Source of the DNA: Rhina ancylostomus
Taxonomy: Eukaryota
Direction: 5' to 3'
Assembly (NCBI GenBank): GCA_030265395.1
Contig: JARFYF010000072.1
Location: forward strand, 540,028 to 604,027
Length of the DNA: 64,000 nucleotides
The position numbers were made by a program, and so were the translations under genes. The notes beneath the pieces were generated by a model, which worked only from the letters and a program-made list of their open reading frames with translations, was not told the DNA's origin and made no database searches. Positions within the stretch are counted from its first letter, which is position 1; each line of letters begins with the position of its first letter. Shown here in pieces: positions 1-64,000 of this stretch.

Positions 1-315
1 GCTCTTTCCACCCAGATTAGGAGAGATAAGAACGAGAGGGCTTTAGGGTGAAAGGGGAAAGGTTTAAGGGGAACATTAGAGGGAACTTCTTCACTCAAAG
101 AGTGGTCGGAGTGGGGAACTGGCTGCCATCTGATGCAGTAAATGCGGACTCACTCATACGTTTTAAGAATAAATTGGATAGATACGTGGATAGGAGAGGT
201 CTGAAGGTATATAGACTGGGTGCAAGTAAATGGGACTAGTGGAATAATGTTTCGGCACAGACTAGAAAGGACGAAAGGCCTGTTTCCTGTGCTGTAGAGT
301 TCTATGATTCTCTGG
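1..315 (+). mobile_element. CR1-clade LINE 3' end (ORF2 C-terminus and 3' tail)
   Basis: ORF 48-239 GERFKGNIRGNFFTQRVVGVGNWLP..FKNKLD resembles the CR1 ORF2 C-terminus; it is followed by the cctgtttcctgtgctgta..ttctatgattct tail. Confidence 0.85.
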
Positions 316-2645
316 TTCTAATTTTTTCACCGTTTCATTCAAGAGTGAGGAAACGCACTATAAACAAAGACTTACTTTAACGTCTCTCATTGTTTTAGGG
401 TTTCTGAAAGGTTTGAATTGTCAACACAGCGATTTCTCGTCTTGTCTGAGACATTGTCATAGGGAAAACAAGGAAACCAGATTTACAGCTGCTTTGACGA
501 ATGAGCTGGAATAAATCCTGCCTACCCTTCCCCAGTCAATCAACGACCTTCTTTATTGTTGGATTATGGACGGCCTTATCACCAAATGACATAACTGCAA
601 AGTGAAGATTGGTCGGTGAATTACCATTGCAATTTTTCCTTGGGTGCAGATGAATAACAGAATCCAGAGAAAGCCGATGGGATTTTGTAGAGAATAAAAT
701 AGGATTAAAGCTGGATTTTTTTAAAATGGGTTCTTGATGGTGGGCACAGAATCGATGGACCGAAGGACATCTTTCCATTCTGCGTGACTCAGTATTCTGC
801 GAAATTGCGTGTTTTTGGAAAATGAAAATAACTCAGAAAAGTGGACCGAATAGAGAGCCTTGCTTCATTTCCAGTATATATCCCAAAACAATAAACATGA
901 ATTGCGAGGTAATTGCCGAACACCAATCTGTGTTGGAGAATAGAAATGAGCAGTGACGCTGAAACACAAAGAACTTCCCTGTCGTTATCAAAAAAGGTGT
1001 CGTCTGCATGTCATGATTAACAACTGCCATTAATAAACTGAGCAGACGGAAAAGAATGCGAGATCGGCAAAGAAAATGCAAAACCAAGTCACTACCGTCG
1101 TCCTTGAGGTTAGCAGTGATTTTGCTAAGCCCCTGAATCCTGAATTTCACTTTGTTTTTCCAAGTCCAAAGAAATATCCTTTGATAATTACGGCGTCAAT
1201 AATCTAAAAGTATTGTCCCCTACGAAGTTATTTCACCTGTACATGCCACTGGCAAAGGTTACGGAATTTCTGAAGAACCCTTGTAGGCCTTCAGAGTTCC
1301 TGACCCTGCCTCTGGGGACTCAAAAGCTGTACCCTCTGTGTGCTCCATAATAACTTCTACTTCCAGACGAGAGACTTCAGAGGAAATCTACATTGTTTGG
1401 TGGTGAAATGCTGAAAATACCGCAGTTTGAACGATATGTTGTAACAAAGCCGAGATCTTCCCGTTCAGGAGGATCATAGAGCACCTGACCTAGTCAGCAG
1501 GAGTTCTCCTGGCCTGATGGGAGAGACTACATCCCTCAAGTAATCACATACTGAAATGTCATTGACCTGAGGGCTTAATGTATTTCCTTTTATCTCTGCT
1601 TGGCATGCTAATGTTCCCAGTAGACTGTGTACTTTTATGTTTCAGATTTCTAGCAGTTTTGCTTTTCAATGACAGCACAATATGTGGTCATTGTCACCGC
1701 TGTGTATGGGAAGTGGCGAAGTAGTCCTTGGCTGTGTTGCAGCCAAACTGAGATTTTTATTAGTTTGAATAACTGTCAGTCAATGCGGACGTAGCTGAGG
1801 GATTTTTCCATAACCTCTACAGAACTGGAAGCCAATAGGCATCCTTCACCAGTAGAATGAAGAGAAAATTAACTTTGTCCGTGCGGGAAGCAATGGAAAC
1901 AATTTTCGAATTAAATAATTAATGAGTTAAAATTTACTTTTTCATGTTTTCACTTAAACAAGACGCATCCATTAACAGTATTCGCTTCATATTGCATTAT
2001 TGAACATATTACTTTCCCGCAAGGTTTAGCTGATACCTTTGAATTTCGTTCCATCAAATTTTCCCAAATTTTAAATTGCTGGATTTCCGCCGGTAATGGC
2101 TCGAGTGGGGGGCGGTGGAGGAGTTGGTGCTGTGGAGGGAGAGTCGTGGGTCTGTGGGTAAATCCCCCCCTTTTCATTTTTGCAATTTCAATCGGGTTTC
2201 TGGTAGAAAATTGAATGGAAATATTGGAAAGTTAGAAAACGTTGAACTAAATGTTGTACCAGAGATTAGTTCAGTCTTTTTAAACAATTGCGCACTCATA
2301 ACTTGAGGTTAACCACAGACGAGGGAGGCGAAGAATGTAGTAAGAGATATTGGCCGGGCCACACTGTGGCCAGTTAAGCCCTTACATGCACACTCTGCTT
2401 AAATCTGTCCAGTTCGACGGTGCCTATCTGGCCAAAATGCCAAACTGAATCGAAGGCAAAATGGTCCTGTTGCAACGTTTTACTTGCCCAACTAGAAAGA
2501 TATCCGTTCTCCCAACAAGTCAGTGGACGACATCGTAAATTGGAAGTGAGATGGACGGCGAAAATTAGATTGTATTCATTCGCCACAGAAAGAGGATGAA
2601 AATAATTGTCAGAGAATAAATGAGCAGAACCAACGCCCCACTCAC

Positions 2646-3172
2646 CAGAGACCTCCAGAATGATGTTCGCCTTTGTTTGAGAGTCAATATTTCCATTCAT
2701 GTACACGTGGTACTTCCCGCTGTCCGAAACATTCACCGATTTCAGCAGGAGGGACCCGTTCGGGAATAATCTTGACCGTGATTTGTACTCATTGGCATAA
2801 TGATTCCCGTAATCATTCCAAATGGCGATAACTTGATTCTCGAAGTGCCAGTACCCACTACTGGCCTTCCGCGATGGCTGCACGGAAAGTATCGCATCGT
2901 CCCCGACGACGACATTTATCCGGCTGTGTTCCGCGCGGATGGTAATCTCCTGCAACCGAACTGTGGAACAGAAGCACGCATGAGGGAAAGGTGAAAGAAG
3001 TGGACAAAACCAACAATAGCAATATTTTGCTCGATTAATCAAGCTCCAATTTACTATTCTATAACCATGGACCTTTTTTTGTTGATGCTCTGATCACTGA
3101 TGCTCAGGGAGAGTGACCTGCACCTGCAGGCATGAAGAGACAAATAAACGCTGTGATCGGTAGCTTCGTCAT
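2646..3172 (-). CDS. CEACAM-like gene A: leader exon 3172-3124 + IgV-like N-domain exon 2960-2646 (downstream exons not seen)
   Basis: Leader MTKLPITAFICLFMPA ends G|GTGCAG. A 315-nt phase 1-1 exon bounded by TTCCACAG| and |GTGAGT encodes RLQEITIRAEHSRINVVVGDDAILSVQP..WHF..IAIW..NEYKSRSRLFPNGSLLLKSVNVSDSGKYHV. This V-set domain lacks the canonical Cys pair, as CEACAM N domains do. Confidence 0.85.
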
Positions 3173-3276
3173 CCCGAAAGAGCACCGCTTGTGTCTGTTA
3201 TGCTTGGAGACTTGAGTCGCTCTATCTTGTCTCCCGGCCAGATCACTGGAGTCAGTTGTGAAAAGCGGTAGAGATG

Positions 3277-3290
3277 ATTGGACCGGCTGT
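3277..3290 (-). promoter_or_regulatory. Conserved CCAAT-box element about 105 bp upstream of the gene A ATG
   Basis: CAGCCGG(T/C)CCAATCA on the minus strand recurs at the same spacing upstream of leaders A (3277), B (11055) and D (49428). Confidence 0.5.
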
Positions 3291-3814
3291 TGTCTGCCTC
3301 ATGGCGAAGTATTTACAGCAAACTAAATCGTTTGCAAATGATTTACGGCGCAAGGACAGGCCATTTCAGCCGCTCACTCCCTGGCGATGGTTCTGCAGGA
3401 CCTGCTCAGTATAGATATATCCTCATCAACATCAGACCACACGTTCTCCGCTCCCACAGTGTTTGTCCACCTTTGCTAACTGCATCTCTGTCTCCATCTG
3501 CCGCTTGACTTCGCGAGTTCCACGTTCAAACCAGCTTGATCCACAGTTTTCTTGTTTCAAACTGCTGGTTTGGATGTATTTGAATTGTGTAATTCCCTGC
3601 ATGGACTCACGTGGTTGGTACTGAGAGACAATTTCTCCCCGCAGCCGTTTATGGAACCAGGTCAGAAGAAGGGATGATGCATTTGAGGTGCAGGTGAGGA
3701 GTTGCTTGTACTGAAGAGAGTGTGGGGAACTACTGGAAATCTCTCCCAACAGAGCTGTGGATGAGAGTCATTGGATATACTGTACTCACCGCCAAACTGG
3801 AGAAATGTTCACGG

Positions 3815-5410
3815 GTCGAGAAGGTAAATTGGTTTATTATTGTCACATGTACCGAGGTACAGCGAACAACTTGCTTTGCACACTGATCATACAGCCCAAC
3901 TGACTACAAAAGGGCATTGAGGTCGTAGAAGGTAAAAGAAGAATCAGAGTAGAGGATGAAGTGTTACAGTTACAGATAAAATACAGTGCAGGTAGATAAT
4001 AAGGTTCAAGCTCATATCAAGTTAGATTCTGAGGTTAAGAGTCCATCTTATCGAACTGGGGAACCGTCCAATAGTTCTTCAACCTAGTGGTGTGTGACTC
4101 CAGGCTTCTGTACCTCCTGCCGTATGGTAGCTGTGCGAAAAATGCATGGCCTGGATGGCGGGTTCTTTGATGATGGAAGTCGCCTTCTGGAAGCAGCACC
4201 TCCTGTCGATACTACCGATGGTAGAGAGGGATGTGCCTGTGATGTCTTGGGCATAGTCTCAAACTCTCTACAGATTCTTACATTCCTGCGCATTCGAATA
4301 TCGCACCAGACCATGATGCAATCAGGCAGGATACTTCCAACAGTATATCTTCAGAAGTGCGATATTCGAATACGCAGGAATGTAAGAAGCTGCCTTTTAC
4401 CTTTTTTATCTTTTGTCACCGAAACTCCTTAACCTCCTCTGAAAACAAAGACATTGGCGCGCCATCCGTTTGATTGTATCTCTGTGTTGGGCCCAGGACA
4501 GGTCATCCAAGATGTTGACTCCCAGGGAGTCCCTCCACCGCCAATCCATACTGGCGCATGTTTACCCTGTTAAACTGCCCTGAAATCAACAACCAGTACT
4601 TCCGTTTAGACGTTGAGCGAGAGTTTGTTGTTGTGGAACTACTCAACCTGGTGTCCCATCTGACTCCGATACGCTGACTCATCAGCACCTGTGATTCGTC
4701 CAACAACAGTGGTGTCGTCGGCGACTTTGTACAAGCATTGGAACTGTGTTCAGCCACACAGCCATATGTGGTTAGTGATTTCAGCAGGAGGATAAGCGCG
4801 CAGCCCTGACGTGCACTCGTGTTGATCAGCGACGAGGAGATTTTGTTGCCAAGCTTCGCTGATTGACGTCTGTTTTAGAGAATATCGAGGATGATCTTGC
4901 AGAGGGATGCTCAAAGTGTTANNNNNNNNNNNNNNNNNNNNNNNNNNNNNNNNNNNNNNNNNNNNNNNNNNNNNNNNNNNNNNNNNNNNNNNNNNNNNNN
5001 NNNNNNNNNNNNNNNNNNNNNCTCTCGAAGCACTTCATTTCGGGGGCAGTACCCGCTAGTGGAAGGAAGGCATTGAGGGAGGTCACCACACTCTTATTGG
5101 GCAATGGCACATTTGATGCCTTATTTGAAGCAGGTGAGAAACTCAGACCGCAGAAGAGAACGGCTGAATATCTCCTTAAAATCTCCAGCCAGTTGGTAAA
5201 CACAGATATTTAGTACTCGGTCAGGTATGCGATCCGGACCAGACACCTTTCGGAGGTTGAACCTTTTGAAGGATTCCCAAACGTCGGTATCAGTGACCGA
5301 GATTCCAGAGTCATCTGGAGATGTCGGGGCTCGCATGCTTAAGTCATATTTCTCCCTGTCAAAGCATGATTACAAGTCATTGAGCTCCTCTCGGAGCTCA
5401 AAATTGATAC
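3815..5410 (-). mobile_element. Degenerate Rex1/Babar-like non-LTR retrotransposon (RT fragment and 3' end)
   Basis: Frameshifted RT peptides FNLRKVSGPDRIPDRVLNICVYQLAGDFKEIFSRSLLRSEFLTCFK and PLPNKSVVTSLNAFLPLAGTAPEMKCFE; interrupted by the gap at 4922-5021. Confidence 0.75.
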
Positions 5411-5714
5411 ATTGTCTCTGGAATTCATTTTTGGCCTGAGTTTTTGGCCCCCAGTTTCTCCCGGCTTTCTGGGTGTTGCATTTCGCCAGGTGCTGCAATG
5501 CCCTGGGTTAGCCGCTCTCACTTGGACCTCAGTCCTCAAGTCCCAAAGATGCTGCATGTTGGGAAGTGCCTGGCAAAGAAAACAGAAAAACGGAGCAGGG
5601 GAATAGACACTTCGGCCAACAATGAGCGTGCCCACCATGATTCCAATCTAAACTAATCCCACCTATCGGCATCTGTGCCTGTAACCCTCTATCCCCTGCC
5701 ATCTTGATCTATAT

Positions 5715-6245
5715 GGGCAGAACCCAAAATTAAGAAAGGGGCAATCATTCTAGTGGGATTATACCAAAGAGTCCCCAGTAGCCACCGGGTCATTAAGCAA
5801 CAGATGTGCAGGCAGATTGGGGAAATCAAGGAAATGGGAGCTCCTTCGTGCAAGATTCTAGAGGGGTAGAATTTGTTAGGTGCATTCACTTTTCTCAAAC
5901 AGTATGTGGATAGTCCAACTAGAGAAGGGGCGGTACTGGATCCTGTCTTTGGAAATGAGGCTGGCCTGGTGATTAACCTGTCAGTGCGTGAACACTTAGG
6001 AAAGAGTGATCGCTATTCCCCTGTTATTAATACAGCTATGAACAAGGAGAAAAATAGGACTTAAGAAAAAGTATTAAATTAGGCGAAGGCAGATTCCGTA
6101 TTAGGCAGGAACGAGGAAGAGTTAATTCTGAAAAACTGTTTATAGACAAGTCCAGATCCGACATGCGATGGGTTGTTAAAAGACCAACTGCAGAGCGTAC
6201 AGGACAGGTATGTTCAGTCAGAAGGAAGGACAGGGATGACAAGGT
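5715..6245 (+). mobile_element. CR1 LINE ORF2 endonuclease-region fragment
   Basis: FLKQYVDSPTREGAVLDPVFGNEAGLVINLSVREHLGKSD resembles the C-terminal part of the CR1 APE domain. Confidence 0.75.
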
Positions 6246-9200
6246 CCGATCCTCTCAAGTCAGGAGAGTAGAGATCTCGTTTTCTTACTTTGTTCACATA
6301 CGATCGGCCCGCCACTAATTGACAGAAAGTCGTGGACTTCAATTGCCATCTATCATAGGCACTCATTATCGTTAAGTCACATTAACGACCAGCAGGATCT
6401 TTGGCCTACTGCGTCCACGCCTTACATTAATCCTATTTTATTATCACCTTATTTCCATCCATCGCAGATGTATATTTTCTCAGGTCTCAATACTCCAAGT
6501 GCAGTCTCATCAGGGCTCTAGAAAATTGGAACATCTCCACTTGACACATAACCTACTGATCTCAGGGTTCGGGGAATTGTATGTTGTGTCATGTCCAGCT
6601 GAGCTTAATAATTTGCTTTGTACTGTTTGGACAACCTGTGCATTGACTTTCATTGATCAGTGTTCACGGACACCAAGTTCGCGCTGCACGCCAGCACCAA
6701 TCTCTGAAGCGTCATAAAAACGCCCCATTCTTGTTTATGTAACAAGCTGTCCTTTCCCCTCCATTCTCCGAGAGATACAGCTGCAGCTGCATTTTCACAA
6801 TATCGGGGCCTCGAGTGTTTTCGAGCCATATCTGGGGCACGGCGCAGAGGTATTACAAAGCGGAAAGTCACTATCCATTTGCCCGGCAAATTGAGAGCAG
6901 GGAGAACCTCGCTCAACCTCTCCTGTGCAACATTCCGATAGTGTTTCTTGTAGGCATTTAACCAGCACCCTTGTAGTCCATATGCTTTCTGGAGACACTG
7001 AATAGTACTTGATCAATATTTAAGAACACAAGACAATTGGAGAAGTATTAATTCTGTCCCTCGAAGCTGGCCCGCCATTTCATAAAATGATACCCGATAT
7101 GCCTCAGGCTTCAGCTCTTCTTCCCTGCCAGTTCCCCAGAACCATCAATTCTGCAGCATTTCAAAACGTTTTCAACTTCCTTTCAAAATACAATGTAAAA
7201 TTCAGTCGACACCACTGTCTTCAGCAGAGATTCGCCGTCTGCGAGCAGAATGCCATTTGTTTAAGGTTGGGTGAAACACAGAGAGAAAATAGAGAAATAG
7301 GTGATAAAAAAATCCTTCCGCCTTCGAATAAAATACTGGCTCATACTCCATCCAAGTACCATCTTACTCTTCTTTTTCCGGACCCAGTTTACACTATGTC
7401 TAGTTCTTGGATGCAGCATCAAGCACAAGGATATAATTCAAGTTTGTACAAAGCAAAATCAGGATCTTTAAGTCTTTGGGCTCCCGACGGATGGCTAGTT
7501 CATGTTTGCCGTATCACAGCCCTAGTGTGTATAATGAAAGTTCTTATACCAAAAAAAAATCAGAACTTTTAAGACTTTTGGGCGCCCGAGACGGATGGCT
7601 ACCTCGCTCTGAATCAACATTTGTTGCCCACCCAGTTTAGCGTGGAGAGGGGTGGGTGGTCAAGTGCAATGCTCGATGATGTGTTTTAGAGTCACATGTC
7701 AGCCAGAGGGGCGTAAAAACAAATATATCCTTTCCGAAAGTCTGAAGTCAATTTAGAAGATTTGCAACATTCCAGCAGTTACAAATTCTTGCTTTTATTC
7801 TGAATTCCCAGCTTCAACTGTGAGGGTGTTCTGGTGGGATCCAGATTCACCATATAGGTCTGTCCTGCTAGTTCACTTGTATAATCACAATGATTTCACA
7901 CCCCTGGCATCTCACAGTTTGTGCATGGACACTCATCAGTGATCCACAGATCATATCACCGTTGAGTCTGGGTAGAAGTGAACGCATCTGGTCTTGTGAT
8001 CCTGAGCAATACTTTCCAAATGCTATGACAATGCACCCTGAATTAAAGTAACATGCCAAGGACTTAACTTAGTGCACAGTCGTGTCAATACCGTTCTGAT
8101 TTCTTTTCAGTTCTCTGGATTTGTTCACCATTTCATTCAAGAGTGGGGAAACACACTATAAACAAAGACTTACTGTAACGTATCTCATTGTTTTAGCGTT
8201 TCTGGAAGATCTGAACTGTCAGCAGAGCGATTTCTCGTCTCGTCTGAGACATCCTCATGGAGGAAATGAGGAAACCATATTTCTACCTGCTTTGACGAAA
8301 GAGCTGGAATGAATCCCGCCTCCGCCTCCCCAGCCAATCAAAGACCTTCATTGCTGGGTTATGGACGGCCTTATCACCAAATGACATAACTGAAATTGAA
8401 GATTGGTCGGTGAATTACCATTGCAATTTTTCCTTGGGTGCAGATGAATAACAGAATCCGGAGAGAACCGATGGGATTCTGGAGAAGATTTCTTAAAATT
8501 GGGTTATTGGTAGTGGGCACGGAATCGATGGACTGAAGGACCTCTTTCCATTCTGCGTGACTTGATGTCTTATGCGAAATTGCGTGTGTTTGGAAAATAA
8601 AAATAACTCAGAAAAGTGGACCGAATAGAGAGCCTTGATTGATTTCCAATATTTGTCCCAAAACAAGAAACATGAATTGCAAGGTAATTTCTGAACTCCA
8701 GTCTGTATTGGAGAATAGAAATGAGCAGTGACGCTGAAACACAAAGTGCTTCCCTGTGGAGTTTTCAAAAATGGTGTCGGCAGCATATCATGCTTAACAA
8801 CTACCATTAATAAACTGAGCAGACGAAAGAGAATGCGAGATCGGCAAAGAAAATGCAAAATTACCGTCGTCTTTGAGGTTAGCAGTGATTTTGCTCAGCC
8901 CCTGAATCCTGAATTTAACATCGTTTTTCCAAGTCCAAAGAAATATCCTTTGAGAATTACGGCGACAAGAGTCTAAAAGTATTGTCCCCTACTAAGTTAT
9001 TTCACCTGCACATGCCACTGGCAAAGGTTACAAAATATTGGACAGACACTTGTGAGCCTTCAGAGTTCCTGCCCCTGCCCCTGGGGACTCAAAAGCTGCA
9101 CTCTCTGTGTGCTCAATAATAACTTCTATTTGCAGACAAGAGACTTCAGACGAAATCTACATTGTTAGGTGGTGAAATGCTGAAAGTACCGCAGAGTGGC

Positions 9201-10421
9201 TGATACGTTGCAACAAAGCCTAGATCTTCCCGGTCAGGACGATCGGAGAGCACCTGACCAAGTCAGCAGGAGTTCTCCTGGCCCTATGGGAGAGACTACA
9301 TCCCTCAAGTCATCATATAATGAAATGCCATTGACCTGAGGCCTTAATGTGTTTCGTTTTACCTCTGCGCGGTCCGCAAATGTTTCCAGGAGATTGTTTT
9401 TGTAATGTCAGATTTCTAGCAGTTTTGCTTGTCAATGACAGGAATGTATGTGGTCATTTTCTCTGCTGTTAATAGTCAGTGGAGGAGCAGAACTTGTCTG
9501 TGTTGCAGCTCTGACAGCACGTCAGTTGCTGAAAACTGAGATTTTTATTTGTTTGAATCACTGTCAGTAAATGCGGAGGTGGCTAAGGGATTTCTCGAAA
9601 AGTGCTACAAAACTGCCAGCCAATAAGCATCCTTCACCGGTAGAATGAAGAGAAAATTAACTTTATCCCTGCGGGAAGCAAAGGAAACTATATTCGATTT
9701 AAATAAATGAAAGAGAAAAAAGATTACTTTTTCACCTTTTCGCCAAAGCAAGACGCATTCATTACTAGCATTCACTTCCCATTGAATTATTGAACATATT
9801 ACTTTCTCGCAAAGTTTATCTTATACCTTTGAATTTCTTTCCATCAAATTTTCCCAAATTTTAGATTGTTGTTCATCCGCCGGTAATTGCAAAAATAGGG
9901 GCAAAGTTGTGGGTAGTTTTGTGACATCTCGTGTCGGCAGGTAAATCCCCCCCGTCATGTTTGTAATGTCATTCGGTTTTTGGGTAAATAATCAAATGGA
10001 AATATTGGAAAATCAGAAAACGTTCAACTAAATGCTGTACCAGAGATTAGTTCCCTCTTTTTAAACCAGGGTGCACTCATACTTTGAAGCTAACCAGAGA
10101 CGAGGGATGTGAGGAATGTGAAAGGAGACATTGGCCGGGCCACACGGTGACCAGTTAAGCCCTCACACGCAACATCTGCCTGAATCTGTCCAGTTCGGCG
10201 GTGCCTGTCCTGCCCGAAGCCCAAACTGAATCGAAGGCAGATCAGTTCTGTAGGTTCATTTAACTTTCCCAACCGGAAATAAATCCATTCTCCGAACAAG
10301 TTAGTGGACGACATCCTAAATTGGAAGTGAGTTAGGTGGCGAAAATTAAACTGTATTCATTTGCCACAGAAAAGGATGGCAATAATAGATAATAGATCAG
10401 CAGAACCAATGCCCCACTCAC

Positions 10422-10950
10422 CAGAGACCTCCAGAATGATGCTCACAGTCGTGTAAGGGCCATTGTTTGGATTCATGTGCACACGGTACTCCCCGCTGTC
10501 CGAAACTTTCACCGATTTCAACAGGAGGGACCCGTTCTGGAATAATGTAAGCCGTGACTGGTACTCATTGGCAAAGGAATGATCCGCACCAATCCAACTG
10601 GCGATAGTTTGTTCCCCGAAGTACCAGTTCCCACTCCTGACCATCTCCGACGGCTGCACGGAAAGTAACGCATCGTCCCCGACGTCGACATTGATCTGTT
10701 TGTGTTCCGTGTGGATGTTAAACGCCAGCAACTGAGCTGTGGAACAGAAAGTCGCATGAGGGAAAAGGTGGAAGAAGCGGACAAAACCAATAATATCAAT
10801 ATTTTGCTCGATTAATTAGTCACCAATATGCTATCCTATAACCATTAACCGTTTATTTAATGCTCTGAACACTAATGCTCCGGGAGAGTGACACTCACCC
10901 GCAGCTGTGAAGAGAAAAAGAGCGAGCGCTGTGAACTGCATCCCTGCCAT
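10422..10950 (-). CDS. CEACAM-like gene B: leader exon 10950-10899 + N-domain exon 10736-10422 (no constant or TM exons found)
   Basis: Leader MAGMQFTALALFLFTAA G|GTGAGT (52 nt). A 315-nt exon with canonical AG/GT encodes QLLAFNIHTEHKQINVDVGDDALLSVQP..WYF..IASW..NEYQSRLTLFQNGSLLLKSVKVSDSGEYRV; no Cys. Confidence 0.88.
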
Positions 10951-11054
10951 TCCGAGAGGGCAGCGCCAGTCTTTGTTACACTCGGAGACTTGAGCAGCTC
11001 TTCCTTGTCTCCGGGCCAGATCACTGGTGTCAGTTGTGAAAAGCGGTAGAGCTG

Positions 11055-11068
11055 ATTGGGCCGGCTGT
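11055..11068 (-). promoter_or_regulatory. Conserved CCAAT-box element upstream of gene B
   Basis: tgattgggccggctg, the same motif and spacing as in genes A and D. Confidence 0.5.
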
Positions 11069-12744
11069 TGTCCTCCTCATGGCGAAATATTTCCAGCAAA
11101 CTAAATCGTTTGCAAATTATTTACAGCACAGTGACAGGTCATTTCAGCCCCTCACTCCTTGGCGCTGCTTCTGCCGGATCCTCCTCACTATAGACATATC
11201 CTCATCAACATTAAACCTCACGTTCTCCGCCCCCTAGGTGTTTGTCCACCTTCGCTTAACTGCATCTCTGTGTCCATTTACCGCTTGAGTTCGCGAGTTC
11301 CACGTTCAAACCAGTCTCATCGACAACTTCCTTGTTTCAAACTGCTGGTTTCGATTTATTTAAATTGTGTAAATCCCTGCATGGATTGACGTGCTTGGTG
11401 CTGAGGGACAATTTATCCTCGCGAGCGTATCTGGAACCAGGTCAGAATAAGCGTTGATGTATTTAAGGTGCAGATGAGGAGGTGTTTCTCCTGAACAGAG
11501 TGTGAGGAACCATTGAAAATCTCTCTCCAGAGAGCTGTGGATGACAACCATTGAATATATTGTACTCATCGCAAACTCGAGAAATGTCCATGGATGGAGA
11601 GGGTAAATTGATAAATTGGTTTATTAATGTCACATGTACCGAGGTACATCGAACTACTTTCCTTGCACCCTGATAATACAGACCAACTCACGTCAACAGT
11701 GCATTGAGGTCTCAGAAGGTAAAAGAAAAACAAACTACAGAATAAAGTGCTACAGTTACAGAGAACGTTCAGTGCAGGAGGACAATAAGGTTCAAGCTCA
11801 TAACGAGGTAGATGTCAAGAGTCCATCTTATCGTACTAGGAAACCCTACAATAGGTCTTCAAACTAGTGGTGTGGGATCTCCTGCCGTATTGTAGCTGCG
11901 TGACAATTGCATGGCTTCAATGGTGGGGATCTTTGATGATGGATACCTTCTTGAGGCAGCTCCTCCTGTCGATACTACTGATAATGGGGAGGGATGTGCC
12001 CGTGATGTATTGAGCATAGTCTGCAACTCTCGGCAGATTCTTACATTCCTGCGCATTGGAATTCCGCACCAGATCATGATGAAATNNNNNNNNNNNNNNN
12101 NNNNNNNNNNNNNNNNNNNNNNNNNNNNNNNNNNNNNNNNNNNNNNNNNNNNNNNNNNNNNNNNNNNNNNNNNNNNNNNNNNNNNGTGTCTCAAGGGGGA
12201 GAGGCACCCGACTCTGCAGACTCGTAAATAAACGGTTTTCTTGTTTCCACGACTTTGTCTCTTGCATGGTGATTGTGAGCACGGATTACATCTCACACTT
12301 CCCAACACATGTAAATAGGGAAGGGTATTCCGGTCTCGGTCAGCTTCACTATTTGGGGCTTCAGTGGGTGGGAATCGCAAAAGGAGGAATGTAACGACAC
12401 TACTGTCGATTACAGATAATAGCGTTGGTTATAGTGCAGAGATTGAAAGTGCAATGGCGGTTGATGCGAAACGGTGTTTTACAGGAGGATGTATTGGAGG
12501 CTGCGAAGGAGAGATTTTTAGGAGAAGTACTGACCGCATGAATCCTCGAGCCGTTTCCAACTTGCATACGGAGTGAGGCTGATTCCATACGTCAGCTGAT
12601 ATCTCCAGAATCCCGTGGTGTCCACAATCAAACCATCTCGGATTTGAATTTACCTTGAGAGGGAACATCTGCTGCCGTCCAAGAGAGAACGACCAAGATT
12701 CACATTCCTCTGATAAGCAAATTCTCATCCTCAGGGCTAAAAAA

Positions 12745-13290
12745 AAACTTTATGTCGCATTTGGAGTTTTGTGTGTAGTTCTGATGCCAGACTATCGAAA
12801 GCATGTGGAGGGTTTGGAGAGCGGCTGGACAAGTTTCACCGAAATGCTGCCTAGAGTCGAGAATGTTAGCTCTCAGGAGAGGTTAGCAGGACTTGGGCTG
12901 TCTTCTTGGAGGCTGAGGGGAGTCCTGATAGCAGTTGATAAAATTATAAAAGGCACAGAGTAGAGAATTAGAGTCTGTTTCTGGGACATAAATATCAAAT
13001 ACTAAAGAACAGACACTGAGAGGGCTGATATTTAAGGGGGATGTGCGAAGCAATTCTGTCCACACAGAGAGTGGCAGGTGCCTGGAACGCGCTACCAGGG
13101 AAGGAGGTAGCAGTGGACACGAAGGTGGCATTCAAGAGGCATTGACACAGACAAATAAATATGAAGGGATGGAGGGATACGGATCACCTGCAGGCGGATA
13201 GGTTTTGTTTCATTTGGCATAATGTTCGGCACATGATTGGCCGAANNNNNNNNNNTTTGCTATGCTGTACCGTTCTATATTTTATGTTCT
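12745..13290 (+). mobile_element. CR1 LINE 3' fragment
   Basis: YRKHVEGLESGWTSFTEMLPRVENVSSQERLAGLGLSSWRLRGVLIAVDKII plus the CR1-type tail tgctgtaccgttctat. Confidence 0.8.
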
Positions 13291-13950
13291 ACTTTCTTCT
13301 GAAGTCTTCGATGAACGGCAATTTATCCTAAATCAGCCTTCCCGGTTTCACACGCGCGACGTGGCAAAACTGCCTTCGTATGGGCTCTGTCAATTCTTCC
13401 TGAATCCCGTTTCTAAATGAGTGTAATAGCAGGGCCGAGAGGTCAGGGAGATTGGAAAATCAGGTTCAATCTTCTGGATTGAAGGTCTTTTTCTAAAAAT
13501 AGAACTGAATCAAGCTTTCTCCTCCAACTTCTCATGAAGCGACGCACTCTGTAGGCAGAACTGAAAGAAGTGTAGGCAAATTTCCGATTTTCCAAATATA
13601 GGTTCAGAAGTGGCGTGAAATGCGGAGGTGAAAGGGCAGGAGTCACGGAAACCGGAGATGGTCGAAATGAAGCTGGACAACTGAACTTGAACTCATTTAT
13701 TTCGAGTGATCCCTTGTCCCAGTTTCAGAGGCAACACACTGAAAACACAAAATTCCCCTCCAACTTTTGTTCTGCACATTTCCAAATAGCATTATAGGTA
13801 CTTACGCCTNNNNNNNNNNNNNNNNNNNNNNNNNNNNNNNNNNNNNNNNNNNNNNNNNNNNNNNNNNNNNNNNNNNNNNNNNNNNNNNNNNNNNNNNNNN
13901 NNNNNNNNNNNNNNNNNNNNNNNNNNNNNNNNNNNNNNNNNNNNNNNNNN

Positions 13951-13955
13951 ACACA

Positions 13956-13990
<35 letters not shown>
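13951..13990. repeat. (CA)n microsatellite
   Basis: Direct reading; abuts a gap. Confidence 0.95.
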
Positions 13991-13995
<5 letters not shown>

Positions 13996-14813
13996 CAATC
14001 TAAAAGGGACACTCACTAATTGTAACCTAGTCTGTAACACAGTGAAAAAGTCCAATAAATGGATGGTAGGTCAATACATTGCCAAGATCTGATGAGCTGC
14101 AGCCGGGAGCTGGAAATGAGCTGACAATGGAATTAGTGGATACATTGATTGTCCTCTTCTGAAATTGCTTTCAACAGGTTTCGTACGGATGTAAGGTAGC
14201 AAAAATTGAGAACAAAAGAGAAAAGGAGGAACAAAAGCGTCTAGTGTGGCGTCAATGTTGGGGTACTTACAAGATTTTCTTATTAAGGAAATAGTAACAG
14301 ACACTTGGAAAACAACGATAGGATTGGTTAGGATCAAGATGAATTCATGTTTGACAAATATGATAGATGTTGTTTACATTAAAATTGGCAGCATGCTTAA
14401 ATTTGAACCAGAGTTTGGGGAGCAATTGAATTTACATCTGTTCTTTGATGTTAGTTAAAGTTATCTCTCACAATCAGCACACTGGAATGGTGTGTCACAT
14501 CCTGGCCTTGTAAAACAAATGAAACAGTCCAAACAAAGGACGGAAAATGTAATTTTGGAATTGGGAAGCTAACCAGTGCGAAGGGTAGAGAATATTTGAA
14601 ACACTCCCCAAGATAGCGACTGAAGCTGAGTCCCGGAGTGCATTTAACAACAGAGCAATTGTTCGGATATCGAGGATTCAAGGGATAAAAAAATGTGCTT
14701 AACAACTTCTGCTTCTTACCATCTCATTTCCTACGTCCCAGTGATCAGACCCGGAGACCAGGAAGAGCAGCTCAGTCTCTGAGTGTAACAGAGACAGGAA
14801 CTGGTCTCTCGGG

Positions 14814-14865
14814 ATGGAGGGACTGTCTCTCACCGTCCTCGCTCTTTGTCTCTTCATATCTGCGG
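14814..14865 (+). CDS. Gene C leader (signal peptide) exon
   Basis: MEGLSLTVLALCLFISA G|GTGAGG, 52 nt, homologous to leaders B and D. Confidence 0.88.
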
Positions 14866-17800
14866 GTGAGGATCACTCTCTGGGAAAGAAAGTTGTCAGA
14901 GAATGAACACAGCAGCCGATTGTTGGAGAAATGTTTGTTGTAGAGTGCAGGGAACAATCGAATTAATTGAGCCAAGTACAGATTCTGTCAAGTTTGCTCG
15001 CTTCTTTCGTTCTTTCCGTAACATGAGCTTTTTTTCCCCTCACAGGGCAGTCGCAGAATTTTGACATCCACACAGAGCACAGCCGGATCAATGCCACCGT
15101 CGGCGTCGACGCCTTATTTTCTGTGAGGCCGTCAGCAGCTCTTAAGTCTGGGAACTGGGCTTTTGGAGGGAAGATAATCGCCACGTGGATCGGTAGATTG
15201 GCGGATTTCCATAATGCGTACAGGACACGGGCTGAGTTACTCTCGAACGGGTCGCTCCGCCTGAAGTCGGTGCAAGTTTCAGACAGTGGGGTTTACCGTG
15301 TGACCATGATACCACTCTTTGGTTCTCAAAGAACAACGACCATCACTATGGGTGTATCTGGTGAGTGAGACGTTGATCTTTTACAATGAATTATTTTCAG
15401 ACTGTTAGTTTCATTCTCTGCTCGTGAATAATGAATATGAGCTTCACTGCCTAATTCACTTCTAGTTTACAATGCAACATACTATCTTGATTGGAGAACG
15501 CATTATTTTCCGGTATGGAATATAAAACGTACCATTGGAAATTATCTGTCTTCCATTAAGTTTGGAATTCCCCAGCCCCCGACAGGGTTGGGTCTGCTGA
15601 CCAAATACAGGAAGAGGTTGTATGTGGGTGTGGAACCAGATGCCGTGTGACAAGCCGATCCATCTTTTCCGACCATTCGCCTCTGGTTGCGCAAATGTTA
15701 CAGGAATTACAGGGAATTATAATCAGTTATTCTTCGTACAAAGTACCCAACTTTGAATTATTTCCATTTGATTCAGGGCATGACGACGCGGCGAAATCAC
15801 GGTGGAATTTAGTGTCAGGGTAAATGACGTCACTGCAGTGAAAACCGAGTGTTTGTCCACTGTGAGTTTCAGTCTTACTGGGCTGAAAGTTCACAGTTCT
15901 GTTTGACTCGGCGAGGATATGGGTTTTTATTATCTTCACTTTAAGTGAACCTCTGGATTTTGAAGGGGCCCGCACCTAGTCCTTTGTCCTCACTGACATC
16001 TGTGATCAAACATTATTATTGAGCATATTGGAATATTAAAAAGATAGTACTGCTATTTGTTAACAGCAAGAGCTATAGCTAGAGGACATGGAGTTAATGT
16101 ATAAAACGATATTATTGGAGATACTCAGCAGGCAGGCAACAGATGTGAGCAGACAAAAAAAGTTCATCTTCCAGATCAACAGCATTTCAGCAGAACTCTG
16201 TGTGAAAAAACGTTTGTTAGTTCCAAACGATAGGAATCATAGGATATTACATGGACTGTTTGTATCCAATAACGAGGAGAGATGCAGTAATCTAGCGTTG
16301 AATTCCTGTGTCATGGTTCTGAGTTCTGGCTCCATTATGCCTTGTTGTCCAGCACATGGATTCCATGCTGGACTGATTAGATAACAATACACACCTGAGC
16401 CCCATCAGGGGNNNNNNNNNNNNNNNNNNNNNNNNNNNNNNNNNNNNNNNNNNNNNNNNNNNNNNNNNNNNNNNNNNNNNNNNNNNNNNNNNNNNNNNNN
16501 NNNNNNNNNNNCAGTCCAGTATGGAATCCATGTGCTGGACAACAAGGCATTAATGGAGCCAAATTGAGGGCCAGAACTCAGAACCATGTCAGGGAAGGAT
16601 GTTCAGCAGAGGTTGTCAGATTGTTTGGGATCTTAACAAGTCAGTCAGAGCAGCGGAAAGCTCCTTCTGTAAGATGTGGGAAGTCAGGGAACCTTATGGT
16701 CTCCCCTATGGTGCAGTTAGATGTACTCAGGATCACTCGGCAGGCTGATAACATCAAAGATGATGGGAGTGGTGGGAGTAAGGAACGGCATGCCATCTGA
16801 TGTCGTAAATGCGGGATCATTTTTGAGCTTTAGGAATAAATTAGATAGATAGATACATGGACGGGAGAGGTCTGGAGGATTATGGACTAGGTGCAGGAAA
16901 ATGTGAGTAACGGAATAACCTTTCGGCACATACTAGAAGGGCCGGATTGCCTGTTTTCTGTGCTGCAGTGTTCTATGGGAGTTTTAGTGAGGATGTCACG
17001 CCTCATGTGCAGGCCAAAGACAGATGCTTCACCACCAGGAGAAGTAAGGGGAGTAGGCAGACAGTGTAGGGTTCCCCTGTGGTCATTCACCTCACTAACA
17101 TGTATATTGCTGGGGGATGATATTTCAGAGGCCAGAAGCAATAGCCGGGTTAGTGGTACCTTGCCCGTCTCTGAGACAGTGAGGTCAGGCAGACCGATAG
17201 TAATAGGGGACTCGTTAGGAAATGGTGCAGATAGGCATTTCGGTGGCGGCAATCGAGAGTCCAGGATGGTGTGTTGCCTCCCTGGTGCCAGGTTCAAGGA
17301 TGTCTCTCAGCGGTACGGGACATTCTGAGAAGGAGGGTGAGCAGCCACATGTCGCTGTCCATATCGCTATTATAACATACGTAGGAGAAGGAATGAGGTC
17401 ATGCAAAGGGATTTTATGGAGCTTGGTAAGAAATTTAAAAAAGCAGGACTTTCAAGGTTGTAATCTCAGGATTACTGCAGGTGCCATGTTCTAGCGAGGT
17501 AAGAAATATTTACATTGTGGAGTAAGACTAAGGAGCTGGTTCAGGAGGGAGGGCTTTAGATTTATGGATCATTGAGCTCTTTTCCAGGGCAGGTGAGACC
17601 TGTACAAACAGGACGGTTGCACCTGAATTGGGGGAGAACCAATATTCTCGCCGGCAGATTTGCTAGTGCTACTCCGGAGGGTTTTAACTGGTGTGGGATG
17701 GTAACCACAGCAGTAGGACAATTGATGGTAAGGTTGAGGGAAAGAAAGATGGTTTGACAAGTAAGTGAAAGGAAGGAGAGCAAGTTGCAGGCTAATAAAC

Positions 17801-20800
17801 ATGCTGGTACTGGGTGGTCTAAAATGTGTTTATTTCAACGCTCTGAGTATTATGGTCAAGGAAGATGAACGTGGAGCCTGAATCTGTACATGGTATTGCG
17901 ATGTTGTTGCCATAGCAGAAACCTGGTTGGGTGAGGGACAGGACTGGCAGTTTAACATCCATGGGTTTTCAACGTGGTACACAGGGGAGTGAGCGTAATA
18001 GGTGGAACGGTTGAACTACTGATAAGGGAAAATGTCACAGGAGTGCGCACACAAGACAAACTTGAGGGCTCATCCACAAAGGCAATTTGGGTGGAGCTCA
18101 AAAATAAGAAAGGTGCAATTACGCTGATGGGATGAAACTGTAGGATCCCCAATAGCTAACCAGAGGTGCAGGAACAGATATGTAGGCAGATTACGAAAAG
18201 TTGCAGAAGCAACAGGGTTGTCAGAGTGGGGTATATTAACTTCCTCAGTATTGATTTGAACTTCCTTAATACAATTGCGGGAGGGGAAATTGCCACAGAA
18301 TAAGGCAGGAGCTATTAGGTGTTGCTCAACAGCTGCTGCTGTCAGACAAGTCCACGTCTGACATGTGTGAGTTGTTTAAAGATCAGTTGATCAGAGTTCG
18401 TGATCAGCATGTTCTTGTAACACGGATAGCAAGTTTAGGGAACCTTGGTTGACCGCAAAGGTCCTAAACTTAGTGATCAAGAAAGAGGAAGCATGCATAG
18501 GGTTTAGGAAGCTAAATGCAGACTGGGACCTTGTGGAATATAAAGATACAGGAAAGACGTCGTGCCGGCGATTTGGAAGGTCAAAAGGGACCATTGAATT
18601 TCCTTGGCGAGCAAGTGCAAGGATAATCCCAAGGTGTTTTATCCTTAGAGTAAGAAAAAGAGAATAACTAAGGAAAGGGTAAGTTCATTCAAGTATAAAG
18701 GGGGGAAATTTGTGCTTACAGTCAGAGCAAGTGGATGAGGGAATAAATGAGTACTTTGCGTCGGTATTTACCAAGGAGAAGGTTTCGGAGGATAATGAAA
18801 CCAGAGTGGGGCACGTCGATGTGCTGGAAAATTTTGAGATAAAGGAGGAAGTGGTACTGGATGTTCTGCAAAGCAATTCGGTGGATAGGTCCCCAAGGCC
18901 TGATGGCAGATATCCCACAATATTGAAGGAAACAAGTGATGAGATTGCTGGAGCTTCGACAAAGATTACATGATTTAAAAAATATATATATTTACAGCGT
19001 GGTAACAGGCCCTTCCGGCCCAACGAGTCCACACTGCCCATTTTAAACACCAAATTAACCTACCCGTACGTCTTTGGAATGTGGGAGGAAACAGGAGCAC
19101 CCGTAGGATACCCACGCAGACTCAGGAGAACGTACAAACTCCTTAAAGGCAGAGGCGAGAATCGAACCCGGGTCGCTGGCGCTATAATAGTGTCGTGCTA
19201 ACCACTACGCTACTGTGCCGCTTCATTCCCAACTGTGTTTCTGCAGCCAGCTAACTTTTCACCATGAAGACATCCCTACACACCATCCCACACATCCCCA
19301 GTATCACAGAAAGACTATTATCCAGAAATTGCCAGAGATACGTTGTTATTCTGTGGATGGGGCGGGGGGGGGGGGTGGCGCAGTAACTTCTTCCCGATTG
19401 CTGTGGATGCCACAATGTCCAGGAGGTGTATCCTGAGAGGACACTGAGTGCACATTGAAACTCGGACTAGGCCCCACTGTAATGCACTGAGGCTGAAATT
19501 GGCCCGGTATGTTGCAGAACGAGACTGGAATTCATCCCCGTCGGTACACATTTAAACTGAGTCCATAAAGTATGTACCTTACTGACGTCACAGCAAGGAT
19601 GGTGTCCAGAAATTGCCAGAGACACGTCACTTTTCCTTGGACGAGGAGGACTACACCCTTGCATACGGATAGTTGGACAGGGCCGCTGTTCACATGGAAG
19701 GAACTGGGACTTTATATTGCACGCGGGCCCGAAAACTTACGATGCCATCGATTGCATCTGCTCGTTGCAATTTTTAACCGAACATTGGCCTTCTATTTTA
19801 GAGGTCTTCGTGGATTCCGTCGCGCGAACCTTGCAGCAACTACCAACATTAATTGCCGGTCACTGGTGGATCTTCTGGAGCTCTGTGCTCCAGGCAGGTT
19901 TCTGTTTGTGAGCTACCAGTGCAAAAATGGCTTTAAATTAAAATGGCGCCAGTGTGGATGACTTGACGATGTCTGTTGGTCCTCCAAATTACCATGTCCC
20001 TTTTATAGACCAATACAGTTACCGAAGTGCAGGGAACGTGTTGGTGTGAACTCTATCTGGTGTTTGGCTGCTCTACCTCTCCCACTCTGCTTCTCTGCTG
20101 CGTTTCCTTACTGAAATACGTTCAGTGCGTTTGGTTTAAATGGACTGGATCGTCCAAATGTCACCACTAATCCTGGCACCCCTACTTACACTGCTGGAAG
20201 CACCATCACTTTAATATGTTCCATCGAGTCCAGCCCAACCGTGCTTCTTTTGAAACTGGACAGTAGCTCATCCTGGCTGATATATCTGTGAAGGATGCGG
20301 GAAATTACACTTGTCAGGTCTTTCCACTTTTCCACAAGGAGGTGAAATGTATGCAAAGCCTTGTGTTCACAAGGTAATACATATCTCCATTTTTGTCGTC
20401 GTGTAGTACAATAGTGGCGGCGTGCATTTGTTAATTGAACTAACCAACTCAACTTTAACAGAATATCGATTAAAAATTCTCATGTTGCATCTTGAACTTT
20501 AAGAGCATTGATTAGAAAATGTTATGTTTTCATTTTGCTGATAAATCTTTGTTTTAGCACACGACTTCCTTGTTTGCTGCAGTTAAGATTGTCCGACTGA
20601 TGCTTTATGATGAAAATATCAGAGATTTCCAGCCCTCACTTTCATCTTTTTATTTACACTATCACCGTCAGATGAAAATTTCTGCTTATCCCACCAATGA
20701 AGGCACATAAACATTTAATCTAGTTTGTAATTTTGCCTTCAACGGCAAGCCTTACTCTCTTCAGTTTGATCATGTTGCTTTATCCTGGAGAATAGATTTG

Positions 20801-23800
20801 ATTAAGCGCCTGCTGTCGTTTCCAACGAAAGGATGCATGTAGCTCCTCGGTCTCTTTTCTCATGGGAAAATCAGGCTGAAGGTTAGTATTTAAAATTATT
20901 GCACAATAACAGGAACCACAGCGGGTCAGTGGGCGTCTGTGCAGAGAGAAACGGTTAGTGTTCCAGGAAGATAAAATCGTATTTCACACAGCAAAAGGTT
21001 TTGACAGAGTGACGTAGAGTGTATGTTTCCCTTCTGGGATAGAGGAAAACTAGACACGGTCAACAGTGCAATCACCATGAATTCCAATCGGGAGTTCAGA
21101 AAAGTAACCATCACCCAAATGCTGATGAGAAATTGAGAAGAGTTCCGCAGGTTGGTGCATTTGATTGGAGGTTGAAGATACAGATGAGGGACATTGGAGT
21201 CCAGTATGACACAAAGAAACTTGGACGGGGATTGATAAAACTAGAGGAGCGCCGGCGTTCACATCGACGCCAGGTAAAGTTTGTGATGCAGCTGCTACAT
21301 TACTAGAGCAGATATGGATCCTAACCTTGTCCTAATGAGGAATGTGATAGAGCAAATCAGGAGCAAACTTCCGTTGTCCAGAAGGAAGAGATGGTCTGAC
21401 CTGTTTTGACTCTGTGAATAGCATTAACTCCACGCTGTTGGCAACGTTTCGGAAAGCAGTGGGTAGTTACTCTGGGCAGTCTGTCTGTTCTGATGTCAGT
21501 GTTGTTGCTGCAACTTGTTTTTCAGTGAATTCAGTCAATCGTTCTGCAACTTAAACCAGTGTTTTCTTGACCTCATCTCCCTCCAGATCCGAATTTAGTT
21601 ATCTTTCCTATATAACTTACGTTTGTAGAAACTTATTCCAGCCTGCTGCCTGAATTGTTTTTCCATTATAAATCTTTACTTCCAGAAGTATCAGCAGCAC
21701 TCACAGGACATGGGAACATGTTACGTGTTTTGTTTTTGTCAAAACATACAACAATGACTTGGTGATGAGGAATGGGGTTTAGTAGAGGATTGCGTTTGTG
21801 ATTTGAAGCCTGTGACCAGTGGTCTGTCACAGGAATAGATGCTGGGACTCTTTCTGTTTGTTGCATGCATGGACCATTTCCATTTGACTTTTATTTACAG
21901 AGATGGCGCTTGAAGTCACGGTATCGACCAACAATTCAACTCCAATAGAAAACGGAGATACCATAGAACTGACTTGTCACGCTCGAGGCACTGTGCAGAC
22001 ACGGGTATGGTTGAAGAATAACCAGACGATCCCGGAAAATGGTAGAATATTTACATCTCCAGACAACGCCACACTGACTATAACCAGTCTTATCAGAAAT
22101 GACGCAGGAACATACAAGTGCATCGTTAGCCAGGATTTCAACACTGCCTCTGGAGAGATCTACGTGCAAGTTCACTGTAAGTACGCAGGCATTAGTTTGC
22201 AAGCAACAACATTAGTTTGCACTGAAATTAAACATATAATATTTTCTCCTTTTATAGATGGACCAGAGAAGATAAGAATTCTGCCGCAGGCTCCAATTGT
22301 AGCCATTCCTGGGTCGAATCTGACATTAACTTGCTTTGCAGTGTCCTTCCCAAGAGGTGAATATGCATGGTACAACGGGAGCAATCAGCTACAAACTGGG
22401 CAGCAGTATACTATCGAGTCAGTAAGCTCAGTTGACAGTGGGAATTATACATGTCAGGTTATTAACAGCGTAACCAATAGGAGCAGTAATCTCACCGTCC
22501 TTGTTACCACACAAGTTGAGTGAATGGTTCCTCATGGCTACAGTCAAATTGGCTGCATAATGATCGNNNNNNNNNNNNNNNNNNNNNNNNNNNNNNNNNN
22601 NNNNNNNNNNNNNNNNNNNNNNNNNNNNNNNNNNNNNNNNNNNNNNNNNNNNNNNNNNNNNNNNNNNNNNNNNNNNNNNNNNNNNNNNNNNNNNNNNNNN
22701 NNNNNTGATTAGGAAGAATAACATGGCCGTGAAGCTTCTTTGTTTTGTCCAGAAAATTGAATCTTGTGGCGGGAATCGACAACACAGGGAATGCAAAGTG
22801 AATTGCCTATTTACCAAAGAGTTAAATAATCACCCCGCAGGGAAACAGGCCCGTCATGTCAGCCGGTCCATGCCGCCCAAGATGCCCCATCCAGGATTAT
22901 TAAATTTGCCAGAGGTTGGTCCACATCCTTCTAAACCCTAGATAACCATATATCTGTCCAACTGTCTTTTAAATGCTGTTATTTTACCATCCTGAACCAC
23001 TACCTCTGGCAGACCATTCCATATCCAACAGTTTAAAAAAGTTGCCGCTCAGGTTCCTATTAAATATTCCTTCTCTCATCTAAACCTGTGCCCTCCAGTT
23101 CTTGATTCTGCAATCCTGGGAAAAACATTGAGTGTATTTACCCCGTCTATATTCCTCATGATTTTATGCAACCCTGTAGGATCACCTCTCAGTCTCCAAC
23201 GCTCCAAGGATAAAGGTCCTCGCCTGTCCATCTTCTCCCAATAACTCAGTCCCTCAAGTCCTGGAAGCACCCTTGTCATTCTTTTCTACGCTCTTTCCAT
23301 TTTAATAACCTCTGCCTTGTTATCCTATTGTTCTTAATTTAGGTCCCGAATTCCTTGATATTCTCTTTAATACGACTCCCCAGGAAATTCCATAGCCCCT
23401 CCTGCTTTTTCCAATTTCTATCCTGAGCTCTTTCCTGGCTTCTTCATAATCCTGAAGTGCCCTGTTCGACTTTCGCTTCATAAACCTTGGATACGCTTCA
23501 GTTTACTTCTTGACTAAATTCACCACCTCTCTCGTAATCCAAGGTTCCCTTACCTTGCCATCCTTGTTCTCTCTTCTTACTTGAACATACCTGCCCTGTA
23601 CTGTGTGCAGTTTGTCTTTAAAATCCCTCCACTTTTCAGATGTGGACTTGCCCAAAACATCTGCTCCCAATTAACTCTCCCAATTTTCTGCATACACTCT
23701 CGTAATTTGCCCTGCTCCTATTTAATAACCTCGTGAAAGCTGCATGCTATCAATTAAGCTATCGTAAAACTTATGGAGTTATGATCACTATTACCTTAAT

Positions 23801-26800
23801 GTTCTCCCACTGAAAGGTCTGTACGATGGCCAAGCTCCTTTCCCGATTTCAGGTCCAGTATGGCCCGTCCTCTAGCCGGACAACCGGATACTGATGTAAG
23901 AAACCCTCTTGGCTGTATGTAACAAATGTTACCCGGTCTAAACCTCTCGCGTTAAGGACGTCAGATTCGATAGTGGTAGCTCGTCACTCAGGACAGCAAC
24001 CCTGTTTTTCTTCAGTGTCCCGGGGTCTATTCGGGGCATGTATGATAAATGCATCAGGGTGATTGCACTTTTCTTATTTTTGAGTTTTCCCCATATCGAC
24101 TCAGTGAATTAGCCCTCCATTATGTCCCCTCTTGAATACAACTGTGATGCTATCTCTGATTAATAGTGCAATTATCACCCCATCTTCTACCTCCCAGTCT
24201 ATCATTTCTGAAACATCCAAACGCTGGAACATGAAGCATCTAGTACAGTCCCTCTCTCAACCATGTCTCTGTAATAGCCACAACATCATTTTCCCATGTA
24301 CTGATTTATGCTCTGTTCATCTGCCTTACTCTTAATAATTGGTGCATTGAAATAAACACACTTTAACCCGTCAGTTCCATCTTGTCTACTACCTTTTCTC
24401 TGCGCATTCTTCCTAACAGACTTACACGTCATAATATTTGCCTTCCTCTAAACGCAGCATTCTCTCAATGTGTGATTAGAATTCTGAAGTATTTTATATT
24501 TTCTGGTTATTTGTGTATTCAACTTTCTCTGAAAATCGACTATGATCGTGTCTTTTTCTGGTTTGAATCGAAATTTTTATTTCTTTGGCTGATATACNNN
24601 NNNNNNNNNNNNNNNNNNNNNNNNNNNNNNNNNNNNNNNNNNNNNNNNNNNNNNNNNNNNNNNNNNNNNNNNNNNNNNNNNNNNNNNNNNNNNNNNNCAG
24701 ACGAGCAATATCTGTCTGTTCAGAGAACGTTGAGCACAGTTTTTATACCTGACTATTGTCACTGCGATGTGAACAGTTTAGCGTGTTGGTCTGTCATCAT
24801 TTCACCAGCCGTTCTTCACTCTCGATCTGATACATCAACCACTCTACAACAACACTTTATTTTAAAATAATGTGTTCGTCTTCTTAATCAAATTGCTACT
24901 GTAACGCATTTGTTTCCGGCAAATATTGTTTACGCACTTTTGCAGATGTCAGTAATACCTTAAGCCCTGGCGCCATCACAGGAATAGTAGTTCGTCTCCT
25001 TTTGGGTATGTTCTGCATCATCAGTGTTTGGTTGATTGCAAGAAACACATGCAGGTAAAATAGATTTCTGAGAATGTCACTTTTGCATCTGATATTTGTG
25101 AGATCAATTGATCTGTAAATTACAAGCACACAAGCCAGTGCCACCCACATAACAAGCTTATGAGAAAGAAAAAAATGAAATATATGGCTTTAAAAGGAAG
25201 TTAAATGCAATTTTTTGAAGAAAGAGGTGAATGGGGGAAGTTATCATTGTAGGAACGATGGCATTATACTGGGGTCAGTATTATGTGCATTGAAATATTC
25301 AGTAATTATTCATAACCAAGACGTGGGTCCAAAGTATAATTTCTACATTTTCCGTTGACACNNNNNNNNNNNNNNNNNNNNNNNNNNNNNNNNNNNNNNN
25401 NNNNNNNNNNNNNNNNNNNNNNNNNNNNNNNNNNNNNNNNNNNNNNNNNNNNNNNNNNNNNNNNNNNNNNNNNNNNNNNNNNNNNNNNNNNNNNNNNNNN
25501 NNNNNNNNNNNNNNNNNNNNNNNNNNNNNNNNNNNNNNNNNNNNNNNNNNNNNNNNNNNNNNNNNNNNNNNNNNNNNNNNNNNNNNNNNNNNNNNNNNNN
25601 NNNNNNNNNNNNNNNNNNNNNNNNNNNNNNNNNTAAGGCATGGACATGTCTGGGCTTTATCCATAGAGGCAGGGAGTATTAGAGGAAGGGAGCTACGCAA
25701 CACATTAAGAACTTGCATACGAGACAGCAATTTATTTTCGTCATTTCTGGTCACCACTTTATAAGAAGCAGGCTAGGACTTCAGAGTGGTATGTACTCCA
25801 GAACAGATGTACGAAAGTGGGCCCTGGGATCAGAGATGGATTGTAGGGACTGGGACTGTTTAATTTTGGGAAAGGGAAGGTTGAGTGGAGATTTGACTGA
25901 AGCACATAAACTGATGTAGAGGGTGGACCACGTGGAAAGCGGGAACTTGGTTTCCTTGGTGAAAGAGTGAAGGATTAAAGATCACAGGCACAAAACAAAG
26001 GGGGCGGGTTGTAAAAGAGACGAAGAAAGGCTTATTTTGCACAGAGCATCGTTGGAACATCGACCGCCCTACTTGCGGATGCTTTAAAGGCAGGCCCCAA
26101 TGTCGCCATTCAGAGGGAGCTGGATAGATATACGATGGATAAATATTTGGAGACGGAGATATGTCAGTTGGTGGAGCTGGAGCTAGACCAAAATATTTTG
26201 CACCGCTTCTCGGCCATAACCTCTGATGTTGATACGGAGCAGTAATGAAATATGGCATCCGATAACTGAAACAGTTTCAAAGAATAACTGGAAACACAAG
26301 ACACTTTTAGATGATGGAATCTGGAGCAACACACAAAATGCTGGAGGAACTCAGCCGATCAGGAAGCATCTATGGAGGGAAATGGACAGTAGAGCTTTCT
26401 GGTGGAGACGTCCGATGAAGGGTCTCGATAAAGAGTCTGGACTCGAAACGTCCGCTGTCCAATTCCCTCCGTAGGTGCTGCCTGAACCGCTTTCTGTGTT
26501 CCTGATGGAATAACTGGACATCCATGAAATTAGACTTCAGTAGCAGTTCTCATTCGGTGTATCAGTCCAAGGAAATAACTTGAAGCAGATTTCACCTTTT
26601 GACCTCTTTGTTTATTCAGGGTGAAAGGTCCATACCGGGCGAAATATGACACGAACATCACTTCAGGAGGAACGAGTGAGTGAACTCCTTTACAACTGTT
26701 CCGTTACTGTGTCCATGGAAATATAAACAGTCCCTGTTAATATAGCTCGATTTGATGACCTGTGTATCACAGCGCTACCGAAGCTGAATATTTCCAACTT

Positions 26801-28280
26801 ATTGAAGGATAACTAATGCCGCTAATTTTGCCAGTTAAGTAAGCTGAACTTTTCAACTCAAGACGACAATGTGAGTGCAGAAATGGAACGTAGTTTATGT
26901 AAACTGAACTTCAAGTTATTGTCATCATACCTATTTATGGGATCATCTGATCACGGCCGGGGAGGGAATGTAACTAATGTGATAGCTGGTACTGTGGAAT
27001 GGGTCGGATAGATTTTCTCTGTGGTGACTAACTTCTCGTATTTTTTTTTGCTGTTGTGTCTGAATATGTTTCCTTCCCATAGGCGCCTTGGCTGTAAACA
27101 CCGCGAACGCATTGCAGTCCTATGAAAATTTCCCAAGGAATGAACAAGTTGGTACCTGGTCTTGTATTCATGATCGGAGATTTTGTTTTAAGTAGAAAAA
27201 CATAATACATTGCAGGCATGACAGTAATTTTACATTTGGCAACTGTGAATTGAGCGCATCAAACTTTCTTGCTGAGTCCTGTGTCGGACATGCTAAACCT
27301 CTTAATTCCCGGCAGAGGGACGTTGATGACAAGGCCCGCAGTTGTTGCTGCCCCTGGTTGATCAGTTTAATGACCACGACATTTAGGGTCTGTAGTCACA
27401 CAGATGGGGAAGGCTGCGGAATGATGGCAGATTTCTATCTGTGATGAGTTGTGAGCCAGGTGACTGTTTATGACAAGTAGCAGTTTCTGATTACCATCAC
27501 CGAGGCCACAGATTTTAGCACATGTCTCAGGTGATTCTTAAAATTGAATCCCCCATTTCCACTTTCAGATGTAATCTTATGCCACATGACGAAAGACCAT
27601 GAAGGCGAGTTGCTCGTCAAGTAACAACCACCACGCTACTGTACTACTGGAGCCTCACGAATGGTGTCATGACATTCAGAAGTGAATATTTCATTCTCAC
27701 ACTGAATCAAAATCAGGCAGTGCGCAGAAAGGGCGAACGAAGCAATTTTGCTCCAAGCAGAAATAAATGTGAACATTAACCATCCCGGTGTTCATGTGTG
27801 GGGAGAGATAATGGAATTCAAAGTGCCATTGCATAAAGATAATTAATGTTATTTCCTCTGTCCAGAATGTAAGTTCGAGTGCGCCAGATGGAAACTCCAC
27901 TTATATGGTAAGATATTTATTGTGTACATTCTTTTTTGAAGTAAATTCTTCAATTTCACCCACGAAGAAACAAAACCAAGAGTCAGGCATTCGACCCCTC
28001 GAGCATCCTCCGCCATTTAATACCGTCGCAACTGTGCGTCTCAGATCCGTTTTCCATCTGGACCTCGTGTTCATCGATTCCTTTCAGTGTCCACACAAGA
28101 CATTGTCTATGTTCTTCCAATTGTCATTTGACACTGCGTGCTTCTGTTTCTATACGTTGCGAATCATAACAATTTCTTCACGTTTAACAGGGACTGAAGC
28201 TGGAAGATCGATTCTTTTACAGTGATCTGAAGAGGTGTGTGGACAAAACATTCGACAAGCAATCCAAGATGTTACTTTAA
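14814..28280 (+). CDS. CEACAM-like gene C (L-N-A-B-TM-cyt1-4, ITAM-bearing); exons 14814-14865, 15046-15360, 21901-22176, 22258-22515, 24946-25054, 26620-26675, 27083-27147, 27866-27907, 28191-28280
   Basis: Phase-compatible exons with AG/GT boundaries, except the B-exon donor, which reads TT. Peptides are given in the exon entries below. Confidence 0.75.
15046..15360 (+). CDS. Gene C IgV-like N-domain exon
   Basis: CCCTCACAG|..QSQNFDIHTEHSRINATVGVDALFSVRP..WAFGGKIIATW..YRTRAELLSNGSLRLKSVQVSDSGVYRV..|GTGAGT; 315 nt. Confidence 0.9.
16308..16591. mobile_element. Young repeat with long inverted ends (MITE/foldback-like or LTR-derived); centre lost in a gap
   Basis: tgtcatggttctgagttctgg..ccagcacatggattcca at 16308-16411 and its reverse complement at 16512-16591; the same ends occur at 54153 and 55546-55661. 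Confidence 0.6.
16765..16978 (+). mobile_element. CR1 LINE 3' end, same subfamily as 1-315
   Basis: Closely similar to 100-305 (tgccatctgatg..aataaatt..gggagaggtctg..cctgttttctgtgctgcagtgttctatg). Confidence 0.8.
17000..18970 (+). mobile_element. Degenerate CR1 LINE: ORF1 SGNH/esterase-like region and ORF2 endonuclease
   Basis: PIVIGDSLG..RESRMVCCLPGAR (ORF1); tgtgtttatttcaacgct..gcagaaacctggttg (CVYFNA..ETWL); EGINEYFASVFTKE..SPRPDGRYPTILKE. Confidence 0.85.
18991..19221 (-). mobile_element. tRNA-derived SINE (HE1/V-SINE-like)
   Basis: The minus strand begins GGCACAGTAGCGTAGTGGTTAGC (A box) then GGGTTCGATTC (B box); near-identical copy at 39898-40126. Confidence 0.85.
20140..20373 (+). pseudogene. 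Decayed IgC2 B-type pseudo-exon in the gene C intron
   Basis: GLDRPNVTTNPGTPTYTAGSTITLICSIESSP, then after a deletion/frameshift ETGQ*LILADISVKDAGNYTCQV; acceptor AG reads AA; homologous to the gene D exon 41407-41667. Confidence 0.8.
21901..22176 (+). CDS. Gene C IgC2 A-type domain exon
   Basis: TTTACAG|..TPIENGDTIELTCHARG..WLKNNQ..SPDNATLTITSLIRNDAGTYKC..VQVH|GTAAGT; 276 nt. Confidence 0.9.
22258..22515 (+). CDS. Gene C IgC2 B-type domain exon (donor site mutated)
   Basis: YGPEKIRILPQ..GSNLTLTCFAVSFPRGEYAWYNG..DSGNYTCQVINSVT; 258 nt like the gene F homolog, but followed by TTGAGT instead of GT. Confidence 0.85.
22840..24375 (-). mobile_element. Degenerate CR1 LINE fragments
   Basis: TRVLPGLEGLSYWEKMDRRGPLSLERWRLRGD..HKIMRNID (23076-23279), with endonuclease-region remnants to ~24370. 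Confidence 0.8.
24946..25054 (+). CDS. Gene C transmembrane exon
   Basis: TTTTGCAG|..DVSNTLSPGAITGIVVRLLLGMFCIISVWLIARNTC(R)|GTAAAA; LSPGAIxGIV is the CEACAM TM signature; phase 1-2. Confidence 0.85.
25640..26200 (+). mobile_element. Degenerate CR1 LINE 3' fragment
   Basis: GKGRLSGDLTEAHKLM and cttattttgcacagagcatcgttggaac resemble the CR1 ORF2 end. Confidence 0.65.
26330..26490. mobile_element. Palindromic Penelope-associated short repeat
   Basis: acacaaaatgctggaggaactcagc..; inverted arms 26359-26389 and 26455-26485; related ends at ~33660, ~37978 and ~54310. Confidence 0.55.
26620..26675 (+). CDS. Gene C cytoplasmic exon 1
   Basis: TTTATTCAG|G VKGPYRAKYDTNITSGGT A|GTGAGT; phase 2-1 fits the TM exon. 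Confidence 0.7.
27083..27147 (+). CDS. Gene C cytoplasmic exon 2 (YEN motif)
   Basis: TTCCCATAG|..ALAVNTANALQSYENFPRNEQ|GTTGGT; 65 nt, same length and donor as the gene F homolog 59264-59328. Confidence 0.72.
27866..27907 (+). CDS. Gene C cytoplasmic exon 3 (first half of ITAM)
   Basis: CTGTCCAG|NVSSSAPDGNSTYM|GTAAGA; homologs in D (..ENSIYI) and F (..GSSIYI). Confidence 0.8.
28191..28280 (+). CDS. Gene C terminal cytoplasmic exon (completes ITAM)
   Basis: TTTAACAG|GLKLEDRFFYSDLKRCVDKTFDKQSKMLL*; joined motif YMGL-x7-YSDL. Confidence 0.82.
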   Translation, partial: GLKLEDRFFYSDLKRCVDKTFDKQSKMLL

Positions 28281-31200
28281 AAGGAAACGTATCTATTATT
28301 TTTCATGTCTGAGAATTGTGTAAAAGGCGAAGGCCGGGGTTGTACCCGCTAGCATGTTGCCCTGTGATTATCAAATGTCAGACATGTAACGGTGTCACAC
28401 TGCAGTCAGGCCGGAACTGTCACAATGTTGATCCAGAGCAAACTCACAGAGAACCCATATGCAGCACACTGATACAAGACTGGAGTCAGGATACTTCCTC
28501 AGGACAAACACAGGCAGTAACTGNNNNNNNNNNNNNNNNNNNNNNNNNNNNNNNNNNNNNNNNNNNNNNNNNNNNNNNNNNNNNNNNNNNNNNNNNNNNN
28601 NNNNNNNNNNNNNNNNNNNNNNNNNNNNNNNNNNNNNNNNNNNNNNNNNNNNNNNNNNNNNNNNNNNNNNNNNNNNNNNNNNNNNNNNNNNNNNNNNNNN
28701 NNNNNNNNNNNNNNNNNNNNNNNNNNNNNNNNNNNNNNNNNNNNNNNNNNNNNNNNNNNNNNNNNNNNNNNNNNNNNNNNNNNNNNNNNNNNNNNNNNNN
28801 NNNNNNNNNNNNNNNNNNNNNNNNNNNNNNNNNNNNNNNNNNNNNNNNNNNNNNNNNNNNNNNNNNNNNNNNNNNNNNNNNNNNNNNNNNNNNNNNNNNN
28901 NNNNNNNNNNNNNNNNNNNNNNNNNNNNNNNNNNNNNNNNNNNNNNNNNNNNNNNNNNNNNNNNNNNNNNNNNNNNNNNNNNNNNNNNNNNNNNNNNNNN
29001 NNNNNNNNNNNNNNNNNNNNNNNNNNNNNNNNNNNNNNNNNNNNNNNNNNNNNNNNNNNNNNNNNNNNNNNNNNNNNNNNNNNNNNNNNNNNNNNNNNNN
29101 NNNNNNNNNNNNNNNNNNNNNNNNNNNNNNNTCACCCACTGAATACTGCATGATGTAATGTTGTTGCACAACCCAGCAGCAGATTTTACTGGGCGACATT
29201 CAGCCTCAGCTCCCGCTGACGGAGGGTTTGGGATCATTCATGGTACAAATGACAACCACAGAACCACAGAGCCAGCAGCTGCCACGAACCGCTCTTCTGT
29301 CGTCCCGCCACCCCTGTCGAAATGTGTGAATGGTCACTCGCCCTGTGTAACCGTCCGGCTCTCAGCCGACGGCAGGCAGGCAAAAGTATATGTGGGCGAA
29401 GTGGCGGGTCAACAGGCCGGGAGGGCAGAAGTGCTACTTTACAATGGCCCGAAAGTGAAGAATTCCCGTTAGGGCTTGGTAAAAATAAAGGCGTGGAATG
29501 TTCTAAGGTGGTCGTTCACCCTTCATTTGTCAATGCTCTGAGTCCATGAAACAAAGAGGATTTACTGAGGGGACAATATGGCATTGTCTATCCCTGCCCT
29601 AGACTAAACTAAGGACGAACGATGCACAGGAATAGAACGTTAATGCCATGGTTACAGGTTTCAAAGAAGAAAGAAATACTGACGTTGAATTTAAAGCTGG
29701 CGCAGTGCTGCAAGGCAAATTGCAATAATCGGCAGACGATTGAATAAGCAAGAGGGCTGTTAGCGGTGGCGTTGCACAAGGCGACTTCCTTTGTTGTGGT
29801 GCATGTGTCTCAACTCAGTTATTCTTATGGATTGTAAGTAGTTTGAATATGGATATGTCACCGGGGTTTTGATAAAAACAAATCGACCCAAATAGTTATC
29901 TCGTTCTCCCTCCATCGATACTGTCTGACATTTTGACTATCTTCCGCATTACCCGTTTCATTACAAACTCCTTTTAACACATCCATCTCAACACTCGTCA
30001 TCAGTTTCGGTTTCCGATCGCCCAAGCGATTGGTTCAGTGAATGGTTCTCCTTTCCGAGACTCTGACACAGTTCCTTCTGCAATATATTTCCTAAAAATA
30101 TGAAGTGACTTATTTTTGCAGAATGCTGACAATTCCCATGTCTCCATTCACTTTGTATATTTCTTAAATGCGCGTCTCCCACGCGTCAATGTTTCACTGT
30201 AAAATAATGTTTTTTTTCTTGTTTCCGGTTTCAGTGTATTGTCCGAGTGCTATTGCTTTCACACACATCATCTAAATATAAAGTAGGAAATTACTGTATA
30301 GAAACAGGCCCTTCGTCCCACGAACTCTGTGCCATGATGCCAACTTAAAGCGACACCTCTCCTGACAGGTGGCCCACATCATTCCATTTCCCGCCTGTTC
30401 ATTTGCTGTCTAAATGCCTCTTAACAGTTGCTATTCGCCACTTCCCCTGGCACCTACAACTTTCTGTATTAAAACATGCCTATTAAATGTACTTTAAACT
30501 TCCCCTGCACTGATGTTAAATCTGAACCCTCTAATATTTGACACTACCACCTTGGGAAGAAGACACTGACTGTCGACCCTGTCTGTGCTTCTCAGTAATT
30601 TATTGACATTTATGTGGATAATAAACATCAACGCTAATCAATGGAGTACAATAACCTGTTTTCCACTATATTCCAAATGACTGAACGCCACCAGTCGGTG
30701 TTGGAATTCAGGTCATTCATTTGTCTCTTCTCCCATTTGATATGGATTCCTTCGTTCCCTCGCGAGGAAGTCCAAACTACCTCGCTTTGAATTCCAGTCA
30801 GTCACATGACAATGACAAGAAGATGGGATTTTCATTGGCGGGAGAATGAACAGCCGGTAGAACCAAAAAAGTTAAAGTTTTATATCGGTTTAGTTTAATT
30901 TGGCATCATGGTCGGCACAGACATTATGGACCGAAGGGCCATTTCCTGTGATCTACCGTTCTACGTTCTATGTCTCGACGATAGGTTCTCCAAGGACACC
31001 TGATGAGCTGTCCTGCTCCAAAACTGGAGACTCGTCACCGTCAGATGGTAACTAAAGCATTTACAGCTATAATACGAACATTAAGGCGGTTCGCTCTCAG
31101 TCAGCGGATGCCCGTGAGCGGAGGGCGTCAGCTAATGAGTCCAGATGCGTTCAGCCACCGACCCGGAGACCTCACTGGATGTTAAGTGGCAGTGGTCTGC

Positions 31201-33659
31201 TAAATGATTCCCTAGAATCTACTGTCAGCAGCTTGTTCCAAGTGGAGCAATGCGCTTAGTCCAGGTGGAAAAGACCAAAGTGAGAAATAGAAACTGCAGC
31301 TGGCCATTCTGTTCCCGCCCCCTGACTACTCAACCATTCAACAGGATCGCGGCTAATCTCCCAGCAGTGGCAATATCATGTACTTACTCCCTACCCCTGG
31401 GTTTCCTCAATATCCAAACATATGCCAGTCTCTCCGTCTTGAATATTCCCAAAGTTTCATTTCTACAATCTCTTGGTCGAGCATCAAAAGGACCGATCAC
31501 ATTCTGGGTAAAACTCTTGCTCTTTCTCTCGGGCTGACTCCTCATATTGAGACCATTTCTGGCAACCCATTTCGTAATGTGAGTCAGCTTCTAAAACAAG
31601 GTTGTGCATGTGGCACCAGTACCGTTTCAGTCAGATCAAAACCCGCCATAAAATATGAATCGATTCAAAACGGAAACTTCCTGCAAAGCTCAGCATGTCA
31701 GCCTAATCATAAGAAGCAGCATCTCTGCTCTCATCCAGCTAATGCCCCACTGGAATCCCACATGCTTTATTAAGGTACCGCCTCAGTTGCTAAATGATAC
31801 CTGCAGCTCACAAAACAAAACTCATTTGTAAATTGATCAACAAAACAAAAATTCCCGGTTTGCATTTTCCTCATTAAAGTAATTTGATCCACAAAGAATA
31901 TTGGGCGAACTACTTAACTTAGAGTACGAATATTCCAAATGTGAACTAGACTAGGCGGCCAATCGGCCCATCTAGCCTGCTTTGAGGAGGTCGAGGCCGA
32001 TCTGATTGTAGCATTAACTCCTCCTTCCCGGCTACCTTCGTAAATTATCACCTTGTTCCGCCGCCCTTAACTGTGAAGAAAAAGATGAGCTGATTTCACT
32101 CCAGTAGGCAACTGTGGGTTCATGTTGACCTCAAACTGTCGGTGGCAGAAAAGGCTACCGAAACCGTCTCAAATATGCAACAGGGCATAAGTAATACTCG
32201 TGGAATTCGGTCATCTGGCCACTCGAATCTGCTCCGCTCTTCCACATGGAGATGGATGATCCCTCGCTACCACTTTCCCGCCCACTTCTCAATTCCCTGC
32301 GGATGGTGTGCCACGTGGATGGTGATGGTGGTGGTCTTGATGGTGATGGTGGTCGCGCGTTTGGGAGGCGCTGCTGGAATAGCCTTCGCGAATGGGTGTG
32401 GCGCGTTCTGTGCTTGGTGCAATCTGCAGCCTGTGATGCAGGGAGTGGGCATTTAGTGTGGTGGCTGGGCTGCCGTAGAGATCGGAGACGTGGTGTCTGT
32501 CAGCTTCCTGATCCCAGATCATTTCATACTGCTGCCTTTGACTGCAGTCACATTTCACAGTTTGCTGTCCTCTACATTCTGACTAGTAGCTGAACTTCAG
32601 ATTCAAAGAGAGGAGACTCCAACTGCTAAAACACGTATTCTCCGGCAGAAGAGGAGGAGATGATTGCACGGAGACGCTCTGGGACGACACCAGGTGCAAG
32701 AAGTTTCCAGGGAAGTCTCCCTCTGGGGAGTGAAGGCTACTCAGTGCTTACACATTTGAGGAATTCTATGATTAGGCATATCATTGCGACGTTTAAGCGG
32801 TGCGCTTGGAAGACGTACCCAGCTCTCTGTGCACAGGAATTGCAGGCGATCGCCAGAAGGTAGCGCAGTTGTGAGTTAGGAGCAAAGTTTTAGAGGCGGC
32901 TGGTATCACGGCAACAGATCAGAATAATGCTGGGCGCAGGAAACTTAGAGTAGCAACGACTGTGATACTCATAGTAGCCCGTGCACCACCTTGAATACTG
33001 CCTCATTCCACCACCGGCACACAATGGTTGTGGAGTGGGACGTTTCCCCGGGCACATTGCCTACTTCAAGAAACACATCTTCCAAGTGACACATCCGCAG
33101 GGAACAGTGGATTTCGCGGGAAACTAATTTCCGGGAACAGTATCAGACATTGTTTTTTGAACAGCGGAGCAGACAGATTACTGACCGCTGCCTCTTTTTT
33201 ATGCCCTGGTTATCCTTTGAAAGGGACTATGGTAACTTTTAGAACTGTTGCGAACAAGCGTACCGTGAAGACATAGATACGGAGTTGACCTTACATTCTG
33301 ATCACACCTGACATCAGTAAATGGTGAAGCGGACATGAGGAGCCGATCGGCCACTCCTGCTCTCAATATTCCTGACTTCATTGTAACCGGAAAGACATGT
33401 CAGGATTTTGCAAGTTGCGGACAGGGATACTACGGCTGACTGCTCTCCCAAAACCAGGATTCATGGACAGAAGTTAAGGTGTCAGCTATTCCAGATCGAG
33501 ATCAGAATCCACTTCTTTATGCAGAAGGTGATGAATCTCTTAGATTCAAGACCAGAAGCAGTGGAGATTGAAATTCTGAGATGTTCAGTACCGATAGACT
33601 GATATATGCTGGGAGCTTTCGGAAAACCACCCAAAGGAAATTACAACAGGAATTTGGTA

Positions 33660-34400
33660 CAACAAAAATATTCGAGGAACTCAGCGACTCAGGAAGCGTC
33701 TGTGGAGGGAAATGAACAGTCGATATTTTTAGTTGAGAACCTTCATCTGGANNNNNNNNNNGCGCGGGGGAGGGGGGAGGAAGAAACTGGTATGTGGACG
33801 CAGGGAAGAGAGAATGATTGGTAGATGGGAGTCATGTTCGAGAGACAAGGGTGGAGATAGCGACAGAGATTGGGAGGTGATAGGTGGAGGCAACAAAGGG
33901 CTGCAGATGATGGAATATCACAGAAAAGGAGGATGGATTATGGAACGAAATGAGGGAGGTAGGGTTGGCAGATAGGGACGGTGAAGATAGGAAAGCCAAA
34001 GGGAGGAGGGTGTGGGTGATGGGCTGATGGAGTAAGCTTAGGGAGGGGAATTGAACTGGGTTATCTATTGTTGGGGAATTAGGTATGTGAAAGAGGACCT
34101 GGATATATCAGAATTAGAGAGAAAGAGAGAGAGTTGCATGATATTGGTGAATTGATTGTTCATGCCATCGGGTTGTAGACTGCTCAGGGGGCATATGAGA
34201 CGCTGCTCCTCGAGTTAGCGTTTAGAATAACCCCGGAATTGGAGGAGGCAGAGGACGGGGGGGGTGGGGGCGGCTTTGAAATGGCTTGCAGCCGGGAGAT
34301 GCAGATGCTCGCGGCGGATAGAGCGCAGGTGCTCGGCAAAGTGGTCGCCTGGTCCACCCTTGGGCTGGCCGAAACTGGCACGGTTAAAATATCAGCCACG
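33660..34400. mobile_element. Penelope-type repeat fragment (duplicated at 54310-55080)
   Basis: Starts gaggaactcagc..tctgtggagggaaatg, followed by the GA-rich tract seen in this family. Confidence 0.5.
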
Positions 34401-37017
34401 GGCTCATTAAATAGTGGAACAGCCAGAAGGGGCAACATGGCTAAATCGAGCTTCTATTTCTTATATCCTCACTTTCTTCCGTTCCACTGGGATTTAGAGC
34501 AATGCGTCATTTGGGGAAAAGGGATTTATAGGGGGAGGTGGAAGCAGGTCCCAGAGAATCAGCTCAAAACCGCTTTAGACCCCCCCCCCTTAGTCCTAGT
34601 AAAGAAGCTGAAGGGTGCTTGGACTGTTCAGTTGATATTCTACTCTCCCAGGGATCAGTTGATTGAACTCAACTACCGTTCATATTTGTATCAAAAGCGA
34701 CTTAATATGTCAATAACGAACTGTGAGTCACTAAGTCCGAGGTTTGGAGCACCAAAGCTTACCAGAGGTCATCCAGGACACTTGGGCAGGACTTCACCCA
34801 CCTCATCGTTTGTCGTCTGTCAAATCTCTGGGCAAAGACAATCGCATTTTTATTTCATTGTCCAATAACATGACTTCAACTCAAATTGAAGTGGTATGGA
34901 GTTTGGCGCGGGGTGTGCAGGAAAGAAGGATTCACATCCACTTTACAGCCCGCCGAATGGTCTTAATTCCAACACCAAAGGAGGCCAAGTTCCATCTTTT
35001 GGATGCGCAGGGAAACAGATTAATAGAGCCGATTGATAGTTATATTTATTATTAATTTGGAAAAGTAGAAATAAATTGGAACATGACAATCACGATCAAA
35101 ATTGTTTCCTTCCGTGATATCGAAGCATTTGCGCTTGGAAAAGAGATTTGTGAAAGCTAAAAACTGAAGAGAGATTTGAGTTGTGTGAACATTCTTCAAA
35201 ATTACCAGATGATACTTTTGTCTAATGCGGTTGTAGCAAAAGGACCTAAGTCAGAGATCCAGGAAAAAGAAAAAGTTGCTCAGCCGGTTATCACGGAGTA
35301 GTATCCCGAAACTGGATACCAGTAGTACTGTTGCAGGTGATTTTAAAAGGGTCAGTTTGTCAGTCACGATGTGTGCAGGGAGAAAGGCGTTACTGTTTAA
35401 CTCAACGACCGTCCATCATAAGGTGGGTGACTCTTAAATGCCTCAACTATTTGTGATCCATATTAATTACATAGATGGAGAGACACATGAAACGCAACAG
35501 AGGGAGGAGTCTTGTGCTGAATCCTATGCAACTTCACCGCTTGCAGTTCTCAGAGTAGGGACTCTCATGTCAATTATTGCACATTGCCATTTGACACTGA
35601 AAACATTTCACCCAACACCACTTTGCTTCATCTTATCTTAAATCTTAAACCATGAATGCTGGGAGTCACCAACCTGCCCATGGAAAGACCAAGTTTCTGA
35701 CTGCTTAGATTATTATGCAACCACACGTACATCTGTTCCTTTTGAATTGTGGCATTCCTTTCCGAAGTTTCTTGCATTGAACTGATAAACTCTAACCAAT
35801 TGGTTCACATGTCTTTACTTCCCGTGGCTTACTAACACGTTGTTGTGCTTTCCAGTCTTGTTTACGCAATAACTACATCCATTATCCACTTTTATCTCTC
35901 TGCCACCGGTTGAGAGCGACGTGAGAATGGTGGAAGAATTTCCAGTCCTCACATTTGTCGGGAGGTGGAGTCAGAAAGGAAGAGACTTGCAGCATTCAGG
36001 TTCTGGGGAAAGAAGCCGAGTTCTCAGAGCTATCGAGAATGACACCAGAACATTTGGCCCAGAGAGGTGAGGCTGGAAGTCGTTCAATAAAATACCTGTT
36101 GATGTTGTGTTTAACAAGCAGACACTCTCGTTTCATCAGACCTTGCTGTGTGTGATATTTTGCTCCTTGCCAAATGGAAGTACTGGTATGGAAATTTGGA
36201 AAATATTGTGCCTTTGCGCCCGGGGTCCCAAGAAGGCATTAGCGGCAACAATAGGATGCTGGACAATCAAATTCAGGTTCGCCAACAGTTTGAGAACGAC
36301 GCTCTGCTTCGCTTATGGAAGTGGGCGTCGGAAGCGGTCAGAGACGGACTGCTCCGTGATCAAGAAGGCAGAGTGGTCGCATTACACGGGAATGATCAGT
36401 GGGAAATGTCAGTGGCGACCGGACGAAGGTTAGGAGTGTCAGGGCTGGAACAGAGTTGCGTGCGGTGAGGGATCAGAGGCCAAATGACACCATTCATTCC
36501 CAAAGCTGGCTGATGACCCAGCCATGATGATATGACAGGGAGAGACACGGGAAGCGCAGAGTGTGACATGGAATACGGTTTCAACGGAAACATGAGAGAG
36601 GTATTGTGCAGCGAGACTTTCGTTGGTGTGTTGTCCTTCTGCCTTCGCCATTCCCAAACCAACAAATCCATCCAAATCGCCAGTGACGTCATCTGTGGAA
36701 ACAAAACACATTTCACGTTGGCCCTCAATCGGAACCTCTGTGGAATTGAAACTGATGGAGTCATGCACCGGCGGTTTGTCCGTAACTTTTTGAGACGTCC
36801 TGGAGGTGCATATTTCCAGTCATGTTATATGTTTTATATGGCCATCAGTTAGTAAATTTGCTCCTCTGAAGTTCACTGACTTCCTGCATGTCGACACCTG
36901 TCTCCACTACCACACTACTTGATGTCTTTCATTTACCAATCGCAGGTACCTTGCAGCACGTAACCATCCATTCTGCAGTGCACGTTTCCAAGACATGAAT
37001 AAGAGCGCAATTTTTTC

Positions 37018-37110
37018 CTATTTACATATAATTTTGTGTCGCTTGTCAAACGTTCTACGCTCGTACCTCCTCAAGTCGCTGTAAACTGATCGATCTTCCA
37101 ACCTCAGCTC
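37018..37110 (-). CDS. Gene D terminal ITAM exon
   Basis: TTCAACAG|ELRLEDRSVYSDLRRYERRTFDKRHKIICK*; homolog of 28191-28280. Confidence 0.75.
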   Translation of the reverse strand, partial: ELRLEDRSVYSDLRRYERRTFDKRHKIICK

Positions 37111-37793
37111 CTGTTGAACATGAAAAGGTCGTTCTGATTCGCGAAAATGTATTGGCAGAAGCAGGTAATGGCAACAATGTATCAACGGATCACAGAGAAT
37201 ATGGTGGGTGTATTCTAAGCTGAACCTAATAGCCCCATGGTCAGAAAGTGAATTGGGGGACATGGGGATCGGGCAATAAAGTTGTCGTGGGAGACTAGAT
37301 AAGCTTCTCATGTGTTGGAGGGAGTTCCAGTGGATCACACACTGTTTTGTTTCCAAGCGGGGAATCTGAAAACTCTTACTTAGAACATATAACATTACAG
37401 AACAGTCATGGAGCAGACCCGATGGTCTACTTCTGCTCCTTTGTCTTGTGATTTTGTGATCTAGTGAACACGGTACACGCCGTTCGGTCCACAAATTCGT
37501 GTCGACATTTATCCTGCTCTAAGATCTATCTGACCCTTCCCTCCCACATCGCCCTCTATTTTTCTATCATTCATGTGTCCAACTAAGATGTCTCCAATGT
37601 ATCTGCCCCCACAACTTATGCCGGCAGTGCGTTGCACTATCCCACCACTCTCTGTGTAAAAGAAAATTACCCTTTATATCCGCTTTATAACTTCCTCCAA
37701 CCAACTTAAAATTTTGTCCCCTCGTGTTAGCAATTGTCGCCCTGGGGAAAAAATCTCTGACTTCAAAGTGAATCAACAAAGTAATTTCCTTAC

Positions 37794-37832
37794 TATATAA
37801 ATAGAGTTTTCATCGGGTGGTTGTGCAGTAGT
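37794..37832 (-). CDS. Gene D cytoplasmic exon 3
   Basis: TATCCACAG|TTAQPPDENSIYI|GTAAGG; with the terminal exon gives YIEL-x7-YSDL. Confidence 0.75.
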
Positions 37833-38924
37833 CTGTGGATAAAGAATTAAATAAATGAACGAATAAGCCGGCCACACAGAGAATGTTATTATCTTTCCTC
37901 CCAGATGAAACCTTAGTCAATCAATGTTCATATTCATTGTCGCATTGAGCCATTTTGGACAGAAAACCTATTCTTCAGACAAAAAATAGAGATGCTGGCG
38001 GAACTCAGGAGGCCAGGCAAAATCCGTGGAAAAATCAAGCAGTCAGTGTTTCGAGTCAAGACCAGAGGAAGCCCAATATAAAGGGGTGAAACAGCGCAGT
38101 AATAGTTGGACAAAAAACGGGAGGCGGGGTGCCCAAAAGGTGGTGATTGGTAAATGCATGTAAAAGATAGTGATACTCTGATTCGGGGAGGAGGGGAGAG
38201 CAGATCCACCAGACGCTAGATCAAAAGTGTGGAATTAGGATCATCATGGGGGGGAGGGAGGGGAGGAGAAGATTTGAAAAAAAACGAGGAGAACAGAGAG
38301 AGAGGCTGGGAAAGGGAAGAAAAGAAGCGGTATGGGCAGATNNNACTTTTAATTTCACTCTGATCTGACATCAAACAGACACCAGATTAATACAGCTGTC
38401 GAGAAGATATTCCCCCTTCTGGGGAAATTGTAAAAATAGGGACCAAGGGATTATGGGATCTCGAAGCTAGAGATGGGGAAGAAATGTCTAGAGAGCTGTG
38501 GGGGATCAGACACTGCATTTTAATGCCGACATAGACAGAGGTGTATTGGGCGTTCGGGGATTCAAAGGTCCTGAGAAACACGAAGCAGCGATGACATCAT
38601 TGAATAGCAGAGAATGCTCAAAAGACCGAACAGTAGACTACTCCATCTGATGCTGATATGCTTGGGATTTATTGACAAGGTACATTTTGACCTTTGTGAA
38701 AGGTAACATCGATGAATAAGAAAACCAGCACTGCATTGGTTAACTGTAAATTCTTGTAACGTGATAATAAATCAGTTATTTGTAAGAACAGCGAAGACAG
38801 CTGTGGATGCACAGAACAAAAGCATGGAATTCCTTTCTACAATCTGTCTTTGATTAAAATTACAGGTTATTAATTTTGCTCTTCTGCCTGTGTGCCGTGT
38901 GGTCTGCTCCATCAGAGCGAACAT

Positions 38925-39084
38925 CTTCTTTCTCTCTCCTCTCGCCTCTTTCTGTCCTCTCTTTCTGTCCTCTTGTCTCTCCCCCTCGCTCTCCTCTCTC
39001 TACCTTCTCTCTCTCTTCTCTCCCTCTCTCTCTCCTCTCTCTCACTCTCCTTTCCCCTCTTTCTCTCCTCTCTCTCTTTCTCTC
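38925..39084. repeat. CT-rich low-complexity tract
   Basis: Direct reading; a short ctctctctct tract occupies the homologous position at ~63385 in gene F. Confidence 0.9.
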
Positions 39085-39897
39085 AATAATCTGTCTGCAC
39101 CCTTCCTGATGTTAAACCCCTCACAACTTCCTGAGTTCAAAGTGAACAATCCCAGATCTTCCACATCATTGCAGTTCCTCATCCCTGTATTTGCTCTCTC
39201 CAAAGGCGACAACCTTCGTTGAAGGCAACTGACCGAGAATTTGAGGTTCATCAAGTTTGGTGTTCTAAAAAAAAGAAGACAACGCCTTTTTCATAAGGAA
39301 GCATTAACACATATATAAGCACACAGGTTAAAGTCTATCGTGATAACAGCCACTAATCTGCATCAGATCAGTCATAGAGCTGCTGAGTCACACAGGATGG
39401 AAACGGACACTTCAATCCACATTGTTCATGTCAGCGAACAACTCCCGATCAGTAGTACCAATTACCTCAGAGTAATCCCAATTCCCAGGCCCAAGTCCAC
39501 AGACATCCATATCCTGGCATTTAAAATGCGCAGCTAAATATTTGCTAAATGCTGTGAAATTAGAGTGTACACCATCCCCTCAACCAGCATCTTTAGGTGA
39601 AGGGATATAGACCTAATTCCTCTCCATACCTCCCAAGTCCTTCTCTTAAACCTATAGACTCTGGTTATAGACACGAATTAACCCGTACATTTACTAGTGG
39701 TGATATTTTAAGCGATAAGGCCAAAACAAGCAAGTTGCAAACCACAGTGAAGGTGGCACAGATTACATATTCCTCCAGGGTTACTCATTAGTAAGGAGAA
39801 CACATGCTAAGGGAGACCCACACTTCACTTGAAATACCATTGGTGAATATCAGAAACATCTGAAGTTAATATTTAATTTCCTTAATTTAAAAAATGT

Positions 39898-40126
39898 TTA
39901 CAGCGTGGTAACAGGCCCTTCCGGACCAACGAGTCCGAGCCGCCCATTTTAAACCCCAAATTAACCTACCCGTACGTCTTTGGAATGTGGAAGTAAACCG
40001 GAGCACCCGGAGGAAACCCACGCAGACACGGGAGAACGTACAAACTCCTTACAGGCAGCGGCGGGAATCGAACCCGGGTCGCTGGCACTGTAATAGCGTC
40101 GTGCTAACCACTATGCTACCGTGCCG
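39898..40126 (-). mobile_element. tRNA-derived SINE (HE1/V-SINE-like), second copy
   Basis: Near-identical to 18991-19221, with A and B boxes. Confidence 0.85.
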
Positions 40127-40552
40127 TCCTATAATTCTAAACATAGGTCAGACTAAAATGATAACCTTTTGATAAGATAACAACAAGACTTCAGTGAAAA
40201 AATATTGCTGTTGGAGATTTAAATTCCATGATAGCTTTTACCTCGTTTCAATTGTTACCTCGTTATAATATGTGTAACAGGAGCAGGAGTCGAACATATG
40301 GCCCTTCTAACTTGTTAAACCTTTTGATAATGTCCTGACTGATATGTTCGTTGCATCAGCTTCACTTTCCCCGCTATCACCATCCTGTCAATGTGGTGCT
40401 GAGAATCTCCCAAGTCTACGTTTGACCCCGTGACAGAGCAGTTTCAGCAATGTTTTTCCAAGTTTGTGGAATATGCAGGTGGCGGTGCGCATCTCTACTC
40501 GTTGACATTGGCATTCGTGGTGGATGAGGGAGCATGTTTGGAGAGGCACTAT

Positions 40553-40608
40553 CAGTGTAGCCTGGGTGGATAACTGCAGTGTAACCTGGGTGGATAACTG
40601 CAGTGTAA
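40553..40608. repeat. 24-bp tandem duplication inside a decayed repeat
   Basis: cagtgta(g/a)cctgggtggataactg x2.3. Confidence 0.85.
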
Positions 40609-41406
40609 TATGTTGATGGTGCACACTACAGACACTGTGTACCAGTGGTGGAGGGATTGGAGGTCCAGCGGAGTGTGGGGCTTTGATTCAACGGGCTTTT
40701 TGACCCTGGGTGGCGTGGAGGTTCTCGTATATTACTGGAGCAGCGCCCATCCAGGCAAGCGGAGAATGTCCCATCACTCTCCTGACTTGTGCCTTGTAGT
40801 TTGCGGAGATACTTGGCATGTTTGGAGGAGAGGATCCCACGTGATCTTACAGCCACAGTACACCTCCTGAAAAATGTTTTCCACTGGGTTTGTTTATGTC
40901 AGTGGTAGGCGTTCAACAGCCATTCACTACGTGGAACCTGTTATTAGTTTGTTAGAAGTGCAGAACTGGATTCAGTGGTTCAAGAATACAGCCGACTGCC
41001 ACCTTTTGAATGCCAGTTTGAGCTTCAGGATCAGTACTGGCGTCGCCACTAAATGCATGAATTCAACCCGAGTACCCGAATAGTTAATTAACAAACGTGT
41101 CGTGATCTTACATAACTAATTCTATTTTAAAGGGGAACATTTTCTTCAACAAATAATTCAATTGAAAAATAAAATCCTGCTGTTTAGTAGATAGATGCAT
41201 TGTTTTCTGATTAAACTTTTGACATTTGTACCATTTTCACAATTAAACCGTCCGATGACCTTCACCAATACCCTTATTGCTCAACATGCAAAATAAATAT
41301 TCTGAATCAATATTAGGATCAATTTCAGCTACTTAGTTCAACAACTGGGTGGACACTATCCCCGTTGTGTTCTCCTCGACCGAAAAAGGAGAAATATATT
41401 ACATAC

Positions 41407-41667
41407 CGATTACAATTACTCCCGGAGTTGAGGCATTGTACTTTTCTGTGAGATTGTTAAAGGCCTAGCAAGTGTAATTCCCCGCCTTGTTCACAGAAAT
41501 ATTTTCAAGGATAAGCTGCTGCCCAGTTTGCAGATAGGCACCGTTCAGTTGCCAGTCCAGGTCAGCGGCTGGGCTAGAATTAGCGGAACATGTTAAAGTG
41601 ACAGTGCTTCCAGCCGTGTACGGAGCGGAGTCAAGGTGAGTTTTGATATTTGGACGATCCGGTCCGT
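41407..41667 (-). pseudogene. Gene D IgC2 B-type exon with nonsense codon
   Basis: YGPDRPNIKT..GSTVTLTCSANSSP..WQLNG..AGNYTC*AFNNLTEKYNAST..|GTATGT; TAG at 41465-41467 where homologs have Gln/Glu. Confidence 0.85.
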
Positions 41668-43209
41668 CTAAAACAAACATACAAATCGGATTGCAGTAAA
41701 TTACAGGAACAGCAAAAATGTCGTCAAAGAAAAGTGGGAGAGGGAGAGCAACCCACTGTGATAGAGATACACACTAACACGTCCCCTGCACATAGGAGAG
41801 AGGACTGGTCTATTAGCCACACGCAGTAAGTTACTTTTCCCGATAAAATTAAATAGGTGCCTCATAACCCGAAACGTGTCTCCACCCCCAACCTGGAATA
41901 CAGACTTCCACAGCACACGTGTGTGACAATCATCTCGCTTTGTGACTTCCCTCGGTTGGCCTGTGTGTGGTGTGAGGGAAAGAATCGCCGAAAATTCCCC
42001 AACCAATTGAGGCCGCTCAGCCCATCAAAACTAGGACAGCTTACAGAATAGATGCAATAAATGTGTAATAAGATCCCTTCCTATGTGGCCGTGCAATATG
42101 CTTTCAAATCGCAGTCCCAGTCCGTCGGTGGGGCTCAGTTCCAGTCCCAGACACATTGTGTAAAGGTGTGCATGTTGGGAAGTAAATTTGCTGTACTCAG
42201 GATAAACCCACTAAGGGTTGTGCCTTCCACATCGATAGTGGAAGCAGTAACTTTCCTCTCACATCCACAGTAAAGTGATGGATCTCTGGCAATTTCTACC
42301 TTCTGGTTTCTCTGGACCTCCGCGAGGAGGATGACAGGTCCCCACTAGCTCTGGCACTTCCACGATGAAACTGTCCTCCAACTCCCTGGGTGTGGAATTA
42401 TTTTCATAGTGGGCCAGAATTTCAATGACTCCACTCAAACCCCGTAAAATCATCCGTGAAAGTATCGTTCCATAGTGTTGAAATTGAATCAATGCAAAAT
42501 TAGATTTTTGTAGAGATAAATGTGTATAGATTGGATGGGGTCGAAAGGAGCTCATAACTTAACAGGGAGCAAAAGGAATGGGTAGATGCAACACAGCTTT
42601 ACCCACGCCACTCAATGCGAATGTTATTACAAGTCCTGCTCTAGACTTATTACAAGTGAAGCCCTTTCGGTCCACGTTTGCAGTACAACTTTTCCTTGAC
42701 GTACCAGGCGGAGGCTCCGCCTGACCTCATCGTTCAGGAATCTCACCCAGGACATTCTCATTGGGTCACAGGAGGTGGTCGTCACTGGCAGTGCCAACAT
42801 CTAATGTACATCCCCACCTTAACGGAAATGAGGGGTTGTTAAGGAGTCAGCGTGATCGTTGGGCCCGGAGTCACAAATAGAACATACCGGGTTACCCGGC
42901 ACATTTCCTTCCCTTGAAGTACATGAGTGCCCAATCTTTTTTTTCCAACAATGCTGTAGTTTCTCGATCACCGTTATTGAGACAGGTCTTAATTTTTGAA
43001 GTTCAAAGTGTGGATTTAAATTCCACAGCTGCCGAGGTAGATTCGGACACGTCTCTCATCTGACTGTCCAGTAATTTGAGTGTTAGTCTAATGAGGTCAT
43101 CACTGTGCTAACTTCCCCAAGTGCAAACCCCCTCTTTCGAAACCCCGTGCCCAGGAGGACTGACAAAAAACATACACACCTTTACGTACTGATCTGTCTG
43201 GAAACTTAC

Positions 43210-43485
43210 AGTGAACATTGAGGTAAAACGTGTTGCTTGTCGTTCCACCAGTCAAGTTGCAGGCGCGACAGGTGAACGGTCCATCTGTCCGCAACACTCC
43301 AGAAATAGTGAGTGTGCTGTTATCGGCACCCAGTTCAAACCTGCCACCAGGAATTATCACGCTATTGTTTTCAAGCCACAGATAAGAGACCCCTGTGCCT
43401 TTTGCGATGCACGTTAATTTCACGGTATCATTGTGCTCTATTAGGCTGGAGGCATTGGATGTAATATTGGGTTTGAAAACATGTT
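43210..43485 (-). CDS. Gene D IgC2 A-type exon
   Basis: EHVFKPNITSNASSLIEHNDTVKLTCIAKG..WLENN..DNSTLTISGVLRTDGPFTC..LNVH|GTAAGT; 276 nt, intact. Confidence 0.88.
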
Positions 43486-43739
43486 CTGTTGAATACACAG
43501 GACAGTGGTCAGTGCACAAGATTTCAAGAATAAAATCTGGAAGATTGTAGATTTGGTTTAGGATCTGGAAGACAAAATTCAGCATTTATTGTACTATAAT
43601 GCCGAACAAGAAAAAAAGGTGATGAATAATTGTATTTGATAGGTGTACGTATTGAGATGCATATCCTGCACTGAAGTCAAGTCACATTTCTTCTTTCTTC
43701 ACTCAGAGACATGGACATTTTTTTTAAATTCTCTCCACC

Positions 43740-44360
43740 GAGTCATAGTCATAGAGTCATACAGCACACAAGCAGGCCCTTCGGCCAAACTCGTCCATGC
43801 CGACCAAGTACCAGCAAAACTCCTCGCCAGGATATTGGTTCCCTCCAGTTAAGCTACAACCGACCTTTTTGTACATGGCATCCCTGCCCCAGAAGAGGCG
43901 CCAAAGGTCCAAGAACCTGACACCCTACGCTGTGCACCAACACTTCAGCTAAACATTCATCTGTTCTATTCCTGCCCTGACTATCAGCTGGCACCGTGAG
44001 TAATCCTGAGATTACTACCTTCGAGGTCCTGCTTTTCACATTTTTTCCTAACTCCTTATCCTCATGCTAAAGGACCTTATCCCTATTTCGACTTATGTCG
44101 CTAGCACCAATGTACATTACAATCTCTGGCTGATCACTGTCTCCTTTGAGAATGTTCTGAGCCGCTGCGAGATATCCTGGACACTGACATCCGAGACGCA
44201 ACACACCATACTGGTGCTCCATTTGCTGCCACAGAATCTTCTGCCCCCTAACGATCGAATCTCCTCTCACTATTGTCCATCCTGACTTCACCCCTCCCCG
44301 CTGAGCCTCAGAACCGGGCAAAGTACCACTTACCTGGCTGCTGTGGCATATGGAAAGCAA
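43740..44360 (-). mobile_element. CR1 LINE ORF1 fragment plus 3' tail
   Basis: TIVRGDSIVRG..LKGDSDQPEIVMYIGASDI and SRTSKVVISGLL; catagagtcatacagcac tail at ~43750. Confidence 0.75.
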
Positions 44361-44790
44361 GGGGTTTCACGTCCCACAGTTCAAAAACAAGCTGGAAGTA
44401 ATATCAACGAAATGGAGTTCAACTGAACAGGGGAATGAGGAAATACTGAGAAATTCAATTCGATCAAGGGTCACTTGGCAATGAATATGTTGATGGATAA
44501 ACAGCGGTCAGCACAGAAGTGAATTGCTGACGCACGCACGAGTTTCAACACATCAATGTAACCTTTTCTTTATAGGCAATGAAGCAAAGTGCAGTGAGAC
44601 TTTCGATGTTAGTAAGCCAATTAAAGTTGTTATCTCACATACCAAAAAAAGCACCTGTTGGGTATTATCTTATGAACGTGCATTGCAAGTTCAACAATGT
44701 CTACCTTAAGTATGTCATCAACAAATACAATGTCTCTATTTTTACATACACAACTCCGACATTACCACCACCTCTCAATATAATACGTAC

Positions 44791-45054
44791 CCGTGAATAC
44801 TAAAGTTTCGTATTGTTACAGTCGATCTTTCGGTTACATTTTTAATTTCTCACAAGTGTAACTGCTTGTGCTATTCAGGGGTAAGTCAACAAGGATTGCG
44901 AGCTGCCCACTTTGCTGAAGAGATGAACCATTGAAATACCACTGAACCAGAGAAACGGGGCTCGGAACTGCTGAACAGAAAAAAATTGCGTTTGACCCTG
45001 TACTGTTTGCAGCAAGTTCTGGGCTGACTGATATGCTTAGGTTTTTTGGTCCAT
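44791..45054 (-). pseudogene. Decayed IgC2 B-type pseudo-exon in gene D
   Basis: DGPKNLSISVSP..GSNAIFFCSAVPSP..WYFNGSSLQQ..SSYTCE, then stop/frameshift; acceptor reads GG. Confidence 0.8.
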
Positions 45055-48000
45055 CCAAAAGAATTGCACACTGGGTTTACAGAATTTCAACCAGGACTCT
45101 AAATCAGATCTCCATCCCGTCAACAGGCAACTACGTCCCGTTACCAGACAACTACAACACAGAGAAGCCACTGCACACTAAGGCTACCCCTTTCCAACTG
45201 ATCACACCTCAGAACAGAAGAAATCGGTATGAGAATATAGCAGGTGATGGTCACTTGCACAAACCCTGATGTAACCTGCTCTGACAGACAAGTTCAGAGT
45301 TGTCTGGACATTGTACTTGCTGTGACGTCAGCAGGTTCTGGGGGACAGTGGCAGATACAACCTCTTTCCTTGGGACCAGCTGTCATCATGATGAAAAAAT
45401 CAACTGTTGGAGGGGCTCTTCTCGGAAGGAAGGTGGGGCAACGTTTGTTTTTGACAGAAGCTTCCGATCGCCAGCCAGGATTACAAACTACCCTCACAAA
45501 TCAGAGGCTGATTGGAGAGGACAATGATTTAATTTTCGTTACTTCAGAGATATCAGAGTTTACGTTAGGCCAGCAGTTATTGTTTATCCTTAATTGTCCC
45601 TGGATCACGTGTCAGTTAAGAGCCACTAGCATCGAAGGGCCGAGAGCTGTGTTGAGCACAGACATGTTAATGAGGGTAAATTCCCTTGCCAGGAGGACAG
45701 TAATGAACAAAATGTTTTAACAACCTTCCAGTAAATCCCTGACCTTCAATGTAGCCTCAAAAAAGTTATTTTTGTTTTTTTCTTAATGCGGAGTTTCCAC
45801 ATTCAAGTGGCCAAGTGGGCTTTACCCAGGTAGTCTGATCTGGTGTGCACCTGGTAAGCCGACCTCCGCTGAGAAACTGTTCGGGCGTACGGACAAGTGA
45901 AACGCAGGACAAGTGAAGACCTGTCGAATGGAAGGATATTCTGGTTGAACCATGCGCTGAGTCCCACTGCCGTCATAAATGTCAGTAGCCTGACCGGAAA
46001 TCCATTCATCCAATCATCTCAATTCCAGATGACAAAAAACTCCTCAGGGTCGTCCCATCTCCCAGTTCACATCCTACGAGCCCTTGTCGGCCCCTGAGTT
46101 CTTGTCTCAGCACCTGAACTGAGTGATGTATCCTCGAAATATTCATCAAAAAGACGTGTCCGTCGGAAGGTTAATTAGCGATGTAAATTCAGACGAAGGT
46201 GTAGGTGAGTGGTAGGTTCTTCGAGGGGGTGCTGACGGGCATGCAGGGAGAATAAAATGGGATGAATGGAAATGGATGCTTGATGTTCGGAGCAGACTAA
46301 GGCTGACGATGTGGGGGCAGACGATCATTCATGGAGTTACAGAGCCAGGATGTATGGCTCCATGACTCTATGACTTATAGTCTGCCCCCGCAAAACTTCT
46401 GCCTTAATTATTCTTCCAATTGAAATATCCGCAAATAGAACAAAGTGCTTCCACCATAGCATGGCCCTCTCTGTTCGAAGGAAACCAACATTAATTTCTG
46501 AATCTTCTTCACTAAGAGACTTCTGCATTTTCTCTTAATTCTTTCTCGCAACATCTAGTGTTGTCGCATCCTTCTTGCTCCGTAGGGGGACCAGAACTGT
46601 ACGGTCTGCTCTATCTGTGCAAAACTGGTGTTTTGTACAGGTCTAGTGTGACATTGTTATTCATACATTCGATGTTACAGAGTCATGGAGTTATGCAGGC
46701 CACGTTCGGGCCAATAACTGCAAGTCTCAAGTGTGCTTTCACAAGCATTTCATTCACCTCCACATCTACCTTTAGTGATCTATGAACATGCTCTCAGGTC
46801 CCGTCGGTTCCTCCGCAGTTCATCGGAAACACACAGCAGTGATAAGATCTGGGTAATACCGACAAGGTCATGATGAAAGCAAAGAACTGGGTAACCGAGA
46901 AATTACATCAAGCCGTTATTTCCGGCGATAAGCAACGTGCAGTTGAAGTTGTCTATAGTTGAATAATGAGCAAGAACATTAACGGCTATTTCACAGGACA
47001 GTTTAGTTGGGTTACACGGTTTTACGGCTAAGACTGACACTTTCCGTCTCTGAACGGGTTTCCCCACGATACAGTCAGATGCCTGCAGTAACTAGGAAAC
47101 GTGGCCATTGAGTGAATGGATGCTGCAGAGACAGGTAGGAAGTTGGTCCCAGGGGAACATGGGCGGGCTTATAAAGAGCAGTACCCAGAAGGAGAAAGAA
47201 AGGAAACATAAGGCATACACTGGGAATCTGAAATACGAACAGAAAATGCAGGCAATACTCAAGAGTTCAGGCTGCGTCTGCAGGGAGAGGTGGCGGGTTT
47301 CTGAGTCATTGTCACAAACAGAAAATCATAAACAAGCGTCATATCGAGAGATGAGGGGTGGAAAACACCGAAGGGTGTGTCTGCGATAGTGCAGAGATCA
47401 CGGTTGCCTGGGTAACCCAAAGCCTTTTGTGCTGCCTCAGAGAGGGCGATGAACGGTTTCTAACACGGATGATCTTTCTGGGGGAGAGTACTTTTTTTAC
47501 TTTATTTACAGCGTGGAGCAAAATTTGAAGCAGCACAGAGAGGGGGCCACGAATATGTGAGTTCCAGATAGCAGTTCCAGGAAATGCTCAAGAAATAAAA
47601 TAATTCTGTAAATATGTTTGTGTAGATAGAGAAAATGAATTAATGTTGCAAGTGTGTTCGGTTTACATGAGGACTGTCCTGTCCTAACACAAAAAGTAAG
47701 GCTGTTTATCTGACGTTATTGAATTTACTATTGGGCTCTGAGCTGCAAAGAGCCGAGGTGGGAGGTGAAGTGCTATTGTGTGATTCTCAGGTTTTGTTGG
47801 GTATTAGGTGTGGTTGACACTCTCCAGGCCTGTCACCGGGCGCTACTGCCAGGGAGCTGTCAGGGAGATCTCCTTAAAGTGATGAGTGTCTTCTATGATG
47901 GCGGTATATTGGACGAAGACGGACAACTCCCAGTGCCCAAAATGTCGACTCCTCCCTGCTCAAAAAGTGGTTGAAGTCATTTGACATTGAACGTGGGGTT

Positions 48001-48787
48001 CAGCCGCTCTTGATAATCCAACGCTGCAATGTGAAGCAGACACTGTGAGATATGGGAGACATCTCTGCAGCATCCTGGAATAATACAGAGATCAGGACAC
48101 GAGCATGACCGTGACCCGGATCTCCCTCGGAAGAGCTGTGAATGCTCGTGTCTAATGATGCACTTCAGGGGTGAATAGATCACCGATCTCTGGTGCAGGT
48201 TGGAGAGCGCGGCCTCAGATTGCACGGTTTCAGTGGTACTGAGATCAGGACATCCCGGAACCTCACCGTGCCTCTGTCAATTTTCAACCCAATGAGGTTG
48301 AATTCTCACCGAGGATAAACATTGGCGATTCACCACAGCGACGTCGTTTAGCCGGCCGCTAAATCCTATCAACAATACACGGGGTCCTCGTGGCATAAAT
48401 CACACGGAAATGAGAGCACGTTGGAGAGCGTTGGACCAGGTTTCACCCGCTGCAGTACCCTACAGTTTGCTTTTTAACAACGGCGCAGTGACAGAGAGCA
48501 GAGAGACGAGCGGTTTGCAAAGCGGAATCGGCCTGGGTCACACGGCGCCGGGATTCGCACCAGCAGGCAGCCTCTCCTCGAATGTTACCGGCCGACCGAT
48601 TCCCGTCCGGTAGGGACCCAAACTGAATCGAATACGGATCGACCCTAGTATTTAGATATAATTACCCGATCGGAAAGAAGGCATTATCCAACAATTGAGT
48701 TGACCAGAAAAGAATAAATGTATTCATTCACCACAGAAATAAAATGAAAATAATAGTCCCGAAGAAAGAACTGAACGTCTCACTCAC

Positions 48788-49102
48788 CAAGGACCCGCAG
48801 AGTGATGGTCGCTGAAACTGAAGGGCCGCTCGTTGCAACCATGTTCACACAGTACTCCCCGCTGTCCGACGTGTTCACCGACCTCAGCAAGAGCGATCGG
48901 TTAGAGGTGAATAACTCAGCCCGTGAACTGTACTCATTGCTATAAGACACGGTTTCATAGATCCACCGGGTGACTATTTTCCCATTGAAAGTCCAGCTTC
49001 CACCCGTGACCTCGGTCGACGGCCGCACTGAAAATAACGCATTTCGTCCGTCCGTCAGATTGATACGGCTGTGTTCTACGTGGATGGTAAACTGAGACTC
49101 AC
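48788..49102 (-). CDS. Gene D IgV-like N-domain exon
   Basis: ESQFTIHVEHSRINLTDGRNALFSVRP..WTFNGKIVTRW..EYSSRAELFTSNRSLLLRSVNTSDSGEYCV..LRVL|GTGAGT; 315 nt. Confidence 0.9.
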
Positions 49103-49272
49103 CTGAGAAAGAGAAATTCGGATGAGGGAAAAGACAAAGAAGAGGATAGACTCGAGAATCTGTAATTTGTCCAATAATTAAACCGATTCTTGTCAGCTAA
49201 TCTGATTTTCTACAGCCATACACCAGTGTGTTGATTCTCCGATGACATTCTGTCTGAGATAGTGACCCTCAC

Positions 49273-49324
49273 CCGCAGATATGAAGAGACAAAGAGCGAC
49301 CGCGGTGAGCGGAAGCCCCGCCAT
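49273..49324 (-). CDS. Gene D leader exon
   Basis: MAGLPLTAVALCLFISA G|GTGAGG; 52 nt. Confidence 0.88.
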
Positions 49325-49427
49325 CCCGAGAGACCAGCGCCTGTGTCTGTTACACTCGGAGACTGAGACGCTCTTCCTGGTCTCGGGGCCAAATCACGAG
49401 AGTCAGTCATCAGAAGCTGCAGCGCTG

Positions 49428-49440
49428 ATTGGACCGGCTG
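49428..49440 (-). promoter_or_regulatory. Conserved CCAAT-box element upstream of gene D
   Basis: tgattggaccggctg, as in genes A and B. Confidence 0.5.
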
Positions 49441-50647
49441 ATGTCCGCCTGCGGGAGGGCAGAGAACGAAGGAATGTAAAACACGGACGAAGGATAAGAC
49501 CATTAGGCCCTTCGCGCGTGTTCCATAACGGCATACCATCTAACGTGACACTTTCTCAGCAGCACTTTGCTGCACTAATCTATAANNNNNNNNNNNNNNN
49601 NNNNNNNNNNNNNNNNNNNNNNNNNNNNNNNNNNNNNNNNNNNNNNNNNNNNNNNNNNNNNNNNNNNNNNNNNNNNNNNNNNNNNAAAAGGAATAGATAA
49701 GATATGTATCCTCCTTTACCCAACCGGGATGGCAAATGCTGCAGGACAGAAATTTAAATTGAGAGGGGGAAACTTTAAAGGACATGTGCGAGGAAAGTTG
49801 TTCACAGAAAGAATGGGGGTAACTGTAACGAGATGCATGGGTAATCGTAGGGGGAGCAGAAGCGACAGTGACTTTTAAGACGCACGTTAAGAAGATTGGG
49901 GAAAATGAACATGAATGTGTGGATACAGACCATGTGTAGGCAAATGAGATTTGTTCAATTTGTCATCCTGTCCAGCACCAACATGGCAGGCCGAAGGGCT
50001 TGTTCCTCTGCAGTATTCTTCAATGTTCTACTCTCCATGTTTCACTATTTGATTCATTGCACTAAAAAATGTAATTCTGTAGATAAATCTTTGGAGAGAG
50101 ACAAACTATATTGACATTGCAGGTGTGTTCCCCTGACATCAGAACTGTTCTGCCCTGAAATTCTGGAATTAATTATTGAGAGTCAGCGGCTGCAAAAGCC
50201 GCGGTAGGAGATGATGTACGACAGGAGGTTGTTTCTGTTTATTGGCGACTGGCTGTGGATAACGGCGACCCACCAGACCTACCTGAGGGCGGTCCTGCCA
50301 GAATATTATCAAGGAGATCTCCCTGAAGTGTCTTCGCTGATGCTTGTATTTAACACAGCCACAGAGAGCAGTTTGTAAAGGGGGATCGGCTGGAATCACA
50401 AGGCTCCGGCTGCTGCACCCACACACACGCTTTCCCTGAATCTGACCGACCGGCCGTTGCGGAACCCCAAAATGAATTGAATACAGATCAACCCTATCCA
50501 TCAGATGTAATTTCCCGATTGGAAATAGTATGTCCTCCAACAATTGATTTCGGCAATAAAGGTTAAATTGAACTCATTTACCACAGGAATAAAATGAAAA
50601 TAATGGTTCGGGAATAATTCAGTGGCTAAGACCAACATCTCAGTCAC

Positions 50648-50910
50648 CAATGACCCGCAGAGTAGAGGTCGCTGATTCTTGAGAGCCTCTCATTGGAACC
50701 ATGGTCACATGGTACTCCCCGCTTTCCGAGGTGTTCACCGACTTGAGCAGAAGTGACCCGTCGCTGCTGAAAAACTCAGCTCATCATATGTACGCATGAC
50801 CAATGGACAAGGCAGTACCGAACCACTGGACGAAAGCTCAGTTCCTACTGTCGACCTCGGCCGACGCCGCACTGAAAAGAACGCATTTCCCCCGACGGTC
50901 ATACTGATAC
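50648..50910 (-). pseudogene. 5'-truncated CEACAM N-domain pseudo-exon
   Basis: ISMTVGGNAFFSV, frameshift, ..N*AFVQW..AYI**AEFFSSDGSLLLKSVNTSESGEYHVTM..LRVI|GTGACT; the downstream intron is homologous to that of gene D. Confidence 0.85.
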
Positions 50911-52194
50911 ATTAAAGAAAATACACTTCACAGCAATAATTATGACGGCCTGTTATTTGTTAATCCTGATGTTCAAGAGATTTCGGTGCGCATGTATGGA
51001 GAACACCTATTTATTGACAGACAAGCTTGAACGTGGAGCTGGCAGATACAAGCGCTAAATTGGAAGCACAGATGGTAAGGTGGTCAAACTCCAGAGGCGG
51101 CAACGACAATTATGGTAATGAGGCCGAGTAAAATGTGAGGACTTCGACGTGAGGGCAAGAAGGAATTCATATCAGATTGGAGAACGAGGCAGTCGAATGA
51201 TTCGAATTCCAAAACTATAGTTCCGAAGTGCAATCAGTTTGAATGTGGCCGCAAACAGGTTGGAGGAACACATTGATAAACTTTGACCTAGGAGGTATGA
51301 ACCCTCCACACAGAATCAAGAAGATGCATGTTGTTTATGCAACAACCTCATTCATAAATGCAAAAGAAACTATTGCATTCAGATTGTTGCAAACTTTCTT
51401 TCAATTCAGAGGGTAATGTCTGAAGAGATTCCCCTGTAATCATGACCTCCCAATATATTGTTCGTCATTTCTCTCATCAATCATTTTAACACTGATACCA
51501 TTCAGTGCGATATTGCCTGCAACTGCTGTGGCTGAAGCAGTTTCGGAAGGTCTCCACTTTCCTCACCGTTCCCTCAACATGCCCTGACACTGTCAAGAGT
51601 TTAAGTGCATCGCACATCTGTCTACATGTCAGTTTGCTCTGAGGAGCAGCAGAGATGTTTTCTCACCACACTTTCACGAATGTTTTCAAGAAGTTACTGT
51701 TGTTCCTTGCACTTCCGATATTGGTTACCGCGCTTCCTCGTTTCCCCGGTATTTCCAGCATCTGCTTTGTTTTTAATTTACAATCATTTTTCTGGATTTC
51801 AAGATTGTGTTTTCCAACAGCCTGCGTTCTGGTTTCTGCGTTCCTACTCCGCTGTGATATTGCAACAAGCATAGTTCTCCTATAAACACTGTCTGGTTAG
51901 ACCTGTTCTTGAAATTCTACCAACGCTTTTCTCAAAACTGCAATATACCCTTGTCCGTTTTGGCCGGAAGGGGAATGATTAAGTCAATGGGTGCTGGAAA
52001 ATGTGGAAGTCATTTTACACTCTCTCCAAAATATTCAATCTACCTGAAAGCATTAAAATGTCTTATGGCGAATCGTTTTTTTTCCCCGATTATCCAGTTA
52101 GAAATAAGAGGGGAGAGAGAGCGTGCGATGTTCGGGAAAGGGAAATGTTTGGATCTTTAATCATCGGGGGTGAATAGAACAAGGAGAGAAATAT

Positions 52195-52797
52195 TCATTC
52201 GACAGTGAGATTACTACTCCTATTGTTAACGCAGTTAATGAACCGACATGTGTAATTCCCGCTGTTAACCGAGCGCCTTGACATAAGGGTGAGTTCCTGC
52301 CCTGTCTGAAGCGGAATTCTCCCGTTGTACCAGGCATATTCACCACAGGCGACTGACAGAGCAAAGCAAATCAATGTCAAATTTCCAGGATTTCCAACAA
52401 CGGGAGACTGCGGTAGAATTCTGACCTTCACTGGTGTATCTATAAGACGAGAAAACATGTCGATTTTATAGTCAATAATATCGGTTACAAACTAACGTTG
52501 TTGTTTGCCTGCATACTGACAGTAAACATGCACGTAGGTCTCTCCAGCGCCACTGTTGAAATGATTGCTGATGATGAACTTGCATGTCCTTGCGTTTGTT
52601 CTGTTCACATTTATTATAGTTAGTTCGGTATTGTCTGGAGATGTCAATATTCTACTATTTTCCTGGATGAGTTGGCTATTTTTCAACGATGTTCCTGTCT
52701 GAATAGTGTCCAAAAGCGCAACAACTCAGTACTATCGATTCAATGTTTTCCACTGGAGTGAAATCGTTGGTCAACAGGGCGAGATCAGACACGGTCT
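52195..52797 (-). pseudogene. Orphan CEACAM A (52797-52521) + B (52439-52195) pseudo-exon pair
   Basis: The A exon is 277 nt with a frameshift and lost Trp/Cys (..TPVENIESIVLSC/..QENSRILTSPDNTELTI..); 81-nt intron; the B exon TPVKVRILPQ..NLTLICFA..EYAWYNG..NSGNYTC ends in a stop. Most similar to the gene C A/B exons. Confidence 0.85.
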
Positions 52798-54152
52798 CTG
52801 TGAATAAAATTGAAATGTAAATCGGGTAACACGGTTGTTTTAACCACAATCTCTTCGCAACTGGTGTTTATTTTCTCTGAGTCAGCAGACTCCCGTGAAG
52901 GAGGTGGGGGAGGTGTGGGGTCAACGGAAGCGTGCAGGTGCTGTGCAGCCTAGCTTCCAAGGATCAGATGGTATATTAAGCGGCAGTGGGCTGCTGAATC
53001 ATTCCCTGCAATCTGCTGCTAGCTGCTCGTCCAAGTGGAACAATGCACATTCCAGGTGGAAAAAGACCAAAGTGAGATCATAAGAAACAGAAACTGCAGC
53101 TATCCATGCTGCCTGCGTCCCCTGACTACTCCAGCATTCAACAAGATTGAGGCTAATCTTCCAGCAGCGCCAATGACATGTTTTATCTCCCTACCCTTGT
53201 GTTAACGAATTATCCAAACATCTATCAAGCTTTCTGTCTCGCATATTCCCAAAGATTCATTTCTATAATCTCTTGGTCAAGAATTAAACAGATCGATCTG
53301 ACTCTGGTTGAAGAGCTTGCTCCTTCTCTCGGACTGACCCCTCATATTGACAGCCTGACCCCTGGATGTAGTCCTGTCAGGGGAAGTGGCATCTCTGCTC
53401 TCACCCAACCAAGGCCCCAAAGGGATGCCACGTGCTTCGAATAGGGTATCACCTCAGTTGCAAAACATTTCCTGCAGCTAACCAAAAGCTAATTTCCAAG
53501 TTGATCAGGAAAACAAAGATTTCCGGGTTGCGTTTTCTTGACTCCGCGACTTAATCCACAAAGAACATGGAACGAACTATTTAACTTAGCGTACGATCAT
53601 TGTAAATGTGAACAGAAGTCGGCCAATCGTCCCATAGAGCCTGCTGCACTATTTGAGGGGAACACGGCCAAACTAATTGTAACCTGAACCCTTGCTCCCC
53701 GTCCACCTCCCACCTTAATATTAAGATAATATTAAGATGCTAGTGTTAACTGAGACTGTGAATTGGCCATTCCTGCTCTCATCAACAATTGTTCCTCTCT
53801 TCCGGTAAATGTTGTCCCAGTATTCTCTGGGATTCAAGTGGAGAAAATGACCTCATTGCAACCTGGAAGACGTGTATGGATCTTCGCAAGGTAGAAACAG
53901 TGATGCAACTTCCGCTGACTGATCTGCCAATTACCAAGGTTCATGGACAGAATGAAAGGGGTCTGTTTTCCAGTTCGAACGAAGGAGCCAGTTCTTTGCT
54001 TAGAAAATAATCAATCTTTTGGATTCAAGACGCCAGAGCAGTGGATATTGAAACTCAGAGCATGTTCAATAGCGATTGATTGATACATGCTTGGATCTAT
54101 GGAAAACTACCCAAAGGAAATACAAAAGGCAATTGGCACAAAGAAGCTCCTG

Positions 54153-54208
54153 GTGTCATGGTTCTGAGTTCTGGCCCTCAATTTGGCTCATTAATGCCTT
54201 GTTGTCCA
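54153..54208 (+). mobile_element. End of the same inverted-end repeat as 16308-16591 (cut by a gap)
   Basis: tgtcatggttctgagttctggccctcaatttggctc; absent from the paralogous site at ~33670. Confidence 0.7.
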
Positions 54209-55518
54209 NNNNNNNNNNNNNNNNNNNNNNNNNNNNNNNNNNNNNNNNNNNNNNNNNNNNNNNNNNNNNNNNNNNNNNNNNNNNNNNNNNNNNNNNNNNN
54301 NNNNNNNNAGGCAGCGTCGGTGGAGGGAAATGGACAGTCGAACTTTCAGGTTGATATCCTTCATCTGGACTGGAAGAGTAGAGGGAGATAACTAGTTTCA
54401 GGTAAGGGGAGGGATGAGGTAGGAGCTGGCAAGTATAGGTAAATCGAGGGAAGAATGGGTGATTGGCAGATGGAAGTCATATTGGGGAGGGAAGGGCGGA
54501 GATATCGAGAGAGGCTAGAAGGTGATCGGTGGAATTAACAGAGGGCTGCATATGATGGAATCTCACTGAAATTAATGATGGAGCTCGGAACGAAATAAGG
54601 GAGGTGAGGCTGGCAGATGGGAACAGTTAGGGGAGGAAAGGCAGAGAGAGGAGTGTATGGGTGATGGGCAGAGAGTACGAGGGAACGGAATTAAATTGGG
54701 TGATAGGATGCTGGCGGTATTAATTGTGTGGAATTAATAGCTTGGTAGGTATCAAGCCACCAAGGAGCTTGGTAGATCAGAATGAGAGAGAAAGAGACAG
54801 TGGTTCAGGAGATCACCTGAATTGGAGACGCATCTGTTCTTCTGTGGGTTGTGGACCACTCAGGCGGAATAGAGGTGCTTTTCCTCTAGTTGCGTTTGGC
54901 CTCACCATGGCAGTGGAGGAGACCGTATACAGACAGCTCGGCGTGGAATTCGGGAAGTGGTGCTGAAATGGCTTGCAAACAGGAGATCCAGATGCTCGCG
55001 GCGGATAGAGGGCAAGTGATCCGCAAAATGTTCGTCCAGTCTGGCTTCGGCTGGCCGAAACTGGTACAAGACTGAACCAGCGTCACAGTTTGTTGCCTGT
55101 CCAATCTCTGGGCAAAGGTAATCACAACTTCAAGTCATTGTCCTGTGACATGACTTCAATTCAAAGTGAAGTGAGGAAGAGCTGGTTGAATGGTTTGAAT
55201 TCCAGCACTAACGGATGCCAACTTCCGCTAGCTTGGATGCGGAGGGAACAAGCGACTGGAGCCGATTGATGGTTATATTTAAAATTCAGTTGCGAGAGTT
55301 CAAATCAATGGGCACTTGACAAACACATTGGTAGCCGATACAGATTGTTTATTTGTTAGATATCGAAACATTGCGCATGCGAAAGACATTAGAGTAAGTT
55401 GCAAATTGAAGAGAGGTGTAGGGTGTGTGCACATTCCTCAAATAGACGAGATGATACTTTTGTCTCATGTGGTTGTGGCAAAAGGGCCTGAGTCAGAGAT
55501 CCAGGAAAAAGNNNNNNN

Positions 55519-55661
55519 CAGAGAAACACAGGTTCTTATGCTAGGCCCCTGATGGGGCTCAGGTGTGTATTGTTATCTAATCAGTCCAGCATGGAGTCCA
55601 TGTGCTGGACAACAAGGCATTAATGGAGCCAAATTGAGGGCCAGAACTCAGAACCATGACA
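55519..55661 (-). mobile_element. End of the same inverted-end repeat, reverse orientation (cut by a gap)
   Basis: ..ccctgatggggctcaggtgtgtattg..gggccagaactcagaaccatgaca is the reverse complement of 16308-16411. Confidence 0.7.
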
Positions 55662-56030
55662 TTTTTAATAATCTTTGAACTTAGAGGAGCGGAGTTGACA
55701 ACATAATTATGCTCTTTCCTCATCGAGAAATATCAGTTCAGTTTTCTTTTCGTTTGGACTTTTAAAAAATTTGTTTCGATTTATTATATTTTTGAACTGT
55801 GGTTCTTTTTTATTAAACAATAAATCTTTTTCTTTCCCTTTTTTATTTTTTGTATTACATTCGCTTACTAAGAGACCGTCAGGTCTAAAACATTTTTTTA
55901 ATTCTTTATGATTATATATGTCATGATTGTCCTCCCGATCTGCTTGCATCACCTGTATAATCATTGATGTTATCTATATTAATCTGCATTAATTTGAAAA
56001 ATAATAAAAAGATTGAAAAAGAAAGAAAGA
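55662..56030 (+). mobile_element. AT-rich retro-insertion ending in an A-rich tail (L1/Tx1-like 3' UTR)
   Basis: T-rich body ending aataataaaaagattgaaaaagaaagaaagaa; absent from the paralogous site at ~35270. Confidence 0.5.
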
Positions 56031-57742
56031 ACGAGTAACTCAGCCAGTTAGCACGGAACAATGTCCTGAAACTGGACACTGGTAGTGCTGTGGAAGGTAC
56101 TTGAAAAGGGGTGGATGTCCACGGGAATAGTCAGTCCCTCAGGCAGTGTGTGTGCAGGGAAAAGATTTAATGTTTAGGCTTGTTTTTCGTCTATTAGAAC
56201 GGAGGTGACCCCTCAATGCCTCAACTCTTTACAATCGATATTAATGACATAGATGGAGAGACACAGGAAATGTAAGAGGAGTAGCCTCGTGCTGAATCCT
56301 GTGCAACTCCACCATTTACAGCTCTCGGCCTAGGAATTCGCCTGTCAATTATTGCACCTTGCGTTTGGACACGAGCAGAGATTTATCCGGAACCACTTGC
56401 TCCACTTCGTCTGAAACCTGACACCAACAATGCTGCAGTTCTCCACCTGCCCATCGATCAACCCGATTTCTGAATGCCCGGGTTATTATACAAGCACACG
56501 AACGTCCGTTCCTTCAGATTGTGGTCTTCATTTACTGAACTTCTTTCTTTGAATTACTGAATGATCCTCAAATCTTTCATATGGTTTACTTCCCGTGGTT
56601 TAAGAATTAGTTCTTGTGTTTTACTGTCCCGTTTACACAACCACAACATTCACATCCACTTTTTTCTCTCTGCCACCAGTTGAGGGCGTAGTGGGAACGA
56701 TAGCAGATATTCCAGTCCTCTCATTTGTCGGGAGATGGAGTCAGAAAGGAAGGGACTTGCAACATAGTTTGGTTCTGGGGAAAAGAGCCGTGTTCTCATT
56801 GATGTCGAGAATGACACCAGGACACAGGACCCAGACAGGTGAGGCTCGACTCCGTGCAGTAACATACCTGTTGATGTTGTGTTGAGCAAACTGACACTCA
56901 CTCTTTGTCAGACCTTGCTAAGTGTGCGATCGTTTGCTCCTTGCCAAGAGGAAGTATTAGTATGGAAATGTGGGGAAAAAAACGTCTCATTACACCGGGA
57001 GTGCAGGGGTCACGTGGGAGGCTGCAATATGATCCTGGCCATTAGAATCCCGAAGTATGGTTCACCAACAGTTTGAAAGCGAAGCCATGCTTCGTTTATG
57101 GGAGTGAGAGTCGGAAGAGATCAGAGACGGCCCAGTCCATGATCAGTATCAAGAAGGCTGAGGGGCCATTTTGCACTGGACTGATGTGGGGGAAATACGG
57201 GTGGCAAGCAGACGAGGGTGAGAAGTGTCAGGGCTGGAACATAGTTGGGTGCCGTGAGGGAACCAATGCAAAATGACAACATTAATTCTTAATGTTGAGC
57301 GATGACTCAGACGTGTGGATATGACAGGAAGAGACATGGGAAGCATAGAGGGCGATATTGAGAAAGGTTGTGACAGAGAAGGGTATTGTACAGCGGGACC
57401 TCCTTGGTTTGTTGTCCTTCTGTCCTCGCCATTCACAAACCAACAAATCCCTCCGCGTCACCAGTGACGTCATCTGAGGAAACAAAACACAATTCACGTC
57501 GGACTTCCGTCAGAAATTGTGTGGAAGTAAAACTGATGGAGTCAAACACCGGAAATCTGGTCTGTGACTTTTTGAGGTGTCCTGGAAGTGCATATTTTCA
57601 ATCTCTTTCCACTAAATTTTACTGGCTTCCTGCATGTCTACAACTGTCTTCAGTACCACACTGCTTGATACCTTTCATCTGACGGTCACAGGTAACTTGT
57701 AAGCCGGTAAATGTCCATTCTACGGTGCACGCTTCCAAGATA

Positions 57743-57856
57743 TTAATAAGTATGAAAATATTTTCTTTTAAATAACATTTTGTATCGCTTGTCAAACGTT
57801 TTGAGCTCATACATCATCAGGTCCCTTGAAACTGATCGATCTTCCAACGGCAGCTC
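57743..57856 (-). CDS. Gene F terminal cytoplasmic exon
   Basis: ELPLEDRSVSRDLMMYELKTFDKRYKMLFKRKYFHTY*; the YSDL of C and D reads SRDL. Confidence 0.78.
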   Translation of the reverse strand, partial: ELPLEDRSVSRDLMMYELKTFDKRYKMLFKRKYFHTY

Positions 57857-60800
57857 CTGTTGAACATGAAAAAAATGTGATTCGCGGAAGTGCATCGGCA
57901 GAAGCAGACAGTGGCAAAATGTATCAAAAGATCATATAAAGGTATTCCAAGATGAGCCCGGTAGGGTCTTGGACAGCAAATGAATATGAGGACATGGGGA
58001 TCGGGCAGGACAGTGGACGTGGGAGATATGATCACCTGCGACACTGTCATGTGTTGGAGGGGGATCCAATAGTAGAGTTTTTCGCATTTGGATTTGATTC
58101 TAAACCGGTAAACTGAAAACANNNNNNNNNNACATTTACTTCAAAATGAATCAATAAAATAATTTCCTTACTATATAAATAGAGCTTCCATGGGGTCGGT
58201 GTGCGGTACGCTGTGGATAGAGAAATAAGTCAATGGCTGAATCAACGACCACACTGAAGATGTCCTTATCTCTCCTCCCAAATGAAACCTCATGGAATCA
58301 ATGTTTGGATTCATTGCTGCTTTGGGCAATTTTGCACCGAACGCCTATTCTGAACACAGCCTGGTTTTACTTCAATAATGAGAGCGAAATGTGGTCTCAT
58401 ATGGTAACTCTCATTGATGGAGAGTCCGGATGTACGATCATGACGTAGTGAAGTCGATTAGCTGGCGTTTAGTGTTCAGCACTATTCCTCATGCGTCGCA
58501 GAGTCATAGAGCCACAGAATAATACTGTATGGAAACGGGGCCATTCGGTCCATCTCATCCATGCAGGTTATGTTGCCAACAAGCTGGCCCCGTCTGCCCA
58601 CATTTTGCCCACGTTTTACCCATAACCTTATAAACCCATCCTATCCATGTACTATCCAAATGTGTTTTAAATAATGCTATGAGGCACATGGAAATGAATA
58701 ATTCAGTTTGAAGTATTATCTATTTTACCCAGTGTTCCCTGTGTGTCTTCTTATAGACTCATCTATCACGTTGACATGAAACTGATTCTTCATTTCAGGG
58801 TCAGTCAGGGGCAGACAACAAATCTGGCCGTTGTCACCGAGACCCATATCCAATGGGTGAAGAGCTGTTTTTAAAAAACTCTCAGAAGGACCACAGTCTG
58901 TCGACCCCATTCTATAACTACTACCTGAGATATTACACTTATGGTTCCACAGCAGCATTGCCCCTTATATATACATATAAGAAATCATAGAATCATAGAA
59001 CAGTTCAGCAAAAAACAGGCCGTTCAACCCACAATATGTGCCGACCTTTAAAACCTCTCCTAAGACCATCTAACCCCTTCCCCCATCTGTCACTCTATTT
59101 CAAATTCCTCCATATACTTATCTAAAAATCTCTTGAACTTGACCAATGCACCCGCCTCCACCAGAACCACAGGCAGCGCATTCCAATGCCCCAACCACTC
59201 TCTGGGTAAAAAAAATAATAAATGATAGTGATTATAATAAAATCAGACTGCAACTTCACCAACATTTTGATTCCTTCGGATGTTTTCAAATGCGAATGAT
59301 GATCTTCCAACTCCCGTAATCAAGGAAACTGCAGAAATATAAAATATTGAGTCAAGTGAACAAACAATAGCAGAATAAGTTTCCCAACGAAGAGGACAGA
59401 TGTTAGACGCATTGGATCTGCTATCAAATTCATTCGATTAATCACCTCCTTTCCCAATCGTCCTACAGATTATAATAAATTATGTTCTGATCCTATTCTG
59501 CTCACTCTCGGCGACAGAATTTGGGGATCCTCATTGTCCTTTAGAAGTTGGTCCCGATGCAGTTCAGTGAACGGCCGGTCAAGCATTGCAAGTTTTATTT
59601 ATGTAGGACATAGACATCGCTGTGCAAAAGCACAATTTCCCACTCAATTACCATTCAGAGTATGAGGACCCAAAAGGTTGACGAGCGATTAAAACGCAGC
59701 AAAGTGCGACATTCCGGATAGTAGCAACCCAATACCGAAGCATTCGTCCTCAGTCACCTCCCCACACTGTCCCTTCTTTTCACTCAGATATAACCCTCTC
59801 TGTGCCAGTATAAACCTATCCCACAAACCATTTGATTCCTAATTACATTATCGCACCTTTGACTTTGAGAATAATACGAGTGTCTCTATGAAGTCCACGG
59901 ATCTGCACAGATACATCCTTTGTGATTCCTGTTATATGAGGTCATGGAGTGTTACAGCAGGAAGCAGGTTCTTCTGCCTGACGCGGCCATGCCGACAGAG
60001 ATGCCCCTCTTCGTTGACCCAATTTTCCTGCATTTGGCTCATATCACTCCCTATAATGTCAATCTATTCACTTTTCCAAATGCTTAATAAATACAGTGAC
60101 TTTACCTCCCTCCACCACCTCCTCTGCTATCCAGATCCATTCATCCACCACCCTTTGTGTGAAGAACGTGTCCCTCTGATTTCCTTCAAGTATTTCCGCA
60201 CTCACCCGTGTCCTCTTGCTTTCGGCTCCTCTACTCTTAGAAAAAGACTGACTCTCTACCTCGTCCATTCCCCTCATAATTATGTAAACCTCCAGAAGTT
60301 CAGCCTCAGCCTTATACGCTCCAATGAGAATGATCCCAGCCAATCCAATTTCTCTTTGGAACTAAAGTCCTCCTAACATCATGGCGAATCTCTTCCGCAC
60401 ACTAACACATACGTTCTATGCTGTGGTGAACAGAACTCGATACAATATTCGAAGTGTAGCCCAATCAGTACCTTGTGCAGGTTGCCGTGCAGAATGATTT
60501 TCACTTACTGTTTGCTTCTGATTTCAAGGTCATGTAAGAAGTCCCAAGAAATTTGAACCTGTGTAAATAGAAGCTGGTCAAAATGTGAACTCTGGAAAAA
60601 GAACATTGTTTCAAAATACTAATTTTGTGTGCAAATTTCTCCAGACCTTGTATTGCTGTATGTTGACAACAGAGTATAAGACGGTGAAGCAGGACAGACG
60701 AAAGTGGTCTGGACACCGAGGGTTCAATGTCACCAGCACAAGACGCTACATTTCCATTGTAATACTCGGTCTACTTATCGTTAAATAACTATATTTATGA

Positions 60801-63273
60801 TGAAAGGATATCGACGTGAAACATTTCTCTCTCCACAGATGGTCCCTGATACCATGCACAGGCAAGCCAAGATAAGGACAGACAATCTCTTTTACAGATA
60901 AGGATGTGGGAATCAGCTGAGATTTTGAGATGATCAGGTTTTTCGCCGTCATTGGACAGATTGGTTTAGTCACATGACGTTAGCTCTCACCAGCTCGAAA
61001 CCTGAAGCATATGTTTGAGGGAGGGATACACAGATATATATTTTGTCTTCCGCAGTGGGGTTCTCCAGATTAAGAGGGCACAGTTCAGAATAATGGGTCG
61101 CCTTAATCCGAAGGATATGACGAGAAATTTCTTCTCTCAGAGGGCGGTGAATCTTTGGATTCTCTTCCTGTGTGGAGTTGGAAGCATTGAGCATATTCCT
61201 GGCCAAGCGAGACATATCCTTGGCCTATTACAGAGAGAAGGGCTTTTGGGAATGGCAGCTAAGTTGCACTGCGGCCAAGATCAACTGAGCCACCATCTCA
61301 TTGGATAGAATAGGCTCAAGGGGCTGATTGGCACTCTCCAGCTTCTGCTTGTCACATTGGGATGGTGCGTTTAAAATGGGCGATGCCCAAATTAATAATA
61401 CAGGCCTCTCCATACGACCAGTGCAGTGCAGTGGAGCGGAAGTCAGTACTGACGTGATCCACTGACCTGTGCTGAACGCCACCCCACTGCCCCCCGGTCG
61501 TGCATGGGTGGTGTTTTCACATTCACCGGTGACATATGGGTTCCTCCCGGATGCTTCGGTTTCCTCCTGCATCACAAAGACGTGCAGAGTCGGTGGGTAA
61601 TTCGGCCGCTTCAAACCTCACTGAGCGGAGCTGGTTGGCAGAAGAATCCGCTGGGAGGTAATGGGCAAGTGAGGGAGAATTGGTTGCAAAGGAAAATAAA
61701 TGGGGAAAGAGACGGGTGAAGGGCAGAAAGTCCCTTCTATGTCGTGGGGATATGAAAAACACGTTGATTGCTGTACTATCGTGGTCATCATAAATGGCCG
61801 ACTGGCAAAACGACTGAGTAATGTTAAAGCGAATTTGGAAAGTTAGCAACGTGTGAAATGCCCTCGAGAAACACGGACTCCATCGGTTGACACGACAGAA
61901 GGAACGCAAATTGTTCTGCAGCAAATCATTGGTCACTTTTGGACATCAGGTCTGGAGAGTATTATTCAGATAATTTTTCAATGAAAAGTATTTACCTTCT
62001 TGCATTCTTCTTGATTAACCAGGCAGCTAATCCACTCACAAGCACCACTCCAGCAAGAACACCAATCACATTCCCAGTTTTCACTCCAGTTGACAAACCT
62101 ACAGGAGAAGGGATTGTTTTGTTTTTCTGAAAATGTAGTCGNNNNNNNNNNNNNNNNNNNNNNNNNNNNNNNNNNNNNNNNNNNNNNNNNNNNNNNNNNN
62201 NNNNNNNNNNNNNNNNNNNNNNNNNNNNNNNNNNNNNNNNNGTTTTTCTGAAAATGTAGTCGTGGAAATAATGACAAGGAATCAATAGAGCGTAATAAAG
62301 GAAAGAAAAACGAGTGGATGTCTTTTCTATTTTTCCTAGTTTTGCTACCCTCAACTCAAAGTTTTTGCTGTTTGAAATGACGGAAAATAAGTGGCAGCTA
62401 CTCTATCTGGAAAACTATGTGCTGTAGACTTACGTTAACTCAACGGCTTCCTGGATAACAAGTGAATCCCATGGCACCCTCTATCATGGCTGATACGCTC
62501 CCCAACATTTAATGTCCATGAAAACACGGCATCTTATTTTCCTTCGATGAGCAAATTAGACAGCAGAGGAGATCGCGAAAGTTGGAAAATAAAATTGTTG
62601 AGAACTTTAAGAAGGCAATCGAAACGGAATATGGACCCAAACATTTACTTACTCCGTGTGGTTACCTCGACAATGAGGTTGCTGCGTTTCATGGTTACGC
62701 TGTTATAAACCTCACAGGTATAATTTCCACTGTCAATCGAGCTTACTGCCTCGATGGTGTACTGCTGCCCCGTCTGTAGATGATTTGTCTCATTGTACCA
62801 TTTATATTCACCACTGGGGACTGACTGGGCAGAACAAGTTAAGGTTAGAGGTGAACCAATATCTGCCACAACTGGACCCTGCGGAAGAATAGTGATGTTG
62901 TATGGTCCATCTGCAAACAGAAATCGAGAAGATATGTCGTTTCTGTAATCACTAATATTAAATGCAAAATAATGTATTGAGCTACCTGCGCACTTACAGT
63001 TAACTTGCACGTCGATTTCTGCACTGCCACTATTGTAATCATTGCTTGCGATACAGTTATATGTTCCTGTGTCAGTTCTCTTAACAGGGGTTATGGTCAG
63101 ATAAGCTTTATCTGGAGATGTAAATATTCTGTCATTTTCCTGGATGGGTAGGTCATTCTTCAACCATGTTCGTCTCAGAACAGTGCCCTGCGCGTTACAA
63201 GTGAGTACAACTGTATGCTCATTTTCCACAGGTCTGACTTTGCTGAGTGCTATAATGACATTGGACACGGGTT
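57743..63273 (-). CDS. CEACAM-like gene F, 3' part (5' end outside window): A 63273-62998, B 62910-62653, TM 62098-61996, cyt1 60558-60509, cyt2 59328-59264, cyt3 58210-58172, cyt4 57856-57743
   Basis: All seven exons are open and phase-compatible, with canonical AG/GT, and each is homologous to a gene C exon. Confidence 0.82.
58172..58210 (-). CDS. Gene F cytoplasmic exon 3
   Basis: TATCCACAG|RTAHRPHGSSIYI|GTAAGG. Confidence 0.78.
59264..59328 (-). CDS. Gene F cytoplasmic exon 2
   Basis: TTTCTGCAG|..SLITGVGRSSFAFENIRRNQN|GTTGGT; 65 nt. Confidence 0.7.
59935..60480 (-). mobile_element. CR1 LINE 3' fragment
   Basis: LLEVYIIMRGMDEV..RDTFFTQRVVDEWIWIAEEVVEGG..FIKHL. Confidence 0.8.
60509..60558 (-). 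CDS. Gene F cytoplasmic exon 1
   Basis: TTTACACAG|G FKFLGTSYMTLKSEAN A|GTAAGT; phase 2-1. Confidence 0.72.
61415..61740 (+). mobile_element. Decayed V-SINE-like element
   Basis: tgggttcctcccggatgcttcggtttcctcctgcatcacaaagacgt matches the core of the SINEs at 18991 and 39898 in the opposite orientation. Confidence 0.6.
61996..62098 (-). CDS. Gene F transmembrane exon
   Basis: CTCCTGTAG|..LSTGVKTGNVIGVLAGVVLVSGLAAWLIKKNAR(R)|GTAAAT. Confidence 0.85.
62653..62910 (-). CDS. Gene F IgC2 B-type exon
   Basis: YGPYNITILPQGP..GSPLTLTCSAQSVPSGEYKWYN..DSGNYTCEVYNSVT..|GTAAGT; 258 nt. Confidence 0.9.
62998..63273 (-). CDS. Gene F IgC2 A-type exon
   Basis: EPVSNVII..PVENEHTVVLTCNAQG..WLKND..SPDKAYLTITPVKRTDTGTYNCIASN..|GTAAGT; 276 nt. 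Confidence 0.9.
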
Positions 63274-64000
63274 CTGCAAATACAAATAAAAGGGAAACTG
63301 GAGTTACTCATTTTTACCGCAGTCTACTCATATCAGCTGGGCCTCTGTTCATCAAGTTAACATCGTCACCCTCAGTGCGAACAACTCTCTCTCTCTCCCC
63401 CTCCATCATCCGTCCACATATTCACATTTGCCATGCTGTTAAACCCCTCATAACTCCGTGTGTCCAAAGTGAACAATCCCTGATTTTCCACATCATTGAA
63501 TTTCCTCATCCCTGGACGTTCTCTTGAATTGTCCTCCTCACCCTCTCCAATGACGCTAACCTTCATTGAAGGCAACTGACTGGGAATTCTGACGGAACAG
63601 GCAACTCGGAACACCGCCAGAAGAGCAAAATCAATATTCTATCTTTTTTAACCAAAGACATCCCTTAAACACCAGATTAGTTTGCTGTTTTTGAAATGTG
63701 CGTTCACAACGGTCTTTTTCTGTTTTTACAAATAACTGATTCATCATCAGATCGTAAAAGTTAATATTTAACCAATATACTGTCGGCTTTTTTGATCACT
63801 GAACTTACCTTTCCCCAGAGGTCCAATATTGATTTGACAATAACTCACAAGTATATCAGCAACAGGTGGAATTGTCACCGTTCGGCCCCTTGGGCCTGCT
63901 GTGCTGTTCAATGACGTCATTGCTGCACCGTTCCCTAGAACCCATGACTTCCCCCATCACCCAATGCACCTCCGTCTATGTCGGCCTTGAACATTCCGTG

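Follow-up and report, generated by a model that had tools for sequence, protein, structure and literature searches.

A ray CEACAM gene cluster that probably supplies ITAM-class and decoy members of a paired-receptor family

The DNA analysed here (a 64-kb stretch from Rhina ancylostomus, referred to hereafter as the window) is, judged by its exons, part of a rhinopristiform-like ray CEACAM gene cluster. It holds five paralogous N exons, four of them intact, together with A- and B-type IgC exons and two transmembrane (TM) exons, as the initial annotation had described; the end points given there, 2646 and 63273, coincide exactly with exon borders. The N exons of genes A, B, C and D are each 315 nt long, phase 1/1 and open, and that of E is broken. 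Leader, N and IgC exons are all phase 1, the IgC exons alternate between A-type and B-type (best matches CEA and CEACAM1), and N is an IgV domain most like the CEACAM N domain, none of the four intact exons encoding the canonical disulfide pair. The description of these domains as Cys-less holds for A, B and C but not for D, which has one non-canonical Cys (three of the four intact). The intact N domains are 46–58% identical to each other, and every gene but B carries a lesion or lacks a part. No flanking gene was found within the window (the CEACAM-locus markers being LIPE, ATP1A3, CNFN, TOMM40 and BCL3), nor any NACHT remnant by tblastn with proteins P0056 and P0057.

Membership of these genes in the CEACAM family, as had been proposed for this cartilaginous fish, is close to certain from the sequence matches. 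CEACAMs are the top four PDB matches of gene B's N exon and the top six of an N-domain profile (CEACAM 1e-8, CD48 6e-4, CD2 2e-3), and a full-length homologue from the sawfish Pristis, P0021, matches CEA at 5e-89, with its best non-CEACAM match at 1e-18. The best 65 of the profile's 72 matches are chondrichthyan, 51 of these 65 carrying CEACAM- or PSG-like names and three HEPACAM- or VSTM5-like ones. Foldseek with the IgV model places TIGIT, CD48 and PD-L1 in the lead and CEACAM7 at rank 35, all at E 2e-7 to 9e-7, a spread of less than fivefold across all IgV matches that does not separate the IgV families. A quick N-domain tree with many open forks (105 columns, 95 of 100 rows; five exact duplicates left out, including the N of P0021, which duplicates P0011's first N) clusters by lineage and not by tail class, and the suggested lineage-specific expansion is supported; several of the relatives compared are chimeric automatic models.

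Genes A and B lie on the minus strand. The N exon of A (2646..2960; IgV, no Cys, open; V-set 3e-6) is preceded by a leader exon with a weak donor, GTGCAG (3121..3172), and B, its tandem duplicate (308–4322 against 8111–12085, 82%), comprises an open N exon (10422..10736) and a leader exon (10899..10950). The N of A clusters with B and the first N of Pristis P0015 (98% SH-aLRT). No IgC, TM or tail exons were found for either gene in positions 1–14000 (one gap, 4922–5021), and we regard A and B as probably soluble, PSG-like forms; A, B and D had been grouped as anchorless, which stands to this extent, but only 2.6 kb of DNA lies downstream of A inside the window and D is a doubtful member. The A and B N exons differ at 19/30/16 first, second and third codon positions, with dN/dS of about 1.62 and no indel, against 27 indels in 3.7 kb of flank. 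Differences fall on 28 of 48 CC′C″/FG residues versus 11 of 49 others (p = 0.0004, the limits of the CFG face having been set after viewing the alignment). Taken alone, pN versus pS is not significant (Fisher p = 0.25), and the excess of N-exon over flank divergence (p = 0.002) is weakened because the adjoining 600 nt are almost equally divergent (18% at non-CpG sites, N exon 20%). A 23-residue hydrophobic read-through of B's N exon that could mimic a GPI signal was not adopted, the counterpart in A being shifted by 4 nt and its end not kept. A screen for short N-only proteins akin to B covered a single candidate, gave no match and is uninformative.

Gene C, on the plus strand, matches the Pristis pectinata RefSeq protein P0016, which by sequence is its sawfish orthologue. 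Its leader exon (14814..14865, 82%) and N exon (15046..15360, 88%; IgV model with pLDDT 90) are followed by a dead B-type IgC exon (20142..20376, borders approximate; acceptor lost, frameshift, stop), an A-type exon (21901..22176, 84%) and a B-type exon (22258..22523, 93%), where the exon proper runs to 22515 and read-through would reach a stop at 22521–22523; the Ig exons thus span 84–93%. The TM exon (24946..25054) has an intramembrane Arg codon at 24993–24995, in the outer part of the helix, common only to C and P0016. Four cytoplasmic exons follow: the first (26620..26675); the second (27083..27147) with YEN, a YxN motif; the third (27866..27907, phase 0) ending in YM, the first ITAM half; and the fourth (28191..28280), which completes the ITAM YMGL-x7-YSDL and carries the stop. 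These five TM/tail exons join in frame at AG/GT borders and, from TM to third cytoplasmic exon, match P0016 exon by exon at 72–93%. Those of F (below) have the same borders and in-frame joins and match P0011 at 69–82%; because of these exon-by-exon RefSeq matches, neither five-exon set can be put down to chance.

The claim that C encodes an ITAM receptor is borne out by the tail and limited by the splice sites. The B exon has TT instead of GT at its donor (22516–22517), so that an N-A-B-TM-ITAM form has no canonical splicing route, and C would yield either a secreted N-A-B form or an ITAM receptor that skips B; the ITAM (YxxL-x6-8-YxxL) is reached in frame through the TM exon if N or A is spliced to it, but not if B is. 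Run X1, which is genomic (one 1515-nt contig covers exon and intron), has only TT at this donor (bin depth about 10); it may itself have gone into the assembly and is not independent evidence. In the P0016 model B is joined to TM and the last exon is another one, whereas in C the donor reads TT and the ITAM exon is complete.

The minus-strand D block begins with a leader exon (49273..49324) and the N exon with its single Cys (48788..49102), followed by a dead B-type IgC exon (44791..45054; acceptor GG, frameshift), an A1 exon with one extra Cys (43210..43485, 74% to P0011) and a B1 exon (41407..41667, 84% to P0011) with a TAG stop at 41465–41467, just past the second Cys. The N of D shares a clade (98% SH-aLRT) with the N domains of the Pristis ITSM receptor, P0011 and P0051. 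Beyond B1, also on the minus strand, lie an orphan third cytoplasmic exon (37794..37832, SIYI) and an orphan fourth exon with an intact second ITAM half (37018..37110; closest to Pristis P0051, 61%). Three sets of tyrosine-motif exons had been counted: C and F have all five TM/tail exons, but this third set has only the last two. Its ITAM is intact, its phase does not match the Ig exons of D, and no TM or first or second cytoplasmic exon was found for it. E, on the same strand, consists of a broken N exon without leader (50648..50910) and a broken A2/B2 IgC pair (52200..52799, borders approximate); an E-like fragment precedes a D-type leader in P0011 (77% over 31 aa).

Gene F, again on the minus strand, runs from an A2 exon (62998..63273, 84% to P0011) and a B2 exon (62653..62910, 89%) to a TM exon (61996..62098, 82%) and four cytoplasmic exons; the window has neither a leader nor an N exon belonging to F. 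The first cytoplasmic exon (60509..60558, 75%; second in-frame acceptor at 60591) carries a new motif, TSYMTL; the second (59264..59328) has FEN in place of YEN; the third (58172..58210) encodes SIYI and joins EL; and the fourth (57743..57856) has Ser in place of the second ITAM Tyr. The second half of P0011 resembles both D's 5′ exons (72–84%) and F's exons (69–89%); D and F match two halves of one sawfish model. Whether D plus F are one gene stands at about even odds on this evidence, and the gene count is insecure for that reason. Conserved DNA that follows the tails of D and F is better explained as 3′ exons, phase-0 acceptors starting MTSL at 57473 and 36692 resembling the last exon of P0016; LIPE remnants, considered for the same DNA, were rejected (12 ORFs with no HSL family match, and no PDB match).

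The tail of F is, by sequence, an ITAM-type tail that has lost two tyrosines and gained a YMxL motif, all three changes being common to P0011. Its disabled ITAM had been recognised correctly, but the ITIM/ITSM-like reading of its remaining motifs fares less well: the SxYxxL pattern also fits both halves of ordinary ITAM tails, so SIYIEL cannot by itself identify an ITIM. The tail exons find their counterparts in the ITAM class (P0051, 48%), and the tail of the ITSM receptor P0047 is unmatched beyond the TM region; the sequence does not support F as a CEACAM1-like dual ITSM/ITIM receptor. An inhibitory F is conceivable but less likely than not. Outside the window F-type tails were seen in P0011 only (172 candidates; 210 proteins), in a search that is weak because it was word-based and sampled at 50% clusters.

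A paired CEACAM system likely exists in rays. Among 66 chondrichthyan proteins 27 have ITAM tails and eight, from six species, ITSM tails. Compared as proteins, the N domain of the dual-ITSM receptor is 90% identical to that of a same-species ITAM receptor in Pristis (P0047 and P0021; IgC 55–65%) and in Mobula hypostoma (P0043 and P0037; IgC 48%), against 53–77% between species. In Hemitrygon the ITSM receptor and nearest ITAM receptor share 77% in N and 48% in IgC. The ITSM orthologues of two Mobula species are 96% identical in the tail and 77% in N (IgC comparisons between ITSM orthologues were left out because they mixed non-equivalent domains), the M. birostris N being closer to this M. 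hypostoma orthologue than to the best ITAM paralog found in its own species (75%). The two proteins retrieved from Heterodontus form no pair (56%). Xenopus Ceacam pairs unite ITIM/ITSM and ITAM members with N domains 80–93% identical (PMC5112662); unlike these, the window genes form no such pair, and the ray inhibitory class has two ITSM-type motifs.

Our favoured account, which we hold to be probable, is that the window contains the ITAM-class and decoy side, in expanded form, of a paired family whose inhibitory partner, by its tail class, is absent from the window. CEACAMs are surface proteins that bacteria seize in mammals. A CEACAM1-like dual-ITSM receptor of epithelia or leukocytes would be encoded outside the window, with microbial adhesins binding its N domain; ITAM paralogs, their N exons kept similar by gene conversion, would drive uptake and killing of adhesin-bearing microbes, signalling by way of Src-family kinases, Syk and a YxN site for adaptors. 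C would be an older, non-converted ITAM receptor, its products being leader-N-A-TM-ITAM (B skipped) or a secreted leader-N-A-B form (read-through); an adaptor with an acidic TM may be recruited by the Arg in its TM helix. A and B would serve as N-only soluble decoys under diversifying selection, and F would be a former ITAM receptor that lost tandem Syk binding and now signals via two isolated Tyr motifs separated by 42 residues, by phosphatase recruitment or endocytosis. With its activating, retooled and probably secreted members, the family looks drawn into a host–pathogen arms race; for the window's own genes a pathogen-driven role is somewhat favoured by the sequence.

The strongest competitor, though unlikely, is birth-and-death debris: a cluster edge of mostly dying duplicates, in which the F tail, the C Arg and the C donor reflect relaxed selection. 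The dead exons at 20142, 44791, 50648 and 52200 and the D B1 stop fit this, as do C's TT donor, A's weak leader donor, the extra Cys in D and dN/dS near 1 for A/D and B/D (0.91), but the C and F IgC domains remain 84–93% identical to sawfish, frames stay open across five tiny exons, the F Tyr pattern and the C Arg are each common to two species, and the differences between A and B concentrate on a single face, free of indels. These rays are viviparous, and A, B and secreted C might instead be PSG-like maternal–embryo signals rather than pathogen decoys. Secreted single-N CEACAMs of horse are PSG candidates (PMC2832619); with just two N-only genes in the window we consider this role very unlikely here.

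That C (ITAM) and F (ITIM-like) themselves form the opposing pair, as the initial annotation proposed, is hardly probable. Their opposite orientation is a named condition for conversion (PMC5112662), their tails look opposing, and F's N exon may sit beyond 64000; however, the low identity among the window's N domains and the absence of the dual-ITSM tail class count against it, D's N, if it serves F, is only 50% identical to that of C, the N domains of the sawfish orthologues (P0016 and the second N of P0011) fall in separate clades, and C's N is 88% identical to its orthologue, unlike converted pairs. Assignment to a different IgSF family whose V domain lacks the disulfide (CD2/SLAM, HEPACAM or VSTM5) could draw on a weak Pfam Receptor_2B4 match for D (0.0015), the Foldseek order and the three HEPACAM- or VSTM5-like names, but is scarcely credible beside the PDB and profile matches, the alternating A/B IgC exons with a four-exon split-ITAM tail, and the narrow range of the fold scores.

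CEACAM pairs are a textbook receptor–decoy arms race with bacteria, described in mammals, frogs and reptiles; mammalian CEACAM1/CEACAM3 ligands are known. Overall, the system is a familiar one in a lineage new to it, and its odd variants deserve testing. Xenopus Ceacams likewise have a phase-0 intron splitting the first YxxL, a YxN motif, N-only members and CC′C″FG diversification (PMC5112662), C's tail follows the marsupial ITAM plan (four exons, YxN in exon 2, YxxL-x7-YxxL), and secreted bat CEACAMs arise by donor loss and read-through (PMC2832619). The available text of PMC2832619 describes for mammals and marsupials neither a tail that arose from an ITAM by loss and gain of tyrosines nor a TM Arg.

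LILRA, Fc-alpha-RI and NKp46 are activating receptors with a TM Arg and rely on FcR-gamma or CD3-zeta. C is like them in having a basic residue in the TM helix (principle, PMC4810170) but, unlike them, also carries its own ITAM; a catfish receptor binds its adaptor without need for TM charge (PMC4810170), and the accessible portion of a 2014 survey reports no FcR-gamma in sharks (PMC4016189).

For cartilaginous fish, the literature found consists of little skate ESTs, which establish that CEACAMs exist there and, in the parts available, describe a single homologue and not a cluster, tail classes or pairing (PMC3628338, PMC4079198); no description of a paired arrangement was found. The ray data suggest that such an arrangement was already present at the base of the jawed vertebrates, with concrete genes named for testing; N-exon-conversion pairs in cartilaginous fish would make it an anti-pathogen device across all jawed vertebrates. 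A fuller combination, of such pairs with F as a second inhibitory receptor, adaptor coupling through the C Arg and a manta N-NLR fusion, is rather speculative; if true, sawfish-like rays rebuilt CEACAM signalling twice (F and C), in ways undescribed for CEACAMs. F would offer a natural experiment of an ITAM tail turning non-activating.

Taken alone, the window amounts to gene-model correction rather than a new system. Pristis models carry automatic 'CEACAM-like' names, some names being wrong or models chimeric, and the anticipated risk of mis-annotation is real: F's orthologue in sawfish sits within a chimeric model and goes by the name 'neural cell adhesion molecule 2-like'.

The window holds a real fragment of a CEACAM cluster, a known kind of system with new members. 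CEACAM structures are the first matches both of the N (IgV) exon of gene B and of a profile of four N exons; in the database, sharks and rays account for the best 65 of the profile's 72 matches, 51 of these 65 carrying CEACAM/PSG-like automatic names, and a full-length ray member matches CEA at 5e-89 (best non-CEACAM match, 1e-18). The tail of gene C (four exons, with YEN in exon 2 and the first ITAM YxxL cut by a phase-0 intron) follows the plan of marsupial and Xenopus CEACAMs in the excerpts of PMC2832619 and PMC5112662. The Foldseek ranking, in which CEACAM does not come first, counts against the assignment. The initial annotation was correct about family and general character. The Ig exons of C are 84-93% identical to those of its Pristis pectinata orthologue (P0016), from which we infer that the window belongs to the sawfish group or close to it. 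A weak match to the N profile (4e-8) comes from P0069 of the hagfish Myxine glutinosa, a protein that bears the name CEACAM5-like and whose V domains and tail have a different appearance; PMC3628338 (in excerpt) reports no CEACAM in lamprey.

Skate ESTs are known evidence of CEACAMs in cartilaginous fish (PMC3628338 and PMC4079198, in part; their supplements may hold skate detail), and relatives of the window genes are already present in RefSeq. A 2026 preprint (PMC13278318, in excerpt) describes receptor-decoy conversion in amphibians, primates and other mammals, adding reptiles. Searches of the main texts of open-access papers turned up no work on CEACAM clusters in sharks or rays, or on their pairing, transmembrane Arg or NLR fusion, and the excerpt of PMC13262535 has nothing further on these subjects.

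Searching by tblastn with the window's own Ig exons as queries located five N exons, IgC exons and two TM exons, with borders set by hand. Four N exons are open, each of 315 nt in phase 1/1 with its own 52-nt leader exon. C and F alike have a TM and four cytoplasmic exons in frame across AG/GT borders, and identical junctions recur in sawfish RefSeq models, which argues that these small exons are not chance. The initial annotation had stated the gene models too surely. The eukaryotic scaffold is gapped (16 N runs). The 100-N gap at 62142-62241 has the same 18-21 nt on either side; it is therefore probably a false gap between overlapping contigs. High-copy interspersed repeats lie at 16309-16591, 18966-19220, 39878-40126, 55546-55661 and elsewhere (depth >100,000 for those within 14700-28520), and several gaps and joins fall inside such repeats.

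Regular expressions divided the tails of 66 chondrichthyan proteins into 27 ITAM, 8 ITSM-type, 9 YEN only and 22 with none. Six species have the ITSM class, apparently as one gene in each; it is defined by two TxYxx(V/I/L) motifs, of which P0060 and P0071 show a single copy. Same-species ITSM and ITAM receptors of Pristis and Mobula hypostoma share 90% identity in N versus 48-65% in IgC, whereas ITSM N domains across ray species share 53-77%; between two Mobula species the ITSM receptors are 96% identical in the tail and 77% in N. Hemitrygon shows a weaker signal (77%), as does M. birostris, where the 75% falls below the 77% shared with its orthologue; the two Heterodontus proteins sampled show none. 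This likeness, seen here at the protein level only, is the paired-receptor signature described in the excerpt of PMC5112662. C and F had been cast as the opposing pair; the signature lies instead in the receptors of other rays, and the 64-kb window has no ITSM-class gene. Identity between its N domains and that of the Pristis ITSM receptor is 45-68% (nearest, D). Between 2 and 6 N domains stand in tandem in several shark and ray models (P0001, P0003, P0005-P0009, P0013), some of which may result from the merging of genes.

Relative to the ITAM class, the F tail has FEN for YEN, Ser for the distal ITAM Tyr and a new TSYMTL in exon 1. The only other F-type tail among the proteins searched is that of Pristis P0011 (FEN and ISYMNL), a model that stops just ahead of the distal Tyr. 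Since SxYxxL also fits ordinary ITAM halves, F could be an inhibitor, an endocytosis driver or inert.

Gene D comprises L-N-A1-B1 with a stop inside B1, followed, across a 3-N gap in repeat-like DNA, by two orphan, out-of-phase ITAM exons. P0011 unites a broken N fragment, a D-like L-N-A1-B1 and an F-like A2-B2-TM-tail in one model, so that a single gene, misplaced in scaffolding or rearranged, may account for D and F; we give equal weight to their being two paralogs that arose in one old duplication and then underwent deletion, which predicts the 70-78% likeness of D's intron and tail region to those of F. The stretch 3' of D's B1 (38511-39241) is a 70-71% copy of 63387-64000, the intron that precedes the A2 exon of F; one segment is inverted about a TC microsatellite.

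The donor of C's B exon reads TT (22516-22517), with a stop two codons further. As all Ig exons are phase 1, skipping keeps the frame, and C can, as predicted from its exons, yield L-N-A-TM-ITAM or L-N-TM-ITAM, or by read-through a secreted L-N-A-B. The N-A-TM-ITAM form is common among ray homologues, and in a bat secreted CEACAMs arise by donor loss and read-through (PMC2832619, in part). The TM helix of C has Arg where paralogs have Gly; in 78 proteins, 54 TM segments were detected, and the only one with a charged residue is that of P0016. This Arg suggests adaptor coupling, on which PMC4016189 and PMC4810170 (in excerpt) offer cautions. Retention of the intron after N in C (15361, +) or D (48787, -) would meet a stop two codons on, giving a secreted N-only form; in B (10421-10350, -) the frame would stay open into a 23-residue hydrophobic end. 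A conserved phase-0 acceptor starting MTSL lies 3' of cytoplasmic exon 4 at 57473 and 36692 (both -). P0016, P0017 and P0024 end in sequence resembling it, so skipping of exon 4 may produce ITAM-less isoforms.

A and B are tandem duplicates (N exons 79% identical, flanks 84-85%), and no other CEACAM exons for them were found in 1-14000. Their N exons have a dN/dS of 1.62, the pN/pS test by itself not being significant; of the residues in the regions C-C'' and F-G, 28 of 48 differ, versus 11 of 49 elsewhere, a skew towards these two regions (strands as in a predicted structure model). Pristis P0015 has a second, very divergent N-type domain (about residues 290-395, long branch) after an A/B-like N; immediately beyond the window's left end there may be a distinct subgroup of CEACAMs.

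Alongside the observed architecture, tail classes, homogenised N domains of other rays and skewed A/B substitutions, mammalian CEACAM biology suggests a mechanism in which the ITSM receptor's N domain would be bound by microbes, traps and decoys would be supplied by ITAM paralogs together with soluble N domains, and F would have departed from the activating class.

Outside the window, two manta ray protein models (P0056, Mobula birostris; P0057, M. hypostoma) fuse a leaderless CEACAM-type N to NACHT, winged-helix, HD2 and LRR domains, a fusion on which the literature searched held nothing relevant. Either the fusion resembles the integrated decoy domains of NLRs or both models share an annotation artefact; their N domains make up a clade of their own.
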